From: an uncultured Acidobacteriota bacterium
GTDB lineage: Bacteria; Acidobacteriota; Thermoanaerobaculia; Gp7-AA8
Direction: 5' to 3'
Length of the DNA stretch: 64,000 bases
Assembly: GCA_963822445.1 (NCBI GenBank)
Contig: CAWGHO010000002.1
Span: forward strand, 2,176,001 to 2,240,000
Shown: one piece after another, positions 1 through 64,000 of the stretch
Position numbering within the stretch: the first letter of the stretch is position 1
How the letters are laid out: the number at the start of each line of letters is the position of its first letter
Translations under genes and position numbers: made by a program
Notes under the pieces: model-generated
The model's database searches: none
Seen by the model: only the letters and a program-made list of their open reading frames with translations
What the model was told of the DNA's origin: nothing

Positions 1-2
1 GC

Positions 3-467
3 TTGTTCGTGCTCGCATCGATCGCCGGAGGCGTCGGCTTCGTGATCACTGTGGTAGATCCCGGCAAGTATCGAAAAGCGGCTGTGCAAATGGCACGCGA
101 AGAGGAGGCACGACCAGCCCCCAAGGTGCCTTGGGAGGGCCTCCCTGAACTCCAAACCGTCAAACGCGGCGACTTTGCCGATGCGTTCATTAATCTCGAA
201 GAACTCGTGCGACAACTGTGGGAACACCGTACGCATGGAGAACGGCTGCGTAAGACCACAAGTTCAAGCCCTCCTGCCTTTCGTGAAATGCTGCAGGCAC
301 TCAACCTTTCTGAAGCCTTACCGCCTGCTCTCGCGAAGGAACTCGAGGCGCTGAACAGATATCGGAACCTTGTGTTTCACGGACACCTCAAGACTATTGA
401 CCCCGACATGGTGCATCGAGTGCGCGACGCCGTTACGGCAGTCGCCCAGTTGCTAAACGCGGGCTAA
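3..467 (+). CDS. Cassette protein with HEPN-like RxxxxH motif (5' partial)
   Basis: YRNLVFH motif in a helical C-terminus; stop codon lies in the attC R'' box. Confidence 0.6.
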   Translation: MFVLASIAGGVGFVITVVDPGKYRKAAVQMAREEEARPAPKVPWEGLPELQTVKRGDFADAFINLEELVRQLWEHRTHGERLRKTTSSSPPAFREMLQALNLSEALPPALAKELEALNRYRNLVFHGHLKTIDPDMVHRVRDAVTAVAQLLNAG

Positions 468-659
468 CTTTGGTGTGAAGCTGGCACGGCCCGGCTTCGG
501 CCCGGCAGCCGAGCTGCCTACGTCATCGCTAGCGTCACGGCGTCACGGCGGTTGCAGTTCGCCACTCGCAGCACGGCAATTCCTTGGCGGCAACCGCCGC
601 GCCGCTCCGGCTTCGGCACGCGGGCCCTGGCCGTGCAGCTTACACCAAGGACGTTCGGC
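462..659 (+). repeat. attC site 1
   Basis: GGCTAAC...GTTCGGC. Confidence 0.9.
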
Positions 660-760
660 GGACCGGCGTACGGGAACGGGGGAGGCCTGGCAACGGAAGA
701 CTGATAATCAGTCTGGTACACGAGGCATAACCATCGACGCGGCGCGATGCACTGGCGATG

Positions 761-1372
761 CTACGTTTTCGAGTTTTTCGTACGACCACGTTTTGGACGC
801 TCGCCGACCTTCACCGATAACACGGCCGCAAGCTCGATGAGCTGACTGCACGATTCCTCGAAAGCCGCCTGAATGGACTTGAGTTGCTGGAATGTCGCCG
901 CAGCCGAGTCTGACGCCTCGGGGGACGGCGGCCGCAGCAGCGCGTAGGTGGTTTGAGTCAAATAGCACTGCATCGCGGCCGTCAAAACTACGGTCGCCGC
1001 TGCATGAATCAGCTTTGACTGAAGTACTGTCGGGCAATCCAGCGGCCATGCGGTGTCGAGTCGCGCGAACGCTTTGCGAAACGCGTCGCTCTCGGTTCCG
1101 GCAAACTCGTGTGCTAGAGCATTCCGCATGTCGTTCCAAGCGAAGAGAACCTTGCGCGTTGCGTTCTCGCTCACCAATTCAACCAATGTTGCGAACCCGA
1201 AGCGCGGCACATCTTCGTGCGACGCCAGTAACCGAGACGCGGCAGCTGAAACCAATAAACGCTCGACCAGCATGTGCGTTTTCAATACAACCAGCTCAGG
1301 ATCTTCAATTTTATCTAGAACGCGCACCATCTGGGGCAAGTCGTTGAACCTGATTGAGCGCGTGATTGTCAT
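761..1372 (-). CDS. HEPN-like (RxxxxH) cassette protein, antisense to array
   Basis: VLKTHMLVERLL and MRNALAH motifs; ATG 1372 preceded by TAAGCT. Confidence 0.6.
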   Translation of the reverse strand: MTITRSIRFNDLPQMVRVLDKIEDPELVVLKTHMLVERLLVSAAASRLLASHEDVPRFGFATLVELVSENATRKVLFAWNDMRNALAHEFAGTESDAFRKAFARLDTAWPLDCPTVLQSKLIHAAATVVLTAAMQCYLTQTTYALLRPPSPEASDSAAATFQQLKSIQAAFEESCSQLIELAAVLSVKVGERPKRGRTKNSKT

Positions 1373-1490
1373 GTCGCTTAGCTTACGCGAAACAGCGCAC
1401 AAACCGCGGTCGTGTCGCCGAGACCTTAGATGGCCAAAAACCTGCGGCCGGAATACGACGCTTCACGGAGCGCACGTCCGACCTCGAGCC

Positions 1491-1679
1491 GCCGAACTAC
1501 TGCCAGAAGCTGGCAGCGGGCCGTTTGCCGCGCCCGCCGGCCGAGCCGGCTCGGTCGATCGAAGACGCACGGCGTCACGCCGCGTGCATCCGCGTCAAAC
1601 GGCAGTCGGCAGCACGCGGCGTGCCGCATCGCCGCACGCACGTGGGGCCTCGCTGCAGCTTAGGCGATAGACGTTGGGC
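1491..1679 (+). repeat. attC site 2
   Basis: GCCGAAC (complement of the preceding GTTCGGC)...GTTGGGC. Confidence 0.9.
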
Positions 1680-1970
1680 GGACCCGGCACGAAGACGTAG
1701 GCCCGACTTCCATTTTCGCGCTGGCAGTCGCACCGACTGAAGCGGCAGAGCCGCGCGCCAAGGCGTCCGCCACAATCGTTCGTCGTGGTACCCGCCCGGC
1801 CGCCGGCTTGTCGCAAGTGCAGCGCGCGAAACATGGTTCTCGTCGGCAGCCGGCCACAATCGCCTCAAGAGCCAAAATCCACGCCGGCCTGTCGGCCGAG
1901 CACGCGTTCCGCGTCCCTCACCATTGGGCGCGCGCGCTGCTCCCAAGCGCGCAAAGTTTTGCGTGTGGCC
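1674..1970. repeat. ORF-less cassette family A, copy 1
   Basis: ~297-bp body GGCGGAC...GTGTGGCC repeated 8 times in the window. Confidence 0.85.
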
Positions 1971-2160
1971 GCCCAACAACTCACAGCAGCTGTCGCGGCC
2001 CGGCTTCGGCCCGGCGGCCGAGCCGCCTGGGCCGAACAGTACCGGCGCGGCGTCACGCCGGCTGCAGATCGGTTCGTTCGTTAATCGCCGGCAGCCGGCG
2101 TGCCGCGCTGCAGTAGCCACGCGGGCCCTGGCCGCGCAACTGAGTGAGATGACGTTGGGC
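1971..2160 (+). repeat. attC site 3 (family-A subtype)
   Basis: GCCCAACAACTCAC...GTGAGATGACGTTGGGC. Confidence 0.9.
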
Positions 2161-2452
2161 GGACTCGGCACGAATAGGTAGGCCGGACTTCTATTACGCG
2201 TTGGCAGACGCACCGACTGAAGCGGCGGAGCCGCGCGCCAAGGCGTCCGCCACAATCGTTCGTCGTGGCTCCCGCCCGTCCGCCGGCTCGTCGCACGTGC
2301 AGCGCGCGCGAAGCATGATTCTCGTAGGCAGCCGGCCATAATCTCCGCGAGATCCAAGATCCGAGCCGGCCTTGCGGCCGAGCACGCGTTCCGCGTCCGC
2401 CATCATTCGGCGCGCGCGCTGCTCCCAAGCCCGGAAGGTCATGCGTGTGGCC
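2155..2452. repeat. ORF-less cassette family A, copy 2
   Basis: Homologous to copy 1, in tandem. Confidence 0.85.
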
Positions 2453-2642
2453 GCCCAACAACTCACAGCAGCTGTCGCGGCCCGGCTTCGGCCCGGCGCT
2501 GAAGCGCCTAGGCCGAACAGTACCGGCGCGGCGGCACGCCGGGCCGCAAATCGGTTCATTCGTTAATCGCCGGCAGCCGGCGCGCCGCGCTGCCGTAGCC
2601 GCGTGGGCCCTGGCCGCGCAGCTGAGTGAGATGACGTTAGGC
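2453..2642 (+). repeat. attC site 4 (family-A subtype)
   Basis: GCCCAAC...GTTAGGC. Confidence 0.9.
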
Positions 2643-2670
2643 TGATATCCCGAGATTCACGGTCGAGCTA

Positions 2671-3231
2671 TCAACGTTCATCGCCCAGTGATCGCAGCGC
2701 GAGGGGTCGTAGCGCCTGGAGTAAGTCGTCAGCTGAGTAGGCGCGTCCGGCCGTGACGCCTCTGGGGGCCGGAGCCATCGGGATGATTAGGTCATCCGTC
2801 TCGGAGTGAAGCCACAACGCCACCACGTACACAGCCGGAATCTTCAGAAGGCGAAGCTCAAAGTCTCCTCGTTGGACCTCATCCAACGCTTCTGCTGTAG
2901 TCAGCGCCTCTATAGTTGCTTGTACAAAGGGTCCATCGTTGACTTCAGAAAACGCAAGCCCACCATCTCCCTTGTCGCTAAGCTCGGCTGCCGAAACCGC
3001 GGCCTCCTGCGTGACGAGCAGGTATCGCCACGCAACCGGAACGGCAGTCGACAGCAGAACGTCCCGGAGAATTGCTTCGCGCCCGATCGTGTAAACTCGA
3101 TGAGGTTGTGTAACGTATTGAGGAGTCGAATCTGCCGCAGCCGAAAAGCGACCTCGTGAAGTGGTTCCGAAGCCGTGCTGGCTGAGTAGCTCCCGGCCCG
3201 GCGTCGGCGGTGGTGGTAAGTGTATCGGCAT
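2671..3231 (-). CDS. Hypothetical protein, partner of the adjacent cysteine protease
   Basis: 186 aa; AGGAG RBS; 11 bp downstream of the protease; ELRLLKIPAVYVVALWL segment. Confidence 0.75.
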   Translation of the reverse strand: MPIHLPPPPTPGRELLSQHGFGTTSRGRFSAAADSTPQYVTQPHRVYTIGREAILRDVLLSTAVPVAWRYLLVTQEAAVSAAELSDKGDGGLAFSEVNDGPFVQATIEALTTAEALDEVQRGDFELRLLKIPAVYVVALWLHSETDDLIIPMAPAPRGVTAGRAYSADDLLQALRPLALRSLGDER

Positions 3232-3242
3232 GCTGGCTCCTT

Positions 3243-3860
3243 CTACTTTCGCACGGACCGTCGTTTAGTCGAGGCGTCGGGAGGTGCCGGTTGCGTTTCA
3301 TAGGCATGAGTCCACGTTCCGGTGCCTTGATACGCGTTCCGAAAAACGTCCGCGCTGACGATCGAATCGCCATACCAAGGGTCTTTCAATATGAAAGACG
3401 CTTTACCGTAATCGTAGCCCGTGATCACGACAAAGTGGCCCCCGCCTCCGCTCCAACCCACACGTGCACCTATCGGCCGGTTGTCGTCAATCTCCCGCAC
3501 AACTTCCTCAAACGCCTTCGCCTCATGAACAAACCGTTTGAGGTTCCCCGTCAAAGCTAGAACGGAATCCAGATACCACCAGCGGTTGCATTCAGGGCGC
3601 TCCGGATCGGAACAGCAGTCGGTCCGCTGGAGGGCAGCGTTCGCGATGACGCACTGGCTGGTCCACTTGGTAGCCGAATCGTAAAATTGGGCAACGCTTC
3701 GCGCGACAGCTGCCCAGCACCACTGGTCATACTGCTGACGTTCGCCTACGTACCGCACTATTTCGCGCGACCTCTCTGCCTCCGCAGACATCGTAGAGAT
3801 GCGGCGAGGAGTGGGCACCAGCGGTTCGAGGCCGACCTGAAGAACGGAAGGAAGAGGCAT
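3243..3860 (-). CDS. Papain-like (C39-like) cysteine protease
   Basis: QQYDQWCWAA, GHFVVITGY and DPW catalytic motifs. Confidence 0.85.
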   Translation of the reverse strand: MPLPSVLQVGLEPLVPTPRRISTMSAEAERSREIVRYVGERQQYDQWCWAAVARSVAQFYDSATKWTSQCVIANAALQRTDCCSDPERPECNRWWYLDSVLALTGNLKRFVHEAKAFEEVVREIDDNRPIGARVGWSGGGGHFVVITGYDYGKASFILKDPWYGDSIVSADVFRNAYQGTGTWTHAYETQPAPPDASTKRRSVRK

Positions 3861-3902
3861 ACGTAAGTTCCTGCACCATTTTACGAGACTCTGGAGCGGA
3901 CA

Positions 3903-4089
3903 GCCTAACTACTGCCCGCAGCTGTCAGCGGCCCGTTTGCCGCGCCCGGGGCTGAAGCCCCTCGATCCTACCAAGGCGCACGGCGGCACGCCGCTCGCAG
4001 ATCGGTCGACGTCAATCGCGGCGAGCGGCGCGCCGCTCTGCCCGCGCGCGCATGGGGGCTCGCTGCAGCTGAGGCGACAGACGTTAGGC
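3903..4089 (+). repeat. attC site 5
   Basis: GCCTAAC...GTTAGGC. Confidence 0.9.
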
Positions 4090-4371
4090 GCACGAATCAC
4101 ATTTTCCGTATCCGCGCGCTTTCCATGAACCGCGTACCGGGACGGTCAGCGCCTGGCCGAATCGTCGCCCCAGGAGCGTCCGTTCGATGTATGCGAGCAT
4201 TCAGCTTTCCGCGGCGTTACGGTTGCAGCGGTCGCATTTTGAACGGTCACGATATCATCGGTGCATCGACTCGCGACACGTTGTACTACGCTGTGGGAGT
4301 TGCAGGTCGGGCGAGATGCCCCTTCGCGTTGCCGGTGGTTCGCCGGCAGAAGACCGGGGCGTGGAGGTCGG

Positions 4372-4989
4372 ATGGCCGTAGACCCGAAGGTTAAGGCTTT
4401 AGGCGAACGATTGCTCGCCTTCATGGCGGAGTTTCGTGCTGAAACGGATCGGGCGGCAGCAATTGTCGGTGCGGCCAAGCTTGACTACCTTCTTTATCAG
4501 CTACTCAGTAAATTTCTGCTTCCGCCCACATCAAACAACGACGATTTTCTCGAGGGCGATGCACCTCTCTCGACATTCAGCGCGCGCATTCATGCATGCT
4601 TTCGACTCGGTCTGATTGACGCGCAGTTTGCCAGAGCACTGCACATGATTCGACGCTTACGGAACACATTTGCGCATGAGCCATCCAGCTGCTCATTTCA
4701 ATCGGGTCCACATCACGATCGAGTTCGCGAACTTGTCAATCCGTTCGCGAATAACCCAGGATTTCTGGATATGCGCACCGTGTTCGCTCACGACAAGCCC
4801 GGCGCGGCAGGCTACTTCTACACCATTCTTGGCATATTGATCGTTGGACTAGAAGCGAAGATCGACGAAGTCGTAATGTTGAAGCCGGGTGAGCCCCGTC
4901 AGGTGATTCCTTCATCCTACACGGAGCGTTCACTGGATCGCGACGCCGACGGCAAGCTGGTCAATCTCAAGAAATCCGACGGCGCCTAA
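4372..4989 (+). CDS. MltR/MtlR-like HEPN-domain protein
   Basis: ETDRAAAIVGAA, PLSTFSARI and IRRLRNTFAH motifs; GGAGG before ATG 4372. Confidence 0.8.
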   Translation: MAVDPKVKALGERLLAFMAEFRAETDRAAAIVGAAKLDYLLYQLLSKFLLPPTSNNDDFLEGDAPLSTFSARIHACFRLGLIDAQFARALHMIRRLRNTFAHEPSSCSFQSGPHHDRVRELVNPFANNPGFLDMRTVFAHDKPGAAGYFYTILGILIVGLEAKIDEVVMLKPGEPRQVIPSSYTERSLDRDADGKLVNLKKSDGA

Positions 4990-5183
4990 CTACTGCCAGG
5001 AGCTGTCGGCGGGCCGTTTGCCGCGCCCGGCGCTGAAGCGCCTCGTTCAGCGTCGAATGGCCGGCGGCACGCCGGCCGACATGCTCTCGCGCCGCTGATC
5101 GCGGCGCGACTCACTGCAGCCGTCGCGCCGCGCCGCCGCACGCACGTGGGGCCTCGCCGCAGCTCAGGCGATAGACGTTGGGC
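4984..5183 (+). repeat. attC site 6
   Basis: GCCTAAC...GTTGGGC. Confidence 0.9.
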
Positions 5184-5477
5184 GGACTCGGCACGAAGAA
5201 GGTAGGCCCGACTTCCATTTACGCGTTGACAGTCGCACCGACCGAAGCGGCGGAGCCGCACGCCAAGGCGTCGGCCACAATTTTTCGTCGTGGCACCCGC
5301 CCGCCCGCCGGCTTGTCGCACGTGCAGCGCGCGCGAAGCATGATTTTCGTCGCCAGCCGGCCACAACATCCTCGAGACGCATCAGCGAGGCCGGCCTGTC
5401 GGCCGAGCACGCATTCCGCGTCCGGCACCATTTGGCGCGCGCGCTGCTCCCAAGCGCGCAAGGTTATGGGTGTGGCC
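5178..5477. repeat. ORF-less cassette family A, copy 3
   Basis: Homologous to copy 1. Confidence 0.85.
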
Positions 5478-5666
5478 GCCCAACAACTCACAGCAGCTGT
5501 CGCGGCCCGGCTTCGTCCCGGCGCTGAAGCGCCTGGGCCGAACAGTACCGGCGCGGCGGCACGCCGGCCGCAATTCGGTTCATTCGTTAATCGCCGGCGG
5601 CCGGCGCGCCGCGCTGCCGCAGCCACGCGGGCCCCGGCCGCGCAGCTGAGTGAGATGACGTTGGGC
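5478..5666 (+). repeat. attC site 7 (family-A subtype)
   Basis: GCCCAAC...GTTGGGC. Confidence 0.9.
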
Positions 5667-5954
5667 GGACCCGGCACGAAGACGTAGGCCCGACTTCTAT
5701 TTTCGCGTTGGCAATCGCACCGACTGAAGCGGCGGAGCCGCGCGCCAAGGCGTCCGCCCCAATTCTGGTCGTGGCACCCGCCCGTCCGCCGGCTTGTCGC
5801 ACGTGCAGCGCGCGCGAGGCGTGGTTTTGCGTAGGCCGGTGACCACAAACCTCGAGACGCAGCGACGAAGCGGGCCTTCGGCCACGCGCGCTCCGCGTCA
5901 TGCACGATCGGGCGCGCGCGCTGCTCCCAAGCGCGGAAAGTTATGCGTGTGGCC
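5661..5954. repeat. ORF-less cassette family A, copy 4 (variant centre)
   Basis: Homologous ends; central segment shared with copy 7. Confidence 0.85.
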
Positions 5955-6144
5955 GCCCAACAACTCACAGCAGCTGACGCGGCCCGGCTTCGGCCCGGCG
6001 GCCGAGCCGCCTAGGCCGAACAGTACCGGCGCGGCGGCACGCCGGCCGCAAATCGGTTCATTCGTTAATCGCCGGCAGCCGGCGCGCCGCGCTGCCGCAG
6101 TCGCGTGGGCCTTGGCCGCGCAGCTGAGTGAGATGACGTTGGGC
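5955..6144 (+). repeat. attC site 8 (family-A subtype)
   Basis: GCCCAAC...GTTGGGC. Confidence 0.9.
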
Positions 6145-6435
6145 GGACTCGGCACGAAGAGGTAGGCCCGACTTCCATTTACGCGTTGGCAGTCGCACCG
6201 ACCGAAGCGGCGGAGCCGCGCGCCAAGGCGTCCGCCACAATTGTTCGTCGTGGTACCCGCCCATCCGCCGGCTCGTCCCACGTGCAGCGCGCGCGAAACA
6301 CATTCTTTCGTAGGCCGGTCGCAATCGCCGCGATTGCCGCGATCCCCGCCGGCCTGTCGGCCGAGCACGCATTCCGCGTCCGTCACCATTCGGCGCGCGC
6401 GCTGCTCCCAAGTGCGCAAAGTTATGCGTGTGGCC
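6139..6435. repeat. ORF-less cassette family A, copy 5
   Basis: Homologous to copy 1. Confidence 0.85.
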
Positions 6436-6625
6436 GCCCAACAACTCACAGCAGCTGTCGCGGCCCGGCTTCGGCTCGGCGGCCGAGCCGCCTAGGCCGA
6501 ACAGTACCGGCGCGGCGTCACGCCGGCTGCAGTTCGGTTCATTCGTTAATCGCCGGCAGCCGGCGCGCCGCGCTGCCGTAGCCACGCGGGCCCTGGCCGC
6601 GCAGCTGAGTGAGATGACGTTAGGC
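6436..6625 (+). repeat. attC site 9 (family-A subtype)
   Basis: GCCCAAC...GTTAGGC. Confidence 0.9.
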
Positions 6626-6681
6626 TGAACGCTCCAAGAGCGCACACCTCTCTCGACCTCACGATCTATTAAGCTGAGCCA

Positions 6682-7539
6682 ATGGATGAACGAAGCCTGC
6701 GCGACGCACTCTTTCAAAGTACGGTTCGTATCGTAGTGACCAGTCGCCGCGAGGGCTCAACCATTCGACTCGTCGATCCACCCGAGGTGGCCACGGGCTT
6801 TCTGCTGCAACCCCCGACGCGAGTGGTCGCGAAGCCTCAGATATTCGTCGTCACCGCCGCGCATGTTGTTGAAGATGCGGAGGATGCGAGCATTTACTTC
6901 TTTCGGAGGGTACCTGGGCCTGACGGATCTAGACTGTTCGAATTCAGACGGAAGGCTTTCTTCGGAGAACTCTGGCATTACTCGACCGACAGAGAACTAG
7001 ACATCGCCGTTACGCCAGTCGCACCCAGTAGTGAAATCGCCAGCGCCGTTCAAGACGTGCAGGCGCAGCTTACGGCTTTCATGTTGTACGACGGCCGATT
7101 AGACTCGCACGGACATCCATTCAAAACGCACGACTTTGAAGAGGTGTTATTTGCAGGCTACCCCCGAGGATATTGGGATCCTTTGTCCGGCTCACCGATC
7201 GTCAGGCGTGGCGTGACAGCGACGCCGCTTAGCGTGGACTACCATGGCGCCCCAGCATTCCTGGTCGACGGGGCGGTGTACCCCGGCTGCAGCGGCGGAC
7301 CGGTGGTGGTCATTGAGCAAGAAGTCATTGTGCCATTCGGCCTACCTGTCGAATGGATCGAATATCAGACAATCCGGCTTGAGGAGCGGTTCAGGTTTCT
7401 GGGCATGATCACGCACGTTCAGCATGAGCAAGGCAATCCCCACGCGCTCCTTAATCTGGGTCGTGCGATCAAGGCGGACGCAATCTTCAGCACGATCCGC
7501 CACTATACGCAGCTCACAGATAGCCGAGGGTCAGCCTAA
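6682..7539 (+). CDS. Trypsin-like serine protease
   Basis: ATGF, VTAAHV, LDIAV and YPGCSGGPV motifs. Confidence 0.85.
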   Translation: MDERSLRDALFQSTVRIVVTSRREGSTIRLVDPPEVATGFLLQPPTRVVAKPQIFVVTAAHVVEDAEDASIYFFRRVPGPDGSRLFEFRRKAFFGELWHYSTDRELDIAVTPVAPSSEIASAVQDVQAQLTAFMLYDGRLDSHGHPFKTHDFEEVLFAGYPRGYWDPLSGSPIVRRGVTATPLSVDYHGAPAFLVDGAVYPGCSGGPVVVIEQEVIVPFGLPVEWIEYQTIRLEERFRFLGMITHVQHEQGNPHALLNLGRAIKADAIFSTIRHYTQLTDSRGSA

Positions 7540-7721
7540 CTACTGCCAGAAGCTGCCGGCGGGCCGTTCGCCGCGCCCGGCGGCCGAGCCGCCTACTACC
7601 TCTCGAGATGCGCGGCGTCACGCCGCTTGCATCCGCGTCAACGTCAAATGCGGCAAGCGGCGCGCCGCTCTGCCCGCAGGCACCGGGGGCCTCGCCGCAG
7701 CTTAGGCGATAGACGTTAGGC
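7534..7721 (+). repeat. attC site 10
   Basis: GCCTAAC...GTTAGGC. Confidence 0.9.
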
Positions 7722-7729
7722 CGACGAAG

Positions 7730-9154
7730 TCAAAGCGGATTCCAAAGGGACGCCTCGTAGTGGTTATTAGGAATAAAGTTGAGCGTCCAGTCTTGAATAT
7801 CTGTGGGCGCTATCACATGGCCGTCCGCGGATTTACATTCATTCTTGAAGCGCATATCACATTCGACCAAAAAGCCGTTCTTGTGAACCCCGCGCAAGAC
7901 AGGAACACGAGGGAGTTCACGGGCAACGGTAGGATCGGCGACGAGCGCTCCCGCGAATGCGTAGAACTTTCTTTCGTCAGTGGCCGCGTGACGTAAGGCG
8001 GCGGCCGCGAAGTCATTGTAGAGAGATTGGTCATAGCGTGATAATCGAACCCATAGATGCCGTGACACCGTAGGCAAGCCTTGTGTGTAGTCGGCGTACC
8101 AAGCGTCCATCAGCATGACAAGCTCATTGTGGTCGAGAGCGGACGCGTTGTGGGTTGAAAGTGCGTACAGATAGCGTGAGCACCGCTCTAGAACGGTGAG
8201 TAGAACCTGCCGGCTCTCGGAGTCACGCGCCAGACCAAGCACTCGCAGCGGCTCCAATGACTGCGTACGCTTTCGCTCGAGTATGAGCGCGCCGAGACGT
8301 CCCGCGGTTTGGTAGTGCGCGTCATTGCTAATCGTGGCTAGCGATACCAATTCTGTCGCGTCGAGCTGCTCCGAGCGTGTCCACGCCATTACGGCCGCCC
8401 GAACTACGTAAATGTCAGCTTCATCACGAAACTCACGTTCCTTCGATCGGCCAGCGAGTGCATCCCGTACAGCCTGCAAGACGGAGGTGCGATCTGACCC
8501 GTTCCGCGAGTTCATCAAGATCTTGCGACCAATATTCTTAGTAGCGGAATCTGTGGTGTGTTGCACTGTCGCTCGTGCCGCGTCGAGCAGTTCAGCCTCC
8601 GTCTTCGCGGCATCGACGTCGTAATAGGCGCCTGCCCCGAGGTGTGGTGCGTATAGTCCTGAATCGTACAGTAGTAAGGCAACACGCATAGCAGGTGCGG
8701 CGCTCGCTCGGTCGCGAATCGCTTCAGTTAAGGCGGCGATTTCGGCATTCGTCGGTCGCGGGACTACCTTTTCCCTCCAGCCCACACCGCGCTGTCTCTG
8801 AACCAACTGCGTCTGATACTCCCATTTAGAAAGTACGAGCTGGCGACGCGTCCGACCGAGTTCGTCCATGTATACCTTCATGATAGGATCTGATCGCAGG
8901 CGTTCCTGAAGCAGAACGTCGATCCGGCTAGACATTTCACTCGTGGTGCGAATGCCGAAAAGGAGAAGCCCAACGGAGATGGCGGTGATTACGAGTCCCA
9001 GTAGCCAGCACACGAACTTGATGGACGTCCTCTCAAACTCGTAGGTCTTTTGTACAGTTTCCGAAAAAACACTCCAACGGCGTGTGAGTTCCTCATCGAG
9101 ATGCTTGCGAAGCTCCAACTCGAGTCCGGTAGCAGTATCTTTCGTCTCATCCAT
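7730..9154 (-). CDS. Hypothetical single-pass membrane protein
   Basis: ~474-aa ORF filling the cassette; N-terminal TM; AGGAG RBS. Confidence 0.75.
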   Translation of the reverse strand: MDETKDTATGLELELRKHLDEELTRRWSVFSETVQKTYEFERTSIKFVCWLLGLVITAISVGLLLFGIRTTSEMSSRIDVLLQERLRSDPIMKVYMDELGRTRRQLVLSKWEYQTQLVQRQRGVGWREKVVPRPTNAEIAALTEAIRDRASAAPAMRVALLLYDSGLYAPHLGAGAYYDVDAAKTEAELLDAARATVQHTTDSATKNIGRKILMNSRNGSDRTSVLQAVRDALAGRSKEREFRDEADIYVVRAAVMAWTRSEQLDATELVSLATISNDAHYQTAGRLGALILERKRTQSLEPLRVLGLARDSESRQVLLTVLERCSRYLYALSTHNASALDHNELVMLMDAWYADYTQGLPTVSRHLWVRLSRYDQSLYNDFAAAALRHAATDERKFYAFAGALVADPTVARELPRVPVLRGVHKNGFLVECDMRFKNECKSADGHVIAPTDIQDWTLNFIPNNHYEASLWNPL

Positions 9155-9223
9155 GGTCACGGCTCCTATCGTAGGAGTGTCCCGCGCGTACGACTTCCCT
9201 ACCTCCCGAATGAACGCGCCGCG

Positions 9224-9411
9224 GCCTAACTACTGCCAGGAGCTGTCGGCGGGCCGTTTGCCGCGCCCGGCGGCCGAGCCGCCTAGCGCGTCCCGAGAGG
9301 CATGGCGTCACGCCGCTTGCAACCGCGTCAACGTCAAATGCGGCAAGCGGCGTGCCGCTGTCGCCGCATGCATGCGGGGCCTCGCCGCAGCTCAGGCGAT
9401 AGACGTTAGGC
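9224..9411 (+). repeat. attC site 11
   Basis: GCCTAAC...GTTAGGC. Confidence 0.9.
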
Positions 9412-9675
9412 CGACGAGCCAGAGTCGCTCCTCAGCGGCTTCCGTGAATCTCCGCGACGTGGGCGCGTATGCACGTTTCTCAGCAGCGTATGCCTCGCAG
9501 GACGGCGGCCGACGACCGCGTTCCTCCGAAGCGCGCGGAACCCATTCAAGGTTCAGGCATCAGTCCTGCACCACCGCAAGGTTACGCCTAGGCGCCGCCG
9601 GTAAGGGTGTCTAACTGGCCTTGCTCTTTCCCGCTTTACTCCGTTGGCAGACGGGGAAATTTACGAGCGTCCGCA

Positions 9676-9694
9676 GCCGCCCATTCGACTCTCA
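9676..9694 (+). promoter_or_regulatory. 19-bp direct repeat copy 1 (candidate ECF promoter element)
   Basis: GCCGCCCATTCGACTCTCA, identical to 9952-9970. Confidence 0.45.
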
Positions 9695-9730
9695 TCTTTA
9701 AAGCGGCTCGGCCTCTGAAAGGAGGTCCAT

Positions 9731-9895
9731 ATGCCTCGGCAACGCGGTCAGCGTCCGTCGTATCGCCGCTGGAAAGTTGAGTTCTTCAGCTCGGACAACA
9801 GCGATCGTCGTTTGACGTGGATCGAGTGGTTAGGTCTCATCCTAACCATCTTCGGATTACTGCTGACGCTCGGTTTCGGCTTAGGCCTGCTCTGA
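9731..9895 (+). CDS. 54-aa small membrane protein (not in ORF track)
   Basis: AAAGGAGG RBS; MPRQRGQRPSYRRW...WLGLILTIFGLLLTLGFGLGLL; hairpin follows the stop. Confidence 0.65.
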   Translation: MPRQRGQRPSYRRWKVEFFSSDNSDRRLTWIEWLGLILTIFGLLLTLGFGLGLL

Positions 9896-9901
9896 GGAAA
9901 C

Positions 9902-9931
9902 GGGGTCCGCCGCTAGCAGGCGGCGGACCCC
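9902..9931 (+). terminator. GC-rich hairpin after the small ORF
   Basis: GGGGTCCGCCGC...GCGGCGGACCCC; no clear U tract. Confidence 0.45.
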
Positions 9932-9951
9932 AAGTCGGTGAACGGTTTAGC

Positions 9952-9970
9952 GCCGCCCATTCGACTCTCA
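9952..9970 (+). promoter_or_regulatory. 19-bp direct repeat copy 2 (candidate ECF promoter element)
   Basis: Identical to 9676-9694; upstream of the sigma gene. Confidence 0.45.
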
Positions 9971-9998
9971 ACTTGGTAGACACGCAATTCACGGAAGG

Positions 9999-10742
9999 TT
10001 GGTGGCTGTGGAAAACAATACAAGATCTCAGGCACGCAAGCTATCTAAGCAGCTCGACGACGATCGATCTCAGCTATTTGACCAGTTATACCGGACTCAT
10101 TACTCCCGACTCTGTATGTTTCTGACACGCCTAGGGTTAGCCAGCGAGGACGCTAACGAACTTGCTCAGGAAGCGTTCGTCAGGGTCTACGAGCGCTTAG
10201 ACCATTATCGCGGCGAGGCCGAATGGTCGTATCTCGAGGTGACTGCTCGACACGTCCTTTTTAACTGGCTGCGCAGCAAGCAAGCAGCGAAGCGGCAAGC
10301 CAAGTTTGTATCGTTCACCGAGGGCCTTGATGACGCTGTTGCCTCCGACGACACACCGGAGGCAGCGTTACTTGAGCAGGAGGCGGAGAAGGCCGCTTGC
10401 GACGAACGAAGAACTCAGATGGAGCACTTGAAGAGCGCTATCCAAAGGCTGCCCCCGGCGACTGGAAGTTGCCTCCTGCTGGCGTTAGCCGGGTACAACC
10501 ACTCAGATATCGCAAAACAACTGCGAATTACTCCGGCCGCGGTCAAATCTAGGCTACATGACGCACGACAGAAACTCAGGTCGCTAACCAACCCGCAAGG
10601 ACGGGCAGAAGCTCGGGCTGTGTCGACAGCAGCTAGCTGTCAGCGAGCGAGCGCTGAAAGGTACGTCAAGATCGCTGAATTACAACGCAACGGGTCCACG
10701 CGGGCGGAGACCGCTAATGGGAGGCGTCGAAACGCGGCCTAA
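9999..10742 (+). CDS. ECF-type RNA polymerase sigma-70 factor
   Basis: Region 2 (DANELAQEAFVRVY, WSYL..TARH) and region 4 (DIAKQLRITPAAVKSRLHDARQKL); start uncertain. Confidence 0.85.
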   Translation: MVAVENNTRSQARKLSKQLDDDRSQLFDQLYRTHYSRLCMFLTRLGLASEDANELAQEAFVRVYERLDHYRGEAEWSYLEVTARHVLFNWLRSKQAAKRQAKFVSFTEGLDDAVASDDTPEAALLEQEAEKAACDERRTQMEHLKSAIQRLPPATGSCLLLALAGYNHSDIAKQLRITPAAVKSRLHDARQKLRSLTNPQGRAEARAVSTAASCQRASAERYVKIAELQRNGSTRAETANGRRRNAA

Positions 10743-10934
10743 CTACTGCCAGGAGCTGTCGCGGCCCGGCTTCGGTCCGCCGGCCGAGCCGGCTGCTTTT
10801 TCGCCAGCGTGACGGCGTCACGGCGTTGCAGTTCGCCACTCGCTGCATGGGCAGTTCATTGGCGGCAACTGCCGCGCCGCTCCGGCTTCGGCACGTGGGC
10901 CCTGGCCGCGCAGCTCAGGCGATAGACGTTGGGC
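10737..10934 (+). repeat. attC site 12
   Basis: GCCTAAC...GTTGGGC. Confidence 0.9.
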
Positions 10935-11226
10935 GGACTCGGCACGAAGAGTAGGCCGGACTTCCATTGACGCGTTGGCAGTCGCACCGACTGAAGCGGC
11001 AGAGCCGCGCGCCAAGGCGTCCGCCACAATTGTTCGTCGTGGTTCCCGCCCATCCGCCGGCTTGTTGCACGTGCAGCGCACGCGAAACATGATTTTCGTC
11101 GGCAGCCGGCCACAATCTCCGCGAGAGCCACCCTCCACGCCGGCCTGGCGGCCGAGCACGCATTCCGCGTCCGCCACGATTCGGCGCGTGCGCTGCTCCC
11201 AAGCGCGGAAAGCTATGCGTGTGGCC
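10929..11226. repeat. ORF-less cassette family A, copy 6
   Basis: Homologous to copy 1. Confidence 0.85.
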
Positions 11227-11415
11227 GCCCAACAACTCACAGCAGCTGACGCGGCCCGGCTTCGTCCCGGCGCTGAAGCGCCTGGGCCGAACAGTACCGG
11301 CGCGGCGGCACGCCGGCCGCAGATCGGTTCATTCGTTAATCGCCGGCGGCCGGCGCGCCGCGCTGCCGCAGCCACGCGGGCCCTGGCCGCGCAGCTGAGT
11401 GAGATGACGTTAGCC
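11227..11415 (+). repeat. attC site 13 (family-A subtype)
   Basis: GCCCAAC...GTTAGCC. Confidence 0.9.
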
Positions 11416-11761
11416 GGTCGGAATTACTCTTATCGCACATTGCAACGGCGAGGGGACGAGTTCAAGCCATGTGAGTGCGCGAGAGTCGTCTTCTTACGCA
11501 TGCACCTAGGATCGTGTTGCGTAGCTATGCTCGGTGCGTGGCATTCCATACGCACCACGTCATTAGCTACAAGCGCCAGTCCGTCAGAGCTTTAGCTCGC
11601 TCGTGCGCCGATGGACGACACTCCGGCCCGCCTCGCTAAGTGGCATCTTAGCTGCGACGCCCAGCATGCATCAGCGACGCCTCTGGGTATCTGGTATCCT
11701 GCCGTCTCTACCCGATAGGCAGCTGGAGCGGCGCGATCCGGCATCCGGACGGAGCGATCGC

Positions 11762-12268
11762 ATGTTCGATTTTCTGACGTCCACGAAACGACCGACCGCT
11801 GGTACGCCGGTATTAACAGCGAACGAGGTGTTGGCTCGGCTCAAAGCACTTAATCGCGACAGCGCCCCTTGGCGGATAATCGATGGCACGGCAGACGGTG
11901 TTAATCTAATCGCCGAGTGGAAAATCGTAGACGCGAAGTGGTATGAGATCTTCGCTAAGGCAGGTCTCACCAAGGTATTCCGCATCCTGCTAAAGCTGGA
12001 TGAGGAGCGGAAGCACGTTCGCGCCCAAGATAGGGAGTACGAGGTTTCGTGGCGCGCTGGTGTGCCTTCGTTGTCCATCGCCGCGAAAGGTTTCAAAGGG
12101 CAAAGCACCAGCGTTGAGTTCGGCGCTTCGTATGGATTTACTGAAGACTTCTCACTCGGTCAGCAATACAAATATTTCTTCAAGACTTCAGAGATTAAAA
12201 CGCCTGTTCAAGAGGCGGTGGTCAGCTGCGGTTGGGTTTATAAAGGTGTAGTCTTTGGCAATCCATAG
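11762..12268 (+). CDS. Hypothetical protein
   Basis: GGAG then ATG 11762 (MFDFLTSTKRP...); globular, coding-like composition. Confidence 0.75.
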   Translation: MFDFLTSTKRPTAGTPVLTANEVLARLKALNRDSAPWRIIDGTADGVNLIAEWKIVDAKWYEIFAKAGLTKVFRILLKLDEERKHVRAQDREYEVSWRAGVPSLSIAAKGFKGQSTSVEFGASYGFTEDFSLGQQYKYFFKTSEIKTPVQEAVVSCGWVYKGVVFGNP

Positions 12269-12314
12269 CGGGCCCGAATACATGACACGCGTGAAACTAC
12301 GAGATAAGGCCGCC

Positions 12315-12509
12315 GGCTAACTACTGCCAGAAGCTGGCACGGCCCGGCTTCGGCCCGGCGGCCGAGCCGCCTACAGCATCGCAGCGTGACGGCGTCACGG
12401 CGGTTGCAGTTCGGCAGTCGTTGCTGCAACTTCTCGCCGGCAACCGCCGTGCCGCTCGGGCTTCGGCACGCGGGCCCTGGCCGTGCAGCTTAGGCGATAG
12501 ACGTTAGCC
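12315..12509 (+). repeat. attC site 14
   Basis: GGCTAAC...GTTAGCC. Confidence 0.9.
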
Positions 12510-12680
12510 AGACCGGCGGACGCGGAGCGCAACCGACGCACAAGTTCGCGGAACGCAACCACAGCGCGCGTGGCATGATCGATCGCAACTGCTCACTATC
12601 GTTGCGCTCCACCAGTCCACCGGCATGGCTAACTTTCATCATTCCGTCGTCGCGACGTCCGGTCGATCCCATAATAGACA

Positions 12681-12988
12681 TTCCCCCTGCAGCTGACAGC
12701 ATCGCAAGATTGCGGGCCGCGACCAGCCAAAGTGCGCCCGCCCCCCGCGCCGTTGTGCAGTAGACCCCTTCACACCCGCTCCACCACCCGCGGTAGGCCT
12801 ACTGCACAACGGCGCACCCTCCCGGGCGCCAGCTCGTCGCGGCCCTGAATGTGCGCATCCACCCGACCTCGCGCGTCGAACTCACGAATTGATCCGTGTC
12901 ACGCGGTTGCAGATGGCTTCCTCCGGCGAATCATCAGTCGCCGCAACCGCGTGCCACGGGAAGACCGTGAATTCGACGCGCTCACACC
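12681..12988. ncRNA. Candidate structured element family B, copy 1
   Basis: Two long hairpins with compensatory changes across 4 copies; RNA versus ssDNA role unknown. Confidence 0.5.
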
Positions 12989-13097
12989 CGGGAGATCGCT
13001 GCCCCCCGACCCGCGAGAGCGACACGTCGTGATCAGGCCCGATGTGTCGGCGTGATCTAGATGCTCCAGGTTGTAAACCACCAGTTTCGGTATGAAC

Positions 13098-13412
13098 TTA
13101 GACATTCGCGGGGCGCAAAACCACCAGTTCGGTCACTCCGGAAGTGACCTTTGCCAATTCGGAAGTGACCTTTGCCACTTCGGAAGTGACCTTTGCCACT
13201 TCGGAAGTGACCCTTGCCACTTCGGAAGTGACTTGGGCCACTTCGGAAGTGACCTTTGCCAATTCGGAAGTGACTTGGGCCACTTCGGAAGTGACCTTTG
13301 CCACTTCGGAAGTGACCTTGGCCACTTCGGAAGTGACCACGGCCACTTCGCTAGTGACCTTGGCCACTTCGGAAGTGACCTTGCATTCAACTCTGAGACC
13401 GACGACGGACAT
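13098..13412 (-). CDS. Heptad-repeat (VTSEVAK) coiled-coil-like protein
   Basis: Repeat variants include synonymous changes in this frame (GCA/GCC, TCC to AGC). Confidence 0.5.
   Translation of the reverse strand: MSVVGLRVECKVTSEVAKVTSEVAVVTSEVAKVTSEVAKVTSEVAQVTSELAKVTSEVAQVTSEVARVTSEVAKVTSEVAKVTSELAKVTSGVTELVVLRPANV
13134..13385. repeat. Tandem repeat, 12 x 21 bp
   Basis: Unit CACTTCGGAAGTGACCTTTGC with internal palindrome CACTTC-G-GAAGTG. Confidence 0.95.
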
Positions 13413-13430
13413 GCCGCGCATTGAATGGCT

Positions 13431-13627
13431 GGCTAACTGCTGCCAGCAGCTGACAGCGGCCCGTTTGCCGCTCCCGGGGCTGAAGCCCCTTTTTCCTCCC
13501 GAGACGAACGGCGACATGCCGCTTGCAGATCGCTCCCGCCGACTGGTCGTTAGTCGCGGCAACCGGCCTGCCGCGCGAACCGCACGCGCGCGGGGGCTCG
13601 CTGCAGCTGAGGCGACGTACGTTAGGC
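13431..13627 (+). repeat. attC site 15
   Basis: GGCTAAC...GTTAGGC. Confidence 0.9.
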
Positions 13628-13899
13628 GCACGCAAACACCAGCGCCGTGGCCACACGCGAGAGACGAGCCGCGAAGGTCGCAAGCGGCGTTCGCTGGTCG
13701 CTCGTCGAGAATGAGTGATGCCGCCTTACCCGAGGTCGTTCCGTACGGCGGACGAGTAATCGCTAACGCGCAAATCTAGCCGGGCAGAGGCACATAATTC
13801 CAGATCTGGTTGTTAGCTGCGGCCAGTTTTACTGGTTTCGGCTATGTCGAGGTAGGGAATTGCCCGGCCCAGCCCCTCCTATCTTGGAGGAAGCCAAGA

Positions 13900-14406
13900 A
13901 TGGGCGTCGCCATCAGTGCAGAAGTGGCCATTCAGTTGTTAAACACGATCGGACTCGGCCTTGTTGGCACCGGTCTGTACGTCGTTTACAAAGCCCTTCT
14001 AAAACGCAGCGAACTCCTGTCGGAAAGTGTCGATCAGCTCCAGAAAGCACACGAAGCCGTCGTGAAAACGATGGATAAGCGTTCGACGGAGATTGACTCG
14101 CGATTCGAGGATGAAAAGAAATTTCGAAGCCTGTACCTGTCCCTTCTTGAAGACGCCGAGGTTCATCGCAGCAAGATCAAAGAATGGAAAGAGGACGAGC
14201 TTCACGCGTTACAGAGCCGAATGGATCTCGTGTCTGCTCGCTTGCAACAGCTCGAGGAAGACCACAAAGCTTTGCTCGCGAAGTACTACGAAATCGAAGA
14301 TGGATATCAGAACTCTGTTGCACGAAACCGGTTCCTGGAAAAACAGAACAAAGAACTTCAAGTCGAGCTCGGGAAATCTGGGCCGACAGTCCGCGGGCTA
14401 GCATAA
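13900..14406 (+). CDS. Membrane-anchored coiled-coil protein
   Basis: GGAGG RBS; N-terminal TM then a long charged helix. Confidence 0.75.
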   Translation: MGVAISAEVAIQLLNTIGLGLVGTGLYVVYKALLKRSELLSESVDQLQKAHEAVVKTMDKRSTEIDSRFEDEKKFRSLYLSLLEDAEVHRSKIKEWKEDELHALQSRMDLVSARLQQLEEDHKALLAKYYEIEDGYQNSVARNRFLEKQNKELQVELGKSGPTVRGLA

Positions 14407-14460
14407 GCTCGTGGTGTCAATCCGATCGTCTCGGACCTGCCTCTTGCGCTACTGGCCGGC

Positions 14461-14657
14461 GCCTAACTTTGGTGTGAAGCTGGCACGGCCCGGCTTCGGC
14501 CCGGCAGCCGAGCTGCCTGCCCTGTCGCCAGCGTGACGGCGTCACGGCCGTTGCAGTTCGCCAGTCGTTGCGTGCGACTTCTCGGCGGCAACGGCCGCGC
14601 CGCTGCGGCTTCGGCACGTGGGCCTTGGCCGTGCAGCTTACACCAAGGACGTTAGGC
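14461..14657 (+). repeat. attC site 16
   Basis: GCCTAACTTTGGTG...CACCAAGGACGTTAGGC. Confidence 0.9.
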
Positions 14658-14787
14658 GGACGCATCTTAGCCTGCGTTGCCCGCACGCTTTCCATGAGGC
14701 TCCGCGTACTTGCACGGTCGTCGCGCTCGACCGCCGGTAGGGGGCTAGTTTCGATCTGGGGCCTACTTTCCGCGCATCGCTATCCGT

Positions 14788-15660
14788 CTAATCCCACGGG
14801 CCCCGCTGGCTTGGTAGTGACCAATTACTTGGAAGGCTCCAGGCATCGTCATGCCTTGTGAAGAGTACGCTGGCGTCGTAACGCCGGCCCGAATCGTAAT
14901 CAAGGCTACTACGTAGGAGGGGCGCGACCTCTCCGAAGGGCGTAATGTTTACGTATTGCCACTGGAAATCAACCAGAGCTCGCTCGCCATCGTCGCTTCG
15001 TCGAATGTTTGTGACATCGACCAATGAACGATCCGCCATTTTCATGATACTGCATGTATTGTTCTGATTGTAGGCGCCAGCCTGGGCCGCATAACGGACA
15101 ACCTTGTCACCCACCTTGTACTTCCGGCCTTCGGGTGTCAGCTCGATGTCTATTGCGTAATAGGTATAGTAAGCCCACCGTGATTCTCCGATGGGAGTCA
15201 AGGTGGCCAAGTTGGCTCGCACTAGTGGTTTAAGCCATTCCGGAGTGTCGTTACTGAACATGCTGCTCTGCTTACCGGTGCGGAACGCGTTCGCCGGGAC
15301 TGGTAGCGATTTCAAGCGTTCCCGAAGTACCTCTTGCGCTTTGTCACGAGTGAGTTCTCGGGGCAGCTTGATAACGGGCGCGTCATAAGGAGCGGCGGTC
15401 GCGAGGTTTAGTTGGAGAGATCGACCGATGTAACCGGCCTTCTCAAACTTAACGGTGAAGGCGCCCGGGGCGTAGCCCAGCACATACTTGCCCTCAGAAT
15501 CGGTCTCGGTTGCAAAGGTGCTGTTTTCGATGAATGCCTTGACTCCCGGTATGGGCTTGGCTCCCGATTCCTGCACGGATCCACGTATTTCGGCCTTCTT
15601 GCATCCTCCGAGCGTAAAGCAGACCAGGACGGCAACCCAGGCGAGCGCGGACTTGGGCAT
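14788..15660 (-). CDS. Lipoprotein with carboxypeptidase-regulatory-like domain
   Basis: Lipobox LGGC; IRGSV...PIPGV...TDSEGKY...APGAFTVKFEKAGY; GAGGAGG RBS. Confidence 0.8.
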   Translation of the reverse strand: MPKSALAWVAVLVCFTLGGCKKAEIRGSVQESGAKPIPGVKAFIENSTFATETDSEGKYVLGYAPGAFTVKFEKAGYIGRSLQLNLATAAPYDAPVIKLPRELTRDKAQEVLRERLKSLPVPANAFRTGKQSSMFSNDTPEWLKPLVRANLATLTPIGESRWAYYTYYAIDIELTPEGRKYKVGDKVVRYAAQAGAYNQNNTCSIMKMADRSLVDVTNIRRSDDGERALVDFQWQYVNITPFGEVAPLLRSSLDYDSGRRYDASVLFTRHDDAWSLPSNWSLPSQRGPWD

Positions 15661-15739
15661 GTGAACCTCCTCAGGCGTCTCGCATTATATAACGATAAAT
15701 TGACCGTACGTTAGTAACTTGCCGCAGAGAAATCCCGCC

Positions 15740-15936
15740 GCCTAACTACTGCCAGCAGCGGACGGCGGGCCGTTCGTTGGCCCGGCGGCCGAGCCGCCTA
15801 CGTCGCTCCAACTTGCACGGCGTCACGCCGCTTGCAGATCGCGCCCGCCGACAATCTCGTTAGTTGCGGCAAGCGGCGCGCCGCTTTCCGCTCACGGCTG
15901 TGGGCCTCGCCGCCGCTGAGGCGACAGACGTTAGGC
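15740..15936 (+). repeat. attC site 17
   Basis: GCCTAAC...GTTAGGC. Confidence 0.9.
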
Positions 15937-16126
15937 GCACGAAAACCAGCGACACGTTTGGTAGCATGGACGCGTCGCATTTGGCGCGGGCGAAGGAACG
16001 AAGGCGAAACGCGACGGCCGCAATCGTGACCGGAGCCGACCATGCTGCCCAGTTTATCGCCTGCGTCGCCACTCGACTATGACGAACCGGTCCGCCTGCT
16101 TGCAGCCGTCTGACGGAGGTGAACGA

Positions 16127-16510
16127 TCACAGCTTGGCCTTCTTGGGAAAAATTGTCACGTCGGGTAGGCCACTGAATCCGGAGTCGGTGGTTACGAGCG
16201 TAGCGTCGCTTTCGCGGGCGAATGCCAGCATCATCGAGTCAGCCATCGCCAAGCCGTGCTCAAGGCTCAGATCTGCCGCCGTCAGCGCAACTTCCTCGGT
16301 CAAATTGACGACGACGGTCTTCTTCATGGTGGCCACGGCGTCGAGTGCCTCGTCCTCTGACCGTTCGCGCTTGATCCACTTGTAAACTTCGTAGATTGCG
16401 ACGGTCGGAGTGATGACGTCCGCTGGGCGGCGCAACCTCGTCGCGAACTCCTCGGCGTGCGGACCATCCGCGAAAAACTCGATCCAACCCGAAGAGTCAA
16501 TGACTATCAA
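16127..16510 (-). CDS. vapC: PIN-domain toxin VapC
   Basis: VIDSSGWIE, YEV, ADS and TTDSGF PIN acidic residues. Confidence 0.9.
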   Translation of the reverse strand: MIVIDSSGWIEFFADGPHAEEFATRLRRPADVITPTVAIYEVYKWIKRERSEDEALDAVATMKKTVVVNLTEEVALTAADLSLEHGLAMADSMMLAFARESDATLVTTDSGFSGLPDVTIFPKKAKL

Positions 16511-16716
16511 AACCGATCCTTCTTTTCGCGGAAGCCGGTTGTGCGAATACCGCGAACGAACCCGCGCATTGACGAGATCGGTCTGTCGGGAACAAGCGTG
16601 ACGCTGCCACCCTTAGCGATTACTTGAAACTCTTGCCCGACGCGAATCTTGGCGCGCTCCCGTACATCCTTCGGTATAACGACCTGATACTTTGACGATA
16701 CTCTCGTTCGGGTCAT
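16507..16716 (-). CDS. vapB: AbrB/MazE/SpoVT-family antitoxin
   Basis: VSSKYQVVIPKDVRE motif; 4-bp overlap with vapC. Confidence 0.9.
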   Translation of the reverse strand: MTRTRVSSKYQVVIPKDVRERAKIRVGQEFQVIAKGGSVTLVPDRPISSMRGFVRGIRTTGFREKKDRF

Positions 16717-16808
16717 TGCGGAACTCCTTCGCTGGATCGATCATCAGTATCGTAAGACGCGGCGACAGCACTGTCAACGCCCGATTCACGTGTCTCATTT
16801 CGGCCGCC

Positions 16809-17007
16809 GGCTAACTACTGCCAGGAGCTGTCGGCGGGCCGTTTGCCGCGCCCGGCGCTGAAGCGCCTCGGTAAGCGTCGATTGGCCGGCGGCACGCCGG
16901 CCGACATGCTCTCGCGCCGCTAGCCGCGGCGCGAACACTGCAGCCGTCGCGCCGCGCAACCGCTCGCACGCGGGGCCTCGCCGCAGCTCAGGCGATAGAC
17001 GTTAGCC
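16809..17007 (+). repeat. attC site 18
   Basis: GGCTAAC...GTTAGCC. Confidence 0.9.
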
Positions 17008-17022
17008 GGACGATAATGAGAC

Positions 17023-18173
17023 GTGACTAAATCTATATACTTCGTTGGAGCTGGGTTCACCAAGGGTCTTCAGCAGCGGATGCCGATCCCGATGATGATG
17101 GATTTCGTACAGGTGATGGCTCACTACGCGAGCCGCGATGACGTGGTGCTGATGGCATTGATCGGGCTCGAGGGGGAAGGTTGCTTTAAGAACAAGAACC
17201 CTGTTCTGAAGGCTTTAGCAAACGATATCAGACCCAAGCGACATCGCCGAAAGCTGCTGGCAGGAGTGCTCCAGCGCGAACCTGAATCCATCGAGGCCCT
17301 GCTCTCCAGAGCTGAGCGAATCGACCGTCGATTCACGAAGCTTACCCGCCGAGTGTTGCTTGCGGCAATCAATGATCCGGTGTTGCGCGCTCAGTACGCA
17401 ATCAGCCGAATGTTCTTCAGGATCGGCTGGCGCCTTCGGCTGGACACTCTCAAGCAGTACCTAGCGCTAAGAGCTCGCCAGCCACGTAGTCGGCATACGT
17501 TCGTTAGCTTCAACTACGACCTCGTGCTTGAACACGCACTGGAAGAAGCCGGCACGTCGTGGTCCGCAAAGGCGGGTTACGGCGTGAGGTTCGCGTGGGC
17601 AATTCTGGAGGATCCCTCCGAAGGCGCCGGGGCACCAGTTGTGCCACTCAACGGCACGGCGGCGTCCAACGTCAGCGTCTTGAAACCTCACGGCTCACTC
17701 AACTGGCTGCTGCCATCCGACGGCAGGCCGCGCCTTCCTGTCGTTGCTACCACGGTCGAGGGCCACGTCCGTTACATTGGATCCACAGAAACCCATGCCG
17801 GCATTCGTTTCCCGGACGAGTTGCCCGTGCGTGTCGCACCGTTCATTCTGCCACCGACTAGTTCCAAGAACACAGATCTCGCGATTCTACGAACCTGCGC
17901 AGAAAGGAAGCAACCGCCATTCTGTCCGCGGATGAGTTGTACGTGATTGGTTGGAGCATTCCCAAGACAGATGTAGATCAGGTCAAGCTGATCCAACAGG
18001 CGATGGCTCGGCGGCGAAAGCCCTTCTCGCGTGTCGTAGTTGTTAACTATCGCCAACCGGAACGGTACTACCGCCGGGTGGCGCGCCTGTTCGGTGTCCC
18101 TTTAAGAAGCGTGGAACGCTTTGATGACGGCGTGCTAGATTTTACAGCGTCACAGTTGGCCCTCGCCGGCTAA
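17023..18173 (+). pseudogene. SIR2-like protein, frameshifted near ~17895 (or sequence error)
   Basis: GAGF, SFNYD, LKPHGSLNW and ILPPT motifs; YVIGWSIPKTD continues in another frame. Confidence 0.8.
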
Positions 18174-18363
18174 CTACTGCCAGAAGCTGGCACGGCCCGG
18201 CGTCGGTCCGGCGCTGAAGCGCCTACATCATCGCCAGCGGGACGGCGTCACGCCGGTTGCAGATCGTCAGGCGTTGCAGGCAACTTCTCGCCGGCAACCG
18301 CCGTGCCGCTCCGGCTTCGGCACGTGGGCCCTGGCCGTGCAGCTTAGGCGATAGACGTTAGCC
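18168..18363 (+). repeat. attC site 19
   Basis: GGCTAAC...GTTAGCC. Confidence 0.9.
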
Positions 18364-18677
18364 CGACGACGACCAGAGATCCTCGCACGACTTGGAGAGC
18401 GTCCCGCTCGACAGCGGGCTCGAGGCGGCACCCCTCGATGGCCGCGAAGCCAGAGGAACATGGCTTATCGTCGCAGTTCCTTGCATTTCCAAGAGCATCC
18501 ACGCCCGCAGACTCACGTTTTGGAGCGTTGCGCTCACTTCCGTCTCGCGATCGAGCCGGATCCACATCGGCAAGCCACATCGACCAAGACGCGAGCGGCG
18601 TCATGAAGTGATCGGCTGACACGGAAAGCCGGCAACAGTTTGGGTGCCGGCCGGTCGCTCAGCTAGAATACGGCGCC

Positions 18678-18902
18678 ATGTCGTACGAAGGAATCATCAC
18701 GATCGAGCCGGGAAAGAGGGGCGGCCAACCCTGTATTCGCGGTATGCGCATGACTGTCTACGATGTCCTGTCGTATCTGGCCGCCGGGATGACGGAAGAG
18801 GAAGTCCTCCATGATTTCCCGTATCTGACGCACGAGGACGTTCTCGCTTGTCTCAGCTACGCGGCTGAGCGTGAGCATCGCATGCTGGTCGTAAACGAGT
18901 GA
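18678..18902 (+). CDS. DUF433 antitoxin
   Basis: PGKRGGQPCIRGMR...FPYLTHEDVLACLSYAA. Confidence 0.9.
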   Translation: MSYEGIITIEPGKRGGQPCIRGMRMTVYDVLSYLAAGMTEEEVLHDFPYLTHEDVLACLSYAAEREHRMLVVNE

Positions 18903-19246
18903 AGCTCCTCTTCGACCACAACATCTCACCCGACCTCGTTCGCAGACTGCGAGATTTGTTTCCCGAATCGGACCACGTTTACAACCTGAATTTGCACGAA
19001 GTGGACGATCACATCGTCTGGGCATTCGCTCGGGAGAATACCTTCATCGTTGTAACAAAAGATGTTGATTTCTCCGAACTCTCCATGGTGCAGGGATTTC
19101 CCCCGAAGGTCTTGTGGCTTCGTCTTGGCAACTGCCGGACACGCGACATCGAAGACCTGATCCGCTCCAATTACGAATACATACTGCAACTGGTGGCGGA
19201 CGATGAGAGAGCCATCTTGTCTCTGTTCGCGAAGGCCGCGGGCTAA
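18899..19246 (+). CDS. DUF5615 PIN-like toxin
   Basis: MKLLFDHNIS...VVTKDVDF; overlaps the DUF433 gene. Confidence 0.9.
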   Translation: MKLLFDHNISPDLVRRLRDLFPESDHVYNLNLHEVDDHIVWAFARENTFIVVTKDVDFSELSMVQGFPPKVLWLRLGNCRTRDIEDLIRSNYEYILQLVADDERAILSLFAKAAG

Positions 19247-19436
19247 CTACTGCCAGAAGCTGGCACGGCCCGGCCTCGGTCCGGCGGCCGAGCCGCCTAC
19301 TTCGTCGCCAGCGTGGCGGCGTCACGCCGGTTGCAGATCGCGTCGCGCTGCTTCAGCTTAATCGCGGCAACCGGCGCGCCGCTCTGGCTTCGGCACGTGG
19401 GCCTTGGCCGTGCAGCTTAGGCGATAGACGTTAGCC
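19241..19436 (+). repeat. attC site 20
   Basis: GGCTAAC...GTTAGCC. Confidence 0.9.
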
Positions 19437-19696
19437 CGACCTGGGCAGCGACGCTTCGCGTTCCGCAGACTCTCCGTGCCCCGCACGTTCATGGTGGTGC
19501 CAGCCCGCCGTCCTCCCTGCGCGCATTCGACCACCGTGCTCGTGCGCGTCACCACGCCTGCCACCGGAGTCATTGCGGCAGTTGTCGTCGTCCGTGCGCA
19601 AGCCCCTCGCCACATGTCTCACCCTGACCCTGTGCGCTCCCGCGGCGCCATCGCTGCTCCCGCACGGACTGCGTCGGTTTGGGCGATAATCGCTGC

Positions 19697-20644
19697 ATGG
19701 CCGACGAAGTTGAGAATCGTGCGCGGCTGCTTTTCGAGGCGGCAGAACGTGCCGGTTGGCAAAATGCTTCTGAAATTGTCGCGCGAATTCGAGGACTGCA
19801 GCGTGGCCTGCCAGCGGAAGATGAACTGGCCGTAATCCTTCATTGGCTAGGTCGATGCCGTATGATTCATAAGCTAGATCAAGCATCGCAGTACCCGCCC
19901 TCATCGAGGGCCGACTTCGTCGTACCCGACCTTCTCGCGGTGTTTGAGCACGAAGGTCGCACAGTTCCCGTGCTTATCGAGGTGAAACGAACCCAAAAGG
20001 ATCGCCTCAAGTGGCGGCAATCCTATCTTCAAGGTTTAAAGTCGTACTCGGATGCCGTCGGAATCCCACTGTTAGTCGCTTGGAAATTCGCAACTTTCTG
20101 GTGTTTATTCGATCCGGCACATTTTCGGCTGGCACAAACTAACCTTCACGCCAAGTTCCTCGAAGTAATGCCGCACTCCGTGATGAGCTCCCTAGCCGGT
20201 GACTTCTCATTCTCGCTACGGTCGGGCGTGGGATTCCACTTGCACATGCGCAAAGAGCAGAAAACTGACACTGGTTGGCATGTTCGGATCAAACGAGCGT
20301 ACGTGACAGACGGAGATGCACAGCAGTACGGCAAAGCGCCCGGCGTTCTTCAGTTGCTAGCTTGTTTTCCAACGGAGGCCGACCATAACGAGACACGACG
20401 TTATCTCAAACAAAGCTACATTGTTCCCGACCATAGTCTGGCTGAATTCGCCCATCGCTGCCTCGTCAAGTTGATCGCGGCGTTCGGCGGTCGCGAGAAA
20501 CCGAAAAGCTGGCGCGGCTATCTGCAAGGCGCGCATATCCCCGAAACAGCTTCGAACTTCTATGACACTGTCAATAACCTTGCACCCGCGTTCGTGCAAC
20601 GCATCTACCGAATAAGACCGAAAGTGAAACCTGCCTTCCTCTAA
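19697..20644 (+). CDS. PD-(D/E)xK restriction-endonuclease-like protein
   Basis: AEDE...VPDLLAVF...LIEVK. Confidence 0.75.
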   Translation: MADEVENRARLLFEAAERAGWQNASEIVARIRGLQRGLPAEDELAVILHWLGRCRMIHKLDQASQYPPSSRADFVVPDLLAVFEHEGRTVPVLIEVKRTQKDRLKWRQSYLQGLKSYSDAVGIPLLVAWKFATFWCLFDPAHFRLAQTNLHAKFLEVMPHSVMSSLAGDFSFSLRSGVGFHLHMRKEQKTDTGWHVRIKRAYVTDGDAQQYGKAPGVLQLLACFPTEADHNETRRYLKQSYIVPDHSLAEFAHRCLVKLIAAFGGREKPKSWRGYLQGAHIPETASNFYDTVNNLAPAFVQRIYRIRPKVKPAFL

Positions 20645-20650
20645 CCGGCG

Positions 20651-20850
20651 GGCTAACTACTGCCAGGAGCTGTCGGCGGGCCGTTTGCCGCGCCCGGCGC
20701 TGAAGCGCCTCGTGAAGCGTTGATTGGCCGGCGGCACGCCGGCCGACATGCTCTCGCGCCGCTGATCGCGGCGCGGCTTGCTGCAGCCGTCGCGCCGCGC
20801 ACCCGCTCGCACGTGGGGCCTCGCCGCAGCTCAGGCGATAGACGTTAGCC
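20651..20850 (+). repeat. attC site 21
   Basis: GGCTAAC...GTTAGCC. Confidence 0.9.
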
Positions 20851-21059
20851 GGATTGGCGAAGCAGCTCGCCGAGTCGCCGCTTTCTATGATTACCCACTA
20901 GCAACATCCGCACTAGCCGACGGAGCACTCCTCGCTCTTACCGCAGGAACGTCCGGGCTGGCTCGAGCCTAGGCTGAAGCGGAAGTGCCTCATCGGCAGT
21001 CACTTATCGGCTCTCGTGGCATCCGTAACGCATCCGACGTAGAATCCAGAGCGAACTGT

Positions 21060-21287
21060 ATGAACTGGCAGCCCCACATCACCGTCGATCCCAACGTATG
21101 CCATGGTCAGGCCTGCGTCGCCGGAACGCGGGTCCTCGTATCCGTTGTACTCGACAACCTCGCTGCCGGAGTTCCGGAGCCGGAGATCGTTGCAAGCTAC
21201 CCGCGGTTGACCCCCGAGGCTATTCAAGCATGCCTCGCATACGCCGCGGACTTGGCGCGTGAAGAAGTCGTTGGCTTGCCCGCGTGA
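21060..21287 (+). CDS. DUF433 antitoxin
   Basis: DPNVCHGQACVAGTRV...YPRLTPEAIQACLAYAA. Confidence 0.9.
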   Translation: MNWQPHITVDPNVCHGQACVAGTRVLVSVVLDNLAAGVPEPEIVASYPRLTPEAIQACLAYAADLAREEVVGLPA

Positions 21288-21640
21288 AGTTCAAGGTAGA
21301 CGAGAATCTGCCCGATGAACTGAGTCAGCTTCTTCTCGACGCAGGGTGGGATTCACTCACCGTTGTCGAGCAACAACTTGGCGGCGCGCAGGATCCTCAA
21401 CTTGCTCAGGTGTGTCGTGACGAAGTGCGGGTCTTCGTCACCTTTGATCGCGGCTTCGCGAATATCCGTGCCTATCCGCCCTCTCAAAGCCCAGGCATGA
21501 TTGTCTTTCGCCTCAAGAGTCAAGACAAGCCTCACGTCCTCGAAACCGCAGAGCGTCTTGTCGTGGCTCTTTTACAGCGCGAAGTTCGCAACGAGTTGTG
21601 GATAGTTAGTGAGAACCGCATCCGCATACGGTCGCTATGA
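21284..21640 (+). CDS. DUF5615 PIN-like toxin
   Basis: MKFKVDENLP...FVTFDRGF. Confidence 0.9.
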   Translation: MKFKVDENLPDELSQLLLDAGWDSLTVVEQQLGGAQDPQLAQVCRDEVRVFVTFDRGFANIRAYPPSQSPGMIVFRLKSQDKPHVLETAERLVVALLQREVRNELWIVSENRIRIRSL

Positions 21641-21661
21641 GCCAGGCTTTTTCGGCGAACC

Positions 21662-21850
21662 GGCTAACTACTGCCAGAAGCTGGCGGCGGGCCGTTCGCC
21701 GCGCCCGGCGGCCGAGCCGCCTATCGGGTCCCGAGATGCGCGGCGTCACGCCGCTTGCAGCCGCGTCAACGTGAAATGCGGCAAGCGGCGTGCCGCGACT
21801 GCCCGCTCGCACGTGGGGCCTCGCCGCAGCTTAGGCGATAGACGTTAGGC
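21662..21850 (+). repeat. attC site 22
   Basis: GGCTAAC...GTTAGGC. Confidence 0.9.
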
Positions 21851-21924
21851 CGATGAGATGAGACTCGCTACTTCACGGTACCTTCGCCGCGGTCCGCTGT
21901 CGATCGTGTAAACTCTCCACAACG

Positions 21925-22635
21925 ATGAAAGTGTTCATTAGCCATGCAGCTGCCGATCGTGAAATTGCAGAGCGGATTGCCGCGGTGCTCGGCAGAGATG
22001 GTATGGAGGTGTTCACCTACTGGCATGACGTTGCCGCCGGCGAGGCGATTCGCGCACGCGTCTTCGAAGCCATCAATTCAAGTGACGCCGTTATTGTTCT
22101 TGTGTCAAGTTCCAGCGAACGAAGCATTGCGGTGTCAGAAGAGACGTCGGTTGCTCTGTATTCAGACCGCCACCTGCCAGTAAAAGTGATCCCCGTTATC
22201 GTGGAGGCAGGCATTCAGGTGCCGGTCATGCTTCGCGACATTCGAGGAGTAGATTTGAGCTCGCCTGATCGCTGGCAACGGGGTATCGATGACCTCCTAG
22301 CTGCGCTTCACATACCTTCGCGTGAGTCGTATCGCGATGAGTGGGACTATATCCGTGCGTCAAGGGATGCCCTTGAGGTTGAGAAGTTGGAATATGAATT
22401 CGCTCGGCGGAAGCACGGGCTGGAAGCGATCGTTGGGGTAATGTCGCGGGCAACAACGGCAGGTGGCCTGCTTGTAGCTGGCGTCGCCATCTGGTTGTCT
22501 AGCGAACTATCGCTTGTTGCATTCTCTCGGGCAGCGCCCGATATTGTTAAGATTTTCTTGACTCTCTTGGGTCCCGTCGCGGCGTTCGCATTCGGTTACT
22601 ACTTTGGCACGCGCTCTAAGGCGGATAGGCCATGA
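21925..22635 (+). CDS. TIR-domain protein with two C-terminal TM helices
   Basis: KVFISHA, V.EE and VIPV motifs; TM segments ending FGYYFG. Confidence 0.85.
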   Translation: MKVFISHAAADREIAERIAAVLGRDGMEVFTYWHDVAAGEAIRARVFEAINSSDAVIVLVSSSSERSIAVSEETSVALYSDRHLPVKVIPVIVEAGIQVPVMLRDIRGVDLSSPDRWQRGIDDLLAALHIPSRESYRDEWDYIRASRDALEVEKLEYEFARRKHGLEAIVGVMSRATTAGGLLVAGVAIWLSSELSLVAFSRAAPDIVKIFLTLLGPVAAFAFGYYFGTRSKADRP

Positions 22636-23018
22636 AAGAGGAGGACGTTACACCGCTGGTCGTCGCGCGTGCTGGCGAGATGCTGCGGCAAGAGCGCGAG
22701 ACCTTCGATCAGAGGAAGCAGCATGAAGACCGGTGGTTCCGTTTACGGCTTACGATGGGATATTCGTCTATCGCGTTGCTTGCCGGTATCATGTGCCTTT
22801 GTATGTATATTATTTTCAACGCGGCGAAGTTTCCGGCCACGGTAATTACATCGGCCGGCGCGGCGCTATTCGTAGACGTTCTAGGCTTGTTGCTCGGAGT
22901 GTGGAAAATTGCCCTTAATCCGAACTTCATGGCCACGTTGACACCGGTCACACGAGTGAGCGTTCCAGCTCCCGAAAACGAGTCAGAGAGCAAGCCTCCT
23001 CCAGAGATCACGGCCTAA
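22632..23018 (+). CDS. Two-TM membrane protein coupled to the TIR gene
   Basis: ATGA overlap; two hydrophobic segments; stop in R''. Confidence 0.8.
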   Translation: MKEEDVTPLVVARAGEMLRQERETFDQRKQHEDRWFRLRLTMGYSSIALLAGIMCLCMYIIFNAAKFPATVITSAGAALFVDVLGLLLGVWKIALNPNFMATLTPVTRVSVPAPENESESKPPPEITA

Positions 23019-23202
23019 CTCTTGTGTGAAGCCGGCGCCGGGCCGTTTGCCGGGCCCGGCGGCCGAGCCGCCTACCGCGTCCCGAGACGCATGGCGTCAC
23101 GCCGCCCGCAACCGCGTCAAGCGACAATCGGCGGCAGGCGGCGTGCCGCTCTGCCCGCACGCGCGCGGGGCCTCGGCGCGGCTTACACAAAGAACGTTAG
23201 GC
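23013..23202 (+). repeat. attC site 23
   Basis: GCCTAACTCTTGTG...CACAAAGAACGTTAGGC. Confidence 0.9.
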
Positions 23203-23272
23203 CGTCCTGGCCACAGCGCTTCGCGTCCTTGTCACCTTCTCGTCGAATTTCGCGTCTATCAATCTGTTCGCC

Positions 23273-23580
23273 TTCCCCCTCGCAGCTGACAGCATCCCGA
23301 GGTTGCGGGCCGCGACCAGCAAAACGCGCTTCCCGCATGCCCAAATGTGCCGTCGGTCCCTTCTCGCACACCGCCCGCGGTAGACCGACGGCACACTTGG
23401 CCATCACACCCGCCCGGCGCACGCTCATCGCGGCCCTGACAGCACGCACCGCCGCCCTCGCGCGCCGAACTCACGAATGCATCCGTGTCACGGCGGTTGC
23501 GGTCTCTCCAATGACTTACTCCTCGGTCGCGGGCAACCGCCGCGCCACGGGCCAGAGCGTAAATTCGGCGCGCTCACACC
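23273..23580. ncRNA. Candidate structured element family B, copy 2
   Basis: Same two-hairpin architecture as 12681-12988. Confidence 0.5.
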
Positions 23581-23823
23581 CCGCTTGCGCTGCTCCCATC
23601 CCGACGGATAGTTGCGTCAACCAACTTTAGCGAGCGGCGGCGACACACTTTCGCAAGAAAGGTGTCAAATCGATATCGACCATACCTACCGACGCCGGTA
23701 GCCGACCCATGCTGGCGGCCGTCTACGTCGCTATGTCCGAGCGTTTGGGCGGATGGTTCGTTGTACGCTGTCGTTTGGCCGTTGGCCGGGCTTGTAACAT
23801 TTGATTTCAGGAGGCAGACGTAT

Positions 23824-24342
23824 ATGGCACTCAGGACCTGCGCCGACTGCGGCGCTCAGGTTTCGACTGCAGCCAGCGCGTGCCCATCGTGCGGTCGTCC
23901 AGTCACCAAGCCACTTCTGCAGCGAAACGTCGGTTGCGGCGGCTGCCTCGTTCTGCTTGTTCTACTCTTCATCATCGGATCACTTGTCTCACCCGACAAA
24001 GGCGAGCCACGGCCGCCCAAGCCGTCATCAACACCCGCTGAAACAAGGCAACTCGGAAGCGGCAATCGGCAAGTACATCTTCGTCGACTCGTGAACGATC
24101 TGTCGCCGCTGTTGTTGAGGTATGAAGAGACTGGTCCCGCCTCCGTAAACCTGTATATCGATCATGAAGGTTGGAATGGGATGAGCCGCGATCAGCAACA
24201 ACAACTAATGGATACGCTGGCATCAAAGCAGATTGTTCGGGACATCGGCGCCACGCTACATCTATACGTTCTTCAAACCGAAGTCGGAACGATTGGTCCC
24301 GGCTGGAGTGGTGAGTGGAAGTTCCGTCGCACGAACGGGTGA
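23824..24342 (+). CDS. Zinc-ribbon membrane protein
   Basis: AGGAGG RBS; CADC...CPSCG followed by a TM helix. Confidence 0.85.
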   Translation: MALRTCADCGAQVSTAASACPSCGRPVTKPLLQRNVGCGGCLVLLVLLFIIGSLVSPDKGEPRPPKPSSTPAETRQLGSGNRQVHLRRLVNDLSPLLLRYEETGPASVNLYIDHEGWNGMSRDQQQQLMDTLASKQIVRDIGATLHLYVLQTEVGTIGPGWSGEWKFRRTNG

Positions 24343-24398
24343 CGAGTTCAGCCAACGCAGCTCGTTTCGGCGGCGACACAACGGTTCCGCGACGAGCG

Positions 24399-24597
24399 GC
24401 CTAACTACTGCCAGGAGCTGTCGGCGGGCTGGCTCCGTGGCTCGTCGGCCGAGCCGACTCGGCCGACTCCAACCTGCGCGGCGTCACGCCCGTTGCAGTT
24501 CGCTCCTGCCGTCAAAGGCGTTGGTCGCGGCAACGGCCGCGCCGCTCTGCTGATTGCGCCGGTGAACCCGCCGCAGCTCAGGCGACAGACGTTAGGC
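24399..24597 (+). repeat. attC site 24
   Basis: GCCTAAC...GTTAGGC. Confidence 0.9.
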
Positions 24598-24762
24598 CGA
24601 CGAACGGAAGACGAAAGTTTGAAACGTTTCGTCGTGATTCTTCACTACCTCTATGCAGGTCGCCAGACGACATGCTGAACGCCCGCGCTGCGGGGTCTTT
24701 ACGTTCGTTCCGCGAGCCGAGCACGAGCGCGGCCACCGTCGACTTACAATGAGGAGGACGCC

Positions 24763-25539
24763 ATGCTGAGAATCGCCGTCGTGTTTAGTTCAACTTTGTG
24801 CATCGTTTCAATCGCACTGCAAGCACAAGAACGACCGTCGCCACCGCGAACACCCAATCAGGTAGTGCCAATCGTAGGCCACGTATCCGGCAGTGGAGGC
24901 AGTGAGTTCAGGAGCGACTTGAAGATCTATAACCCGTCGTCGACGCCGCTGACTCTGACATTAATCTACACACCACGGAACCAATCCGCATCCACTGCCG
25001 ACGCGTCGGAGGTGCTTTCAATTGCTCCGTTCGAAGTGGTCTTTCTCGAGGACGTATACGATTTCGCATTCCCAGGACAAAGCGGTGCTGCGAGGCTTGC
25101 CCTTGTTCTAGCCGATCCGTACGGGCCGGCGCTTGTGACGGACACCTCAACCTATACTCTCGTTGGCCAGAAGGGCGAGCTTGGGCAGAGCCCGACGATA
25201 TTCACAGAGGCCCAGTACTTCGGCACAGGTGTTAAGCTGATCGGACTCCTTGGTAAGGCCACTGAACGCACGAATCTGTTCGTGATGACCGGTCAATCGG
25301 GTGTCACCATACGGTGGCGGTATAGGACTAGCTATGGCGACCCGATACAGCTGGTTGTTCGTACCTATTCACCTAACGCAACGTTTCAGTTCGGTGCTAC
25401 CGATCTTCTTGGGTTTCCGCCCGAGGCAAACGCCTCTCTTGAGGCGACGATCGAATCGGGAAGTGCACGGATTGCACTGAGTCCCGTCAACAACATGACG
25501 AATCAAGGCCGCTGGGCCGACTTTAAGGTCGTGCCGTAG
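24763..25539 (+). CDS. Secreted beta-rich hypothetical protein
   Basis: GAGGAGG RBS; signal peptide; VVPIVGHVSGSGGSEFRSDLKIYNP. Confidence 0.8.
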   Translation: MLRIAVVFSSTLCIVSIALQAQERPSPPRTPNQVVPIVGHVSGSGGSEFRSDLKIYNPSSTPLTLTLIYTPRNQSASTADASEVLSIAPFEVVFLEDVYDFAFPGQSGAARLALVLADPYGPALVTDTSTYTLVGQKGELGQSPTIFTEAQYFGTGVKLIGLLGKATERTNLFVMTGQSGVTIRWRYRTSYGDPIQLVVRTYSPNATFQFGATDLLGFPPEANASLEATIESGSARIALSPVNNMTNQGRWADFKVVP

Positions 25540-25558
25540 GTAAACAGCGGTGGCCGCG

Positions 25559-25748
25559 GCCTAACTACTGCCAGAAGCTGGCAGCGGGCCGTTTGCCGCG
25601 CCCGGCGGCCGAGCCGCCTACCGGGTCCCAAGGTGCACAGCGTCACGCCGCTTGCAGATCTCGTCGTTCGTGAATCGCGGCAAGCGGCGTGCCGCTCTGC
25701 CCGCACGCGCGGGGCGCCTCGCTGCAGCTTAGGCGATAGACGTTAGGC
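25559..25748 (+). repeat. attC site 25
   Basis: GCCTAAC...GTTAGGC. Confidence 0.9.
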
Positions 25749-25818
25749 GGTCGTCTGCACGAACGCTCCGCGTCCATGTAGATTTTTACTACGAGGACTC
25801 GTCCTTCAATCGGCACGC

Positions 25819-26129
25819 TTCCTCCGCGCAGCTGAATCCATCGCCAGGTTGCGGGGCCGCGACCAGCCTGCCCGCACGCGCAGTTGTGCTCCATTCGGCC
25901 CCTTCACACCCGCCCGCCACCCGCGGTAGGCCGAATGGAGCACAACTGCGCTTCACACCCACCCGGCGCATGCTCGTCGCAGCCCTGACGGAGCGCACCA
26001 CCCGCCCGCACGCGACGAACTCCTGAGTGCATCGGTGTCACCGCGGTTGCAGGTCCGCTCCCGCCGACCTGTCGGTGGTCGCGGCAACCGCGGCGCCACC
26101 GATGCGCTCAGGAATTCGCCGCGCTTACA
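25819..26129. ncRNA. Candidate structured element family B, copy 3
   Basis: Same architecture with different stem sequences. Confidence 0.5.
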
Positions 26130-26334
26130 GCCGGCGACCGCTGCTCCCGCCCGTGTCTTTTGGGGCGGCGCTTACATGCGAATCCCATTTTCGGCCGCTG
26201 TCGCTAGGCGGACGAAGGAACATCCGGTCACAGCGCTTCTACCAGATATCGAACATGCAGCTCAGCGCGGTGTAGACTTACCGACGTGCGTACCGTCAAG
26301 ATCGAGACATTACGCGCAAGGCGGAGAACATAGC

Positions 26335-27282
26335 GTGTCTCCAAAACTATCATTCTTCATCAGTTACGCACACGCCGACCGATCACTTGCGGTAGCTATT
26401 GCCGATGAACTTGAGCGTGCTGGTATGCGCGTGTGGGTCGATGAAGGCGAGTTGCGCGCTGGGGATTCGATCGTAGAGCGCATCGCCGATGCTGTCGACC
26501 AGGTAGACTTTGTCGTAGCGCTCGTCACGCGACGCGCTGTAGCCTCGAATTGGTGCAAGAAGGAATTGGCGCTCGCGATACAGGGAGGCTTGCGCGAGGG
26601 CAGCGTCCGATTGTTGCCATTGCGGGTTGACGACGTTGAGATGCCTCCGTCGTTACGTGATCTTTTCCACCTTCATGTCGATTCTCGGAACCCTATGCCC
26701 GTCGTACGTAAGCTCGTCGCCGACGCGTGGTCGCATTTTCGTGAACAGCAGTTGGATTCATGCTTTCTCGGCAGAGTTGTGTCAGTTTTACAACCGACAA
26801 CAACTCTCAGCGCCGAGCGACAGCAAGCACTAAAGCTTGCTCTGCGTAGCAATGACGACGACTACAACTCGGCCGCGCGCGCTGAAAAATTGCTAGCGAA
26901 GGATCTAAGTGTGCCAGCCGCTGAAATTCTTTACGAAGATGCATTGGATGACGCATTAACCGATCGTAACGCTGGCTTCGGCGTATCGGGGCTCGCAAGG
27001 CTTGGTCCGCTGGCCGCGCCGTGGCTGTATCAAATGCTGAGCCATGACGATGATCGTGTCGTCCGTGACGCTTTTGACGCTCTCGCGCATACACGTTCGA
27101 TAATTTTCTCCGATATGCGGGAATACCTGCTGGATACCATCGATGCTATTGTTAAACACGCGGATTGGTCCGCCTGCGCAAAGAGATTGAAAGAGTCGTG
27201 CAGTGACGAAGATAGAACGGACAGGCTAGCGTTCATGCTGGGCTACGCAAGCGACTACCGCAGGAACTTTGCCAAAGGCTAA
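26335..27282 (+). CDS. TIR-domain protein with helical (HEAT-like) C-terminus
   Basis: FFISYAHAD, VWVD and SNWCKKEL motifs; GTG 26335 after GGAG. Confidence 0.85.
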   Translation: MSPKLSFFISYAHADRSLAVAIADELERAGMRVWVDEGELRAGDSIVERIADAVDQVDFVVALVTRRAVASNWCKKELALAIQGGLREGSVRLLPLRVDDVEMPPSLRDLFHLHVDSRNPMPVVRKLVADAWSHFREQQLDSCFLGRVVSVLQPTTTLSAERQQALKLALRSNDDDYNSAARAEKLLAKDLSVPAAEILYEDALDDALTDRNAGFGVSGLARLGPLAAPWLYQMLSHDDDRVVRDAFDALAHTRSIIFSDMREYLLDTIDAIVKHADWSACAKRLKESCSDEDRTDRLAFMLGYASDYRRNFAKG

Positions 27283-27353
27283 TGGTTGTCGTGTCGCTGC
27301 GTCACAGCCAGAGACCAAGGGTGCAGGGTTACGCAACCGCCGGGACTCGCCGC

Positions 27354-28289
27354 CTAACTGTTGCGTCTCAGGACGTTGTTCCGATCCAGGCGACTGATGG
27401 GTGGATTGTAAGAGAGCGCGGTATGCGCTCGGTGGTAGTTGTAGAAGTGAAGGTACGGTGCGAGCCAACGGCGCCGTTCCTCGGAGCTGTGGTACGAGAA
27501 CCGATAGGCCCATTCGCGCAGCAGCGTCTGGATGAACCGCTCCGCTTTACCGTTCGTCCGTGGTGTGTACGGCCGGATGCGGACGTGAGTGAGGTTCAGG
27601 CGGCTGCAGGTATCCCGGAAGTCGCGTGAGATGAAGGCCGATCCGTTGTCGGTCATCACCCGCTCGACGATGACATTCCGCTGAGCGAACCACGCCACCG
27701 CCCGAGTCAAAAACGAGCTGGCAGTCTCGCTACGCTCATCTGCCAGGACGTCGACGTAGGAGAGTCGGGTGAAGTCATCCGTCGCGACGTACACGAACTC
27801 GAAGCCCTGCTTCTTTGAGCCAAACGATCGACGCCTGGTGATGCGGTGTCCCACTCGATTGAACCGTCCCAGGCGCTTGATGTCGATGTGCACCAGTTCC
27901 CCCGGACGCTCCTTCTCGTACCGAATTGGCACTGTTGCCGGCTCAAGCTGACGCAACCGAGCCAGCCCTGCTGACCGGCAGATCCGCGCTGCTGTCGACG
28001 CACTCACGCCCACTGCCTGCGCGATCTGTCGCACAGTCCGCCATTCGCGGCGAAGACTCAGAACACGCTGTCGTTTTATGTCGCTCGTGGCCCGGCCCCT
28101 GTGCGGTCTGGAGCTCCGATCGTTAAGCGGCTCGACCCTCAGACCACGACGGATCCACTCCCGCCCTCGCCGGTCACTCATACCGGCGGCCTCCGACGCC
28201 TCGCGCACCGACCATCCTTGTTCGCAGACTCGTTTGACCAGCAGTGCTCGACTCAACGGGCAGCTTCGCGCATTCTTGTGCACGTCCAT
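27354..28289 (-). CDS. IS481-family DDE transposase
   Basis: HKNAR, GELVHIDIK, TDNG and PRTNGKAERF motifs. Confidence 0.95.
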   Translation of the reverse strand: MDVHKNARSCPLSRALLVKRVCEQGWSVREASEAAGMSDRRGREWIRRGLRVEPLNDRSSRPHRGRATSDIKRQRVLSLRREWRTVRQIAQAVGVSASTAARICRSAGLARLRQLEPATVPIRYEKERPGELVHIDIKRLGRFNRVGHRITRRRSFGSKKQGFEFVYVATDDFTRLSYVDVLADERSETASSFLTRAVAWFAQRNVIVERVMTDNGSAFISRDFRDTCSRLNLTHVRIRPYTPRTNGKAERFIQTLLREWAYRFSYHSSEERRRWLAPYLHFYNYHRAHTALSYNPPISRLDRNNVLRRNS

Positions 28290-28392
28290 CTGGGTTCCTT
28301 CCTGTCAACCTGTTCGTTTGAGAGCTTTCAGATTGACGAAAGTCGCCCGGATGGACAACCCGCTTCAAGGAACAACGTCCTGACACATCACA
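27359..28392 (-). mobile_element. IS481-family element copy 1, inserted in attC R''
   Basis: 1034 bp; TGT...ACA inverted repeats; CCTAAC on both sides. Confidence 0.95.
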
Positions 28393-28587
28393 CCTAACTA
28401 CTGCCCGAAGCTGTCACGGCCCGGCTTCGGTCCGGCGGCCGAGCCGCCTACTTCAGCGCCAGCTTCACGGCGTCACGCCGGTTGCAGATCGGCAGGCGTT
28501 GCATCAACTTCTCGCCGGCAACCGCCGTGCCGCTGGGGCTTCGGCACGTGGGCCCTGGCCGTGCAGCTTAGGCGATGGACGTTAGGC
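28393..28587 (+). repeat. attC site 26 (IS481 at R'')
   Basis: CCTAAC...GTTAGGC. Confidence 0.9.
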
Positions 28588-28713
28588 CGACCCAAAGACC
28601 CAGACGGGCGCGCGTAACTCACCGTCCGACAGTCGCGAGCAACCTCGATCAAGTGTCTTGAGGGTAGGGGTTTAACCATCTCCAGACACTCCTAGGCGTA
28701 CTACGAGGGGCCA

Positions 28714-29454
28714 ATGCAAACAGCCATCACGGTAGCGCTCATATCTGCCGCCGTCGCTTTATCCTCGGCGGCGTTCGCGTTTTGGGGCCAGGTGAGGTTG
28801 AAGAGACTTTCGTCCGACATCGACGGTCTTCAGGAGCGCGAACGCGAGCGGCGCGACGCCGCGAAGGTGGCCCGCAAGTACCATGAGCCGCTTGCTCGGT
28901 CCGCCTACGATTTCCAAAGCCGCCTGTACAATCTGCTCGGCAAAGATTTTGCCGGTCGTTACCTTGACCGAGGTAACGAGCGCGAGCGCGACTATGCGGT
29001 CTACAACACGGTGTTCTTGATCGCGCAATACTTCGCGTGGACGGAGATCATTCGCATTGCTATTCAGTACGTTGATCTGGGCAGTGACGATCAGACTAGA
29101 CAGTTCGCGCGTCTTCAAGACAAGATCTTCGCGCTTTTCACGACGGACCGATTTCCCTCAGCGTTTCGCGTCTTTGCCGGCGAGCAGCGCGCCCTCGGAG
29201 AGTGGATGATTCGACAGACCGATTTAGGCCCCGAATGTGTCGGTTACGGCACGTTTGTCGAGCGGATGCGGTCAAACGAGGGCACCGACCCGATAGCGAG
29301 GTATCTTGCCGACGACGTGAAACAGTTCGCAAGTGATACGGCGGGTCGGCGGCTCGCGGAAATTCAGAACGCCCTGATCGATCTGCTGGATTTCTTAGAT
29401 CCTGCTTGCGTGCGCTTCGACAAAATGAATAGAACGAAGATCCCGGCGGCCTAA
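28714..29454 (+). CDS. Hypothetical protein with N-terminal TM anchor
   Basis: 246 aa; stop codon lies in GCCTAAC. Confidence 0.8.
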   Translation: MQTAITVALISAAVALSSAAFAFWGQVRLKRLSSDIDGLQERERERRDAAKVARKYHEPLARSAYDFQSRLYNLLGKDFAGRYLDRGNERERDYAVYNTVFLIAQYFAWTEIIRIAIQYVDLGSDDQTRQFARLQDKIFALFTTDRFPSAFRVFAGEQRALGEWMIRQTDLGPECVGYGTFVERMRSNEGTDPIARYLADDVKQFASDTAGRRLAEIQNALIDLLDFLDPACVRFDKMNRTKIPAA

Positions 29455-29645
29455 CGTCTGTCGCCTGAGCTGCGGCGGGTTCACCGACGCAAACGGCAGA
29501 GCGGCGCGGCCGTTGCCGCGACCAACGCCTTTTCAGGCAGGAGCGACCTGCAACGGACGTGACGCCGCGCAGGTTGGAGTCGGCCGAGTCGGCTCGGCCG
29601 ACGGGCCACGAAGACAGCCCGCCGACAGCTCCTGGCAGTAGTTAG
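29449..29645 (-). repeat. attC site 27, inverted (IS1595 element at its R'')
   Basis: Reverse complement of the CTAACTACTGCCAGG...GGCGACAGACGTTAGGC consensus. Confidence 0.9.
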
Positions 29646-29706
29646 GGCATCAATATACTTGCCTCACCTGTCGAGAGACGGTAGGATGCTGTAACAGTCC
29701 TAATCC

Positions 29707-30633
29707 ATGGCCGATAAGCCTTTGGTTCACCCGCTCTCGCGGTCGCAGTTCTATGCCGAATGCCTCCGGCACGCGACCACCGGCGCATGGGGTTGGATAG
29801 GCAACGTGTCCACCGTGATGGCACTCGCTCTACCGCTAGTGAAGTCGTTGTGGCCGAAGGCTTACGCGCAAGCCGCTGCCCTGCTGGCGTCTATGCGTCT
29901 GGGCGAGGAGTTGCTCTGGATCTTTCCGATGTCGGCAGGTGCGCTGATTTTGGTGGCTCGGTTCCTTACGGCTGGCTTTCTCATTTATTCCAACAAGCCA
30001 GCGGGCGTGGCATCGGTGGCCCCGCCAAAACCGAAGGTGAAATTGCAGGCGCATCGCTATCAAGTGAAGGTAGAAACAAGTCACTTGTCTCCGATTCTGC
30101 AGCGCGTTGTTAAGGGCACTTTTTATACCACCGCAATTCGTGGTCATAATTTCGGAGAAGCGGACGCGGTCAACGTGCGAGCCGTTATCGCGATTCCGCA
30201 TACTGACTACACCATGGACGTAGCTATAGACCAAGTAGGGCGAACGGAGCCGGTCAAGGCTGAAGTTGACCTTCTCGTCGCTGGCAAGCCATGGAAGGGT
30301 TCCACGACGGACAACATAACTGCTTTTTTGCGGGAGGCGCGGACGCAGTCTTTCAAGAATGCCGAAGCGCACCAGAATCAAACCGCAAAAGGCGGCGGAG
30401 AAGAAAGCGCTGAAGCGCTACAGATCAGCCGAGATGCAGTCTACGCTGTAGCTGGGCAGGAAGAGATCGGCTCGAATCTGGTCGTTGAGTTCGAGGCTAC
30501 GTATGCTGACTTTGAGGGTGCACCATTCAGTAAGCGGCACGTGTTGACGTTTACGCCGAAAGGGAAGCTGACGATTACTCTCGATCAGAAATCGGCGGCA
30601 GCGCCTGTTCCCGGCCCGGAGCGCGCTTCCTAG
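29707..30633 (+). CDS. Passenger hypothetical membrane protein
   Basis: 308 aa; two N-terminal TM segments then a beta-rich domain. Confidence 0.7.
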   Translation: MADKPLVHPLSRSQFYAECLRHATTGAWGWIGNVSTVMALALPLVKSLWPKAYAQAAALLASMRLGEELLWIFPMSAGALILVARFLTAGFLIYSNKPAGVASVAPPKPKVKLQAHRYQVKVETSHLSPILQRVVKGTFYTTAIRGHNFGEADAVNVRAVIAIPHTDYTMDVAIDQVGRTEPVKAEVDLLVAGKPWKGSTTDNITAFLREARTQSFKNAEAHQNQTAKGGGEESAEALQISRDAVYAVAGQEEIGSNLVVEFEATYADFEGAPFSKRHVLTFTPKGKLTITLDQKSAAAPVPGPERAS

Positions 30634-30745
30634 GCTCATGCTTAGCCACGTCCCTCTTATCGACTCGGAACAGCGCGCGCGCGAGCCGCTGGAATCGCTC
30701 CCAGCCTTCGCGGGCTTCGGCCTCGGGAATGGGTTTCTCGTCCAT
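30575..30745 (-). CDS. Small 56-aa passenger ORF (not in ORF track)
   Basis: MDEKPIPEAEAREGWERFQRLARALFRVDK...; TATCAT 6 nt before the ATG. Confidence 0.4.
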   Translation of the reverse strand: MDEKPIPEAEAREGWERFQRLARALFRVDKRDVAKHEPRKRAPGREQALPPISDRE

Positions 30746-30763
30746 GCCGCGATGATACGCCCG

Positions 30764-31048
30764 TCAGTACTCAACCACGAACGTCTCACGCTGCACCGGC
30801 CCGCGACGGGGCTGCATGCGGCTGCGAATGACGGAGCGGTTCTCGTCCACGAAGTCCCGCGCGGCCTGCTCCAGCCGCTCCCGTGCTTCCTCCAGCGTCC
30901 GCCCGTGTACCGAGACTCCGATCAGCTCCTCGACAGTGCCCGTAAAGCCGTCCGCGTCTTCGACGTAGATCGCCGTGAGCATGGCGCGGTATTCGGTGAA
31001 GTCGTGAAGGACCGGCCCGCGCTTGGAACTCTTCCGCTTCGTCGCCAT
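30764..31048 (-). CDS. HicB-like antitoxin-family protein
   Basis: GFTGTVEELIGVSVHGRTLEEARERL; GGAGG RBS. Confidence 0.7.
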   Translation of the reverse strand: MATKRKSSKRGPVLHDFTEYRAMLTAIYVEDADGFTGTVEELIGVSVHGRTLEEARERLEQAARDFVDENRSVIRSRMQPRRGPVQRETFVVEY

Positions 31049-31121
31049 GAGATTCCTCCCGAAGCGACAGGATACTGTCTGTTGCGGGGCAACACAATCG
31101 TGTCCCATCACACCGTACGTG

Positions 31122-31340
31122 ATGGCGTCCGATGCCGCACAGCTTCGCTCCCTCGGGAAGAGAGTCCGCGAGTTACGGAAAGCGCGCGGGTTGAGTCAGG
31201 AGCGGCTCGCGGAACTCGCCGAGGTTCACGAGAACCACATCCGACGAATCGAGGCAGGAACGGCGAATCCGTCCTACCTGGTTCTGCTCAGGATCGCCCG
31301 CGCGCTGGATGTGCGCGCGGGCAAGCTGATCGAAGAGTAA
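31122..31340 (+). CDS. XRE-family HTH regulator
   Basis: LGKRVRELRKARGLSQERLAE...IEAGTANPS. Confidence 0.9.
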   Translation: MASDAAQLRSLGKRVRELRKARGLSQERLAELAEVHENHIRRIEAGTANPSYLVLLRIARALDVRAGKLIEE

Positions 31341-31375
31341 GGCGTGAAGCTATCGCTTACCGCGACGCTGGCGCT

Positions 31376-32368
31376 TCACGCCTGCTCTGCTCGGATCAAA
31401 TCCTTGTAGGTCAGGCGCGCGGTCGGGAACATCGCCATAGCGCGAAGGAAGCGCTGGCTGTCGTCCGTCTTGCGGTTGTTGAACCGGAAGCACTGCTCGT
31501 CCACGTAGGCGGCGAGGTGGTACGGCTCAACGGAAACGTAGGTGCCGGACAACCCGCGCTGAAGCAGCGACCAGAAGTTCTCTACGCCGTTCGTGTGGAC
31601 GTTGCCGTTCACGTATTCGATTTCGTGATTCACGAACTCGTGAAAGAACCGCTCCGCGAAGCGCGGATAGGCATAGCCTTCGTCCGTCATGAGCGTAGAG
31701 CCTTCCTCTACGTGCTCTTCAAGGAACTCGGCACGCGGTTCAACCTGACCGTTAGCGAGGATCTGCGCGCGGACTTCACCGTTACGCTCAAGTACGGCCT
31801 GCACAAGAGTCTTACCGATTGCGCCGCGCATGTTGCGCGCGCCCTTCGCGTCGCTCTCGGCTCGCACCCTCGCCTTCCGCGAGTCGTGCATGTTCTTGAA
31901 CAGGCCGCCGATAAAACACTCGTCAGCTTCCACTATGCCGGACAGCTTTTTGTTAAAGGTCTTCGCTTTGATAGCGGCGCGAATCCTGTGCAGCATAAAC
32001 CACGCGGTTTTCTGGGTTACGCCAAGGCCGCGATGCAGCTCATAGGAGCTAATACCGTTCTTGCAGTTGGTAAGCAGCCAGAAGGCCACAAGCCACTTAG
32101 ACAGGCTAATCGGCGAGTCCTCGAAGATCGTGCCGACGCGAACGGAAAACTGCTTCTTGCAGCTCTTGCACTTCCACAGCTTGCGCGTAGAGATGAAGCT
32201 GTGCTCACTGCCATTGCAGAACGGGCAGAACACGCCGTCAGGCCAGCGGAGTTCAACAGCGAAAGCGTGAGCTACATCACTGTCCGCGAAATAGATCACC
32301 GTCTCTTGAAGAGTGCGCGGGACGTACGGTTCACCGTCTTTGCGCTCAATGACTTTCTTCTTAGGCAT
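31376..32368 (-). CDS. IS1595-family transposase
   Basis: CPFC/CKSC zinc finger; TQKTAWFM, EADE, TDE, NGVENFW and YVDE motifs. Confidence 0.95.
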   Translation of the reverse strand: MPKKKVIERKDGEPYVPRTLQETVIYFADSDVAHAFAVELRWPDGVFCPFCNGSEHSFISTRKLWKCKSCKKQFSVRVGTIFEDSPISLSKWLVAFWLLTNCKNGISSYELHRGLGVTQKTAWFMLHRIRAAIKAKTFNKKLSGIVEADECFIGGLFKNMHDSRKARVRAESDAKGARNMRGAIGKTLVQAVLERNGEVRAQILANGQVEPRAEFLEEHVEEGSTLMTDEGYAYPRFAERFFHEFVNHEIEYVNGNVHTNGVENFWSLLQRGLSGTYVSVEPYHLAAYVDEQCFRFNNRKTDDSQRFLRAMAMFPTARLTYKDLIRAEQA

Positions 32369-32432
32369 ACGGACAATATAGGTCCGTTTTTGGGTGAGTC
32401 AAGTATATTCTTGCCGTAGTTAGGCCGCGGCT

Positions 32433-33083
32433 TTACCTACGCCTGCTGGGAACGCCCGCTCGCGCCATTACACGGAGAATACGGCCGCGTGTGTAACGTT
32501 GGAGAAGCACCGGATATACATGCACGAGAACATTAGCGACACCGAGATAGGTCGCCCAGCCATGCCATTCAATCTGCCAAGCAAACAGCGATGTGACCGT
32601 GCCCACGAGCAACAGCACTACGTGGCTTTTCTCACTGAGCTTGGTGCGTTCTACGAAAGCGGCCGCGTAAGCTCGGTTAGCTATGATTCGGAAGCTAGGT
32701 TGGCGATAGCGACGCCAACGATTTGCCAGGTCGCCGTCAGGGACGAAGTGCCGGAATGCCCTGACACCAATTAGTTCGTAAAGACGCCCGCTCCGCTCGA
32801 ACCCCCGTATCCGAAAATACGCTGGAGGAAGCCACCACGGCGTCAGACAGGTAGCGAACACCAGTATGAACACGACGAGCGATGGGGCCACGTCTCCCGC
32901 AGGATAGTCGAACGGCCGGAGCGGCCCCCAGACATAGAGCCAAAACATCAGAACTGGGGCCAGCCAGCCGCCGGCCATCAGCGCGAACGGTATGACATTC
33001 ACCCCGTCCGTTTCATTCGAAAAGGTGGGTTGCGCAGTAGTGAGCTTCCACGCGACGTGATCCCTCTCGTCGGCTTCGTTCAA
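32433..33083 (-). CDS. CrtO-like acyltransferase-family membrane protein (inverted cassette; start uncertain)
   Basis: YELIGVRAF, TKLSEKSH and YPVLLQRYTRGRI motifs. Confidence 0.65.
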   Translation of the reverse strand: MNEADERDHVAWKLTTAQPTFSNETDGVNVIPFALMAGGWLAPVLMFWLYVWGPLRPFDYPAGDVAPSLVVFILVFATCLTPWWLPPAYFRIRGFERSGRLYELIGVRAFRHFVPDGDLANRWRRYRQPSFRIIANRAYAAAFVERTKLSEKSHVVLLLVGTVTSLFAWQIEWHGWATYLGVANVLVHVYPVLLQRYTRGRILRVMARAGVPSRRR

Positions 33084-33177
33084 GCTCTGCCGTCCATCTC
33101 GATATCTCGCTTCACGGAATGGAAGTGTAGCGGAGACGGCGCGGGGAGGTTGCTTTAGCTGCCCGCTGTTTTCGTCG

Positions 33178-33376
33178 GCCTAACTACTGCCAGGAGCTGT
33201 CGGCGGGCTGGCTCCGTGGCCCGTCGGCCGAGCCGACTCGGCCGACTCCAAGTTGCGCGGCGTCACGGCCGTGGCAGATCGCTCCTGCCTACAAAGGCGT
33301 TGGTCGCGGCAACGGCCGCGCCGCTCTGCTGGTTGCGCCGGTGAACCCGCCGCAGCTCAGGCGATAGACGTTAGGC
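33178..33376 (+). repeat. attC site 28
   Basis: GCCTAAC...GTTAGGC. Confidence 0.9.
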
Positions 33377-33623
33377 CGACGAATGACGATTGGCGTGACG
33401 GCGCGCTTTCCATGAGGCTCCGCGTACCGGGATGCTCGCCGCAAGCCAGATAAACTACCGCGTCAGTTGGAGCGTGTTAGGCCGGCAGACAACACGCGCA
33501 ATGGAATGCCGACTTCGCCCATGCGTCGTCGTACGTAAGCTTGGTCTGAGCACCCTGAACGGTGCAGGGTGCCAGACACGAGTGGTATAACAGGGACACG
33601 ACCGACGACAAAGGAGTTCTGAC

Positions 33624-33824
33624 ATGAGCACACGAGCAATGATGGTTTTTCGCGGTTGGCTAATGCTGTCACCACAAGAGCGAGCTGAGGTGCTCCAACG
33701 TATTCATGCCTATATGAATGCCTCCCAGCAGCAGCAGGCACAAATCGAACAGAGCCTCGGATTGCCGCCATCGCATTCACGCAATCCGGATGCATGTCCA
33801 TGTTGCGGGAGGCTCGGTATTTAG
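33624..33824 (+). CDS. Small protein with C-terminal CPCCG motif
   Basis: AAGGAG RBS; homologous to 34031-34237. Confidence 0.75.
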   Translation: MSTRAMMVFRGWLMLSPQERAEVLQRIHAYMNASQQQQAQIEQSLGLPPSHSRNPDACPCCGRLGI

Positions 33825-34030
33825 TCGATATGCGCAGATCGCGTCACCCGTCCTCTGCGCGTTTGGACAAAGTGTTGAGCCGGCACGGCGCTTGCCATCC
33901 GCATCGTCAACACTAGCTCGATGCGGTTCTGCCGCGCCGACTCATGCTGGGATGTTCTCGAAGTGTAATGTTTGAGTGGCAGGGTTATGACTGTGACCCC
34001 CGCATCCACCCTTGAATGAGAGGAGGATTT

Positions 34031-34237
34031 GTGAATGGACGCACCGCACTCGTGACAATTGGTTATGTACGTCTGTCACGCGATGAGCAGCAGACCGTCT
34101 TAGAGGTTGCGGCTGAGTTTGCTGCGGTTGCGCCACACCAGCGCGAGCCCTTTATGGCATCGCTTCAAGTTACGCTGTCAAACGACACCTCAGGAACCGA
34201 TCGGTATTGCCCGTGCTGCGGCCATTTGCGTGGGTAA
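34031..34237 (+). CDS. Small protein with C-terminal CPCCG motif (paralogue)
   Basis: AGGAGG RBS then GTG 34031. Confidence 0.75.
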   Translation: MNGRTALVTIGYVRLSRDEQQTVLEVAAEFAAVAPHQREPFMASLQVTLSNDTSGTDRYCPCCGHLRG

Positions 34238-34417
34238 GTTTCGTTATGTTCCCTATACCGTGGCGAGCGCCGGCCTTCTAAGTGACTGCTCGTATTTGTT
34301 GAAACAAGGATCGCATTTTCACCCAGCACCGGACAAAAAGCGTGGGAAATGGACAAAAATAGTCAAAATTAACCGTCAGTTAGTTGCTTCGTTGTAGCTC
34401 GGCGGAGCCGGGTGGCG

Positions 34418-34614
34418 GCCTAACTCCTGCCAGCAGCGGATGGCGGGCCGTTCGCCGCTCTCGGGCCTGAAGGCCCTTTTCTCTGCCGAGACGCACGGCG
34501 TCACACCGCTTGCAGATCGCGCCCGCCGGCTTGACTCTGGTTGCGGCAAGCGGCGCGCCGCTGCCGCCGCATGCACGCGGGGCCTCGCCACCGCTGAGGC
34601 GATCAACGTTAGGC
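34418..34614 (+). repeat. attC site 29
   Basis: GCCTAAC...GTTAGGC. Confidence 0.9.
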
Positions 34615-35000
34615 CGACGTTTCCACAGTTTCCGTGACGGCACGCTTTCCATGAGACTTCGCGTACCTGCTCGCTCAGGGCAAACGGTCATCGCCGTCGC
34701 TGGAGCGCGTAAGTCCGACCGCGCGCAACCTAAACTCGGCGACTTTCTACTCGTTGGCCATCAGCGGAAAATCCTTATCACGCCCGACATGGGCTCAGAA
34801 GTTAGCCAAAGCGCTCGCAGCATTCCAGAAGAAGCTATTCTGAATTTTCCGCCCATTCGCGTTGTCGCTTGGCGAACGCTATACTTCTCTCCAAGGACAG
34901 TACCGGTGAGCGACGATCGCGAACACGGCACGCGTATTCCCTCAAGCAGGCGATTGCTCGCACTCCTCGTCGGCACACGACCTATGGGGGTATAGACGAA

Positions 35001-35519
35001 ATGGCTGGTCAGGTCCGCAATCTCACCTCAGTCGTCGACGTTCTCAAACGTCACTGTGCACGAATACTGGAACCTGATGACGACACACTAACCTCCATGC
35101 AGAAAGAGGCTCGTCGTGTCGCACTAACCAAAGACATGAAGAAAATTGGCCTGTCGTTTAGCATCGACCACGACATCGATGCGATTACATTCATCTGGTC
35201 ACGGGCACTGAGCGTAATGGACACTGGAACAATTAACGACGTCCTCCCTGTGGGCGACTACCCCATTCACCTCTCCCTGAGCGAGCAAGTGACGGTGCGT
35301 TTCGAACCTAGAAGTCTCGGCGATTGGTCCGAACGGCATAGAGTTGGCAACCGCAAGTTCGCCGATCTCAAGAAGGGGGATTTGTACGAGTTTCACGGTG
35401 TGACCCGATACGGTCGCTGCTACGTCAAGCAAGGACTCGAAGGCAGTTTTGTTTTTGACGTCGAGGCGCGTGGTCTCGCCGCATTCTTCGGAGGTCTCCT
35501 AGCAGCTCCTGGCCAATAA
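35001..35519 (+). CDS. Hypothetical protein (start uncertain, up to 34869)
   Basis: Main ORF of the cassette. Confidence 0.55.
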   Translation: MAGQVRNLTSVVDVLKRHCARILEPDDDTLTSMQKEARRVALTKDMKKIGLSFSIDHDIDAITFIWSRALSVMDTGTINDVLPVGDYPIHLSLSEQVTVRFEPRSLGDWSERHRVGNRKFADLKKGDLYEFHGVTRYGRCYVKQGLEGSFVFDVEARGLAAFFGGLLAAPGQ

Positions 35520-35643
35520 CTGGTTGCATTGAAAGCGTACCGTCGTGACGTCAGGTCGAGAGCTATCTTTCACGCGCAAGGTTCGTCCCGTCTGTACCGA
35601 CAAGACTGGTTCCTGGCCATCAACCAACCTGTTCCGGTCGGCG

Positions 35644-35839
35644 GCCTAACTACTGCCAGAAGCTGGCACGGCCCGGCTTCGGTCCGGCGGCCGAGCCGCC
35701 TACATCATCGCCAGTCGGACGGCGTCACGGCGGTTGCAGATCGGCAGGCGTTGCATGCAACTTCTCGCCGGCAACCACCGCGCCGCTCTGGCTTCGGCAC
35801 GTGGGCCCTGGCCGTGCAGCTTAGGCGATAGACGTTAGG
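35644..35839 (+). repeat. attC site 30 (IS481 at R')
   Basis: GCCTAAC...GTTAGG followed by the IS. Confidence 0.9.
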
Positions 35840-36873
35840 TGTGATGTGTCAGGACGTTGTTCCTTGAAGCGGGTTGTCCATCCGGGCGACTTTCGTCAAT
35901 CTGAAAGCTCTCAAACGAACAGGTTGACAGGAAGGAACCCAGATGGACGTGCACAAGAATGCGCGAAGCTGCCCGTTGAGTCGAGCACTGCTGGTCAAAC
36001 GAGTCTGCGAACAAGGATGGTCGGTGCGCGAGGCGTCGGAGGCCGCCGGTATGAGTGACCGGCGAGGGCGGGAGTGGATCCGTCGTGGTCTGAGGGTCGA
36101 GCCGCTTAACGATCGGAGCTCCAGACCGCACAGGGGCCGGGCCACGAGCGACATAAAACGACAGCGTGTTCTGAGTCTTCGCCGCGAATGGCGGACTGTG
36201 CGACAGATCGCGCAGGCAGTGGGCGTGAGTGCGTCGACAGCAGCGCGGATCTGCCGGTCAGCAGGGCTGGCTCGGTTGCGTCAGCTTGAGCCGGCAACAG
36301 TGCCAATTCGGTACGAGAAGGAGCGTCCGGGGGAACTGGTGCACATCGACATCAAGCGCCTGGGACGGTTCAATCGAGTGGGACACCGCATCACCAGGCG
36401 TCGATCGTTTGGCTCAAAGAAGCAGGGCTTCGAGTTCGTGTACGTCGCGACGGATGACTTCACCCGACTCTCCTACGTCGACGTCCTGGCAGATGAGCGT
36501 AGCGAGACTGCCAGCTCGTTTTTGACTCGGGCGGTGGCGTGGTTCGCTCAGCGGAATGTCATCGTCGAGCGGGTGATGACCGACAACGGATCGGCCTTCA
36601 TCTCACGCGACTTCCGGGATACCTGCAGCCGCCTGAACCTCACTCACGTCCGCATCCGGCCGTACACACCACGGACGAACGGTAAAGCGGAGCGGTTCAT
36701 CCAGACGCTGCTGCGCGAATGGGCCTATCGGTTCTCGTACCACAGCTCCGAGGAACGGCGCCGTTGGCTCGCACCGTACCTTCACTTCTACAACTACCAC
36801 CGAGCGCATACCGCGCTCTCTTACAATCCACCCATCAGTCGCCTGGATCGGAACAACGTCCTGAGACGCAACA
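35840..36873 (+). mobile_element. IS481-family element copy 2, inserted in attC R'
   Basis: 1034 bp; GTTAGG on both sides. Confidence 0.95.
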
Positions 36874-36878
36874 GTTAG
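35943..36878 (+). CDS. IS481-family DDE transposase
   Basis: Same protein as 27354-28289; TAG stop supplied by the target GTTAG. Confidence 0.95.
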   Translation: MDVHKNARSCPLSRALLVKRVCEQGWSVREASEAAGMSDRRGREWIRRGLRVEPLNDRSSRPHRGRATSDIKRQRVLSLRREWRTVRQIAQAVGVSASTAARICRSAGLARLRQLEPATVPIRYEKERPGELVHIDIKRLGRFNRVGHRITRRRSFGSKKQGFEFVYVATDDFTRLSYVDVLADERSETASSFLTRAVAWFAQRNVIVERVMTDNGSAFISRDFRDTCSRLNLTHVRIRPYTPRTNGKAERFIQTLLREWAYRFSYHSSEERRRWLAPYLHFYNYHRAHTALSYNPPISRLDRNNVLRRNS

Positions 36879-37048
36879 GCGGCCGGAAAGCCAATCACGC
36901 GGCGGCGCCGGCACGGGAACCAAAGCGACAGATCCTGGCTTCGTTTTCGAGGTCCGCGGGCTGATATGACTCGCACGTGGTTCTCCATCGGCCGACCCAT
37001 TCCACGATCATCGGGTCCATGCGCCAATATCAAATGTAGACTATCCAA

Positions 37049-37762
37049 ATGAGCGCGAATGACTCATTGGAGGATCGCATCAACGATATCGCTGTCTCTG
37101 TGACGAAGGGTGCGGTTGGTGCGATCCCGTTTGTGGGCGGTCTGATGGCTGAAATCATTGGCCAGGTAGTCCCTAACCAGCGACTTGACCGGATCGCTGA
37201 TTTTGCGCGCGCTCTTGCCGCCCGACTCCAGCACATCGAACAGAACGTCTTAGCGCAAGCACTCAACACGCCTGAGGGATTGGATACTCTGGAAGATGGC
37301 TTCGTCGCAGCATCCCGGACGCTAACAGCAGAACGCCGTGCACGGCTTGCAGGGGCGGTCGCGAAGACGTTGACAAGTGCTGATGTCGATCATGTTTACA
37401 AGAAACGACTACTGCAGCTTTCGAGCGGGCTAAGCGACGCGGAGCTGATCATGCTTCAGGCGGTAGAAATGTACGGTCGCAACGCAATTGACGTCGAGTT
37501 TGCGGCCCGCCATGAGCTGATACTTCGCGGCCCAGCCTATCGCGTTGATACCCGGAAAGAAGATCAAGCAGAGTACATACGGCACGAGAGTCTCGTGCAG
37601 AACCTGCTCTCCCACAAGCTCGTTTCGCCGTTCGCCAACGCAAATATGGTAGTCGGTATGTCCGTGCCGCCGCTATTCGCGGATGGAACGTGGCAAGCGA
37701 ACTATGAGATTACTCCCTTGGGTCGGGACGTGCTCGCTGTGATAACTGATGCGCCGCTGTAG
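37049..37762 (+). CDS. Hypothetical protein, possibly Abi-alpha-like
   Basis: GAIPFVGGLMAEII N-terminus; C-terminal ITPLGR winged-helix-like motif. Confidence 0.65.
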   Translation: MSANDSLEDRINDIAVSVTKGAVGAIPFVGGLMAEIIGQVVPNQRLDRIADFARALAARLQHIEQNVLAQALNTPEGLDTLEDGFVAASRTLTAERRARLAGAVAKTLTSADVDHVYKKRLLQLSSGLSDAELIMLQAVEMYGRNAIDVEFAARHELILRGPAYRVDTRKEDQAEYIRHESLVQNLLSHKLVSPFANANMVVGMSVPPLFADGTWQANYEITPLGRDVLAVITDAPL

Positions 37763-37770
37763 CCGCCGCC

Positions 37771-37971
37771 GCCTAACTACTGCCAGGAGCTGTCGGCGGG
37801 CCGTTTGCCGCGCCCGGCGCTGAAGCGCCTCGTTCGGCGTCGAATGGCCGGCGGCACGCCGGCCGACATGCTCTCGCGCCGCTGGTCGCGGCGCGACTTG
37901 CTGCAGCCGTCGCGCCGCGCGAACCGCTCGCACGCGGGGCCTCGCCGCAGCTCAGGCGATAGACGTTAGGC
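37771..37971 (+). repeat. attC site 31
   Basis: GCCTAAC...GTTAGGC. Confidence 0.9.
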
Positions 37972-38022
37972 GGACGAACCGGTGGACTCCCGTCACCAAT
38001 GAGACGACGCTATACTCGATCC

Positions 38023-38766
38023 ATGAGACTCCTGCTCGGTCTTCTCGCCACCGTGATGCTTTCGGCATGTACTTCGACACCCGTGAACGGCTCAGCGCAG
38101 AGCGTCGCCACGCGCCGTGTGGCGATTGAGGACGCGATCTTCACGTACGTTCCGAGGTCCACCAATGATGCCTCCACTCTCCCGACCGGTGTAATCTACG
38201 CCGGTCTGGATGTGGACGGGTCGCAGCTATTCCTGTGTCGCGCAGCATGGGCTAATGGCGTTCATCCCGGAAAAACGTGGGACCGACCGCACGCGACGTG
38301 TAACATCGGGTATGGCGGGGGTGAAGTGGCGGTTCCGACGTTTGAAGTGCCAATCGTCCGCCGGAAATTCGCCGCCAACGAAGTATTCTGGGACTGCGTC
38401 GGGGAAGGAACCCCGGGCAGCCCTCATGTGTTTAATTGGTCTCGGTATGTCGTCGGGGGTCACGAAAACAACGGCACGCTGGGCTATTGCTTAGCCAGTT
38501 ACAGTGACAATGATGGCGGACTATGCCCGGAGGACGCGAAGTCTCGACTTGTGCCTGGCAAGTTGCTGCCTGGACCGGTCGGCTCTGACGCACCGCGTTG
38601 CTACTTTGGACTTTTTGGTCAGGAGCAGCAAAGAACAGTGTTCACGTATATGCTTTATAGCTGTTGTTTCGCTAGCCAAAACGCAGCTACATGCCAAGGA
38701 GACCGGCCCAATCGACCGTGTTCGGCTGAAGATGTGTCCGGTTATGCGCTAGCGTCAAAACCGTAG
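38023..38766 (+). CDS. DM9-repeat (DUF3421) lipoprotein
   Basis: Lipobox LSAC; two G.D..G..L..CRA...PGK...C.I.YGG.E-type repeats. Confidence 0.75.
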   Translation: MRLLLGLLATVMLSACTSTPVNGSAQSVATRRVAIEDAIFTYVPRSTNDASTLPTGVIYAGLDVDGSQLFLCRAAWANGVHPGKTWDRPHATCNIGYGGGEVAVPTFEVPIVRRKFAANEVFWDCVGEGTPGSPHVFNWSRYVVGGHENNGTLGYCLASYSDNDGGLCPEDAKSRLVPGKLLPGPVGSDAPRCYFGLFGQEQQRTVFTYMLYSCCFASQNAATCQGDRPNRPCSAEDVSGYALASKP

Positions 38767-38791
38767 GTGATCAAGCCCGCGAGCATCCGCC

Positions 38792-38990
38792 GCCTAACTA
38801 CTGCCAGGAGCTGTCGGCGGGCTTGCTCCGTGGCCCGTCGGCCGAGCCGACTCGGCCGACTCAAACCTGCGCGGCGTCACGTCCGTTGCAGTTCGCTCCT
38901 GCCGTCAAAGGCGTTGGTCGCGGCAACGGCCGCGCCGCTCTGCTGGTTGCGCCGTTGAACCCGCCGCAGCTCAGGCGATAGACGTTGGGC
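38792..38990 (+). repeat. attC site 32
   Basis: GCCTAAC...GTTGGGC. Confidence 0.9.
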
Positions 38991-39275
38991 GGACCCGGCG
39001 CGAAACGTAGGCCGGACTTCTATTTACGCGTTGGCAGTCGCGCCGACAGAAGCGGCGTAGCCGCGCGCCAAGGCGTCCGCCGCCATTTTCGTCGTGGTAC
39101 CCGCCCGCCCACCGGCTGCTCGCACCAGCAGCGCGCGCGGGGCACGATCTGCGTAGGCCAGTGACCACAAAACTCGAGACGCACTGACGTAGCGGGCCTT
39201 CGGCCACGCGCGCTTCGCGTCGTGCACCATTTGCCGCGCGCGCTGCTCCCAGCGCGCAAAGCTGTGCGTGTGGCC
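38985..39275. repeat. ORF-less cassette family A, copy 7 (variant centre)
   Basis: Homologous to copy 4. Confidence 0.85.
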
Positions 39276-39464
39276 GCCCAACAACTCACAGCAGCTGTCG
39301 CGGCCCGGCTTCGGCCCGGCGCTGAAGCGCCTGGGCCGAACAGTACCGTCGCGGCGGCACGCCGGCCGCAATTCGGTTCATTCGTTAATCGCCGGCAGCC
39401 GGCGCGCCGCGCTGCCGTAGCCACGCAGGCCCTGGCCGCGCAGCTGAGTGAGATGACGTTAGCC
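39276..39464 (+). repeat. attC site 33 (family-A subtype)
   Basis: GCCCAAC...GTTAGCC. Confidence 0.9.
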
Positions 39465-39569
39465 GGACCGAGATAGGGTGGGGGAACTCAGGAGAACTCC
39501 GGGCGGGAGGGAAAAGTGCGCACGCGGCCCTCCTACTCATGGGCAGATGAGCTGCCAAGGAGAGAATAT

Positions 39570-40406
39570 ATGCGCCAGGTGTATGCCGCGATCTTCATCA
39601 TTCTCATGACCGGTAGCGTGGTAGCTGCCGAGAAATCCTCGACCGAAAAACCGTCGACAATTTTCGTGCGCGAGTGCAAGGCACTCACGAAAACCTTGCC
39701 GGATCTTGCGCTGCCGTGCACGGATTTCGTGAAGGGCAAGTCGGACGAAACTATACGCGCCTATTTGGCAATGATTCAGAGCGCGCAACAGCAGTTGGTA
39801 GCGCAAGGCCCGGAACTCGCTCAGTCCATCATGAAGGGCTGTATGGCGAATACGGTGGCTGAGAAGCCCGACTTAGGCGGTCTGCTCTTTTGCCTGCGAA
39901 TTCGTCGGAACGGAACCGATCTTGAGAAGCTCTCCAAGGGAGAGGGTTCGTGGGGCGAGTATGCAAAACTGGCCAACGACGCATCGAAACCAGTGCCGTC
40001 GTATCCTGTAGAGGACACAGCGCAATCGGAGAAGCAGCGCGCCGCGGTTCGTCAGGCTGTCGTATATGCGTGTGTAAAAGAGGGAGATGGGTATGTCCGC
40101 GCACTCTGCGGGGCTGTAGCCGCTCATGAGGCATTTGCATCGCGGCCATTCGGAGACAATGGGGAATTGGCCAAAGCTTTCGACACCGTCTTGAAAGTTT
40201 ATGCGATCACCGAGGCGCCGAAGCAAGCGATTCAGGCGGAGGTCAAAGAGATACTTCAGCGCGCAGGCTTCAACGATCAGGTCGCCCAGGCGGTGGCGAA
40301 TCCACAGAAGGGAGTCGAGGAAGGCGCCAAGCATGTCGCGGGTGAGGCACAAAAGGCCGGCGAGGCGGTTGCGAAGGCAATCCAATGCATTTTCGGGTGT
40401 GGATAG
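39570..40406 (+). CDS. Secreted helical Cys-containing hypothetical protein
   Basis: AAGGAG RBS; signal peptide; paired cysteines. Confidence 0.8.
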   Translation: MRQVYAAIFIILMTGSVVAAEKSSTEKPSTIFVRECKALTKTLPDLALPCTDFVKGKSDETIRAYLAMIQSAQQQLVAQGPELAQSIMKGCMANTVAEKPDLGGLLFCLRIRRNGTDLEKLSKGEGSWGEYAKLANDASKPVPSYPVEDTAQSEKQRAAVRQAVVYACVKEGDGYVRALCGAVAAHEAFASRPFGDNGELAKAFDTVLKVYAITEAPKQAIQAEVKEILQRAGFNDQVAQAVANPQKGVEEGAKHVAGEAQKAGEAVAKAIQCIFGCG

Positions 40407-40426
40407 GTGTGCTGAAGCACGGGGCC

Positions 40427-40623
40427 GGCTAACTACTGCCAGAAGCTGGCACGGCCCGGCTTCGGTCCGGCGGCCGAGCCGCCTGCATCATCGCCAGCGG
40501 CACGGCGTCACGGCGGTTGCAAATCGGCAGGCGTTGCATGCAACTTCTCGCCGGCAACCGCCGCGCCGCACGGGCTTCGGCACGTGGGCCCTGGCCGTGC
40601 AGCTTAGGCGATAGACGTTAGCC
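40427..40623 (+). repeat. attC site 34
   Basis: GGCTAAC...GTTAGCC. Confidence 0.9.
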
Positions 40624-40664
40624 GGACGACGGGGAGACAGATAGGAACGTTATACTGATGACGC

Positions 40665-41693
40665 TTGAAGCTTTTCTATAGTTATTCATCGTCCGATGAG
40701 TCGTTCAGAAGCGAGTTCGAAGACCACCTTTCGTTACTCAAACGCGACGGCCTTCTGGAAACGTGGTCATTTCGAAATATCAGTGCTGGTTCAGATTGGG
40801 AGCGCGAGATCGACGACCGCCTTGCGATTGCCGACATCGCGCTCCTTTTGGTCAGTGCCAGTTTCATCGCGTCGAGATACTGCTGGGAGGTTGAACTGCG
40901 TCACGCGATCAAACGAGTGGACCGTGGCGAGATGCTCCTCATACCGGTTGTCATTCGCCCATGTGATTGGCAAACGGCACCGTTCGCCCGCTTCCAGGCT
41001 TTACCGGACGGCGCGAAGCCTGTCACATCGTGGCGTCCGCGTGACCGAGCGTGGGCGAATGTGGCAGCCGGGCTTCGAAACTTGATCGAAGCGAAGAGAA
41101 ATCCAACTGCTGCAACGACGGCTATTCACAATTCAGAGATGGGCAAACGTCAGATTGCGCAGGCGTTTCAACAGGCCCGTGAAGCCACTGATCACGCAGA
41201 TAGGCGTCATAAGCGCCTCGTGCGACAGGTAAACGAGCGTCGCATGAACCTGTTGACTGAATTGCCGCATCTACATAACGCAGTGGCGCAGCTCGTTGCG
41301 CATATCGCGCCAGAATTCGCGCCGACGCTGTCGATCGAGGGCGAACGGCTGACGATTGTGAGAGATCGAATACGTATGGTGGTTGAGCCTTCCGACAGCG
41401 GCCATAACTTAACGGTGACATTGGCGCGGTATGATAGCTCCAACGGTATTACGTTTCTAGGAATTGAAGTGATGGTGCATACAGTGATGTTACTTCGGAA
41501 CGTGACCAGAAAGTGGCGCGTGGAGACCGAGCACGTTTGGCGCCGGGAACTGACCGATAATGTTGAGACTTGGATATGGAGTCACGCGACGAGAGAACTG
41601 AAGGCGAACACCGAAGAGCTAGCGAGTCTGCTGCTTAGACGGTTTGCAGATCGCTGCGCAGGTCTCACGAACCCGGATAATGCCGCCGGCTAA
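40665..41693 (+). CDS. TIR-domain protein
   Basis: KLFYSYS, LLLVSASFIASRYCWEVEL and IPVVIRPCDW motifs. Confidence 0.9.
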   Translation: MKLFYSYSSSDESFRSEFEDHLSLLKRDGLLETWSFRNISAGSDWEREIDDRLAIADIALLLVSASFIASRYCWEVELRHAIKRVDRGEMLLIPVVIRPCDWQTAPFARFQALPDGAKPVTSWRPRDRAWANVAAGLRNLIEAKRNPTAATTAIHNSEMGKRQIAQAFQQAREATDHADRRHKRLVRQVNERRMNLLTELPHLHNAVAQLVAHIAPEFAPTLSIEGERLTIVRDRIRMVVEPSDSGHNLTVTLARYDSSNGITFLGIEVMVHTVMLLRNVTRKWRVETEHVWRRELTDNVETWIWSHATRELKANTEELASLLLRRFADRCAGLTNPDNAAG

Positions 41694-41884
41694 CTACTGC
41701 CAGAAGCTGGCACGGCCCGGCTTCGGTCCGCCGGCCGAGCCGGCTGCATCATCGCCAGCGTGACGGCGTCACGGCGGTTGCGGTTCGGCAGGCGTTGCAT
41801 GCAACTTCTGGCCGGCAACCGCCGTGCCGCTCGGACTTCGGCACGTGGGCCCTGGCCGTGCAGCTTAGGCGATAGACGTTAGGC
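41688..41884 (+). repeat. attC site 35
   Basis: GGCTAAC...GTTAGGC. Confidence 0.9.
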
Positions 41885-42090
41885 CGTCCGTGGCCACAAC
41901 GCTTCGCGTTCTTGTGAGCCCTTCGTCGCATTCACAGTTCTCATACCCTCCAGCCCCCCCTCGCAGTGTCGAAGGTGACGGGCGGCTGCCACCGATAAAA
42001 TGTTCCCCATCGAGTGGATCCGATCCCATGTCGATTTCATCTGCCACGGACATTTTTACGACCCTCTCCGTTGCATGCCGCTGCGGCACG

Positions 42091-42406
42091 TTCCCCCCAC
42101 GCAGCTGCCGACACCGCGATATCGCGGGCCGCGACCAGCAAAACGCGCCTCCCGCATGCCCAAGGGTGCCGTCGGTCCCTTCAAACTCGCCCACCAACCG
42201 CGGTAGACCGACGGCACCCTTGGGCATCACACCCTCCCGGCGCACGCTCGTCGCGGCCCTGACTTCACCCGCCGCCCACCCTCGCGCGCCGAACTCGCGA
42301 ATGCGTGCCGTGACACTGCGGTTGCATATCGCTCCCCGCTGACGGGGTTGTTAGTCGCGGCCAACCGCCGCGCCACGGGCGGTGACCGTGAATTCGGCGC
42401 GCTCAT
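42091..42406. ncRNA. Candidate structured element family B, copy 4
   Basis: Same architecture; leader from R' onward is homologous to that of copy 2. Confidence 0.5.
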
Positions 42407-42475
42407 GCCCGACGACTGCTGCTACCACCCGGACGCAGGGCTTTCGTTGAGCTCCGCAGGACTAGAATGTTCGCT

Positions 42476-43283
42476 ATGGCTTCGGAAGCGTCAAAAGAGC
42501 CGAACGAGGGTCGGTGGCACGAAGGTCGGATCACGAATGGCGTCCGCATCGTGCATCTTCACAGCTGGTCGTATTTCGATGATTACATGACTGAAGAGAT
42601 GATCACGCGAAGGCAGTTCATCTGGCGTGGACAAGCGTCAGCCGATTGGCCGCTCGAATCTACTATTGATCGCCTGTTGCGGCGCCGTAAGAGGCTCAAA
42701 AGTAAGCGGGCTCGCGAGGAGCATCTGCGTCGCTTCAAATACGCTAGCCGGGGCAGACGAGGGGCGAATCCGCCGCAACTCACAGAAGATGAATGGTGGG
42801 CGCTCGGTCAACATTTCGGGCTAGCGACGCCTCTTTTGGATTGGAGCGCTTCGCCATACGTTGCAGCGTATTTTGCCTTTGTTTCCGAAGAAAACGATAA
42901 TGCAGAGCAACGCGCCGTCTACGGTATATCGCGAACTTCCGTTCAGAACGCATGCGACGAAGCTCGAGAAGACTGGAGTGGCGAAGGCTCGCCATCGTTA
43001 CTTGAAATCATCGAGCCACTTTCGGACGAAAATCCGCGTCTGGTTAGCCAAGGCGGCCTTTACTCGTGTGCCGGACGGCATGGACGTGGAATCGTGGGTC
43101 AGAAGCCATTTCAAAGGTGACTCTAAGTTTCCCCGGTTACTCAAGCTCACGATGCCGAACGACGACCGCGAGTTAGCGCTACGAAACCTGAATCGCATGA
43201 ATATCAATCACCTCTCTCTATTTCCGGACTTATACGGCGCATCCAAATTCGTTAACCTCGATCTACTGATTGAGAAGTATTGA
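42476..43283 (+). pseudogene. FRG-domain protein, frameshifted near ~43060 (or sequence error)
   Basis: WRGQ, QHFGLATPLLDWS and NPRLVSQGG motifs; MNINHLSLFPDLYG in another frame. Confidence 0.85.
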
Positions 43284-43291
43284 GGTCGGCG

Positions 43292-43491
43292 GCCTAACTA
43301 CTGCCAGGAGCTGTCAGCGGGCCGTTTGCCGCGCCCGGCGCTGAAGCGCCTCGTTCAGCGCTGAATGGCCGGCGGCACGCCGGCCGACATGCTCTCGCGC
43401 CGCTGATCGCGGCGCGAATCACTGCAGCCGCCGCGCCGCGCACCCGCTCGCACGCGGGGCCTCGCCGCAGCTCAGGCGACAAACGTTAGCC
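43292..43491 (+). repeat. attC site 36
   Basis: GCCTAAC...GTTAGCC. Confidence 0.9.
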
Positions 43492-43715
43492 GGACGAAAC
43501 GAAACATGCTCTGAATGTCCGCGACGAAGGAACGATGAGGTAGCGGAGGCGCGAGCAGTGACAGTCGGAGCGATGCCGAAGGATGCAGCGACCGTGCATG
43601 GTCCAAGACCAGTGATGCCGAGAGGTGGTAGGGGTGACGGAGTAATCGTGAGGGCAACGTACTCGCTGTATCGGTCCGGACAAGGATCGTCTCCCGCCGT
43701 TTGAGACTGTTAGGG

Positions 43716-44150
43716 CTACTTCGGTCTGGACCTAAGGATGGTACCAAGCGCTTGCAGGTGTCCTGCGCCGCGTTCGATCTCCGCCAACCAATGTTCACGA
43801 TATGGTGCCAGAGTCTTATCGGAGTTGAGATGATGCCAATCTAAATTCTTAGCGTAGATACCCAACTGCTTCAGATCGCGCAGCATCGCGTAGCGAGCTT
43901 GACCTAAGCTGTCTCGCACCTTTGACGTGCAGTCGTCAAAATCGAAAACCAGATGGTTGTACTTCGTTCCCTCGACTCGGGGAATCTTACCATCACGCAA
44001 CTTCGTTGCGATCGCCTCGAGCGCACCGCCCAACGCTGTGAAGTACTCAGCCGCGCGCTCATCTGCGTCAATTTTTCGTTCCCGAATAAGCTCGATTAGC
44101 TTTGCGGTTGTTTCCGCGAGGTCGGTGAGTAGCTTCCATTCAACAATCAT
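43716..44150 (-). CDS. Hypothetical helical protein
   Basis: Main ORF of the cassette; likely ATG 44150. Confidence 0.6.
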   Translation of the reverse strand: MIVEWKLLTDLAETTAKLIELIRERKIDADERAAEYFTALGGALEAIATKLRDGKIPRVEGTKYNHLVFDFDDCTSKVRDSLGQARYAMLRDLKQLGIYAKNLDWHHLNSDKTLAPYREHWLAEIERGAGHLQALGTILRSRPK

Positions 44151-44429
44151 TGCCCACCTTATCGTTAGATGCAGTTGACCACTTTGTTGCTGTAATCCAA
44201 GGACGAGCGTTTGATAGCAAGGTGACCGTCGCCGAGCGTAGATCCGCAATGCTCCCCTTCGGGTGCAGTAAGCCGAAGCGCGTCGCTCTACGTACAACGT
44301 CGTGCGTCGAGAGGTACTGGGCCCGCCAGCTTCCAGAAATCAACTCCGAGTGGTCTCACAAGTAGGAGTGTCGCCTCCGTCGAATTCCCTACCCACAAGC
44401 AAAGCTGGAGATCTTGATCGCCGCGCCGG

Positions 44430-45365
44430 CTAACTGTTGCGTCTCAGGACGTTGTTCCGATCCAGGCGACTGATGGGTGGATTGTAAGAGAGCGCGGTAT
44501 GCGCTCGGTGGTAGTTGTAGAAGTGAAGGTACGGTGCGAGCCAACGGCGCCGTTCCTCGGAGCTGTGGTACGAGAACCGATAGGCCCATTCGCGCAGCAG
44601 CGTCTGGATGAACCGCTCCGCTTTACCGTTCGTCCGTGGTGTGTACGGCCGGATGCGGACGTGAGTGAGGTTCAGGCGGCTGCAGGTATCCCGGAAGTCG
44701 CGTGAGATGAAGGCCGATCCGTTGTCGGTCATCACCCGCTCGACGATGACATTCCGCTGAGCGAACCACGCCACCGCCCGAGTCAAAAACGAGCTGGCAG
44801 TCTCGCTACGCTCATCTGCCAGGACGTCGACGTAGGAGAGTCGGGTGAAGTCATCCGTCGCGACGTACACGAACTCGAAGCCCTGCTTCTTTGAGCCAAA
44901 CGATCGACGCCTGGTGATGCGGTGTCCCACTCGATTGAACCGTCCCAGGCGCTTGATGTCGATGTGCACCAGTTCCCCCGGACGCTCCTTCTCGTACCGA
45001 ATTGGCACTGTTGCCGGCTCAAGCTGACGCAACCGAGCCAGCCCTGCTGACCGGCAGATCCGCGCTGCTGTCGACGCACTCACGCCCACTGCCTGCGCGA
45101 TCTGTCGCACAGTCCGCCATTCGCGGCGAAGACTCAGAACACGCTGTCGTTTTATGTCGCTCGTGGCCCGGCCCCTGTGCGGTCTGGAGCTCCGATCGTT
45201 AAGCGGCTCGACCCTCAGACCACGACGGATCCACTCCCGCCCTCGCCGGTCACTCATACCGGCGGCCTCCGACGCCTCGCGCACCGACCATCCTTGTTCG
45301 CAGACTCGCTTGACCAGCAGTGCTCGACTCAACGGGCAGCTTCGCGCATTCTTGTGCACGTCCAT
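44430..45365 (-). CDS. IS481-family DDE transposase
   Basis: Same protein as the other two copies. Confidence 0.95.
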   Translation of the reverse strand: MDVHKNARSCPLSRALLVKRVCEQGWSVREASEAAGMSDRRGREWIRRGLRVEPLNDRSSRPHRGRATSDIKRQRVLSLRREWRTVRQIAQAVGVSASTAARICRSAGLARLRQLEPATVPIRYEKERPGELVHIDIKRLGRFNRVGHRITRRRSFGSKKQGFEFVYVATDDFTRLSYVDVLADERSETASSFLTRAVAWFAQRNVIVERVMTDNGSAFISRDFRDTCSRLNLTHVRIRPYTPRTNGKAERFIQTLLREWAYRFSYHSSEERRRWLAPYLHFYNYHRAHTALSYNPPISRLDRNNVLRRNS

Positions 45366-45468
45366 CTGGGTTCCTTCCTGTCAACCTGTTCGTTTGAGAG
45401 CTTTCAGATTGACGAAAGTCGCCCGGATGGACAACCCGCTTCAAGGAACAACGTCCTGACACATCACA
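44435..45468 (-). mobile_element. IS481-family element copy 3, inserted in attC R''
   Basis: 1034 bp; flanks GCTAAC and CCTAAC (not identical). Confidence 0.95.
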
Positions 45469-45664
45469 CCTAACTACTGCCAGGAGCTGTCGCGGCCCGG
45501 CTTCGGTCCGCCGGCCGAGCCGGCTGCTTTTTCGCCAGCGTGACGGCGTCACGGCGGTTGCAGTTCGGCAGGCGTTGCATGCAACTTCTCGCCGGCAACC
45601 GCCGCGCCGCTTCGGCTTCGGCACGTGGGCCCTGGCCGCGCAGCTCAGGCGATAGACGTTGGGC
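45469..45664 (+). repeat. attC site 37 (IS481 at R'')
   Basis: CCTAAC...GTTGGGC. Confidence 0.9.
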
Positions 45665-45972
45665 GGACGAGGGCGACATCGACGTGCGTGCTACGACCAG
45701 CCGGGTCCTCGACATCGAAGGGGGCGAAGCTGAATCACAGTGGAAAATCGACGTGCTACCCCGTGGAACGCTCTCAAACGCCTCTGCCAAATCTACTCGC
45801 GGTAGTTCCCGGCACTTGTTGCGTTTGCGTCGCGGCCTATCGCTACCGTCGCCGTGCGCTTCGATTAGGCGAAGCCGAGATGTCTTTTCGGCGTTTGCGC
45901 GCGTCCAGTGGCTAGGAGATGATTGCGCGCGGTGGATCGGTCGCTCGACTAGTCGCGAGGTAAGATTGAGTT

Positions 45973-46590
45973 ATGAAGCAATACATTCTGAAATGGGGTG
46001 GCCGTTTCGCGTCATCCATCGTCGTAATGCTCGCCACGATTCCCTCAGTGTTTGGCACCTTTCAATCGCAGACAGCTGGTCGTGCGTGGATGTTCGCAAT
46101 TGCGGCTGTCGCTTTGATCGGATTGCTGGTCGATGTTGCATTTCAGGAGCGCGCGGAGGCGCAGTTGAACAGAATCGAGCGTTCATCCGACGAAACTCTC
46201 GAGAGCAACCGCAGGCTGATCCGCATGCTAACGGTGAAGGACCCGCAGACACTCCGAGGGCGCGCGGCGTTACTGTCATCACGTATTCTCATCTGGATTT
46301 CGGAACTTGAAGCCACTGTGTGGTCAGCGAGACCGGTCGCGAAGCCAAACACGGTGGATGCCATCATCGCAGAAGGTGTTACCCGCTGGCACCTGGTTCA
46401 GGAGACGAACGAGATCTTTTCGCGTCTGTTCGCGAAGGACGTTCTAAAGCTCCGCGAGGATCTCCAGCAAGCCGGAGTATCGAATGCGTTCATTGACTCG
46501 TTCTCGCCTGAAAGCAACACGCCCGATGCGATCAGGCTGCTTGCGGTGCACCTCGGCCGCGCTGCCGATCGGCTCCCAGACGAAGTTTAA
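45973..46590 (+). CDS. Hypothetical two-TM membrane protein
   Basis: 205 aa; ends 10 bp before R''. Confidence 0.75.
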   Translation: MKQYILKWGGRFASSIVVMLATIPSVFGTFQSQTAGRAWMFAIAAVALIGLLVDVAFQERAEAQLNRIERSSDETLESNRRLIRMLTVKDPQTLRGRAALLSSRILIWISELEATVWSARPVAKPNTVDAIIAEGVTRWHLVQETNEIFSRLFAKDVLKLREDLQQAGVSNAFIDSFSPESNTPDAIRLLAVHLGRAADRLPDEV

Positions 46591-46600
46591 GAGAGGCGCC

Positions 46601-46796
46601 GCCCAACTACTGCCAGAAGCTGGCACGGCCCGGCTTCGGTCCGCCGGCCGAGCCGGCTGCATCATCGCCAGCGTGTCGGCGTCACGGCGGTTGCAGATCG
46701 CCAGTCGTTGCGGGCAACTCCTCGCCGGCAACCGCCGTGCCGCTCGGCTTCGGCACGTGGGCCCTGGCCGTGCAGCTTAGGCGATAGACGTTGGGC
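46601..46796 (+). repeat. attC site 38
   Basis: GCCCAAC...GTTGGGC. Confidence 0.9.
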
Positions 46797-47089
46797 GGAC
46801 CCGGCACGAAGAGGTAGGCCCGACTTCCATTTACGCGTTGGCAATCGCACCGACTGAAGCGGCGGAGCCGCGCGCCAAGGCGTCCGCCACAATTGCTCGT
46901 CGTGGTACCCGCCCGTCCGCCGGCTTGTCGCACCTGCAGCACGCGCGAATCATGATTCTCGTAGGCAGCCGGCCACAATCTGCCCAAGAGCCGCTATCCA
47001 CGCCGGCCTGACGGCCGAGCACGCATTCCGCGTCGGCCATCATTCGGCGCGCGCGCTGCTTCCAAGCGCGGAAAGTCGTGCGTGCGGCC
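46791..47089. repeat. ORF-less cassette family A, copy 8
   Basis: Homologous to copy 1. Confidence 0.85.
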
Positions 47090-47280
47090 GCCCAACAACT
47101 CACAGCAGCTGTCGCGGCCCGGCTTCGTCCCGGCGCTGAAGCGCCTGGGCCGAACAGTATCGGCGCGGCGTCACGCCGGCTGCAGTTCGGTTCGTTCGTT
47201 AATCGCCGGCAGCCGGCGTGCCGCGCCCTGCCGTAGCCGCGTGGGCCCTGGCCGCGCAGCTGAGTGAGATGACGTTAGCC
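47090..47280 (+). repeat. attC site 39 (family-A subtype)
   Basis: GCCCAAC...GTTAGCC. Confidence 0.9.
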
Positions 47281-47464
47281 GGACCGAAGCGATGCGTGGT
47301 TGAAACGACCAATAGACCGGCGTATTCGTGCGATGCTGCAGTGCACGCTGGCCTGCTCCGGTTCGACCGCAGTGTTATCTTCGTTACCACCGACCGTGAG
47401 CAAACATCCAGTCGCGAACGAGCAGGAGATTTCTTTGCCGACATGGCACCTCAGGAAGTGGCAT

Positions 47465-48127
47465 GTGCCGTCGTGGTGGATCACCGGTTTGGTGCTTCTC
47501 CTGTGTGTCGCGCAGCCGTTACAAGCGTGCTCTTGCGGTGACCGCCCAAAGGCCGCGAAGGTCTTGTCATCTCACGCTGTATTTGACGGGACGGTCGTGT
47601 CCTCTCGACCCTTCATCGATCGATCAGACGACTACTGGTACGTGCTCGAGGAATGGACGTTTCAGGTGCATAGGAGTTGGACACGAGGAGTCCAAGGCGA
47701 TGTCGCTATTCGTGCCTATCCGCATAACTGTGGCGTCTGGTTTGAGAATGGTGAGCGCGCAATTGTTGTCGCTGTCAATCGCGAAAGGCGCACACTCGGT
47801 GCGTTCAAGTGTGCCTATCCTCGCGAGAATGTTGACGTGTTAAACGCGGACCGTCTGTTGGGGCCGGCTTCGTTCCGCACCGACGGCCCGGTACGGAAAA
47901 GGAGAATCGCGCGTATCGTTAATGTGGCTCGGCGCTTGGTTCTTCACCTCATCGCGGATATCCACAACTGGATCGTTCGCTCCGGTCTTCGTGGCCGCGG
48001 CTACGGCACTGTCATTGCTTGGGCGCTGGCGACATGCGTGCTCTTCGCTATCTTGGTCGTCGTTCTATCGTTCCGGCGACTGCGAGGTCGCGACAAGAAT
48101 GAGCCGCCTTCCATGGCAGCCGGCTAA
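47465..48127 (+). CDS. TIMP/NTR-like exported protein with C-terminal TM (start uncertain)
   Basis: Signal peptide then ACSC; VFDGTVV, V..SW and CGVWF motifs. Confidence 0.65.
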   Translation: MPSWWITGLVLLLCVAQPLQACSCGDRPKAAKVLSSHAVFDGTVVSSRPFIDRSDDYWYVLEEWTFQVHRSWTRGVQGDVAIRAYPHNCGVWFENGERAIVVAVNRERRTLGAFKCAYPRENVDVLNADRLLGPASFRTDGPVRKRRIARIVNVARRLVLHLIADIHNWIVRSGLRGRGYGTVIAWALATCVLFAILVVVLSFRRLRGRDKNEPPSMAAG

Positions 48128-48320
48128 CTACTGCCAGGAGCTGCCGGCGGGCCGTTTGCCGCGCCCGGCGCTGAAGCGCCTCGTTCGGCGTTGATGGGCC
48201 GGCGGCACGCCGGCCGACATGCTCTCGCGCCGCTGATCGCGGCGCGAACACGGCGGCCATCGAGCCGCGCACCCGCTCGCACGTGGGGCCTCGCCGCAGC
48301 TCAGGCGATAGACGTTAGCC
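48122..48320 (+). repeat. attC site 40
   Basis: GGCTAAC...GTTAGCC. Confidence 0.9.
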
Positions 48321-48493
48321 GGACGAACCACATTTTGGCGTCATGGCACAGCTCCGCTACTTGCACGCTTATCGCGCCCGAAGTCGGCGTTGCCGTCCGC
48401 CAGGCGGTGCGTAGGCGCCACTTGGTCAGGATGCCATCGCGGGTTGAAGTCGACGGTAGCCGGGCGCAAGGGCTGAGGAGTAGACTGATGCCA

Positions 48494-48718
48494 ATGCTCG
48501 GCCAAAACGAGGTCATCCACACCGATCCCGAGATTCTTGCCGGTGAGCCGGTATTCGTCGGAACGCGAGTGCCGCTAAGAAACCTCTTCGATTATCTCGA
48601 GGCCGGCGATTCGCTCGAGGTCTTCCTCGATGCATTTCCCGATGTGACGAGGGAGCAAGCTGTGGCGGCCCTAGAACTTGCTAGAGAGGCGGTAACCGCG
48701 GGTGCGGGTTCTCGTTGA
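48494..48718 (+). CDS. DUF433 antitoxin
   Basis: DPEILAGEPVFVGTRVP...FPDVTREQAVAALE. Confidence 0.9.
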   Translation: MLGQNEVIHTDPEILAGEPVFVGTRVPLRNLFDYLEAGDSLEVFLDAFPDVTREQAVAALELAREAVTAGAGSR

Positions 48719-49025
48719 TCACTGTCTTCCGCGCCATCTAGCCGTAGAACTCACTGGTCACGAAGCCACGACGGTGCGTGCACAGCGGTGGTCCGGCCTT
48801 CGTAACGGTGTCTTGCTCCGGGCTGCGGTCGACGCAGGGTTCGACGTGTTCATCACGAACGATTCGAGCATCGAGTTTCAGCAGAACGTGAAACGCATCG
48901 GTATCGCCGTGATCGCGATCGTGGGTTTTCGAAATCGCATGGAAGACCTCAGACCTCTTCTCCCGCGGATCCTAAAGGTATTGATCACAATCAAGGCGGG
49001 CGAGCTGATAACGATCTCTCGTTAG
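48702..49025 (+). CDS. DUF5615 PIN-like toxin
   Basis: MRVLVDHCLP...FDVFITNDSSIEFQQN. Confidence 0.9.
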   Translation: MRVLVDHCLPRHLAVELTGHEATTVRAQRWSGLRNGVLLRAAVDAGFDVFITNDSSIEFQQNVKRIGIAVIAIVGFRNRMEDLRPLLPRILKVLITIKAGELITISR

Positions 49026-49197
49026 TGTTTGCGGCAAAGCACAATCCAGGGCGCGGGGTGGCATTCAGGGCTACGATGTGTTGTTATTTTCGCGTGCCGC
49101 ATGCTGCGGGACGGCGAGGTTCGGCATATGTACTCGAACGGCAGCGCTGGTGCGTTCTGCATAGCGCGCCTTGAAATCGGTGGGGAAGCGGGGCGCC

Positions 49198-49394
49198 GGC
49201 TAACTACTGCCAGAAGCTGGCACGGCCCGGCTTCGGTCCGGCGGCCGAGCCGCCTACATCATCGCCAACGGGACGGCGTCACCGCGGTTGCAGATCGGCA
49301 GGCGTTGCAGGCAACTTCTCGCCGGCAACCGCCGTGCCGCTCGGGCTTCGGCACGTGGGCCCTGGCCGTGCAGCTTAGGCGATGGACGTTAGGC
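49198..49394 (+). repeat. attC site 41
   Basis: GGCTAAC...GTTAGGC. Confidence 0.9.
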
Positions 49395-49481
49395 GTACTG
49401 CGGGCGGGAGTCGCTAGGAAGACCCCCGAAACGGCTACAAGCATGCGTTACTATCTGCTAGGATCGCCGCGAGGACACGTC

Positions 49482-50391
49482 ATGGTGGGTAAAGCAAAGC
49501 GAGCAAAGTACACTGAGCTTCTAAGACTCTTGCGCGCCGGCGACACGGAAGACAATCCTGGTGTAATCATGACGAACGGCGACGCTGTTGGCCTCGGAGC
49601 CGACCTTGATAACTATTTTGCCAGCCGTGAACACCGGCAGGCAGTACTAGGGTTAGATATCTATAAATACAGCCGCTTCGAAACTAAGCGCCAGCGCCTC
49701 GTGCCGGTACTTTTCAGGTATCTCTACGATCAGGCAATGCACTTTTGCGTCCGTGATGAGCCGTCAATATTAGCGAGCAGATTTCAAAGATAGATTCATA
49801 CCGACGGGGGATGGCGGCTTTCAAATCTTCGCGACTCCACTGCAGGCATTAGTCTTTGCGACGTTTTTTCAGTCAGCGCTCATAGGCTATAATTCTTGGT
49901 TGACCTTCCCGAAAGTTCGGCGTCTAGTAGGCGACCTGACTCTTCGCTATACGTTGACATTTGATGACGTATTTCAGCTTGACGGTAACTGGTTCGGTGC
50001 GGGCATCATAACTAACGCGCGTATCATCAGTCGCGACGCACTCAACCGTTGTCTCGCGGATGCAGCCTCTATCGCATGGTTTGCAGAGCGTATTGGCGCG
50101 ATCGAGTCCCTCCTCGTTTTGCAGGGTAGCGATCTTTTAGCCATGACTGATCGTCCGATGCAGAGCGCGCCACCTAGCCTGCTGTTTCCAAGTGCTTCGG
50201 CGGGCAACTATCCGGAAAATTCATTCAGATCCTTGAATGTGCAGAAAATCGGCAACGTTGCGGTCAAGGGGAGTGATCTTGACGTGTATAACGTGTACGC
50301 GCAAGTCGTTGTGTGTCACACGGGAGGCGATGCGCGCCGTAATGTCATAGTCACGCTCGGCAATCTGAACGCTGGTGGTGTCACGGTGTAG
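49482..50391 (+). pseudogene. Class III nucleotidyl cyclase-like protein, frameshifted near ~49785
   Basis: VLGLDIYKYS, then FIPTGDGGFQ, LRY and NWFGAGIITNARI in the second frame. Confidence 0.65.
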
Positions 50392-50393
50392 AC

Positions 50394-50593
50394 GCCTAAC
50401 TACTGCCAGGAGCTGTCGGCGGGCCGTTTGCCGCGCCCGGCGCTGAAGCGCCTCGTTCGGCGTTGAATGGCCGGCGGCACGCCGGCCGACATGCTCTCGC
50501 GCCGCTGATCGCGGCGCGACTTGCTGCAGCCGTCGCGCCGCGCACCCGCTTGCACGTGAGGCCTCGCCGCAGCTCAGGCGATAGACGTTAGCC
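50394..50593 (+). repeat. attC site 42 (last)
   Basis: GCCTAAC...GTTAGCC. Confidence 0.9.
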
Positions 50594-50617
50594 CGACCGA
50601 CGAAGAACGCTCCGAGA

Positions 50618-51610
50618 TCACGAATGTTCCCGCAGATATCGCCGTGTTGCAGGAGTCATGTTGATTTGTGAGGTCACGTACTCGGCGTCCAGGTTGCGGC
50701 TATGCATCACGAGGTTCTTAGCGATAAGGAAGCTCAGCGCCGGGTTTAGCCTGCGAGGAGACCAACCAAGTCGGGGAGCGAGCTCAAACATCTGCGCCGA
50801 CTCGTTCGGGGAATTCACCACCTCCGCAGCGACACGAACCGCATCCTTCGTAACCTCCCAACCCATGACTACCGGATCGATCAGCCAGAAAAGCAGCTCC
50901 GTCGCCTCTACGGTCAGGTAGCCGAATGGGCGGGCACCGATTACGTGTCGCGGCTTCAGGAGCCGCGCGTCTTCCAACTCGCTGATCGCGTCGATCAGAT
51001 GCTCATCCGCGGCTCCAGTCAACCGTTGCAACTCAACGACCTCCAAGCTAGATCCACTCGAGGAACGACCACTAGTCGAAAGCTTCGCAAAAAGTTCCGC
51101 TAGCCGCGCCGCGAGCGGTGAAAGACCAGCACTGCGGCCCCAGGTCGGCGGGAGTTCCGCCGAAGCGACCACAGGCGGTCGCCGACTCACGCCCTTAATA
51201 TCCTCAATCAGGACGTGAATATCCCTTCCGTAGTCAACGATCTCGGGAGATCGCAGGGGCGCGAGAAGCGGCGGCAGCCGTTGAATTGGCAATTGATATC
51301 GGAGCGGGATCAGCAATCCCTGGCCGGCAACCTTGCGAACGAAGGCGGCATCGATTTCAGCGTTCACCCACGGCTTTGCGAGACTTTTATCGGTTAGCAG
51401 AACAACAACGTGAGTTGACACCGCGAGCCCCTCATCAATACGCGCACGAACACTCTGACCCGCAGTGATGTCCCATTCGTCGAAGAACGTCTCGATACCG
51501 GCGCCGTGAAGGTCTGTAGCAATCCGGCGCGCCAGATCCTTGTCTTCCGAGGCATGACACATAAAGACGAAGTATCGGCTTACCGCTGCATGCTCCGATG
51601 TCTGGCTCAC
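50618..51610 (-). CDS. TIR-domain protein with winged-helix-like C-terminus
   Basis: VFMCHASEDK, FFDEWDI and KPWVNAEI motifs; GTG 51610 (the longer ORF runs into IS30). Confidence 0.85.
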   Translation of the reverse strand: MSQTSEHAAVSRYFVFMCHASEDKDLARRIATDLHGAGIETFFDEWDITAGQSVRARIDEGLAVSTHVVVLLTDKSLAKPWVNAEIDAAFVRKVAGQGLLIPLRYQLPIQRLPPLLAPLRSPEIVDYGRDIHVLIEDIKGVSRRPPVVASAELPPTWGRSAGLSPLAARLAELFAKLSTSGRSSSGSSLEVVELQRLTGAADEHLIDAISELEDARLLKPRHVIGARPFGYLTVEATELLFWLIDPVVMGWEVTKDAVRVAAEVVNSPNESAQMFELAPRLGWSPRRLNPALSFLIAKNLVMHSRNLDAEYVTSQINMTPATRRYLREHS

Positions 51611-51667
51611 GGGCCTATTATCGCATTTAGTCGAGCCGAGCGGACCGCGGGTCGGCACAGGCGGCTT

Positions 51668-52927
51668 GAGTTCAAGATTGAACTGCAACACTGACGTTCC
51701 GGTATAGTACGACGGTTGTTGATTGTGTGGCAGCGTTCCGGCACGGCCGGAAAGCCCCGCTTTCCGGCATAGCTGCAGCGAACCGTAACGGAGCGGACAG
51801 TCACGCGAAGGGCCGGAGCGAAGCGGAGGAGGCGCGTGAGCGCCTTGATTGTCGGCGCAGTGGAGGTTATTCGGGATCAGGCCACGTCGAAGTGAGCGGC
51901 AAGACACTCGAGAGGTGTTCGGAACCCGTGTCGCTTCCTCGGCCGGTTGTTCAAAGCGGCCGCGATCGCGTTGCATCGCTCTTGGGTGAGCCGCTTCATC
52001 GAAGTTCGCTTCGGGAGGTACTGGCGAATGAGCCCATTCGTGTTCTCGTTCGTTCCGCGCTCCCACGACGAGTAGGGATTGGCGAAGTACACGGTCACTC
52101 CGGTCGCCTCTTCAATGTCCCGGTAGCTGTGAAACTCAGGACCGTTGTCTACCGTGATGGTGAGGAACAGCTCGGGATATGCCTGGATCAGTTCGATGAC
52201 TCGTCGATTGAGGTCAACCGCACGCCGGTAACGGAGCTTGCCGACCAGGGTCACGCCGGTAACGCGTTCAACGATGGTGACGACGCAGTGCTGGTCGGAT
52301 GCACCGATGACGATATCCATCTCCCAGTGTCCGATCTCCTGCCGTGACTCAACGGCCGCCGGACGCTCCGAGATGTGCCGTTTGCCCAGGAGGCGGCCCC
52401 GCTTCTCCACAGTTGCGTAGCGCTTGCGGTAGCGCATCGGCTGGCGGAGATGCTTCCAGAGACTTCCGCCGTCGTCTTTGTTCGCCTTCACGTAGGTGTA
52501 GATCGTCTGGTGGCTGATCTCGATCACATCCAGCAGCTTCAGCCAACCGCTGATCTGTTCGGGATTGAACTTTTCGCGAAGGAGCGTGTCGACGACGCCC
52601 CACTCGGCAGGTCCAAAGTGGCTGTTGCGTCGAGAACGGGAGCGCCGGCCGTTGGTTCGCTCCTGGGCCTTGGTGTAGCGGTACGCACCGTCGTGCCTTG
52701 CGCAGTTGCGATGAAACTCACGTCCGATTGTGCTGCGGTGACGGCCCAGGATGCGAGCCATCGCCGCGTTGGACAGTCCCTGCCTCCGGAGCAGGCCGAG
52801 GGTGTATCGTTCAGCGGGGGTGATCTGGGTGTATGACACGACGAATCCCTTCTTGGCGGAAGATTTCGTCAGTGTTTCAGATCGCCCCTTCTTTCAAAAG
52901 CGCGTGTTGCACTTACCTCTTGAATTC
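51668..52927 (-). mobile_element. IS30-family element
   Basis: IRs GAGTTCAAGATTGAACTGCAACAC / GAATTCAAGAGGTAAGTGCAACAC; flanking direct repeat GCGGCTT. Confidence 0.9.
51877..52839 (-). CDS. IS30-family transposase
   Basis: LGRHRSTIGRE, GHWEMD, DNGPEF and WERGTNENTNGLIRQYLPK motifs. Confidence 0.95.
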   Translation of the reverse strand: MSYTQITPAERYTLGLLRRQGLSNAAMARILGRHRSTIGREFHRNCARHDGAYRYTKAQERTNGRRSRSRRNSHFGPAEWGVVDTLLREKFNPEQISGWLKLLDVIEISHQTIYTYVKANKDDGGSLWKHLRQPMRYRKRYATVEKRGRLLGKRHISERPAAVESRQEIGHWEMDIVIGASDQHCVVTIVERVTGVTLVGKLRYRRAVDLNRRVIELIQAYPELFLTITVDNGPEFHSYRDIEEATGVTVYFANPYSSWERGTNENTNGLIRQYLPKRTSMKRLTQERCNAIAAALNNRPRKRHGFRTPLECLAAHFDVA

Positions 52928-53056
52928 GCGGCTTGCTATTGCCGGGGAATCCTGGCACGGTGAGGAACACTTCACTAAACCTGTTCGCGAGAAACGTGGA
53001 TACCGATCGGGGTCCAGTCAACGCCGTAGCGACGGACCGTAGCGCGTCGCCGCCGC

Positions 53057-55693
53057 TCATCCCTTCTCGAGCACTGCCACCGGCAGCGTCGCGAACACGT
53101 TTCGGAGTGCGCCGTCCTCGACTTCTTCATCGGTAAGCACGTTGCGCCAGCGACCCTCGATAGCGATTCTTGTGTCGCGCCAGGCATCTCCCAGTGGGAT
53201 TGCGGGGGGGCGGGTGAGGCGGGTGGTGAGGCGGGGGACGGCGACCACGATGTCGGTGCCGCGGGCGAAGGCGATGCAGTTGGGGCCGGCGTCGAGGGGG
53301 CGGTAGTTTTCTCCGCGGAAGGTGTCGATGTGGCGGGCGCGCGCGGCGAGAACGCGGGCGGTTACGAAGAGCTTGATCCGGCCGTCGGTCCAGTTTCGTA
53401 GGAGCGCGGGGGGCGGGGGGAGATCGCGAAGCATTGCTGTCCGTTTTTCATAGTCGACGGGGCGGCGGTTATCGGGGTCGACCAGGCTGAAGTCCCATAG
53501 CTCACTGCCCTGGTAGAAATCGGGGACTCCGGGGGATGTTGCTTTGAGGACCACCTGCGACAGTGAGTTGAGAAAGCCGTGGAATGCTACCCGCTTCTGT
53601 AATTGGCGAAACGAAGTCATGAACGGGCGGTGCTCGAGAATGGCGTCTGCGAAATCCTTTAGCGCGTTCTCGTAATCTTCATGCGGCTCGAGCCAGCTCG
53701 TGTACGTTTTGGCCTCGCGCGCGGCCTTTTCCAGATACGCTTTTAGGCGATCGGCGACGCCGGCTTCTTCGGCCGGGTCGAGGGGCCACATGCCGATGAG
53801 GGTCTGGTAAATCAGCAACTCTTCGTTCGGATGTGGAACGCCATTGCGCTTCAAAGGCGCGTTCATGCGCGCCCACTTCTTCACTTCGCGCTGCCAGACA
53901 TCCGGAATTTCAGACAGGACGCTGATCCGCGCGCGCACATCCTCGGCGCGCTTCGTGTCGTGCGTCGAGGTTGCGTTCATCGTGTGCGGCCACGCCTGAC
54001 CGATCTCGTGATTGCGCTCATGAAACTGCGCCACCGGATCGAAGTCCGCACCGCGTCCGGGCTCGCTACCCACCTCGTTCAATGAAAGCAGGCGGTTGTA
54101 GTTGTAGAACGCGGTGTCCTCGACGCCTTTGGCCATCACTCGGCCGGTGAATTGCTGCCATTTCATGACGAACTCGAGCCACTTGTCGCGCTCGTTCGCG
54201 ATGTACGCCGGTGGCTCGAGCAACAGCACGAGCTCGAGGAAACGGAACAATCTCGAATCGACACCACGCGCCCGGCCCCGAGCCTCGGCAATGGCGCGGC
54301 GGATGAACGCGCGATCCATCTCCTCGACTTCGCCGCCGCGCATGTACGTGCGATAGACAGGCATGCATGCCGTGATCTCGAGCAGCGCGGCCTGCAATTC
54401 GCTCGGCGCGAAGTCGCGCGCGTTCCGGTCTGCGACGGCGAGCTCGCCGAGGTTCAGGGCGAGGGCGCGCATCTCGCCGGAGAAGAGTTGATCGACGGCC
54501 TGTTTCTTCCGTTCGTAAACCACGTCCTCGAACGGTGCGTTGAGCCCTGTAAACGAGTGATACAGCTCGGTGAGTTGACCGAGCCCCTCGGGATCGATGA
54601 ACACAGCGTTCACGATGTCGAGAAAGTCATACCCGGTCGTTCCGGCGACGCGGAACGTGGATGGCAGCGGCTCGCCGGCGCCGAGTATTTTCTCGACGAC
54701 GACATAAAACGGATCGGGATCACCGAAGCGCAACTGGAGCTTGGTGAGATACGCGACCGGATCGAAGAGGCCGTCGATGTGATCGATCCGGAGTCCGGTG
54801 ATCTTGTTCTCGGTGATGAGATCGAGAACGCGGCGATTGCGCATCTCGAATACTTCCGGATTCTCGACACGGACACCGACGAGGTCCGTCACGTCGAAAA
54901 AGCGGCGGTAGTTGATGGTCTCGCTGGCCGTGCGCCAGTAGGCGATGCGGTACCACTGTGCGTCGATGACCTTGTCGAGCAGGTCGAAGTCGGCGTTGAT
55001 GCGAGCCGTGACATCGGCGAGAGCCCGGCGGAAATCCTCGGATTGCTCGTGCAGCCGCCAGAGCGTTTCCTTCAGAAACTTACTGTTCGCGATCGCCCCC
55101 TCGTTGTCGACCAGCTCGCGCAGCTCAATGCCGACGCCTTCCACGGTCAGACAATCGACGCAGTCGCGCAGAACGTGATGATACGACTGCGGCGAGAGCG
55201 GCAGGCGCTTGTCGTAATAGGAGAAGAAGAAGCCATCAGCGTCGTAGCCAAGCTGAATTTCGCCGGATTCCAATGTCTCGCCGTATGGACGCCCAAGAAT
55301 CGGCAGCAGCAGCTTGTTTCCGCTCCAGTCGATGTCGAAGTAGTGCACGAACCGCGAGTGCCGTCCGTTCTCGAGCACGCTCATCCACCAGGCGTTCTCG
55401 TGGCTCGCGGCCATGTGGTTGGGGACGATGTCGAGCACCAGGCCCATTTCCAGGCGCGCGAGCTCTCCGGTCAGTGCGGTGAAGTCATCCTCATTGCCGA
55501 GGTCGGGATTGAGCATCGTGGCGTCGACGATGTCGTATCCGTGCGTGCTTCCTTTGCGAGGGCGAAGGATGGGCGACGAGTAGATATCAGTGATGCTCAG
55601 TTCGGAAAGATACGCCGCGATTTTCCGCGCGTCCTGAAACGTGAACTGCGCATTGAACTGCAGGCGGTAGGTCGAGACCGGAATGCGAGACAT
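53057..55693 (-). CDS. treY: Malto-oligosyltrehalose synthase
   Basis: STYRLQ, GSTHGYD, DIVPNHM, GLRIDHIDGL, AKGVEDT and STHDTKR motifs. Confidence 0.95.
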   Translation of the reverse strand: MSRIPVSTYRLQFNAQFTFQDARKIAAYLSELSITDIYSSPILRPRKGSTHGYDIVDATMLNPDLGNEDDFTALTGELARLEMGLVLDIVPNHMAASHENAWWMSVLENGRHSRFVHYFDIDWSGNKLLLPILGRPYGETLESGEIQLGYDADGFFFSYYDKRLPLSPQSYHHVLRDCVDCLTVEGVGIELRELVDNEGAIANSKFLKETLWRLHEQSEDFRRALADVTARINADFDLLDKVIDAQWYRIAYWRTASETINYRRFFDVTDLVGVRVENPEVFEMRNRRVLDLITENKITGLRIDHIDGLFDPVAYLTKLQLRFGDPDPFYVVVEKILGAGEPLPSTFRVAGTTGYDFLDIVNAVFIDPEGLGQLTELYHSFTGLNAPFEDVVYERKKQAVDQLFSGEMRALALNLGELAVADRNARDFAPSELQAALLEITACMPVYRTYMRGGEVEEMDRAFIRRAIAEARGRARGVDSRLFRFLELVLLLEPPAYIANERDKWLEFVMKWQQFTGRVMAKGVEDTAFYNYNRLLSLNEVGSEPGRGADFDPVAQFHERNHEIGQAWPHTMNATSTHDTKRAEDVRARISVLSEIPDVWQREVKKWARMNAPLKRNGVPHPNEELLIYQTLIGMWPLDPAEEAGVADRLKAYLEKAAREAKTYTSWLEPHEDYENALKDFADAILEHRPFMTSFRQLQKRVAFHGFLNSLSQVVLKATSPGVPDFYQGSELWDFSLVDPDNRRPVDYEKRTAMLRDLPPPPALLRNWTDGRIKLFVTARVLAARARHIDTFRGENYRPLDAGPNCIAFARGTDIVVAVPRLTTRLTRPPAIPLGDAWRDTRIAIEGRWRNVLTDEEVEDGALRNVFATLPVAVLEKG

Positions 55694-57579
55694 CAACTCC
55701 CCGCGGACCACAACGCGAACGAATTCGGAGGAAGCGTCAACTGATCGCCTGCGATCATCGCGCCGGTATCGAGCAGCGATTCCCATTTGACGCCGCTGAA
55801 CGGCATACGCACGTGCTCTTCCTTGTCGCTGAAGTTGAAGGCGAGTAGGGTCTGCTGGCGCTTGATGAGAAGCACGCGGTGGTCGTCATCGGCGTGAACC
55901 TCTACCTTGTCGAGGTCGAGATCGCGGAGCGCCGGGATATCGCGCCGAAACGCCAGCAATTCCTTGTAAAGCCGTCGCAGAGAGGCGTGCTCTTCGCGTT
56001 GCGCGAGACTCCAGTTCAATTTCGAGGCGTTGAACGTCTGCTCGTCATGTGGGTCGGGCGGCTCACCTTCCCAGGTGAAATCGTCGAACTCCTCGCGGCG
56101 GCCCTTGCGCACAGCTTCGATCAGATCCGCGTCCGAATGCGATGTGAAGTACTGGAACGGCGCCGTCTCGCCGTACTCCTCGCCCATGAACAGCATGGGG
56201 ATGAACGGCGAGAGGATGATCGCCGCCGCGGCCTGGCGCACCTTTTCGACCGAGACGATGCTCGGCAAGCGCTCCCCGGTCATGCGATTGCCCACCTGAT
56301 CGTGGTTCTGCGACGAGATCACGAACTGCGCGCCGTCACGCGTCTTCGGCTTCAAACCGTACTTGCGGCCGCGGTAGGTCGAATGCTGGCCGACGTACAG
56401 GTAGCCATCCTTCAGAACACGGGCGAGGTTGCTGACGAGCGGCGGGAACCCTTCGTAATAGCCGTCCTGCTCGCCGGTGAGCAGGGTGTGCAAAGAGTGA
56501 TGAAAGTCGTCCGCCCACTGCGTGTCGAATCCAAGGCCGTAGTCCACTTTTGGGGTAATCACGCGAGGGTCGTTCAGATCGCTTTCGGCAATCGTGTAAA
56601 TCCGCCGGCCAAGTTTTCCAGCGCGATCACACACGGCGGTGGTCAGGTCCTGCAGGAACGGCTCAGCGGAGTGATCGACGATCGCGTGAACGGCATCGAC
56701 GCGTAATCCATCGAAGTGAAACTCGTCGATCCACTGCAGCGCGTTGTGAATGAAAAACCAGCGCACGTCGTCACTGAAGGGACCGTCGAAATTGAGCGCG
56801 AGTCCCCACGGGGTTTTGTAGCGATCGGTAAAGTACGGCCCGTACTGGGCGAGGTAGTTTCCTTCGGGGCCGAGGTGGTTGTAGACGACGTCGAGGACGA
56901 TGGCCATGCCGCGCTGATGGCAGGCATCGACCAACCGCTTGAGCGCGCGCGGTCCGCCGTAGGAATTTTGTGCGGCGCCGACGTACGTTCCGTCGTATCC
57001 CCAGTTCCGCGAACCGGGAAATTGCGCGACCGGAAGAAGCTCGACCGCTGTAATTCCAAGATCCTTCAGATCGTCGAGACGTGCAATTGCGGCATCGAAC
57101 GTCCCTTCGGTTGTGAACGTGCCGATATGCAACTCGTAAACGACGTAATCCTCGAGCGCGACGCCGGTCCAACCGCGATCGTGCCACTCGAAGTCACTTC
57201 CGACCACGGCCGAAGCCTGATGCACGCCGTCAGGTTGATGGCGCGACGCGGGATCGGGACGTTCATCACCGCCGTCCAGAACGAACAGATAGCGCGTTCC
57301 CTCCGGACAATCGTCGACGACGGCTTCGTGATAGCCATTCTTCTCTGACAGCGGTACTCGTCGTTCATTCGGCGCGACGATGTGGAGCTCCACTGAATCG
57401 CGTTGCGGCGCCCAGACGCGGAACTCGCATCGATTGCCTGACTGCAGAATCGCACCGAGCGGCAAACCGAATGGTGAGGAGGATTTGTGATGACCGTCGG
57501 CCGGCGGAAACGTCTCCCGGCCAGGGATGGAGCTTGCGTCGACGTCTGCCCGATCAGACAAAGACGGCCACCTCTGCAT
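55693..57579 (-). CDS. treZ: Malto-oligosyltrehalose trehalohydrolase (start uncertain)
   Basis: [33 protein letters not shown] and QNHDQVGNR motifs. Confidence 0.95.
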
Positions 57580-59806
57580 TTTCTTCGACGTCAGCCTCCG
57601 CAGCCGCCGGTTCGGCGTCGGCCATCAGAAACACAGCGCCGAGCGGTGGAATGGTCAATGTGACCGACCAGCGCCGGCCGTGAAGGGGAATCGGGACGGC
57701 ATCGAGGCCGCCCATGTTTCCCTGACCGCTGCCGCCGTAAAGCGTGGCGTCGCTGTTCAGAATCTCGCGCCAATGGCCGCCGCGTGGCATACCGACCTGA
57801 TAGTTGTGCCGCGGCTTCGGCGTGAAATTCATCACAATCGCGACCATCTCCTCGGGCCGCGACTTCGATCGCCGGATCAAGCTGACGACGCTGTTCTCCG
57901 AATCGCAACAGTCGATCCATTCGAAACCGTCGTGAGACATGTCCAGCTCGTGCAATGCGGGCACGTCCCGATAGGCCTTGTTCAAGTCCTCGAGCCAGCG
58001 GCGCGCGCCTTCGTGATGCACGTCGTCGAGCAGATGCCAGTCGAGACCGGCGTCGTGATTCCACTCGCGTCGCTGCCCGAATTCACTGCCCATGAACACG
58101 AGCTTCTTGCCCGGATTCGCGTACATGTGCGCGAAGAGCAGCCGCAGGTTCGCGAAGCGCTGCCAGTCGTCGCCGGGCATTTTTCCGAACAGCGAGCCTT
58201 TGCCGTGAACGACTTCGTCATGCGAGATGGGCAGCACGAAATTTTCGGTGAAGGCGTACATCATCCGGAAGGTGAGGTCATTGTGGTGATAGCGGCGGTG
58301 CACGGGATCCTTGGAGAAGTACCGCAGGGTGTCGTGCATCCAGCCCATGTCCCATTTCATGCCGAAGCCGAGACCGCCGACATACGTCGGCCGCGAGACC
58401 ATCGGCCACGCCGTCGACTCCTCGGCGATGACCTGCACATCGGGGTGAACCTTGTAGACGTCCTCGTTCAGACGGCGGAAAAAGGAGATGGCCTCGACGT
58501 TTTCCCGTCCGCCGAACTCGTTCGGAATCCACTCGCCGGCCTTGCGGGAGTAATCGAGGTAGAGCATTGACGCGACCGCATCAACGCGCAATCCATCGGC
58601 GTGGTACTCGTCGAGCCAGTACAACGCGCTCGACAGCAGGAACGAGCGCACTTCATTGCGTCCGTAATTGAAGATCAGCGAGTTCCAGTCGGGATGAAAT
58701 CCCTTGCGCGGATCGGCGTGCTCGAACAGATGCGTGCCGTCGAAATAGGCCAGTCCGTGCTCGTCGGTGGGGAAGTGCGACGGAACCCAATCGAGAATCA
58801 CGCCGATATCGTGCTGGTGCAGCGTGTCGACGAGGTATTTGAAATCCTGCGGCGTGCCGAAGCGGCTGGTAGGCGCGAAAAAGCCCGTGCCCTGGTATCC
58901 CCACGAGCCGTAAAACGGGTGCTCCATCACCGGCATCAGCTCGATGTGGGTGAAATTCATTTTCTTCACGTACTCGGCCAGCGGATGGGCGATCTCGCGG
59001 TAGCTCATCGATCGCCATTGCGCGCCGTCGTCGCTCGTGCGCAGCCATGATCCGAGGTGGACTTCGTAAATCGACATGGGCGCTTCGTAGCCGTTGCGCG
59101 CGCGCCGATTGTTCATCCATTCCGCGTCGTTCCATTCGTAATCGAGATCCCATACGATCGACGCGGTCTTGGGCGATACCTCGTGATGAATGCCGAAGGG
59201 ATCCGCTTTGTCGACGCGGAAGTTGTTGAACTTCGACACGATGTGAAACTTGTAGGTCGTGCTCTTGTGCAGGTCGGGGATGAAGCCCTCCCAGATTCCC
59301 GCTTCGCCAACCGTCTGCAACACGTTGGCTTCCGTGTTCCAGTCGTTGAAGTCGCCGATGACGCTGACGCGCTGCGCGTTCGGCGCCCAGACGCCGAAAA
59401 TCACGCCGCCGGGCACGATGTGCGCTCCGAGCTTCTGCCAGAGCTTGTGATGCGTGCCTTCGCTGAAGAGATGAAGATCCCAGTCGGCGATCAGCGACCG
59501 GACGTTTTCCTGATCCGGCTCGATCTGATCGATCGTGTGCTCGCGGATGGCGCGATGATCGATCACCGCATCCGCGGCCGCGACCGGCACATCCTCCACG
59601 GCTACGTCGACGTCGACGGCGACGCTCGGCACGATGTCCGCGCCGACGGTCTGGAGCTCTTCGACAATCTCTTCCGCTCGCGTTTTCTTCTTCGGTTCCG
59701 CTGGTTTTTTCGACGGCTCAGCAGTTGTTTTGGCTGTTACGCGCTTCTTCGGTGCCTTCGGGCTTTCTGCGCCCGCAGTGGTGTCCTTCTTTTTTCTTAC
59801 TGCCAT
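57554..59806 (-). CDS. glgB: 1,4-alpha-glucan branching enzyme
   Basis: [32 protein letters not shown] and SHDEVVHGK motifs. Confidence 0.97.
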
Positions 59807-59879
59807 GTCTTCCTTCGCCTGGGGGTAGACCCTGGGATGAACTTATTGCCCGCAGGCGAAGGAAAGCAAGCCGCGCGCC

Positions 59880-61280
59880 TCAGCGTGCGCGTTTGGAAAG
59901 TGCCGGCTGAATGACGCGTTCGCCAAGCGCTTCGGCCACCGGAGGGTCGATGTTGGCGAGCACGACGATCGTCGAATCGCCGTCGCTGACGACCACCGCG
60001 TTCACTCCCGGAGCGCCGCCGGCGAACGCGCCGGGCGCCTTCACGATGGACATGTTCTTGTCGTCGGCCGTCGGAACCGGAGCCCCGTAAAACCACCGCG
60101 TCCAGCCCGGCTTGAGCAGCCGATGCTGGCGAAGGGCGCGATCGAAGTTGAACAGATCGCGCGCGGTCGAATGGCTGCTGCCGGCCGACGCCCCGCGAAT
60201 CGGAAGACGCGGCGAGTTTTCCATCCACTCCGTCCCGCGCTCACCGGTGCCGGCAATCATCTGCGTATGTCCCATGGCCACGTCGGGAACGACTTTGTCC
60301 GACTCGAAGAAGCCCGAAGCGGTCATGCCCGCGGGATCGAAGATGTTGCGCTTCACGTAGTCGTAGTAGCTCTCGCCGCTGACGGCCTCGATGATCAGGC
60401 CGAGGACGATGTAGCCGTAGTTCGAGTAGCGGCGGTTCGTGCCGGGCTCGAACAGCAACGGATCGTCGGCGAAGATCGGGACGTAGTCGGCGAGCTTGCG
60501 CAGACGCATGCGCGACATCGCGAAGTACTCCGGAGTGAAGATGTCGCCGAGGCCGGAGGCATTCCTGACCAATTGCTCGATGGTCACGCGATCGCGAACG
60601 TCTTTATTCGGGTAGTCGGGCAGGTGCTTGGCGATCGTATCGGTGACCTTCAGCTTCCCGGCCTGGGCGAGCTGGCCGATCGCGACTTTCGTGAAGTCCT
60701 TCGTGATCGAGCCGATGTCGAATCGCGTGGTGATCTTGTTCGGCACGTTGAAACGCCGGCTGGCGAGGCCGTAAGCCTTCTCGAACTGGATCTCGTCGCC
60801 TTTCGCGATGAGTACGGCGCCGGAGAAGTCGATCTTCCTCAGATAGGCGTCGAGCGACGCGTTGAAATCGGCGCCGGGCTCGAACGGGGGAAGCGGCGAC
60901 TTCTCCTCTTCCTGGCCGTCATTCGCGTCGATCGACAGCATCACGATGCGGTTCGGCGGGTTGGGATCCATCTGGAAAGTGATCCGCAGCGGCTGGCCGC
61001 GCTCCGGTTGCACATCGATCTTCGCCGTGCCGCCGCGCATGCGAACCTGCCGGACGTCGAAGCGGCCGTGGTTCTGCCAGATCTGTTCGTACATTGCGCG
61101 GCGCTCGTCCGCGCTCCGGCGCTCGAGCAGGGACGGCGCGTAATTCGCGGTGGCGAACGCCTCCATCGTGGCCGCGGCGCCGCTGTTGTACGCGTCGATC
61201 CAGCGCTCGGGAACGCTCTGCGCCGACGCGCCGAAGGTGAGAAGGAGAATGGCGAACGTGAACGTGAGTGCGTGTCTCAT
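59880..61280 (-). CDS. Secreted serine hydrolase, beta-lactamase family
   Basis: Signal peptide; GSITK (SxxK) and YSN motifs. Confidence 0.9.
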   Translation of the reverse strand: MRHALTFTFAILLLTFGASAQSVPERWIDAYNSGAAATMEAFATANYAPSLLERRSADERRAMYEQIWQNHGRFDVRQVRMRGGTAKIDVQPERGQPLRITFQMDPNPPNRIVMLSIDANDGQEEEKSPLPPFEPGADFNASLDAYLRKIDFSGAVLIAKGDEIQFEKAYGLASRRFNVPNKITTRFDIGSITKDFTKVAIGQLAQAGKLKVTDTIAKHLPDYPNKDVRDRVTIEQLVRNASGLGDIFTPEYFAMSRMRLRKLADYVPIFADDPLLFEPGTNRRYSNYGYIVLGLIIEAVSGESYYDYVKRNIFDPAGMTASGFFESDKVVPDVAMGHTQMIAGTGERGTEWMENSPRLPIRGASAGSSHSTARDLFNFDRALRQHRLLKPGWTRWFYGAPVPTADDKNMSIVKAPGAFAGGAPGVNAVVVSDGDSTIVVLANIDPPVAEALGERVIQPALSKRAR

Positions 61281-61300
61281 GACGCCGTTTTACGAGCGCG

Positions 61301-62875
61301 TCATGAAGATCTTGTGAAGGTGCCGAGGATGCGCGTGACCCGTTCGTCTTTGCGCGCTTCTTCGAGACTGAGCTTGAACCGCTGCTTCCAGCTTTTCTCG
61401 GGTATGCCCGGCACGTTCTGCGGTTCGGTCTCGCCCCACAGGTCTTCGAGATTGATCAGCACGACTTCGGCATCACTGTCCGCGAGAAACGTCAGGATGT
61501 TCCGGAGGACATCCCCTTTGCCGACCTGCTTCTCGATCTTCTCGCGGAGCTTCGCGCGCGACTCGCGTTCTTTCTTCGCACCTTTGTCATCGAGCAAACC
61601 CTGCTCGACGCGGTCGTCGATGTCCTTGCCGCTCCAGAACGCGGCGAAGGTGGGCATGTCGTGCGTGTTGATGCTGGCCACTGAGGTCGCGGGCGGATCG
61701 GAAAGAGGCGGCGTTTCCGGTTTGGCCTCGTACTGCACGACGTACATCCGCCGCAGTCCGTGGCGTTGCATCGCCTTCGGCACATACTCGGGAACGGTGC
61801 CGAGGTCCTCGCCGACGATCGCGCAGCGGTTGCGGGCCGATTCGAGGACCACGATCGCGTAGAGCTCTTCGTCGCGATAGCGCACGTACACGCCGTCCTT
61901 CGCGTCCATGCCGTCGGGAATCCAGTAGAGACGATGCAAGCCCATGACGTGATCGAGACGGAGGATGCTCGCGTGCCGGGCGTGATGGGCGATGGCCGCG
62001 CGAAAGTAGCGATAACGATCGGCGCGCAACGCCTCGGGGTGAAACGGCGGAAAGCCCCAGTTCTGGCCTTTGGTGAAGAACGAGTCAGGTGGTGCGCCGA
62101 CGGAAGCGCCCTTCGCGAAGAGGTGCGAGTACTTCTTGACGTCGTATCCGCCGCTGTTCACGCCGAGGGGGAAGTCCAGATACAGGCCTTTCGCGCTGAG
62201 CTTTTCCATCTGCTGGGCCATGCGGTACTGGACGTAGAGGTGATAGCGCTCGTCGCCGCGGAAGCGTGCGTACTCGCGCGCATGGTTGGCGAAATGCTCG
62301 AATGCAGTGTCGGGTACGAAGCGTTCCGCGCATTGCCTCAAGCGCAAGCTCTGGACTGCGGCAGCGTCAGCTGCCGCTCTCTCCGGGAGTGAGAGCGGCG
62401 GCTCTGCCGCCGCAGTCCAGAATTCAGGCAGCGCCTCGACATCGAGGTAGCGCTCGTTCCAGAACAACCGCGAGACCGGTGAATACGGACTCGGCTCGTC
62501 ATCAAAGGCTGCGAGCAATGGAAGTGTGGCCACGACGCTGCCGCCGAGCTCGCGGACCCAATCCATGTAGGCCTGCAGGTCGCCGAGATCGCCGCCGTTC
62601 GGCGGCACGGCGTACAGCGGGAGAAAGATGCCCCACGTTCGTTGCGGCGGTGCGTAGGCCTTGCGCGGCGCGTGAATGAGCAGCGTGTCGCCGTCGAGCG
62701 TGTGATAGCCGAACGGGAGCGGATCGCGGCGATTCCATGTGCTGCCTTCTTCGAGCTCGATCTCGCCATCCGGTACGTGCGCGTTTTCCCACACCACACG
62801 CACCGGTTCGGTCGCGGAAGGCTGGTATTGATCGAGAATTTTCTGAACTGCTGCGACTGACTCGCGCTGACCCAT
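61301..62875 (-). CDS. malQ: 4-alpha-glucanotransferase (amylomaltase)
   Basis: SPYSPVSR, GAPPD, LRLDHVMG, GEDLG and THD motifs. Confidence 0.92.
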   Translation of the reverse strand: MGQRESVAAVQKILDQYQPSATEPVRVVWENAHVPDGEIELEEGSTWNRRDPLPFGYHTLDGDTLLIHAPRKAYAPPQRTWGIFLPLYAVPPNGGDLGDLQAYMDWVRELGGSVVATLPLLAAFDDEPSPYSPVSRLFWNERYLDVEALPEFWTAAAEPPLSLPERAAADAAAVQSLRLRQCAERFVPDTAFEHFANHAREYARFRGDERYHLYVQYRMAQQMEKLSAKGLYLDFPLGVNSGGYDVKKYSHLFAKGASVGAPPDSFFTKGQNWGFPPFHPEALRADRYRYFRAAIAHHARHASILRLDHVMGLHRLYWIPDGMDAKDGVYVRYRDEELYAIVVLESARNRCAIVGEDLGTVPEYVPKAMQRHGLRRMYVVQYEAKPETPPLSDPPATSVASINTHDMPTFAAFWSGKDIDDRVEQGLLDDKGAKKERESRAKLREKIEKQVGKGDVLRNILTFLADSDAEVVLINLEDLWGETEPQNVPGIPEKSWKQRFKLSLEEARKDERVTRILGTFTRSS

Positions 62876-63641
62876 CTACCCGCGTTTTTGCAGCATCTGA
62901 GCCGCGACGCTGATGGCGATCTCCTGCGGATGATTCGATCCGATCTCCAGTCCAACCGGGCAGAAGAACGCCTTGGTGATCTCCTCGGGCAACCCCGCAT
63001 CGAGGATGTCCTGCTTGAGCCGCTTTGCTTTGGCGTTGCTACCGATCACGCCGAGGTAGGGGAAGGTTCGGGTGCGGAGGATCTCGATGAGGATCGGCTT
63101 GTCGGTGGTGTGGCCCATGGTCATGAGCACCACGTACGACCCTTCCGGAATCTTCGCGACCTCCGCCGGCATGTCCGCGGCGAGCACCTTCGTCAGCCGC
63201 GGCGCGTCGGAGGATTTTCGACAGCCATTCCTCGCGCGGATCGATGCAGGTGACGCGGCAGTCGAGCTTCAGCAGGACGTCGACGAGCGCGTTCGCGACA
63301 TGACCCGCGCCGAACACGACGATGTTCCAGCGGATGACGTTGAAGGCCTCGAAGTAGACCCGGACGATGCCGCCGCAGGTCATGCCGATGTCTTTTTCGA
63401 GGCTCCACTGATGAAAGCGCGTCTTCGGTGCGGTGTCGTCAGCGAGCATCTGCTGCGCCTCGGCGATCGCGCGCGCTTCGATCTTCCCGCCGCCCACCGT
63501 CCCGAACTCGCGGCCGTCCGCTGTGACGAGCATCTTCGACCCGCGATCCTGCGGCGTGGAGCCGAGCGTGTCGACGACGGTCACGGCGATGAAGGGCCGG
63601 CCGGATTCGACGAGGTCGTTGAGGGCTTCGAAGAAGGTCAC
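62876..63641 (-). pseudogene. xdhC: Xanthine dehydrogenase accessory protein, frameshifted near ~63200 (or sequence error)
   Basis: GSTPQDRGSKM, GTVGGG, GMTCGG and FGAGHV motifs; YLGVIGS and PQEIAISVAA in another frame. Confidence 0.85.
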
Positions 63642-63647
63642 GTTCTG

Positions 63648-63754
63648 AGTTTATCCCGCGCGCAGACGCGGGATCTCTTCGTGCACCGGCAGCGTCGGAG
63701 CCATGCTAGTCGTTGGTGCACCGTGAGATCCCGCGTCTGCGCGCGGGATAAACT
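63648..63754. repeat. Long palindrome (REP/MITE-like)
   Basis: Perfect 30-bp arms AGTTTATCCCGCGCGCAGACGCGGGATCTC. Confidence 0.85.
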
Positions 63755-63761
63755 TTGATAA

Positions 63762-64000
63762 ATGCGCATTCGCTCCAACCGCGTGGTCCTCCCCGAGGGC
63801 ATCCGCCCGGCGACGATCGTCATCGAAGGCGAGCAAATCGCCGCCATCGAGAACGGACCAGCCGACCACGACCACGGCGACGTGGTGATCATGCCCGGCC
63901 TCGTCGATTCGCACGTGCACGTGAACGAGCCCGGCCGCACGGAGTGGGAGGGATTCGAGACTGCGACGCGGGCCGCATCCGCGGGAGGCATCACGACCAT
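63762..64000 (+). CDS. allB: Allantoinase (3' partial)
   Basis: [36 protein letters not shown]. Confidence 0.9.

Follow-up and report, generated by a model that had tools for sequence, protein, structure and literature searches.

The 64,000-nt stretch of DNA analysed here (the window) very probably contains part of a sedentary integron in the chromosome of an uncultured soil acidobacterium, namely its distal 50 kb; a canonical integrase (IntI) precedes its 87 cassettes with long attC sites. The unusual trait of these sites is their length, which is due to a variable, branched centre of ~140-155 nt, while their core follows the ordinary integron plan. A profile of 18 sites was used as nhmmer query and returned 45 matches in the window, 42 of them full-length attC sites (E-values of 1e-29 to 1e-49) and three partial, centre-only ones. 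The full-length sites are 187-201 nt long and lie between 462 and 50593, 41 on the plus strand and one inverted, which reproduces the number, size and bounds given in the initial annotation (Table 1). The whole genome holds 100 full-length sites of this family, of which 87 form one array of 106 kb (C2:2120564-2226593), with a site of 187-201 nt at the end of each cassette and about half of its length within the window; 13 further sites lie elsewhere. The array is thus of superintegron scale, and its sites are longer than the published range of 57-141 bp (PMC5027507, PMC5371416), both as proposed before. The assembly is of metagenome type and consists of three contigs (94.7% complete, 2.45% contaminated); misassembly is possible in the repeat-rich array.

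Table 1 Features of the window, in order of position.
Feature	Position	Strand	Remark
Cassette end	1..461	+	start left of window; ORF 3-467 stops at TAA inside R''
attC	462..659	+	site 1 of window; TTTGGTG arm type; R'' overlaps stop of ORF 3-467
attC	1491..1679	+	
attC	1971..2160	+	AACTCAC type; end of ~290-nt gene-less cassette
attC	2453..2642	+	AACTCAC type
attC	3903..4089	+	
attC	4984..5183	+	
attC	5478..5666	+	AACTCAC type
attC	5955..6144	+	AACTCAC type
attC	6436..6625	+	AACTCAC type
attC	7534..7721	+	
attC	9224..9411	+	
attC	10737..10934	+	
attC	11227..11415	+	AACTCAC type
attC	12315..12509	+	
attC	13431..13627	+	
attC	14461..14657	+	TTTGGTG type
attC	15740..15936	+	top score with stand-in model, 12.2 bits
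attC	16809..17007	+	
attC	18168..18363	+	
attC	19241..19436	+	
attC	20651..20850	+	
attC	21662..21850	+	
attC	23013..23202	+	TCTTGTG type
attC	24399..24597	+	
attC	25559..25748	+	
IS481-family copy 1	27354..28391 (ends approximate)	-	within R'' core
attC	28392..28587	+	R'' (ACCTAAC) adjoins IS481-family insertion
attC	29449..29647	-	sole inverted site
attC	33178..33376	+	
attC	34418..34614	+	
attC	35644..35840	+	R' (GTTAGGT) adjoins IS481-family insertion
IS481-family copy 2	35841..36878 (ends approximate)	+	within R' core
attC	37771..37971	+	longest of window, 201 nt
attC	38792..38990	+	
attC	39276..39464	+	AACTCAC type
attC	40427..40623	+	folded on both strands; genome survey query
attC	41688..41884	+	
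attC	43292..43491	+	
IS481-family copy 3	44430..45467 (ends approximate)	-	within R'' core
attC	45468..45664	+	R'' (ACCTAAC) adjoins IS481-family insertion
attC	46601..46796	+	
attC	47090..47280	+	AACTCAC type
attC	48122..48320	+	
attC	49198..49394	+	
attC	50394..50593	+	last of array, then chromosomal backbone
TIR-domain gene	50618..52063	-	directly past last attC
Glycogen/trehalose-type genes and beta-lactamase-fold gene	53057..62872	-	chromosomal backbone right of array

The integrase gene was found 57 kb to the left of the window (C2:2118113-2119048) and shares its strand with the cassettes. It is an open frame of 321 codons with the catalytic motifs present, and its product reaches 456 bits against TIGR02249 (cut-off 265 bits) and 316 bits against VchIntIA (2A3V), to which residues 15-319 were aligned with a single one-residue gap. 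Both the catalytic motifs and the IntI-specific segment, an insertion that the initial annotation had singled out for inspection, are aligned and identical with VchIntIA. In the latter, W157 has a role in binding an extra-helical base; the residue aligned to it, as read off the alignment, is an R in the acidobacterial protein. A GTTAGGC motif ~350 nt past the intI stop is probably attI, so that an intact canonical intI, followed by a candidate attI, lies where these elements had been expected, left of the window.

The extra-helical bases of the sites are found at positions 16 and 23, which are canonical, and flank a 6-bp stem (intact in 84/87 sites), in agreement with the rule given in PMC5027507. 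The top-strand base at position 16, an extra base 9 nt after AAC that had been noted before as G, is indeed G in 86/87 array sites, hence C on the bottom strand, and since the sole exception lies outside the window the count there is 42/42. Likewise, the reported 11-nt spacing from GCT(T/C/G) in the L-box stem to the GTT of R' was found in 42/42 window sites and 85/87 array sites. On the bottom strand a 3-nt bulge, i.e., three extra unpaired bases beside R', adjoins the cleaved AAC; we know of no tested integrase that has been assayed on a site with such a bulge. This bulge and the bottom-strand C at position 16, in place of the usual G, were both counted against the reading as a standard integron.

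As in other integrons, the attC bottom strand (the minus strand of the window) would fold into an imperfect hairpin, with IntI binding to the R box (GCCTAAC/GTTAGGC) and the L box. The extra-helical bases (16 and 23), which lie 6 bp of stem apart on the arm opposite AAC, would mark the recombining strand, and exchange between the G and TT of GTT would excise cassettes as circles for later re-insertion. We infer that the sites may still be recombined by their own IntI, and that the bottom strand would be the one used. Folding, which the initial annotation had suggested for the bottom strands, predicted the bottom strand to be more stable than the top strand in 70/87 sites, by a mean of 2.4 kcal/mol. 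The predicted probability of the recombinogenic fold (median 0.59) hardly separates the strands, as it is higher for the bottom than for the top strand in only 47/87 sites.

Pairing of the arms has been maintained during divergence of the sites. In the 87-site alignment, 94.5% of cells are paired compared to 84.7% in shuffles, and 244 cells are changed on both sides compared to 70.5; 0/500 shuffles reach either of the observed values. The proposed covariation of the arms between four subtypes (TACTGCC, AACTCAC, TTTGGTG and TCTTGTG/CACAAAG) was recovered, with all four present and a covariation score of 0.282 versus 0.019-0.076 for slid partners. The view of the centres as mosaics was upheld in part: nine segment types occur in 40 combinations among the 87 sites, and the two forms of one hairpin meet the arm types in all four combinations, but a few site classes dominate (16, 9, 7, 6 and 5 sites).

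The R' of a cassette complements the R'' of the following one in 80/84 neighbour pairs, which is the signature of one-by-one cassette movement; a site's own R'' matches its own R' in only 31/86 sites, and shuffles have a mean of 25 and a maximum of 39. Three of the four mismatched pairs adjoin IS insertions. The cassettes are oriented on the plus strand, judged from the reading frames: 11/14 non-IS cassette ORFs above the Pfam cut-off are on this strand, and at 11/41 plus-strand sites an ORF of at least 70 aa stops at a TAA inside R'', two of these ORFs being IS-related. Their content of PIN, DUF433/DUF5615, TIR and FRG domains is typical of integron arrays, and one type of cassette recurs, with 12 copies that are partly scattered and partly in tandem.

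The long attC family was detected in 15/17 genomes of the genus and 31/72 genomes of the family, and in 0/228 genomes from 20 other families of the class. Conserved in one relative (G103) are intI, the flank upstream of it (78% identity) and four long attC sites that lie on the intI strand; no cassettes are common to its array and the one described here. Platform and site family are thus conserved among relatives with different cassettes.

The initial annotation had proposed a divergent IntI/attC system. On this reading, a co-evolved integrase would act on sites of altered geometry outside the classical rules. The C at position 16, the 9/11 spacing, the excess over the published length range (PMC5027507) and the R aligned to W157 all favour this idea, as does the failure of a stand-in covariance model, built from short attC sites, to detect the long ones (best E = 0.24, 12.2 bits). 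We nevertheless consider it very improbable and do not retain the proposal, as the integrase is full-scoring in TIGR02249 and aligned end to end with VchIntIA, the extra-helical bases keep their canonical places, and the same geometry recurs in ordinary short sites. Beside related integrases, position 16 of the top strand is G in 10/10 (L013), 5/5 (L033), 5/5 (L062), 2/2 (L059) and 9/12 (L075) short sites; the 9/11 spacing occurs in 10/10 (L013), 9/12 (L075) and 2/3 (L070). As these are attC sites of 58-124 nt, neither feature marks a divergent system. The IntI relatives at L013 and L075 share 55-59% identity with the one described here, and nhmmer matches to the long attC family were found at 0/80 loci. 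Scores of the stand-in model fall with site length, from 39-48 bits at 58-76 nt to 15-34 at ~123 nt and 17 at 134 nt, so the miss is explained by length and not by geometry. That standard attC models may overlook these sites is plausible.

Two other readings accept the integron parts as genuine. According to one, which we regard as unlikely, the array is a fossil, now static and kept by vertical descent, with long GC-rich centres that may have turned the sites into poor substrates. Some decay is evident from the three IS481-family copies inside R boxes, an IS1595-type transposase and the one inverted site. The public runs consist of contigs alone and mostly cover the repeats, and yielded no cassette circles or excision joints. 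Sites of 71% G+C would form a very stable duplex, and extrusion of long VCR-type sites from double-stranded DNA is reported as poor in PMC5371416. The positions of dnaA (C2:1338050) and of the cumulative GC skew minimum (near 1.46 Mb) moreover assign the attC bottom strands to the leading-strand template, an orientation linked to low excision, with the skew weak and noisy around the array; Loot et al. (PMC5371416) report this placement in 25/30 chromosomal integrons, and it equally counts in favour of the main reading. A static array, however, is hard to reconcile with an open intI with catalytic motifs, arm pairing kept through 244 two-sided changes, R-box halves that match cassette by cassette, a 12-fold repeated cassette type, relatives with none of the compared cassettes in common and the 13 full-length sites elsewhere in the genome. 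The other reading takes the centre as a nested element, a hairpin module of ~100 nt that settled in the loop of a short ancestral attC and now moves with it, having its own function or mobility, perhaps as a binding platform, regulatory RNA or small mobile hairpin. The core hairpin does occur apart from R and L boxes: eight cassettes carry it at their 5' end within a structured element of ~350 nt, and both the occurrence of hairpin modules in all four combinations with arm types and the invariant sequence of some centre helices (helix 4) would agree with such a module. Apart from these eight copies, though, it was found in this genome only inside attC sites or their remnants, and no Rfam family matches it. 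A full-length centre is present in 87/87 array sites and in the sites of relatives, which a single long ancestor predicts as well. We regard a nested element as improbable. Under the preferred reading of an integron with a canonical integrase, the differences from other integrons are quantitative: the long centre, the three unpaired bases near R' and the bottom-strand C instead of G.

The short attC sites of related integrons from soil (L013, L033, L062 and L075) share with the long ones the R box, the L-box stem motif and the G at position 16, and those of L013 and L075 also the identical 9/11 spacing, but they measure 58-124 nt (58-76 nt at L013, ~123 nt at L075) versus 187-201 nt here. In its layout the integron is of the "inverted integrase" type, with intI read towards the array and the downstream attC sites on its strand, as in G103, G203 and G012. 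Other examples, among them Treponema denticola, combine short sites with small arrays, in contrast to the long sites and large array found here. A description of the type is given in PMC13323075, and PMC3575428 names it as a group.

The V. cholerae superintegron is likewise sedentary and chromosomal, with about a hundred cassettes, toxin-antitoxin and defence-type content, bottom strands on the leading-strand template (PMC5371416) and one homogeneous, lineage-wide attC family, the VCRs, with a branched variable centre; the integrases are alike at 316 bits. In contrast to V. cholerae, intI lies on the cassette strand here, the host is acidobacterial (64% G+C), and the sites carry an extra-helical C instead of G on the bottom strand and three extra unpaired bases beside R', at a length of 187-201 nt compared to mostly 120-129 bp for VCRs (PMC5371416).

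A site profile built from 18 of the repeats was used to search both the window and the whole genome. In the window it returned 45 matches, 42 of them full-length attC sites and three partial matches restricted to the centre. The full-length sites span positions 462-50593 and measure 187-201 nt; 41 lie on the + strand, and the site at 29449-29647 has the inverse orientation. The number, coordinates and lengths of the sites given by the initial annotation are thereby confirmed. Genome-wide, the same profile gave 128 matches, of which 100 are full-length, and 87 of these form one array of 106 kb (C2:2120564-2226593); the contig, 2.5 Mb in size, bears dnaA as well. The window, which corresponds to C2:2176001-2240000, contains the distal half and the right end of this array; past 50.6 kb, a TIR-domain gene is followed by glycogen-type genes belonging to the backbone. 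We conclude that this is a very large, real chromosomal integron, which combines a classical integrase and an ordinary attC core with an unusually long, conserved and branched site centre.

Two independent signals, the pairing of the site arms and the sorting of R-box halves by cassette, indicate that the repeats are genuine recombination sites. In an alignment of the 87 sites (mean column identity 71%), the named helices pair in 94.5% of cells compared to 84.7% after shuffling, and both-sided changes occur in 244 cells versus 70.5. Neither value was attained by any of 500 shuffles, which bears out the arm covariation first noticed in the sequence. The covariation score amounts to 0.282, as opposed to 0.019-0.076 when the partners were slid by 1-3 columns. 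RNAalifold recovered the same helices, and one base pair is A-T in 32, G-C in 30 and C-G in 25 sites without being broken in any. AAC and GTT are present in all 87 sites. The outer boxes occur as R'' GCCTAAC (34 sites), GGCTAAC (27) and GCCCAAC (18) and as R' GTTAGGC (35), GTTAGCC (28) and GTTGGGC (18); departures from the R'' RYYYAAC / R' GTTRRRY rule are GCCGAAC and GTTCGGC, each in three sites. The R' box of a site is complementary to the R'' box of the following site in 80 of 84 neighbour pairs (shuffles: mean 25, maximum 39), and the R'' and R' boxes of one and the same site match in just 31 of 86 sites. Three of the four mismatching neighbour pairs adjoin IS insertions. Matching between neighbours is expected if every cassette was inserted singly via an exchange inside R'; the cassette boundary would then fall inside R', between G and TT, and cassettes would have been inserted one by one.

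On the top strand, R'' (7 nt) is followed by 5 nt and then by the L box. Positions 15 and 16 are unpaired, a 6-bp stem at positions 17-22 is unbroken in 84 of 87 sites, and the unpaired position 23 is most often T (46 sites), followed by G (25), A (13) and C (3). The extra bases thus sit on the AAC-bearing arm of the top strand, which is the arm opposite AAC in the bottom strand. According to the available text of PMC5027507, the arm facing the AAC of the bottom strand bears extra-helical bases at positions 16 and 23/24, which are separated by a 6-bp stem, and this is the arrangement seen in the array. The same text describes the bottom-strand base at position 16 as 'usually a G', from which the array departs with a C in 86 of 87 sites, and the unpaired central spacer as 'usually five to six bases' per arm. 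Here, the left arm of the spacer has 5 nt. The right arm has 8 nt in 85 of 87 sites, with 11 and not 9 nt from the stem to GTT. The longer R' side leaves a 3-nt bulge beside AAC in the folded bottom strand. Both the top-strand G at position 16 (86 of 87 sites) and the 11-nt distance had been described correctly by the initial annotation. In 70 of 87 sites, stability is greater for the bottom strand than for the top strand (mean difference 2.4 kcal/mol); the bottom strand is slightly purine-rich. In single-stranded form, the sites should readily take up the recombinogenic stem according to prediction (median probability 0.59, similar to the 0.24-0.87 of short sites in related integrons), and the two strands hardly differ in this respect.

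The special feature of these attC sites is their length, not the geometry of their core. By arithmetic from the spacing, the L-box stem has its two strands ~141-155 nt apart. In the available text of PMC5027507 and PMC5371416, attC sites range from 57 to 141 bp, and that of PMC4889954 gives 20-100 nt for the centres of the IntegronFinder training set. The array sites exceed the published size range, which is descriptive and not a definition. Upon folding, a multi-branched centre is predicted on top of a ~30-bp basal stem, with compensatory changes in several inner helices. The initial annotation had regarded the centres as mosaics of a few modules. When the alignment was cut into nine segments and each segment was clustered, 40 combinations were obtained in 87 sites, and one hairpin has two forms, which were seen in each of the four possible combinations with the arm types and likewise with the flanking stems; on the other hand, five classes comprise 43 of the 87 sites. 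The mosaic description therefore holds in part, as some module exchange among the centres. The sites represent a natural test of the extent to which an attC site's variable centre can grow with the R/L core remaining canonical.

From the unusual sites, a divergent IntI/attC system had been proposed initially, with an integrase expected left of the window. A TIGR02249 search of the host genome gave a single match above the cut-off (456.4 bits vs 265), which covers model positions 2-313 of 315. Its frame is open over 321 aa and is located 57 kb left of the window. Residues 15-319 of this IntI align with VchIntIA (2A3V) at 316 bits with one single-residue gap. The IntI-specific segment NFGSVWLPTALARKFPNADREFKWQW is aligned with the VchIntIA insertion, and the GLRL, KG, HTFRHSFATH, LGH and IYTH motifs are likewise kept and aligned. 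Because of the TIGR02249 score, the VchIntIA alignment and the retention of both the IntI-specific segment and the catalytic motifs, the host integrase is canonical and not divergent.

To judge the sites, we used attC sites beside IntI relatives at 50-63% identity to the host IntI. As nhmmer with the site profile gave no matches in 80 loci around such relatives, the comparison was made by structure. A crude attC detector combining an R-box match with a fold found arrays in 10 of the 80 loci, with sites mostly of 58-124 nt, a length survey that is a sample since this detector misses sites. A G at top-strand position 16 is carried by 10 of 10 sites in L013 (from an Acidobacteriota MAG; 58-76 nt), by all five sites each in L033 and L062, by both sites in L059 and by 9 of 12 sites in L075 (~123 nt). 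The 9/11 spacing, which includes the 11 nt from stem to GTT, is found in 10 of 10 sites in L013, 9 of 12 in L075 and 2 of 3 in L070. The L-box stem sequence of the short L013 sites is identical to that of some subtypes of the host array. Both peculiarities recur in short sites of relatives; the core is therefore the ordinary one of this integron branch, and the bottom-strand C at position 16 is a usage within a clade and no bar to attC membership. With a canonical integrase on one side and the same site peculiarities in related integrons on the other, the proposal of a divergent system was not sustained.

The gene intI is read towards the array, a layout described in PMC13323075 and named 'inverted integrase' in PMC3575428, as far as the available text of both goes. 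A GTTAGGC motif ~350 nt past the intI stop is complementary to GCCTAAC, the R'' box of the first attC site, and represents a candidate attI. As intI lies on the left, the + strand is the top one and the minus strand of the window the bottom one. Among the non-IS cassette ORFs passing the Pfam cut-off, 11 of 14 are on +, and an ORF of at least 70 aa stops at a TAA inside R'' at 11 of 41 + sites, two of these ORFs being IS-related. With dnaA at C2:1338050, cumulative GC skew is lowest near 1.46 Mb, and the array lies 0.8 Mb to the right. Together with the position of dnaA, which was used as well because around the array the skew by itself is too noisy, this tentatively places the attC bottom strands on the template of the leading strand. 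In the available text of Loot et al. (PMC5371416), the same orientation was reported for 25 of 30 chromosomal integrons and linked to large stable arrays.

The cassettes encode PIN and DUF433 + DUF5615 proteins, three TIR-domain proteins, an ECF sigma factor, peptidases and an FRG-domain protein, and many cassette ORFs are without a Pfam family match; overall, they look like those of other chromosomal integrons. The DUF433/DUF5615, lone DUF5615 and PIN cassettes are probable toxin-antitoxin cassettes. A ~480-bp cassette, made up of ~290 nt of content and an AACTCAC-type attC site, occurs 12 times in the array, eight of these in the window, in tandem as well as scattered. Its copies agree at their ends and vary in the middle. 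As a search for a conserved ORF found no frame kept across the 12 copies, we treat this cassette as gene-less, which it probably is. The IS481-family insertions look target-specific for the R-box core. The arrangement of the inverted attC site and the adjoining stretch, in which the IS1595-type transposase and the CrtO-like acyltransferase gene lie, could not be derived from one inversion or one wrong-way insertion. Outside the array, 13 further full-length sites lie singly or in small clusters across all three contigs, far from intI, in addition to fragments. Clusters of attC sites without an integrase have reportedly been seen by Cury et al., and the small off-array clusters of the host resemble these.

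Positions of features in and around the array (window coordinates unless a contig or another stretch of the host genome is named)
Feature	Position	Strand	Remark
Integron integrase gene (intI)	C2:2118113-2119048	+	
GTTAGGC motif	L001:2792-2798		L001, stretch of the host genome
dnaA	C2:1338050		
Off-array attC clusters	C1:1228039-1231767, C2:480934-493881, C3:1333651-1336343, C3:1356219-1357416		C1-C3, host contigs; plus single sites
~480-bp cassette copies	1680-2160, 2161-2642, 5184-5666, 5667-6144, 6145-6625, 10935-11415, 38991-39464, 46797-47280		
~350-nt element copies	12674-13006, 23272-23604, 25808-26158, 42082-42433	top	four more in L090 and L091, stretches of the host genome
Tandem 21-nt units	13092-13424		at least 11 copies, filling a 110-codon ORF within one cassette
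PIN gene	16127-16507	minus	
Lone DUF5615-type genes	18899-19243, 48702-49022		
DUF433 + DUF5615 (PIN-like) gene pair	20985-21637		one cassette
IS481-family copies	27354-28391, 35841-36878, 44430-45467		three, near-identical; each in the CTAAC/GTTAG core of an R box
Inverted attC site and adjoining stretch	29449-33177		attC site, then 3.5 kb
IS1595-type transposase	31376-32365	minus	
CrtO-like acyltransferase gene	32433-33080	minus	

A structured and strongly covarying element of ~350 nt heads eight cassettes with different genes, 60-198 nt past an attC site. It consists of two long hairpin domains, with compensatory changes at 21 of 89 predicted pairs in seven copies, and its second domain has a core hairpin in common with the centre of the attC sites. 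Two genomes of the genus, G067 and G083, likewise contain full-length copies. Searches against Rfam gave no family in the whole window at gathering scores and none on 41900-42500 at E <= 1. The partial centre-only matches of the site profile had been considered as decayed copies of the ~290-nt cassette, which was rejected, as they belong to the ~350-nt element. That the ~100-nt core hairpin, shared by attC sites and this element, is a functional module in its own right seems improbable to us. Such a module might act as a platform on which an accessory factor of the host or the integron docks, or as a signal working in cis at the RNA or DNA level; the attC sites would then be bifunctional and their length selected rather than tolerated.

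IntegronFinder has a default maximum attC size of 200 bp. In place of its model, we used a stand-in covariance model. Its training set consisted of 14 short sites (60-101 nt) taken from seven loci, and its structure comprised the R, spacer and L pairs only. In loci outside the training set, it detected 19 sites in L013 (58-76 nt) at 39-48 bits, five in L070 (85-89 nt) at 20-38 bits, 17 in L075 (~123 nt) at 15-34 bits and one in L017 (134 nt) at 16.9 bits. In the window, 4 of the 42 sites of 187-201 nt were detected at default filters, the best with 12.2 bits and E = 0.24. With filters off, the result was 0 of 42 whole sites, which is weaker evidence than the default run and probably an effect of a limit on match length. 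As the score of the stand-in falls with site length, it is plausible that the standard IntegronFinder model misses these sites.

Acidobacteriota are among the dominant soil bacteria. In the public runs, a small share (0.06) of the sampled words was found in no more than three soil metagenomes, which stem from three studies and consist of contigs. Their contigs at >=90% likeness pile on attC sites and IS parts (window 38000-47900) with 644, 397 and 7 pieces, and do not cover the cassette genes of the window, the uncovered parts being uninformative. Since the 'joints' in these contigs link repeats with unknown sequence between them, they show no excision. That the attC family is covered but this window's cassettes are not is in line with a wider cassette pool. 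In the available text of PMC13323075, a recent study of permafrost soil, IntegronFinder did not call a complete integron on 97.4% of the contigs bearing integron-type recombinases, and novel attC sites are named as one possible cause. Soil surveys may undercount arrays of ~190-nt attC sites, and, if the standard model acts like the stand-in, a large gene pool with them.

Literature searches, at the level of result listings and the passages cited, brought up no description of the ~190-nt acidobacterial attC sites; supplementary attC sets (e.g., PMC8352920, PMC4889954) may include long sites from Acidobacteriota. With a 197-nt site as query, full-length relatives at 70-87% identity were found within the same family in 31 of 72 genomes, a tally that takes in the unpublished genome G179, and in 15 of 17 genomes of the genus; 228 genomes from 20 further families of the class gave no match. 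Integron integrases above the TIGR02249 cut-off are present in 38 of 81 genomes of the family, including the unpublished genome G175. Classical integron integrases and the ~190-nt attC family are borne by a whole bacterial family. In G103, a related genome, intI is 71% identical to that of the host at the DNA level, the upstream flank is 78% identical, and four long sites lie on the same strand, with no cassettes shared; G203 and G067 hold the same kind of array. The same platform and the same site family with different cassettes point to a sedentary chromosomal integron. A large array, homogeneous attC sites and relatives with other cassettes at the same locus are all found here, as in the known sedentary chromosomal integrons.

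Follow-up and report, generated by a model that had tools for sequence, protein, structure and literature searches.

An amplified family of gene-less cassettes with its own attC subtype in a chromosomal integron of a soil Acidobacteriota bacterium

The window, which is the whole 64,000-nt stretch of DNA analysed here, is part of a ~106-kb chromosomal integron with intI and 85 cassettes in an Acidobacteriota host from soil, and it carries eight copies of a family of non-coding integron cassettes that probably spread through the integrase IntI. In each family cassette of ~480 bp, a body of ~300 bp is followed by its own attC of ~190 bp, and no encoded product accounts for the abundance of the family. 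The original prediction had described an ORF-less cassette with three options for its nature: a structured non-coding RNA, a selfish cassette using IntI, or a spacer or regulatory unit. The common base of these options, an ORF-less integron cassette, is supported by codon phases, GC content, Pfam and homologue searches and the comparison of ORFs among copies. The selfish cassette is the option that fits best, given a cassette-exact pair of identical copies and the position of the family as the sole large paralogous group of the array.

Copies, boundaries and attC sites

The IntI protein scores 456.8 bits against TIGR02249 (cut-off 265), and the family cassettes adjoin its gene through the attC array, as integron cassettes do. 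The features are as follows, with unprefixed coordinates referring to the window.

C2:2118092-2119054: intI, protein of 321 aa; the array begins 1.6 kb downstream
C2:2120645-2226592: attC array, 86 sites and 85 cassettes
1673..2153, + strand: c1, 481 bp, centre type A, with a 2-base deletion in the CG-run stem arm
1971..2160, + strand: attC of c1, R'' GCCCAAC, L'' AACTCAC ... L' GTGAGAT, R' GTTGGGC
2154..2635, + strand: c2, 482 bp, centre type A, in tandem with c1
2453..2642, + strand: attC of c2, family subtype
5177..5659, + strand: c3, 483 bp, centre type A
5478..5666, + strand: attC of c3, family subtype
5660..6137, + strand: c4, 478 bp, centre type B
5955..6144, + strand: attC of c4, family subtype
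6138..6618, + strand: c5, 481 bp, centre type C, 100% identical to the copy at C2:2155124-2155604
6436..6625, + strand: attC of c5, family subtype
10928..11408, + strand: c6, 481 bp, centre type A, with the sole compensatory G-C to A-T change in the 12-bp stem
11227..11415, + strand: attC of c6, family subtype
38984..39457, + strand: c7, 474 bp, centre type B
39276..39464, + strand: attC of c7, family subtype
46790..47273, + strand: c8, 484 bp, centre type A
47090..47280, + strand: attC of c8, family subtype

The opening sequence GTTGGGCGGAC occurs exactly at 1673, 2154, 5177, 5660, 6138, 10928, 38984 and 46790, and with at most one mismatch it has 21 matches against 1.8 expected. Because the first seven bases of the cassette are complementary to its own R'' in 81 of the 85 array cassettes, GTTGGGCGGAC is simply the R' core; one non-family cassette, at 45658, has the same opening 11 bases as the family. 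The eight window units, of 474-484 bp each, end ...GTGAGATGAC|GTT, and all 12 copies in the genome start GTTGGGC and stop just before the next GTTRRRY, with both ends lying at the G|TT crossover like those of integron cassettes. The exact positions and the alignment of the eight units (mean column identity 91%) confirm the eight diverged ~295-bp bodies with a common start, although each start had been placed one base too high. The predicted family size of eight was too small, since the genome holds 12 copies, four of them upstream of the window. Tandem sets of two (c1-c2) and three (c3-c4-c5) are present as described, as are frame-breaking indels, of 1, 2 and 3 bases, and tandem placement is not enriched in the array (3 adjacent pairs versus 1.55 expected at random, P = 0.18).

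Four paralogue groups were found among the 85 cassette bodies, and of these the gene-less family alone combines a large size (12) with divergence (76-100%). It is also the smallest cassette class in the array, at 474-484 bp, the next smallest cassette having 690 bp. The GC content of its bodies is 66-69.5%, against a mean of 57% for other cassette bodies; this high GC was counted against the selfish-cassette reading.

The family attC, GCCCAAC-AACTCAC...GTGAGAT-GAC-GTTGGGC, is 189-191 bp long and has the R''/L''/L'/R' organisation of an attC site, and the family sites are mutually 89-98% alike. The boxes AACAACTCACAGCAGCTG and GTGAGATGACGTT occur 12 times each in the genome, every time inside family cassettes, and the family L-boxes are found in 12/12 family cassettes and 0/73 other array cassettes; the claim that the subtype is exclusive to the family thus stands. 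The bottom strand of the c1 attC is predicted to fold as DNA into a long bulged hairpin with the R and L boxes paired (dG -77.5 kcal/mol, z -6.9). Mean bottom-strand fold energy is -78.7 kcal/mol for the family and -70.7 kcal/mol (sd 5.7) for the 69 other sites scored, and the family values fall within the range of the other sites, which counts against the selfish-cassette reading. In favour of that reading, attC and body fold independently in predicted circular single strands, with 10 of 11 bottom strands retaining their R-box pairing.

Coding content

ORFs of 50-260 aa overlap the family copies on both strands, and a definition of gene-less by ORF length (none >150 bp in Boucher et al., none >210 bp in Blanco et al.) does not describe the family. 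This threshold is uninformative here because chance ORFs arise at 68% GC and the threshold was set on AT-rich Vibrio DNA; we filed the family as non-coding by evolutionary criteria, not by ORF length. By the rule of Boucher et al. the copies have neither a synonymous-site pattern nor a frame conserved among paralogues: substitutions are flat over the codon phases (e.g. 7/8/4 and 15/15/9) with no 3-base rhythm, and no ORF is constant in start and frame among the copies. GC1, GC2 and GC3 of family ORFs all equal ~68%, compared with ~62/44/60 in neighbouring cassette genes. Pfam returned 0 families for eight family ORFs, a search with a 121-aa minus-strand ORF among proteins of 66-212 aa in 5.8 billion clusters gave 0 homologues at E <= 0.01, and six-frame tblastn of the family against the whole genome found nothing beyond the family.

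Two coding explanations can be weighed against these results. The cargo might be a small protein of ~70 aa on the minus strand, M-x-x-D-A-E ... ALARGSAASVGATANA, whose ORF is intact from its ATG in c2, c3, c7 and c8 and whose stop and last ~18 codons are common to all copies. However, c1, c4 and c5 have a broken frame, c6 has no ATG at that position, and the same conserved DNA is read in different frames in different copies, c7 and the type B copies using another frame. Silent and amino-acid-changing substitutions are equally frequent with no phase bias, the product is rich in Arg, Ala and Gly like an off-frame reading of GC-rich DNA, and the absence of homologues at E <= 0.01 in the 5.8 billion clusters adds to this, which makes a small-protein cargo hardly credible. 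That the family is the decayed remnant of a once-coding cassette, a pseudogene duplicated later, is very unlikely. Frame-breaking indels are present, and degenerated genes account for some of the Vibrio gene-less cassettes described by Blanco et al. (2024, PMC11014356), but the family has no Pfam or protein match in any frame, no tblastn match outside itself, an un-protein-like GC2 of ~68% in every frame and no residual 3-base periodicity.

Conserved arms, variable centre and candidate roles of the body

The body is composed of two slowly changing arms around a variable centre. Variable columns make up 36% of the left arm, 31% of the right arm and 67% of the centre (Fisher P = 7e-8), the centre changing ~5x faster than the arms.

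2299..2422, no strand: variable domain in the centre of c2, with the 12-bp inverted repeat GCAGCGCGCGCG / CGCGCGCGCTGC as its closing stem
1819-1940, 5324-5447, 5805-5924, 6284-6405: the same domain in c1, c3, c4 and c5
11073-11196, 39128-39246, 46936-47059: the same domain in c6, c7 and c8
2222..2294, no strand: conserved imperfect hairpin in the left arm of c2 (alignment A3 columns 74-147)

Three centre types, A, B and C, can be distinguished. The central modules of c4 and c7 are 82% identical to each other and 48-64% identical to type A/C copies, which bears out the predicted swapped module common to these two copies, and the type B centre is also found in two copies upstream of the window. 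The stems had been reported as kept, and they are indeed conserved, but through near-absence of variation and not through compensation: of the 27 pairs named, 21 never vary and one is compensatory (G-C to A-T, c6), while in 11/11 distinct copies a G-G mismatch is found within the stem ACGCGTTGGC/GCCAAGGCGT. The conserved arms are unexpected for a passenger that needs only attC, and point to constraint on the body or to gene conversion.

One source of such constraint would be a structured non-coding RNA or single-stranded DNA in which the arms form a scaffold and the ~100-nt variable domain is the part for specificity or target recognition, a reading that we consider improbable. In its favour, the 12-bp stem is invariant in 10/12 pairs around ~100 nt with 67% variable columns and shows a single double change, G-C to A-U, in c6, the loop is the sole variable part of the hairpin GCGGC-NNA-GCCGC, and the ~120-nt domain closed by the 12-bp repeat folds better than shuffled sequence in 4/4 copies tested on both strands (z -1.4 to -4.2). 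Better-than-shuffle folding is limited to this closed central domain, since whole-body z-scores are only -0.86 and -1.53; the left-arm hairpin gives z of -0.3 to -2.4 across the copies and strands tested. In the RNAalifold structure of 70 pairs, 45 never vary and four have changes on both sides, a number reached by 17/500 shuffles in a control that overstates support for related sequences. The RNAalifold covariation term, a check that the original prediction had proposed together with an Rfam search, is ~0 on both strands (-0.16 and +0.22 kcal/mol), and Rfam 15 gave 0 matches at gathering scores in the whole window; matches at E <= 1 are at chance level, the best (19.5-19.8 bits versus 50) lying in attC and not in the body. 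Furthermore, minimum-energy shapes of the centre differ among copies, matches of the variable centres to other parts of the genome do not exceed chance length (15-21 nt, E >= 0.002), and no terminator-like end is conserved among the five copies scanned. Taken with the single compensatory pair, these results do not support the structured-RNA option as predicted. The slow arms and the consistent better-than-shuffle folding of the centre nevertheless leave room for a broader cis-acting reading, in which the body is a nucleic-acid module that helps its own IntI-dependent excision or capture, or a modular RNA with an exchangeable ~100-nt domain, and this we regard as doubtful. As a helper structure it would make the cassette a dedicated non-autonomous parasite of the integron, and as a modular RNA its domain types A, B and C would give different specificities.

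Alternatively, the body could control transcription, as a sense or antisense promoter, an insulator or a processing site through which the expression of neighbouring cassettes deep in the array is set, and be kept for that, as in the gene-less cassettes described from Vibrio superintegrons; this possibility we hold to be unlikely. It would offer the needed explanation for the conserved arms. The copies lie 27 to 82 cassettes from intI, beyond the reach of an array promoter, and of the nine cassettes located directly behind a family copy or tandem set, seven carry a long + strand ORF. Sense-strand promoter activity was reported for the majority of 29 gene-less cassettes from Vibrio, where in-silico prediction failed (PMC11014356), and according to that report consensus promoter scans are not decisive for gene-less cassettes. 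Against this reading, sigma-70-type matches numbered 0 in positions 1500-6800 (five copies), and a relaxed scan gave only 7-8 of 12 matches, in 6/12 copies on the + strand and 6/12 on the minus strand, none of them family-wide. Tandem doublets and triplets are also unnecessary for a promoter. The Vibrio promoter cassettes are described as AT-rich with activity partly ascribed to that AT-richness (PMC11014356), whereas the body here has 68% GC; because this GC-rich body has no conserved sigma-70-type site, the explanation from Vibrio is harder to apply.

Propagation, distribution and known systems

The self-propagating cassette that we prefer finds its clearest evidence in c5 and the copy at C2:2155124, which lie 27 kb apart and share 484 identical bases, starting 3 bases ahead of one GTT and running to the following GTT, in unrelated flanks. 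This cassette-exact identity indicates copying that was probably integrase-mediated and suggests that the integron has been recently active, while whole-copy gene conversion could in principle also produce such a pair. Against the preferred reading, only this one recent copy event is visible, the other copies being 72-96% alike. No copy is found among the 26 cassettes nearest intI, where new insertions are expected, which also counts against it, as does the lack of enrichment of tandem placement. The body was not found in 60 relatives, in 400 genomes of the phylum or in 60 genomes of the family, the search of related genomes that had been proposed, nor in exact-motif scans of public collections.

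In integrons, recombination involves a single DNA strand, and replication resolves the product. IntI would excise the ~480-bp unit and re-insert it at a G|TT crossover, and because of this single-strand recombination an excised copy could re-insert while the original stays, allowing the family to grow. The 12 copies would descend from one ancestral body-plus-attC unit, and such descent would explain why the attC subtype is common to the family alone. Abundance may be driven mainly by efficient propagation of the cassette itself, as the smallest cassette with a strongly folding, well-conserved attC. We infer from the sequences that IntI is the agent of this copy increase and that the family is selfish or neutral rather than beneficial to the host.

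Amplified non-coding cassette families are already known from Vibrio in the accounts of Boucher et al. (2006, PMC1382264) and Blanco et al. (PMC11014356), and the present family is a new example, not a new kind; as it stands it is an incremental example and not a new mechanism. The non-coding cassettes of Boucher et al. (PMC1382264) likewise have their own attC, no coding signal, many diverged paralogues per array, a narrow taxonomic range and no database homologues; V. vulnificus CMCP6 has up to 45 copies, DAT722 paralogues are 84-88% identical, and a selfish element or a promoter or RNA were offered as explanations. Unlike these, the family here belongs to an Acidobacteriota host, is GC-rich (68%), contains long chance ORFs, has its own attC subtype within the array, and has conserved arms on either side of a hypervariable centre that a 12-bp inverted repeat closes; moreover, most of the Vibrio cassettes have close homologues in other vibrios, compared with none here in the genomes searched. 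The cassettes of Blanco et al. (PMC11014356) are similar in size (491-666 bp versus ~480 bp), are likewise gene-less and are situated far inside a large sedentary array, and in the Treponema integrons cited there intI is also on the cassette strand. They differ in being AT-rich with measured promoter activity, whereas this family is GC-rich, without conserved -35/-10 elements, and known from sequence. Ghaly et al. (2021, PMC8352920) modelled taxon-specific, homogeneous attC families of chromosomal integrons, including those of Acidobacteria, and the present array is such a family with R''/L''/L'/R' organisation; the available part of that paper mentions neither non-coding cassettes nor cassette-tied attC subtypes.

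The family accounts for 12/85 cassettes in an array that ranks among the larger chromosomal integrons observed outside Vibrio, and extends amplified non-coding cassettes from AT-rich Gammaproteobacteria to GC-rich soil Acidobacteriota. MITEs are short, non-coding elements with diverged copies that multiply via a recombinase encoded elsewhere. By analogy, the family may be compared with them in being short and non-coding with diverged copies and a presumably borrowed recombinase. It differs from MITEs in that it would move by tyrosine-recombinase site-specific recombination at attC and not by transposition, and it has no target-site duplication or transposon terminal inverted repeats, the complementarity of its ends being that of attC R'/R''. 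The family and majority attC sites form a natural site pair for a mobility comparison, which bears on whether integrons carry their own parasites.

Neighbours differ for every copy outside the two tandem sets. In the cassette behind c2 the long ORFs are minus-strand ones, and the cassette that follows the C2:2155124 copy has ORFs of 71-76 aa only.

Array setting and anatomy of the cassette family

The window overlaps a chromosomal integron array in a genome of 6.0 Mb and 64% GC (G000; C2 denotes the contig). The integrase gene lies outside the window:

G000:C2:2118092-2119054 (locus L063:193-1155), intI, 456.8 bits on TIGR02249 (cut-off 265)

Its orientation is the 'inverted' arrangement, which Blanco et al. 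mention for Treponema (PMC11014356). The distance from intI to the first attC is ~1.6 kb, with a minus-strand ORF in between. A profile of attC 3' halves identified 86 full + strand attC sites, which span C2:2120645-2226592 (ending at window ~50592) and define 85 cassettes. The typical cassette is 1.0-2.0 kb long with an attC of 187-201 bp, most have a long + strand ORF, and the cargo of the flanking cassettes is of the ordinary integron type, including proteins of unknown function and the following:

Window 3243-3860, -, papain-like C70/C39-type peptidase
Window 9999-10742, +, ECF-type sigma factor, shortly before family copy c6
Window 26035-27282, +, TIR-domain protein

The exact 11-mer GTTGGGCGGAC is found in family copies at window positions 1673, 2154, 5177, 5660, 6138, 10928, 38984 and 46790 (c1 to c8); the eight copies of the original prediction are present, each starting one base lower than it had placed them. 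A ninth exact GTTGGGCGGAC, at 45658, is the start of a cassette unrelated to the family. Because the first 7 bases complement the cassette's own R'' box in 81 of the 85 cassettes, this shared start is simply the R' core that belongs to the attC type. The eight window units measure 474-484 bp each, end in GTGAGATGAC followed by GTT, and align with a mean column identity of 91%, and the predicted indels amount to 1-3 bases in this alignment. The next cassette above the family in size, the smallest outside it, is 690 bp. A whole-genome search gave 12 full family copies, four of them upstream of the window:

C2:2155124, family copy
C2:2162291, family copy
C2:2166771, family copy
C2:2172756, family copy

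The first 26 array cassettes include no family copy. The predicted tandem sets are c1-c2 and c3-c4-c5; across the array three adjacent family pairs were observed against 1.55 expected (P = 0.18), and a tandem preference was dropped because this excess over chance is non-significant.

Each unit consists of the R' core and left arm (alignment columns 1-163), a centre, a short right arm and the ~190-bp attC, and the ~100-nt centre is closed by a 12-bp inverted repeat, GCAGCGCGCGCG / CGCGCGCGCTGC. Variable columns make up 36% of the left arm, 67% of the centre, 31% of the right arm and 19% of the attC. The centres fall into two clades, with 45-65% identity between them: c1, c2, c3, c5, c6 and c8 with two upstream copies, and c4 and c7 with the two others. 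Left-arm identity is 81-96%, with a grouping that does not match the centre clades; the central module said to be swapped in the fourth and seventh copies is real and is common to four copies in the genome. A genome-wide REP-type element was ruled out for the 12-bp inverted-repeat domain, since the arm pair occurs in the genome in family copies only. Derivation of the body from attC or other cassette DNA was likewise rejected, because blastn (word size 7, whole genome) yielded no E-value below 0.003 beyond the 12 copies.

The attC boxes AACAACTCACAGCAGCTG and GTGAGATGACGTT occur 12 times each in the genome, every time in a family copy, which bears out the dedicated attC subtype; the other 73 array cassettes have TACTGCC/GGCGATAGAC or one of a few minor types. 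Models of Acidobacteria attC sites are included in Ghaly et al. (2021, PMC8352920). The bottom strand of the family attC folds as a bulged hairpin (z -6.9), with a mean fold energy of -78.7 kcal/mol versus -70.7 (sd 5.7) for 69 other scored sites, a value within their range. The complementary pair between body and attC is 17-18 nt long (82-83%). In predicted circular single strands the two are separate folding domains, and masking of the attC by its own body was rejected on the 0-2 body-attC pairs in 10 of 11 bottom-strand folds. One minor subtype, with L boxes TTTGGTGTG / CACACCAAGGAC (variant CTTGTGTG), is present on a handful of coding cassettes, so the array has at least three L-box classes:

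Window ~459-672, minor-subtype attC
Window ~14443-14670, minor-subtype attC
Window ~23013-23220, minor-subtype attC
C2:2128463, 2173234 and 2175623, minor-subtype attC

Coding potential, folding and promoters

There is no evidence of a protein from the family copies. Substitutions are even over the three codon phases in each ungapped block, and no ORF of at least 12 codons keeps both start and frame across copies. A minus-strand ORF of ~70 codons is intact from ATG in c2, c3, c7 and c8, is broken in c1, c4 and c5, and has no ATG at its start position in c6; in copies with the type B centre, among them c4 and c7, the ORF runs through the same conserved stretch in another frame. Family-copy ORFs have GC1 = GC2 = GC3 at ~68%, compared with ~62/44/60 in real cassette genes nearby. 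Protein coding was rejected because Pfam (eight family ORFs), a large protein collection (the 121-aa minus-strand ORF, in a word-indexed search of near lengths only) and six-frame tblastn of the family against the whole genome, beyond the family itself, all came up empty. The family has ORFs longer than the 150 or 210 bp that the rule used for Vibrio allows, but at this GC content the rule is uninformative. A small protein is most improbable, and a decayed gene is hardly more plausible.

The three predicted stems exist as inverted repeats, in which 21 of 27 pairs are invariant and one shows a double change; every one of the 11 distinct copies has a G-G mismatch in the first stem. The RNAalifold covariation term is -0.16 kcal/mol on one strand and +0.22 kcal/mol on the other; the program's 70-pair + strand structure has 45 invariant pairs and 4 with changes on both sides, a level reached by 17 of 500 shuffles, and the tool itself warns that shuffle tests of this kind are too generous where the sequences are related. 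Whole-body fold energy is ordinary for its composition (z -0.86 and -1.53), and the left-arm hairpin reaches z -0.3 to -2.4. The one part to fold consistently better than shuffled sequence is the domain that the 12-bp repeat closes (z -1.4 to -4.2; both strands of each of the four copies tested), and the minimum-energy shapes of the centre vary from copy to copy. Rfam gave no match at gathering thresholds and nothing relevant at E <= 1. The variable centres were rejected as antisense guides, since their matches elsewhere in the genome are only 15-21 nt long, at chance level. A structured RNA is not supported for the body, the 12-bp stem being a candidate that merits more sequences, and we regard a structured RNA or DNA as improbable.

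A promoter or regulatory cassette is the less doubtful of the functional alternatives, although still unlikely. Blanco et al. (2024) reported promoter activity in most of 29 gene-less cassettes (PMC11014356). The family copies have no conserved sigma-70-type promoter, and a scan of five of them revealed no conserved terminator-like site; an ECF-sigma-type -35 (GGAAC), picked by eye on the minus strand, was dropped as unconserved between copies.

Copying within the array and distribution

The family is probably a non-coding cassette whose abundance would reflect its own IntI-dependent propagation. Over 484 bases c5 matches its counterpart at C2:2155124, 27 kb away, without a difference; the identity begins 3 bases ahead of the first GTT and ends at the next one, and the flanks are unrelated. 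Judged from sequence, such exact-unit identity is what IntI-mediated copy insertion gives; whole-copy gene conversion is less likely, because the edges share only ~11-14 bases of flank. The 85 cassette bodies form only four paralogue groups, the first being this family (12 copies, 76-100% identity) and the second four cassettes joined by an IS481-family element. The third and fourth are coding pairs, which likewise point to recent cassette copying:

Window 15930-17000 and G000:C2:2120747-2121797, 100% identity, 71 kb apart
Window 47274-48313 and G000:C2:2149070-2150110, 98.6% identity, 74 kb apart

Exactly this class is already known from Vibrio, where non-coding cassettes often occur as paralogues, numbering as many as 45 per array, with nucleotide-level conservation and a narrow taxon range (Boucher et al. 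2006, PMC1382264), and the same two explanations, propagation and function, were put forward there. With its conserved arms and high GC, the body may yet have a function. What sets this family apart is an attC subtype of its own, a body rich in GC and the mosaic of arms and centre.

By BLAST, the family body was not found in 60 relatives, 34 of them species of the same genus (12 candidates scored per genome), or in 400 phylum genomes (only 2 candidates scored per genome), with attC-level matches in two genomes. Nor did it turn up in 60 genomes of the taxonomic family under a covariance model (R1) with stricter filters, and exact-motif scans of genome and metagenome contigs did not find it. The single metagenome match (locus L047) lies in AT-rich coding DNA and is due to chance, and the attC-like match in L049 is truncated and belongs to another subtype. 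The negative result holds for the sequences searched, by scans that depended on exact words or scored a handful of candidates in each genome. Two related genomes have only 7 and 15 attC-like matches, and hence no large array for comparison.

AttC-like sites also lie outside the main array in integrase-less clusters (G000:C2:480950-493884 (-), C3:1333674-1357395, C1:1230521-1230698 and others), which contain no family copy. The IS481-linked group comprises one upstream cassette and three oversized window cassettes, whose 311-aa transposase ORFs (Pfam LZ_Tnp_IS481, rve) are:

Window 27354-28289, -, IS481-family transposase
Window 35943-36878, +, IS481-family transposase
Window 44430-45365, -, IS481-family transposase

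Positions 27348-27647 and 44424-44723 are 100% identical. The array ends at ~50592, and the last ~13 kb of the window has long ORFs, an ordinary chromosomal look and higher GC (61-64%). Within one cassette, at window 13092-13424, a 21-bp unit is repeated in tandem at least 11 times (63-100% identical to the reference unit), and ORFs at 13098-13631 (-) and 13144-13779 (+) overlap this array.

Follow-up and report, generated by a model that had tools for sequence, protein, structure and literature searches.

In the usual picture, an integron cassette pairs a promoterless gene with an attC site, and its 5' end is very short. Long imperfect palindromes that are non-coding, occur in many copies and show compensatory changes between their arms are familiar as ERIC, Correia and REP/REPIN elements, which are dispersed genome-wide in both orientations. 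Sedentary chromosomal integrons are described as holding paralogous cassettes without an ORF (Boucher et al. 2006, PMC1382264; reviewed in PMC8876359, section 2.4.3), and promoter activity has been described for ORF-less cassettes (bioRxiv 10.1101/427781; PMC6557892). Cassettes may also be fused, an attC remnant lying between units that now move together, as set out in section 2.4.4 of the same review and in PMC4670013.

We analyzed a 64,000-nucleotide stretch of DNA from an uncultured soil bacterium of the Acidobacteriota (the window), in which a non-coding module of about 345 nt with two hairpins, family B, occurs near the start of certain integron cassettes. Like the ORF-less cassettes in the account given by PMC1382264, family B is non-coding, paralogous (multi-copy) within one array, restricted to one lineage and highly conserved at the nucleotide level between species, and it may likewise be suspected of being selfish or of use to the integron. 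Unlike the cassettes described there, it heads gene cassettes with unrelated cargo, never forms a cassette alone, and combines a large covarying two-hairpin fold with a stripped attC core. We rejected family B as an ORF-less cassette in the sense of a bounded unit: it lacks an attC belonging to it, the distance to the next site is at least 417 nt for the eight copies in the genome and at least 580 nt for the other copies analyzed, and no intact cassette made of family B and its own attC was found among any of these copies.

Copies of family B and their place in the integron array

The four copies of family B that an earlier, sequence-only reading had noticed lie where it placed them, all on the plus strand of the window (12679-13013, 23271-23604, 25818-26155 and 42090-42433), and have a mean column identity of 79% when aligned. 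Using an nhmmer profile of these four, we identified exactly eight full copies in the 6.0-Mb genome (E values from 5e-99 to 1e-72). All eight are on the plus strand of contig C2, between positions 2150179 and 2218437, and within a single intI-linked integron array of about 106 kb; none of the eight is in an attC cluster elsewhere in the genome. The copies are thus not dispersed over the genome without a link to cassettes, an outcome that would have spoken against the sequence-only reading. While family B resembles ERIC, Correia and REP/REPIN elements in being a long, non-coding imperfect palindrome with compensatory arm changes and many copies, it differs from them in being found in integron arrays only, in one orientation and at a fixed offset from the crossover. 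A dispersed repeat of the MITE/REP type was rejected on this basis, and because only the 5-bp closing stem, P0, is inverted at the ends.

A BLAST search of 35 genomes of the genus detected family B in 7, and a covariance model applied to 127 genomes of the order recovered it in 9, which belong to 3 of the 43 genera. All 25 metagenome loci that contain family B are matched by its profile, and attC-profile matches are also present in 24 of them; none of the attC-profile matches in the metagenome loci analyzed is opposite in orientation to family B. For statistical analyses we aligned 30 distinct full-length copies from the genome itself, its relatives and soil metagenomes. Twenty of these were retrieved with a pattern requiring two loop motifs together with the 5' side of the outer stem of domain 1, while the eight copies of the genome and two copies found by BLAST are pattern-free.

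Cassettes with family B occupy positions 23-79 of the 85 in the array, i.e., its distal two thirds, and about one array cassette in ten begins with a family B head. Partial copies are modular, consisting of domain 1 alone or domain 2 alone. Diverged copies (B') keep the apical loop and have a different outer stem, and tandem B'-B arrangements occur; at three loci (L158, L169 and L193), family B lies about 280 nt behind a diverged copy, away from the crossover.

The sequence-only reading had listed four unrelated cargoes: a repeat ORF, a zinc ribbon, a TIR protein and an FRG protein. The last two are well supported, the TIR-domain gene behind copy 3 (cassette c70; 26176..27282, plus strand, 368 aa from the MRIPF start) and the FRG-domain gene behind copy 4 (cassette c79; 42467..43120, plus strand) both scoring past the Pfam cut-offs (TIR_2, 6e-28; FRG, 9e-25). 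The plus-strand ORF downstream of copy 2 (cassette c68) has a weak zinc-ribbon match below the cut-off (3.7e-4), and copy 1 (cassette c59) is followed by a 21-bp tandem repeat with no clear gene rather than by a repeat ORF. Cassette c70 contains an IS481-family insertion and is a 99% duplicate of c35, a cassette located upstream of the window. A standard attC site of about 195 nt (GCCTAAC...GTTAGGC) is located directly upstream of copy 2 (23013..23202, plus strand), and equivalent sites precede the other copies at 12317-12507, 25559-25748 and 41690-41884.

Among 18 distinct cassettes, a co-oriented ORF or repeat lies downstream of the element in 16; one of the 18 has a tandem repeat only and one lacks an ORF of at least 90 aa. 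The cargo is antisense to the element in the remaining two: in the genome itself it is a 324-aa gene with four homologues at 50–62% identity, and in a metagenome it is a 274-aa ORF whose GC pattern is of the coding type. Whatever the orientation of the cargo gene, family B always points the same way as the attC sites. Overall, the same head stands before more than 20 unrelated genes in three genera. Conversely, related cargo can occur without it: cassette c6, outside the window, lacks family B and contains an FRG paralogue that is 58% identical to that of c79 and starts right after the attC.

Using a regular-expression scan of the 30 copies, we determined that the GTT of the R' box is 86–91 nt from P0 in 22 of the 26 copies with an R'-like box, a count that falls to 21 because the R' call for window copy 1 is false. 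Family B thus usually begins a fixed ~88 nt after the attC crossover; in most copies the unit of head and family B has a crossover as its left end, and the two together make up the first ~440 nt of these cassettes. In copy 4, our reference copy, the head (41878..42089, plus strand) exceeds the usual ~88 nt and contains the R' box GTTAGGC, the conserved motif GGCCACAACGCTTCGCG and the truncated left end of a second B (CCCCCCCTCGCAGTG).

These positions bear on whether family B is itself mobile. A non-autonomous palindromic element, either MITE/REP-like or moving as single-stranded DNA, might target cassette heads beside attC, some transposase or recombinase mobilizing it by reading P0 and the domain-1 base. 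Both ends are indeed sharp and at the P0 base, the architecture is one of nested palindromes, and partial modular copies and tandem B'-B arrangements exist. Furthermore, the attC sites on either side of B cassettes are spread among the attC subtypes, family B has a history independent of both neighbouring attC sites, and attC-targeting IS elements are present in the genome. We nevertheless consider an insertion of this kind very improbable: family B has a single orientation and is confined to integron arrays, shows neither terminal inverted repeats past the 5-bp P0 nor target duplications visible by eye in the alignments, and has no candidate transposase linked to it. The ~88-nt head, which is of fixed length, is partly conserved and starts exactly at the IntI crossover, fits a part of the cassette better than it fits an insertion.

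Fold and covariation

The 5' strand of P0 in the reference copy (GCAGC, 42101..42105, plus strand) pairs with GCTGC near the right end, which together with a C-rich tail, TMCCRCCC, spans 42418..42433 (plus strand); the helix is paired in 94.5% of cases, and similarity between copies stops a few bases past the tail. Domain 1 (42126..42259, plus strand) has a near-invariant outer stem (GGGCCGCGAC/GTCGCGGCCC) and an inner helix that covaries; its apical loop, CCCTTC...CCGCGGTAG, is C-rich and conserved. Domain 2 (42284..42402, plus strand) is a hairpin, GCGCGCCGAAC.../...ATTCGGCGCGC, with an interior that shares homology with the attC core of the array and a conserved C.A mismatch on the plus strand that corresponds to a T.G wobble on the minus strand. 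The motifs quoted in the sequence-only reading were recovered in the copies: the domain-1 outer stem GGGCCGCGA/TCGCRGCCC, three inner stems in which the sequence is replaced and pairing kept, the loop, and in domain 2 the stem GCGCGYCGAAC/ATTCGRCGCGC with the core GCGGTTGC/GCAACCGC. P0 and the tail are found again in the 12 gene-less family A cassettes of the array, the arrangement common to both families being GCAGC-GCGCGCG...ATTCGGCGCGCGC-GCTGC-TCCC.

Across the 30 distinct copies, 96.6% of the stem cells are paired. Changes on both sides of a pair affect 35 of the 72 pairs and 121 cells, the cell count far exceeding that of one-side changes, compared with 13.0 pairs and 22.8 cells in shuffled alignments, and none of 500 shuffles attains the observed count. 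When the partners were slid by 1–3 columns, only 9–16 cells had both-side changes. The covariation that had been proposed from four copies is thus strong. Folded as RNA, one copy reaches -163.5 kcal/mol (z -5.8; 0 of 100 shuffles), while its complement folded as DNA has a z of -4.8.

Pairwise identity is 0.99 in the domain-1 outer stem and 0.88 in the apical loop, figures for which invariance is partly by construction in the 20 rows retrieved by pattern, and 0.76 in the inner helix. The 0.88–0.99 of the domain-1 loop and base compares with about 0.6 in neutral parts of the element. C is strikingly abundant and G scarce in every unpaired part of the sense strand, and a covariance model of domain 1 scores 159 bits on the plus strand and 46 bits on the minus strand at the same place.

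The motif had been suggested to be undescribed, and no Rfam family contradicts this: the whole window has no match at the gathering threshold, and the best sub-threshold score for a copy with its flanks is 26.5 bits, against a cut-off of 168 bits. A remnant of a group IIC-attC intron was likewise rejected, as Rfam models of group II intron domains (Intron_gpII and related models) gave no match at gathering and none at E <= 10 on a copy with flanks.

attC homology and stem chemistry

The profile of the array's attC sites aligns to domain 2 in all eight copies of the genome (E 2.5e-10 to 8.5e-5), and the homology extends to most metagenome copies. At most, positions 52-182 of 199 are covered; the outer ~50 nt on the 5' side and ~17 nt on the 3' side are absent. 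Domain 2 is, as judged from these alignments, paralogous to the core of the ~195-nt attC sites that the array itself contains. The earlier suggestion that domain 2 has an attC-like core therefore stands. The R boxes of attC are missing from domain 2; its base reads GCCGAAC...ATTCGGC, the 3' arm being AATTCG in 23 of the 30 copies, GTTCG in one and otherwise in six; the P0 base has no AAC/GTT, and no R'' box is found in family B. Conservation continues for ~45 nt past domain 2, so domain 2 is not a cassette boundary.

Family B as a whole is like attC sites (59-base elements) in being imperfectly palindromic and folding as a single strand, in the homology of domain 2 to attC positions 52-182, in sharing the orientation of all attC sites and in lying within 90 nt of one. 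Unlike attC, it lacks RYYYAAC/GTTRRRY at its base, stands at the 5' end of the cassette and is conserved past the hairpin; its stem mismatches also lack the strand asymmetry of true sites. Since it has no R''/R' boxes at the base and is located at the head and not the 3' end of the cassette, we rejected the notion that family B is an attC site. Between the cassette head and the sequence after the tail we detected no pairing (0 of 22 at p <= 0.05), the mean z being -0.08 (n=24).

Loss of the outer boxes could alternatively mean that family B is a decayed gene-less cassette, similar to family A, that was fused to its neighbour and is now dead weight, its hairpins persisting only through palindrome-templated correction and recent copying. 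Such fusion through partial loss of the upstream attC is documented (PMC4670013; PMC8876359), and paralogous non-coding cassettes are known (PMC1382264). Domain 2 is an attC core minus R/L boxes, and some copies of the genome retain an attC-like 3' terminus after the tail (GAGATACAG-GTTGGCC, CAATC-GTTAGCC, TTTC-GTTGAGC; mutated in other copies), the GTTGAGC of c79 aligning with the R' box of c6, the FRG cassette that lacks family B. However, an R'-like GTTRRRY follows the tail in just 5 of 30 copies, no copy with its own attC was seen, and a truncated site should be immobile. Unlike the fused cassettes covered by these sources, family B shows the same remnant architecture in at least 30 copies before different cargo; a single fusion is therefore insufficient, as one event cannot place the same truncated module before more than 20 unrelated cargoes. 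The high identity of the domain-1 loop and base relative to neutral parts points to constraint and argues against dead weight. We regard a fused, decaying cassette as unlikely.

The mismatches in the stems bear on whether RNA or DNA is the folded form. Family B stem cells comprise 1864 Watson-Crick, 44 G.U, 26 A.C and 39 other combinations; a single loop pair supplies 17 of the G.U cells, and without it 27 G.U compare with 26 A.C. As a control we used RNase P RNA from 28 genomes of the bacterium's own order, which has diverged to a similar extent (mean identity 0.83) and has 2511 Watson-Crick, 251 G.U, 5 A.C and 31 other cells (Fisher p 4e-15). Family B thus lacks the G.U signature of an RNA. 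The array's true attC sites are strand-asymmetric (152 G.T versus 25 A.C on the top strand), so missing asymmetry is no general mark of DNA hairpins, and equal numbers of G.U and A.C could alternatively be caused by young mismatches.

A cis-acting structured RNA leader, transcribed from the plus strand with the cassette and serving mRNA stability, processing or readthrough of downstream attC hairpins, would suit several observations. In most cassettes the element precedes a cargo ORF of the same orientation; it covaries strongly and has a marked RNA fold (z -5.8), and its conserved loops are strand-asymmetric. Domain 1 contains a 21-bp perfect helix, which is long enough for RNase III, and B cassettes lie in the distal array, where promoter-distal cassettes would need help. 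The plus-strand advantage of the domain-1 model (159 versus 46 bits) also seems to favour a leader, but follows from the asymmetric loops and is uninformative on transcription. The G.U counts and the antisense cargo of two of the 18 cassettes weigh against a leader, as does the derivation of domain 2 from a DNA recombination site; furthermore, neither a conserved sigma-70-like promoter or terminator at the copies nor an Rfam match was found. The RNA leader favoured by some of these features is, in our assessment, unlikely and a weaker reading of family B than folded DNA.

A candidate folded-DNA module at the cassette head

We propose that family B is an attC-related, nested-palindrome DNA module that heads certain cassettes and acts as folded single-stranded DNA, as an accessory or decoy structure; based on the sequence comparisons above, we assign this reading a probability of about 0.45, somewhat short of even odds. 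The module, two long hairpins within the closing stem P0, would be part of the integron itself, built from its repeat material, with domain 2 arising from an attC core after loss of the R/L boxes. Its hairpins may be maintained in the DNA itself, whether through selection acting on single strands that fold, through hairpin-templated (quasi-palindrome) correction, or through a combination of the two. If active, the element would work as folded single-stranded DNA adjoining the recombination site, putatively recognized through the near-invariant base and loop of domain 1, and might influence recombination or stability of its own cassette. It would be neither a metabolite- or protein-sensing mRNA leader nor itself an IntI crossover site.

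That an FRG gene follows family B in c79 but stands without it in c6 counts in favour of such a cassette-head module, as does the spread of the neighbouring attC sites among subtypes. Counting against the folded-DNA module are the elements at L158, L169 and L193, which are off the crossover, and the leader-like features of family B, i.e., its position upstream of and co-oriented with the cargo in 16 of 18 cassettes and its C-rich, G-poor unpaired parts. The recurrence of one module before more than 20 unrelated cargoes also counts against it, as the proposal gives no account of origin.

A bolder version, which we think quite improbable, would make family B a second kind of folded-DNA site in integrons, an accessory arm beside attC that marks the point where new genes become joined to an attC. 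In the excised circle, attC, the 88-nt head and family B would be contiguous; the sharp 3' end at the P0 base would be a scar of cassette assembly, produced, for example, by template switching at large hairpins, and family A, the cassettes without a gene, would represent the 'empty' form. Should this hold, it would offer a first handle, at the sequence level, on the making of integron cassettes.

For the interpretation of similar repeats, family B illustrates that strong covariation in a palindromic repeat is no evidence for RNA, and that comparing G.U with A.C, with RNase P RNA of the same lineage as a control, separates the RNA and DNA readings. In place of the very short 5' end of the usual cassette, these cassettes have a conserved non-coding head of ~440 nt, the core of which is a covarying double hairpin made partly of attC material. 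Non-coding integron modules can therefore be parts of gene cassettes and not just separate gene-less cassettes, and how such a head becomes joined to new cargo is a testable question that touches on the origin of cassettes.

The integron array and the distribution of family B

The region belongs to a sedentary chromosomal integron, whose integrase gene at 2118113-2119048 of contig C2 (TIGR02249, 456 bits versus a cut-off of 265) is followed by 86 full-length, co-oriented attC sites of about 195 nt (GCCTAAC...GTTAGGC), which extend from 2120564 to 2226591 and belong to an array of 85 cassettes. These sites, which have a side hairpin and a conserved core, are unusually long for attC (e.g., window 23013-23202). 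The integrase gene, which lies outside the window, shares the strand of the cassettes and is directed towards the array; this 'reverse' arrangement is known from a few phyla, the divergent one being usual.

Family B, a non-coding unit of two hairpins, occurs in cassettes 23, 30, 35, 39, 59, 68, 70 and 79. Twelve further cassettes, family A, are gene-less, about 290 bp long, and have their own attC subtype (window 1680-1970, 2161-2452, 5184-5477, 5667-5954, 6145-6435, 10935-11226, 38991-39275 and 46797-47089, with four more upstream of the window). The remaining cassettes are unique except for three duplicate pairs, c1/c62, c22/c83 and c35/c70 (numbered by array position), whose members are 99-100% identical and lie tens of kb apart; c62 (15937-16808), c83 (47281-48121) and c70 (25749-28391) are inside the window. 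Three IS481-family copies were also detected (window 27354-28289, minus strand; 35943-36878, plus; 44430-45365, minus), encoding a 311-aa transposase with LZ_Tnp_IS481 and rve domains. Over 300 nt, two of the three copies are 100% identical. Each of the three abuts the R'' end (GCCTAAC) of an attC site, and both orientations occur. The 4.6-kb cassette c71 contains an inverted full attC (window 29449-29646; C2 2205449-2205646), and a piece of about 65 nt of the same cassette is a reverse match to domain 2, the second hairpin of family B.

The four stretches singled out by the sequence-only reading exist and align, with a mean column identity of 79%. A profile built from them detected eight full copies in the 6.0-Mb genome (E 5e-99 to 1e-72), four inside the window (12679-13013, 23271-23604, 25818-26155 and 42090-42433) and four at 7-26 kb upstream of it, all on the plus strand of C2 between 2150179 and 2218437. 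Thus, rather than being dispersed, the copies are confined to the integrase-linked array; smaller, CALIN-like clusters of the same attC type away from the integrase (C1 99350-100777, 228369-228558 and 1228039-1231762; C2 479968-493879; C3 159402-160316, 1333656-1336343 and 1356221-1357416) contain none.

Further copies were collected from congeneric genomes by BLAST, and from a species collection and soil metagenomes by pattern. All 25 soil metagenome loci were true family B copies, while among the pattern matches listed for the species collection only three of 118 were, the pattern being over-permissive for G+C-rich genomes. Within the genus, 7 of 35 genomes were positive by BLAST; across the order, a covariance model of domain 1 identified family B in 9 of 127 genomes and 3 of 43 genera, all in one family. 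These tallies count three genomes flagged as unpublished (G002, G086 and G138) as non-matching, and no copy was taken from them. No Rfam family matches family B, and literature searches brought up no paper whose title or abstract describes a conserved structured head common to gene cassettes. Family B is an undescribed, integron-restricted, covarying double hairpin.

Anatomy and compensated pairing

The conserved unit begins with TTCCCCCTC-GCAGC and ends with GCTGC-TCCCRCCC, and a 5-bp closing stem, P0, surrounds the two hairpins. Domain 1 rises from a 10-bp outer stem (GGGCCGCGAC/GTCGCGGCCC) through an inner helix of about 20 bp, whose sequence varies, to an apical loop rich in C (CCCCTTCACACCC...CCGCGGTAGG); domain 2 consists of a base (GCGCGCCGAAC/ATTCGGCGCGC), internal loops, a helix (GGCGGTTGC/GCAACCGCC) and a variable tip. 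The fold of one copy scored z -5.8 as RNA and its complement z -4.8 as DNA. As copies differ by 1-nt indels, a coding capacity of the element itself was rejected.

Covariation, which had been proposed from four copies, holds up in an alignment of 30 distinct full-length ones. Paired cells account for 96.6% of 2118, and 35 of 72 pairs, in 121 cells, have changed on both sides, values reached by none of 500 shuffles; when partners were slid by 1-3 columns, only 9-16 such cells were found. Twenty of the 30 rows (19 from metagenomes, one from the species collection) were retrieved by a pattern in which the two loop motifs and, in the outer stem of domain 1, the 5' strand are fixed, so that the invariance of these motifs in the 20 rows is partly by construction. 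The ten rows free of this ascertainment agree, and diverged copies found by profile (B') keep the loop and have a different outer stem with compensation. In the partly pattern-ascertained alignment, pairwise identity reaches 0.99 in the outer stem of domain 1, 0.93 in P0 and 0.88 in the loop of domain 1; it falls to 0.76 in the inner helix of domain 1 and to about 0.6 in the joints and the tip of domain 2. With the same caveat regarding pattern-retrieved rows, these identities indicate that parts of family B are under sequence constraint. The base of domain 2 contains a conserved C.A mismatch, a T.G wobble when read on the minus strand, that persists across two covarying sequence contexts.

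Position, cargo and the level of selection

In our genome, the family B profile match begins 52-188 nt past the end of the preceding attC. A regular-expression scan detected an R'-like box upstream in 26 of 30 copies, and in 21 of these 26 P0 lies 86-91 nt from the R' GTT (22 before removal of a false R' call at window copy 1). The head motif GGCCACAACGCTCCGCGTCC is conserved within the first 35 nt of the cassette head. The place of family B is fixed relative to the cassette boundary and not to the gene. In c79, whose head is long, the left end of family B occurs a second time in truncated form (CCCCCCCTCGCAGTG, window 41945-41975), about 130 nt ahead of the full copy. The loci analyzed from metagenomes and relatives yielded no attC of opposite orientation. 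We regard a targeted, non-autonomous mobile element as an improbable reading, with all own-genome copies in one orientation and restricted to a single array.

As had been claimed, the cargoes are unrelated between copies. They include a TIR_2 protein (6e-28), an FRG protein (9e-25), a weak zinc ribbon and a 21-bp tandem repeat, besides numerous proteins that match no Pfam family; a Pfam search with 15 further cargo ORFs (14 from relatives and metagenomes, and one from our own c30) returned none. The repeat, about 16 units at window 13092-13424, fills the gap from family B copy 1 to the next attC, and the 110-aa 'ORF' at these positions is probably an in-frame reading of it. Two of 18 distinct family B cassettes have an antisense cargo gene. 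One encodes a 324-aa protein with its stop 27 nt from family B and four homologues (50-62% identity over 98-99% of the length); in 127 genomes of the order, this cargo, with or without family B, was represented by our own copy only. The second antisense cargo is an ORF of 274 aa whose GC pattern is of the coding type. The attC sites flanking family B cassettes on both sides are scattered over the array's attC subtypes; the history of family B is therefore independent of both neighbors, and a tie to one attC subtype was rejected.

An RNA leader would have to be reconciled with the antisense cassettes, and with the composition of the stems. Across the 30 copies, family B stem cells comprise 1864 Watson-Crick, 44 G.U, 26 A.C and 39 other combinations; a single doubtful pair within the loop of domain 1 accounts for 17 of the 44 G.U cells. 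The control, RNase P RNA of the same order taken from 28 genomes (mean identity 0.83; loci from two genomes flagged as unpublished excluded), has 2511 Watson-Crick, 251 G.U, 5 A.C and 31 other cells, a large difference (Fisher p 4e-15). One-sided changes are rare relative to two-sided ones, many of which are transversion swaps. An RNA helix under selection does not produce such a pattern, which is compatible with hairpins that are maintained as DNA, whether through selection on the folded single strands or through quasi-palindrome (hairpin-templated) correction as a candidate mechanism. On the top strand, the true attC sites of the array have 152 G.T versus 25 A.C in their stems, so that strand asymmetry can occur in DNA sites; family B does not show it.

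Of the 'structured leader' proposed by the sequence-only reading, the structure is retained, as it covaries; the leader is not supported, given a position fixed by the cassette boundary, stems that lack an RNA signature, and antisense cargo in 2 of 18 cassettes. A scan for consensus promoters and terminators (window 12300-27500) revealed nothing conserved at the copies (six promoter-like sites; 4.0 were expected). Promoters or sRNAs have been described in ORF-less cassettes (PMC8876359), as has promoter activity (10.1101/427781), and an attI 'riboswitch' is disputed (PMC8876359). We consider an RNA leader unlikely.

Kinship with attC sites and gene-less cassettes

The suggestion that the center of domain 2 resembles attC proved correct. 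The array attC profile aligns to domain 2 in all eight own copies (E 2.5e-10 to 8.5e-5), spanning at most positions 52-182 of 199, and in most metagenome copies as well; domain 2 is therefore a paralog of the attC core, and half of family B is recycled attC. Domain 2 is without the defining R boxes (at its 3' arm, 23 of 30 copies have AATTCG and one has GTTCG), and it is not a cassette boundary, since conservation runs about 45 nt past the hairpin. Three complementarity tests led to rejection of a 'giant attC' whose R'' would lie in the head motif and pair with an R' beyond the tail: duplex energies relative to shuffles (z about 0), local alignment of head and post-tail sequences (mean z -0.08, n=24) and a restricted duplex test (0 of 22 at p <= 0.05).

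Moreover, just five of 30 copies have an R'-like GTTRRRY after the tail, which also counts against a giant attC; some own copies nevertheless keep an attC-like 3' terminus there. In c79, the post-tail GTTGAGC aligns with the R' box of c6, a cassette without family B in which an FRG gene 58% identical to that of c79 directly follows the attC. Family A hairpins are closed by GCAGC-GCGCGCG...ATTCGGCGCGCGC-GCTGC-TCCC, that is, by P0 stacked on the domain 2 base, followed by the same tail as in family B; the two families therefore share building blocks. At three loci outside our genome, a B' copy at the cassette head, with family B architecture and loops and a different, compensated domain-1 outer stem, is followed about 280 nt later by a standard copy with no attC between them (L158, reverse complement, 269-607 and 885-1231; L169; L193, 1958-2297 and 1340-1677). 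Relatives also contain partial forms, with domain 1 only or domain 2 only.

Fused cassettes have been reported (PMC8876359; PMC4670013), as have non-coding integron cassettes that are paralogous and lineage-restricted (PMC1382264). Family B could be a functionless relic of fusion, to which the kept attC-like termini would be congenial; we rate this possibility low, level with the RNA leader. The reading that we favor, with a probability of roughly 45%, is that family B is a nested-palindrome DNA module that heads certain cassettes, is kin to the known non-coding and fused cassettes, and acts, if at all, as folded single-stranded DNA beside attC. One module without recombination boxes of its own precedes more than 20 unrelated cargoes. 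The point of interest is how module and cargo were joined, because the origin of this arrangement bears on how cassettes are assembled.

What the first reader, a model, noticed from the sequence alone, without database searches (positions are those of the whole stretch)
27352..45474. IS481-family element that targets attC core sites and borrows its stop codon from them
Seen: three near-identical 1034-bp copies, all at GTTAG(G/C). Two are in R'' (minus strand) and one is in R' (plus strand), always in the same orientation relative to GTTAG. The transposase ORF runs through the right IR and ends on the target's TAG. Established: IS481 duplicates a 6-bp NCTAGN-type target, and known attC-targeting elements include IS1111-group IS and group IIC introns. 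Inference: an attC-specialised DDE element that leaves a core site on each side and can hitch-hike on cassettes.
Basis: partly seen in the sequence, partly recalled or inferred. Interest (0 to 1): 0.75.

Follow-up and report, generated by a model that had tools for sequence, protein, structure and literature searches.

The report
IS481 element inserted in attC cores
A small jumping gene of the IS481 family sits in the conserved core of integron recombination sites because its lineage prefers the six-base word GTTAG(G/C) that those cores carry; taking its stop codon from the target is a known habit of this family.

Summary
A 1,034-bp insertion sequence occurs three times in the window and a fourth time elsewhere in the genome. 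Each copy sits in a GTTAG(G/C) core of a 193-nt attC site belonging to a ~106-kb chromosomal integron or an integrase-less attC cluster. Each has a 6-bp target duplication. The transposase frame ends on the TAG of that duplication.

- The borrowed stop codon is already described for IS481-family elements with NCTAGN targets. It holds for 56 of 73 relatives examined here.
- The new point is that this element belongs to a well-supported derived clade, seen only in one Acidobacteriota family, whose flanking word has changed from NCTAGN to GTTAGN. That word is the attC core.
- Clade members sit in cores of two unrelated attC types, at both R' and R''.
- Other members sit at GTTAGN outside any attC, for example behind an rpoC-like gene.
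- Genomes carrying the element have an integron integrase no more often than the family average.

The best reading is sequence-level targeting of a hexamer that attC cores happen to supply, or that the lineage adapted to. It is not recognition of attC as such. Hitch-hiking on cassettes is structurally plausible but not shown.

The parts
27359..28392 (-). IS copy A (1,034 bp, TGT...ACA), inserted in the R'' core of the attC at 28394-28585
27354..28289 (-). transposase ORF of copy A (311 aa); the stop TAG lies in the flanking hexamer
27353..27358 (-). IRR-side target duplication of copy A (GTTAGG on the - strand); it holds the stop codon
28393..28398 (-). IRL-side target duplication of copy A (GTTAGG on the - strand, CCTAAC on +); it serves as the R'' core of the attC that follows
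28394..28585 (+). attC (192 nt) whose R'' core was hit by copy A
   Evidence: C2:2204394-2204585, HMM 1-193, E 5.6e-51
35646..35838 (+). attC (193 nt) whose R' core was hit by copy B
   Evidence: C2:2211646-2211838, E 5.2e-54; the fold has dG -99.6
35834..35839 (+). IRL-side target duplication of copy B (GTTAGG); it is the R' core of the attC
35840..36873 (+). IS copy B (1,034 bp)
35943..36878 (+). transposase ORF of copy B (311 aa, P0001). It carries LZ_Tnp_IS481, HTH and rve domains, with presumed DDE residues at D136, D214 and E250.
36874..36879 (+). IRR-side target duplication of copy B (GTTAGG); TAG at 36876-36878 is the stop codon
44435..45468 (-). IS copy C (1,034 bp; one base differs from A and B at position 160)
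44430..45365 (-). transposase ORF of copy C (311 aa)
44429..44434 (-). IRR-side hexamer of copy C (GTTAGC on the - strand). It matches the R' of the preceding attC (GTTAGCCGG), as the rule for cassette boundaries requires.
45469..45474 (-). IRL-side hexamer of copy C (GTTAGG on the - strand). It differs from the other side at the sixth base.
45470..45661 (+). attC (192 nt) whose R'' core was hit by copy C
   Evidence: C2:2221470-2221661, E 1.5e-50
464..50591 (+). the distal part of the integron cassette array inside the window (42 near-full attCs). The whole array is C2:2120566-2226591, and intI lies at C2:2118113-2119048, outside the window.

Best explanation
This is a young, intact IS481-family insertion sequence with a DDE transposase, TGT...ACA ends and a 6-bp target duplication. 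It belongs to a derived clade in which the family's usual NCTAGN target has become GTTAGN. GTTAG(G/C) is the core hexamer of most attC sites in this host. An attC is an imperfect palindrome, so it offers the word twice: once at R' on the top strand and once at R'' on the bottom strand. The transposase recognises the double-stranded hexamer, not the folded attC. It therefore lands in either core, with its orientation fixed by the asymmetric word.

The duplication rebuilds a core hexamer on both sides. The IRL-side copy stays joined to the attC body. The IRR-side copy supplies the TAG that ends the transposase frame, as in other IS481 members. Copies accumulate in the array for two reasons: it holds about a quarter of all GTTAGS words in the genome, and insertions there break no gene.

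Shown here: the anatomy, the family membership, the clade-wide target word, and insertions both inside and outside attCs. Inferred: recognition as double-stranded DNA, the copy-and-paste mechanism, and tolerance as the cause of accumulation.
For: Family membership: NF033577 at 263 bits (cut-off 224); LZ_Tnp_IS481 plus rve domains; one open 311-aa frame.

Copies and duplications: four copies with at most one differing base. Three of the four have perfect 6-bp duplications. Full-length relatives L012, L013, L093, L094 and the C3 copy also have perfect 6-bp duplications.

Stop codon: 56 of 73 relatives whose frame reached a stop end ...ACA|NCTAG with the TAG in the flank. Three end at NTTAG, two at NCTAA, two at N(A/G)TAG and ten elsewhere; seven further loci ran off their contig. 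A second, 72%-identical element in this genome has a CCTAGG duplication and the same geometry.

Clade: in a quick maximum-likelihood tree of 72 transposases, 8 rows flanked by GTTAG form one clade with SH-aLRT 100. It is nested among NCTAGN-flanked Acidobacteriota copies.

Target word: of 22 distinct right junctions whose IRR ends ...CAACA, 18 are GTTAG, 2 GTTAA, 1 CCTAA and 1 ACTAG. All 8 junctions whose IRR ends ...CGACA are NCTAG or NCTAA.

attC use across types: GTTAGN junctions abut the 193-nt attC type in 2 relatives. They abut an unrelated ~100-nt attC type, seen in arrays of 2-3 in one orientation, in 4 relatives. One more junction was assigned by its fold.

Use outside attC: L013/L122 has a perfect GTTAGC duplication in the spacer behind an rpoC-like gene. 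About 11 of the 21 GTTAGN left junctions in 12 published relatives show no attC.

No dependence on integrons: IntI was found in 62 of 124 genomes of the family. It was found in 11 of the 22 published genomes that carry the IRL pattern.

Motif supply: 64 of 87 R' and 55 of 87 R'' cores in the array read GTTAGS. Of 570 GTTAGS words in the genome, 149 lie in attCs.
Against: All 4 of 4 copies in this genome are in attC cores, although only 26% of GTTAGS words are. This gives P about 0.004, or about 0.011 when only crudely defined non-coding words are counted. Some preference beyond the hexamer is therefore not excluded.

Position 1 of the word has become fixed as G in this clade, whereas it is free in NCTAGN relatives. 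That makes the word match the attC core more closely than drift alone would predict.

Classing junctions in relatives as attC or not attC rests on two home-made HMMs and fold heuristics with 7-15% false positives. Three junctions in G046 share a 27-nt repeat of unknown nature and two in G020 are ambiguous.

The relatives are draft assemblies. The non-attC insertions belong to elements 74-77% identical to this one, not to this element itself.
Confidence: 0.65

Rival explanations
1. True attC specialisation. The transposase recognises more than the hexamer, either the attC stem next to the core or the folded site. Copies found outside attCs in relatives are then rare off-target events or remnants of decayed attCs.
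For: 4 of 4 copies in this genome are in attC cores, against 26-32% expected. At least 7 of 21 GTTAGN left junctions in relatives lie in attCs of two unrelated sequence types. Position 1 of the target is fixed to G, which completes the core word. The first base of the element (T) keeps the seventh core position a pyrimidine, by inspection against the recalled GTTRRRY consensus.
Against: There is a clean 6-bp GTTAGC duplication behind an rpoC-like gene in a genome that has an integron integrase (G135). Three independent G149 insertions lie at gene ends in heptamer-repeat spacers, in a genome with no IntI found at 80% completeness. Carriage of the element shows no link with IntI: 11 of 22 carriers against 62 of 124 genomes overall. 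The left flanks share no conserved sequence beyond the hexamer across attC types.
Confidence: 0.2
2. The copies were spread by the integron itself or by homologous recombination, as cassette duplication or shuffling of an IS-bearing cassette, and not by transposition into each site.
For: After insertion the element lies inside a cassette that still has a complete attC, so IntI could in principle move it (inference). Copy C has a mismatched duplication (GTTAGG/GTTAGC), which shows that some exchange or mutation followed its insertion.
Against: Each copy is flanked by different cassette DNA on its outer side. Three of the four copies have perfect 6-bp duplications where intact attCs carry a single core. 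The insertions are in both R' and R'', which cassette movement would not produce.
Confidence: 0.05
3. There is no target preference at all, and the element survives only where it does no harm.
For: Cassette arrays tolerate insertions. 23% of complete integrons carry an IS (passage read in PMC4889954).
Against: The flanking word is GTTAG in 18 of 22 clade junctions and NCTAG in relatives. All four copies hit the same 6-bp word within 193-nt sites.
Confidence: 0.02

Closest known systems
IS481-family elements with NCTAGN targets (IS481/IS1002 of Bordetella, ISLxc2/ISLxx4 of Leifsonia, ISRe46/TnRErm46 of Rhodococcus)
   Same: Single DDE transposase with an IS481-type N-terminus, TGT...ACA inverted repeats, a size of about 1 kb and a 6-bp duplication of a word containing TAG. 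The transposase stop codon is supplied by that duplication (passages in PMC2516522 and PMC6794481).
   Different: The word is GTTAG(N) instead of NCTAG(N): position 2 is T and position 1 is fixed as G. This coincides with the integron attC core. I found no paper describing such a target for IS481 (searches; only listings and the named passages were seen).
IS1111-attC group (IS110/IS1111 family elements that target attC sites)
   Same: Elements repeatedly found in one orientation at a fixed place in attC sites of cassette arrays. [quoted passage not shown]
   Different: Those encode DEDD transposases and, as I recall, make no target duplication. One paper abstract (PMC11187229, listing) reports RNA-guided target choice. 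The element here has an rve DDE transposase and a 6-bp duplication, and it also uses sites outside attCs.
Group IIC-attC introns
   Same: Mobile elements that insert into attC sites in a fixed orientation (abstract of PMC3001079, listing).
   Different: Those are retroelements with a ribozyme and a reverse transcriptase. Nothing of the kind is present here.

Membership tests
IS481 family | Transposase matches the family's curated model above its cut-off | tested here: met
   NF033577 at 263.3 bits against a cut-off of 224, covering residues 14-301. The IS3 model scores only 80.8 against 160.
IS481 family | rve (DDE) catalytic core and an IS481-type leucine-zipper/HTH N-terminus | tested here: met
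   PF00665, PF13683 and PF13011 all score over their cut-offs. The motifs HID, TDNG and GKAE lie at residues 134-136, 213-216 and 247-250. Reading these as the catalytic D, D and E is inference from recalled IS3/IS481 motifs.
IS481 family | One long ORF without programmed frameshift; element about 1 kb; ends TGT...ACA | tested here: met
   The ORF is 311 aa and open. The element is 1,034 bp, and 20 of 24 inverted-repeat positions match, starting with TGT. The family's size range and the TGT rule are recalled; the ISLxc2 inverted repeats printed in PMC2516522 also start TGTG.
IS481 family | 6-bp duplication of NCTAGN (the Bordetella/Leifsonia/Rhodococcus type) | tested here: not met
   The duplication is 6 bp, but the word is GTTAGG or GTTAGC. 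The feature is typical of many members and does not define the family, so membership stands and the target is a variant.
IS481 family | Transposase stop codon lies in the target duplication | tested here: met
   The TAG lies at positions 3-5 of the IRR-side hexamer in all four copies. The same geometry is seen in 56 of 73 relatives.
Integron attC site (identity of the target repeats) | Integron integrase next to an array of same-orientation sites separated by ORFs | tested here: met
   TIGR02249 scores 456 bits (cut-off 265) at C2:2118113-2119048. There are 91 hits, 87 of them near-full, from C2:2120566 to 2226591, and all but one are on the + strand.
Integron attC site (identity of the target repeats) | Inverse core and core (recalled consensus RYYYAAC...GTTRRRY) closing an imperfect palindrome | tested here: met
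   R' reads GTTAGG in 36, GTTAGC in 28, GTTGGG in 18 and GTTCGG in 3 of 87 sites; R'' shows the complements. Folds give dG -94 to -106 over 188-193 nt.
Integron attC site (identity of the target repeats) | Cassette-boundary rule: the bases after G|TT of one R' are complementary to the R'' of the next attC | tested here: met
   By inspection. For example, a site ending ...GTTGGGCGGAC is followed by one starting CCGCCCAAC, and GTTAGCCGG before copy C matches CCGGCTAAC on its outer side.
Integron attC site (identity of the target repeats) | Usual length (about 57-141 nt, recalled) | tested here: not met
   The median is 193 nt and the range 182-197. These attCs are unusually long but meet the other criteria.
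IS1111-attC group | DEDD (IS110/IS1111) transposase and no target duplication (recalled) | tested here: not met
   The transposase is rve/IS481 and a 6-bp duplication is present.
Group IIC-attC intron | Intron RNA structure and a reverse transcriptase ORF | tested here: not met
   The only ORF is a DDE transposase. No RNA-family search was run.

The most novel reading that the evidence does not exclude
A lineage of IS481 elements, confined so far to one family of Acidobacteriota in which half the genomes carry integrons, changed its target word from NCTAGN to GTTAGN as an adaptation to integron attC cores. The 6-bp duplication rebuilds a working core on both sides, and the element's first base T keeps the seventh core position a pyrimidine. 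The attC therefore stays recombinogenic, and the element becomes cargo of a cassette that IntI can excise and move. This would be the first DDE transposon with integron-core specificity, and a third independent route to attC targeting after the IS1111-attC elements and the group IIC-attC introns.
Probability: 0.3. Interest if true: 0.7.

Novelty: new variant of a known kind. Interest (0 to 1): 0.45.

Why it matters
Large chromosomal integrons are gene reservoirs, and their stability depends on intact attC sites. A DDE element whose target word equals the attC core, and whose duplication restores that core, could seed cassette arrays with homologous repeats that drive inversions, deletions and integrase-less attC clusters. 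It might do this without disabling recombination, and it might itself travel with cassettes.

The finding also gives a natural example of a one- to two-base shift in the target word of an IS481 transposase. That makes the unknown basis of NCTAGN recognition open to comparison between sister clades.

The stop-codon point is not new.

Tried and rejected
1. Telling attC from non-attC flanks by local alignment of the flank against its own reverse complement. Known attCs scored 23-24 against a control 95th percentile of 22, so the method discriminates too poorly.

2. A duplex-energy score requiring AAC:GTT pairing. At -20 kcal it gave 85% sensitivity and 15% false positives, and it missed several sites that the HMMs later confirmed.

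3. Counting arm pairs in minimum-free-energy folds. At 20 or more pairs it gave 84% sensitivity and 7% false positives. I used it only as a secondary hint.

4. A coding mask made from long ORFs with high GC3. It covers only 69% of the genome, so it overstates the number of non-coding GTTAGS words. The P value of 0.011 is therefore not a firm bound in either direction.

5. Public sequencing runs. Only soil-metagenome contig sets with at most 0.21 of the words were found. When laid on the window they gave short pieces of attC-like and IS sequence. No contig bridged an empty site or a circle junction, so nothing can be concluded.

6. The careful maximum-likelihood tree did not finish within the time limit. 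The quick tree was used instead.

8. I considered IntI-mediated exchange as the cause of copy C's mismatched sixth base. I could not derive it from the known crossover point (G|TT of R'). A point change, or gene conversion from copy A or B, remains the simplest reading.

9. Loci from the unpublished genomes G002, G057 and G122 were left out of all counts.


Full report
**1. The observation**

A repeat search of the window finds two 1,050-nt, 100% complementary inverted-repeat pairs and one direct pair. Together they define three copies of one element. Read in the direction of the transposase, each copy starts TGTGATG and ends GCAACA. Each is 1,034 bp long and sits between two GTTAG(G/C) hexamers.
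- Copy A: window 27359-28392 (-).
- Copy B: window 35840-36873 (+).
- Copy C: window 44435-45468 (-).

A and B are identical, and C differs at position 160. The window is G000:C2:2176001-2240000. A whole-genome search gives a fourth full copy at C1:1227004-1228037 (-), which carries the same one-base difference as C. It also gives a 71-73% identical relative at C3:1601233-1602272.

The terminal inverted repeats match at 20 of 24 positions. Each copy holds one open frame of 311 aa. Its last sense codons lie in the right inverted repeat, and its stop is the TAG at positions 3-5 of the flanking hexamer.

**2. What the element is**

The protein matches the curated IS481 transposase model above its cut-off (NF033577, 263 bits against 224). 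It matches the IS3 model far below its cut-off. Pfam finds the IS481 leucine-zipper N-terminus, an HTH and the rve integrase core. Motifs that I read as the DDE residues lie at D136, D214 and E250; that assignment is by recalled motif.

Size, a single frame, TGT...ACA ends and a 6-bp duplication all fit the family.

**3. What the target is**

An integron integrase lies at C2:2118113-2119048, at 456 bits against a cut-off of 265. Two rounds of nhmmer, seeded with one repeat from the window, gave 117 hits in the genome.
- 91 of these, 87 near-full, form one array from C2:2120566 to 2226591. All but one are on the + strand, and 42 near-full sites lie in the window.
- The sites have a median length of 193 nt and fold as long imperfect hairpins.
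- They begin with (G/C)CTAAC, CCCAAC or CCGAAC and end with the complementary GTTAGG (36), GTTAGC (28), GTTGGG (18) or GTTCGG (3).
- The bases after GTT of one site are complementary to the start of the next site (by inspection). This is the signature of cassettes cut at G|TT.

These are attC sites, though unusually long ones. Another 26 hits, 14 near-full, lie in small integrase-less clusters on all three contigs.

Copies A and C interrupt the 5' (R'') core of the attCs at window 28394-28585 and 45470-45661. Copy B interrupts the 3' (R') core of the attC at 35646-35838. The fourth copy abuts an attC fragment (C1:1228039-1228120, HMM positions 1-79), and three more attCs lie within 3.7 kb of it.

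In every case the left end of the element faces the attC body. This follows simply from the asymmetric word GTTAG, which is present on the top strand at R' and on the bottom strand at R''.

**4. The duplication**

Intact attCs carry one core at each end, and interrupted ones carry two, so the hexamer is truly duplicated.
- Three of the four copies have identical hexamers on both sides: GTTAGG for A and B, GTTAGC for the C1 copy.
- Copy C has GTTAGG on the attC side and GTTAGC on the outer side.
- The outer hexamer agrees with the preceding attC (GTTAGCCGG against CCGGCTAAC). The attC-side copy is therefore the one that changed.
- A point change, or a short gene conversion from copy A or B, would explain this. 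I could not derive it from IntI crossover at G|TT.
- Full-length relatives also show 6-bp duplications. One relative (L153) again differs at the sixth base.

**5. The stop codon is a family habit, not an attC adaptation**

I fetched 80 loci from public genomes with the transposase. Seven ran off their contig, which left 73 whose frame reached a stop. Their frames end as follows:
- 56 end ...ACA|NCTAG, with the TAG in the flank.
- 3 end at NTTAG.
- 2 end at NCTAA.
- 2 end at N(A/G)TAG.
- 10 end elsewhere.

The second element in this genome has a CCTAGG duplication and the same geometry.

The literature says the same. [quoted passage not shown] **6. A derived clade with a changed target word**

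A quick maximum-likelihood tree of 72 transposases was built; the careful search did not finish. It places 8 rows flanked by GTTAG in one clade with SH-aLRT 100. These rows come from this genome, G013, G015, G018, G051, G135 and G144. The clade is nested among NCTAGN-flanked copies from Acidobacteriota, including the C3 copy of this genome.

The closest public relatives are 74% identical in protein and come from Thermoanaerobaculia metagenome-assembled genomes. Both have perfect GTTAGC duplications.

Searches of 100 relatives and of the 124 genomes of the same family gave many more junctions, mostly at contig ends.
- Of 22 distinct right junctions whose inverted repeat ends ...CAACA, 18 are followed by GTTAG, 2 by GTTAA, 1 by CCTAA and 1 by ACTAG. 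The ACTAG case is an outgroup.
- All 8 junctions ending ...CGACA are followed by NCTAG or NCTAA.
- Position 1 is free in the NCTAGN relatives and is G in this clade.
- The occasional TAA variants also give an in-frame stop.

**7. Is it attC that is recognised?**

Evidence for attC use across types:
- Among 21 GTTAGN left junctions in 12 published relatives, 6 abut an attC by HMM. Two are of the 193-nt type (L093, L134). Four are of an unrelated ~100-nt type that starts (C/T)(C/T)AAC and ends GTTAG. In L012 and L094 this type stands in arrays of three sites in one orientation, 350-600 bp apart.
- A seventh junction (L100) was assigned by its fold.
- IntI over the cut-off was found in G013, G015 and G020.
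- The clade therefore uses cores of different attC families that share only the core word.

Evidence against attC recognition as such:
- L013/L122 has a perfect GTTAGC duplication in the spacer between two convergent genes. One of them is an rpoC-like gene followed by a terminator-like hairpin. This genome (G135) does have IntI.
- Three independent insertions in G149 lie just after gene ends, in short heptamer-repeat spacers. No IntI was found there, at 80% completeness.
- L097, L125, L146, L153 and L115 show no attC.
- Three G046 junctions share a 27-nt repeat of unknown nature. L099 and L130 are ambiguous.
- At genome level, IntI was found in 62 of 124 family genomes. It was found in 11 of the 22 published genomes that carry the left-end pattern, so there is no association.

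In this genome, 149 of 570 GTTAGS words lie in attCs. With 4 of 4 insertions in attC, P is about 0.004. Against attC plus crudely defined non-coding words it is about 0.011. A better gene call would raise that value further, because insertions in genes are unlikely to survive.

**8. Mechanism**

[quoted passage not shown] It recognises the double-stranded word GTTAGN and makes a 6-bp staggered cut. It needs a stop triplet at positions 3-5 of the target to end its own frame.

attC cores supply that word twice per site. 64 of 87 R' cores and 55 of 87 R'' cores in this array read GTTAGS, and insertions there are harmless.

After insertion the attC body keeps a complete hexamer core, followed by the element's T, which is a pyrimidine at the seventh position. 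The element becomes part of the neighbouring cassette. Such a cassette may still be mobile, which would make the element a hitch-hiker. That is a reasonable inference but was not tested.

**9. Comparison with known systems, and novelty**

The element is a member of the IS481 family with a variant target word. It works like its NCTAGN relatives.

It resembles the IS1111-attC elements and the group IIC-attC introns only in where it is found. Its enzyme and its duplication are different.

Searches for IS481 together with attC, integron or gene cassette returned 10 and 5 papers. Judged from their titles and abstracts, none deals with such targeting. Supplementary files and ISfinder could not be consulted. 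I therefore rate it a new variant of a known kind.

The boldest reading still open is that the target shift is an adaptation to integron cores that allows cassette hitch-hiking. I give that about 0.3.

**10. Limits**

- Relatives are mostly draft metagenome-assembled genomes.
- The attC calls in them rest on two HMMs built here.
- Related genomes are not independent samples.
- Loci from the unpublished genomes G002, G057 and G122 were excluded from all counts.
- Public read sets gave nothing usable.

Noticed in passing
G000:C2:2118113-2226591 (window 464-50591 is its distal part): This is a very large chromosomal integron: about 106 kb with 87 near-full attC sites of unusual length (median 193 nt). 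intI is on the same strand as the cassettes and is transcribed toward the array. IntI is found in 62 of 124 genomes of this Acidobacteriota family.
   Followed up: partly
window 29451-29645: One attC of the array lies in the opposite orientation (C2:2205451-2205645, - strand). Next to it is an unusually long 3.5-kb stretch without an attC, with ORFs of 308 and 593 aa that have no Pfam match. A CrtO-like acyltransferase ORF lies on the - strand at 32433-33083.
   Followed up: partly
window 26035-27282: The cassette just upstream of IS copy A encodes a 415-aa protein with a TIR domain (PF13676, 98 bits). It may be a defence-type cassette.
   Followed up: no
window 1495-2640, 5356-6640 and other places (repeat families D1, D3, D5): Runs of near-identical small cassettes about 480 bp apart share a distinct attC subtype that begins CCCAACAACTCACAGCAG. 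This suggests tandem cassette duplication.
   Followed up: no
G000:C3:1601233-1602272: A second, 72%-identical IS481-family element lies here, with a 325-aa ORF and a perfect CCTAGG duplication. It is the natural sister for comparing target choice. A weak attC-like fragment lies about 600 bp away at C3:1600599-1600669.
   Followed up: partly
window 45469-45474 against 44429-44434; also L153 (G144:C8): The target duplications differ at the sixth base (GTTAGG/GTTAGC in the window; GTTAGA/GTTAGC in L153), whereas six other full copies have perfect 6-bp repeats. The cause is unexplained; it may be gene conversion between copies or a point change.
   Followed up: partly
L107 (G037:C184), about positions 783-832: A 28-nt right end is followed by GTTAGC and then the first 16 nt of a left end. 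This head-to-tail junction looks like a remnant of a tandem copy or a circle junction. The contig holds two further right-end fragments.
   Followed up: no
L146 (G110:C4); L170-L172 (G149): Several non-attC insertions of related elements lie at the edge of heptamer microsatellites that contain TAG-like words, such as repeats of GGGTAGC or GTTGGTT/GTTAGTT. Two junctions (L146, L115) have a second GTTAG one or two bases upstream of the duplicated one.
   Followed up: no
L012, L094, L126, L168 (relatives G015, G013, G045, G144): A second attC family of about 100 nt is shared across genera of this bacterial family. Only two weak matches to it occur in G000, at C3:16797-17478.
   Followed up: partly
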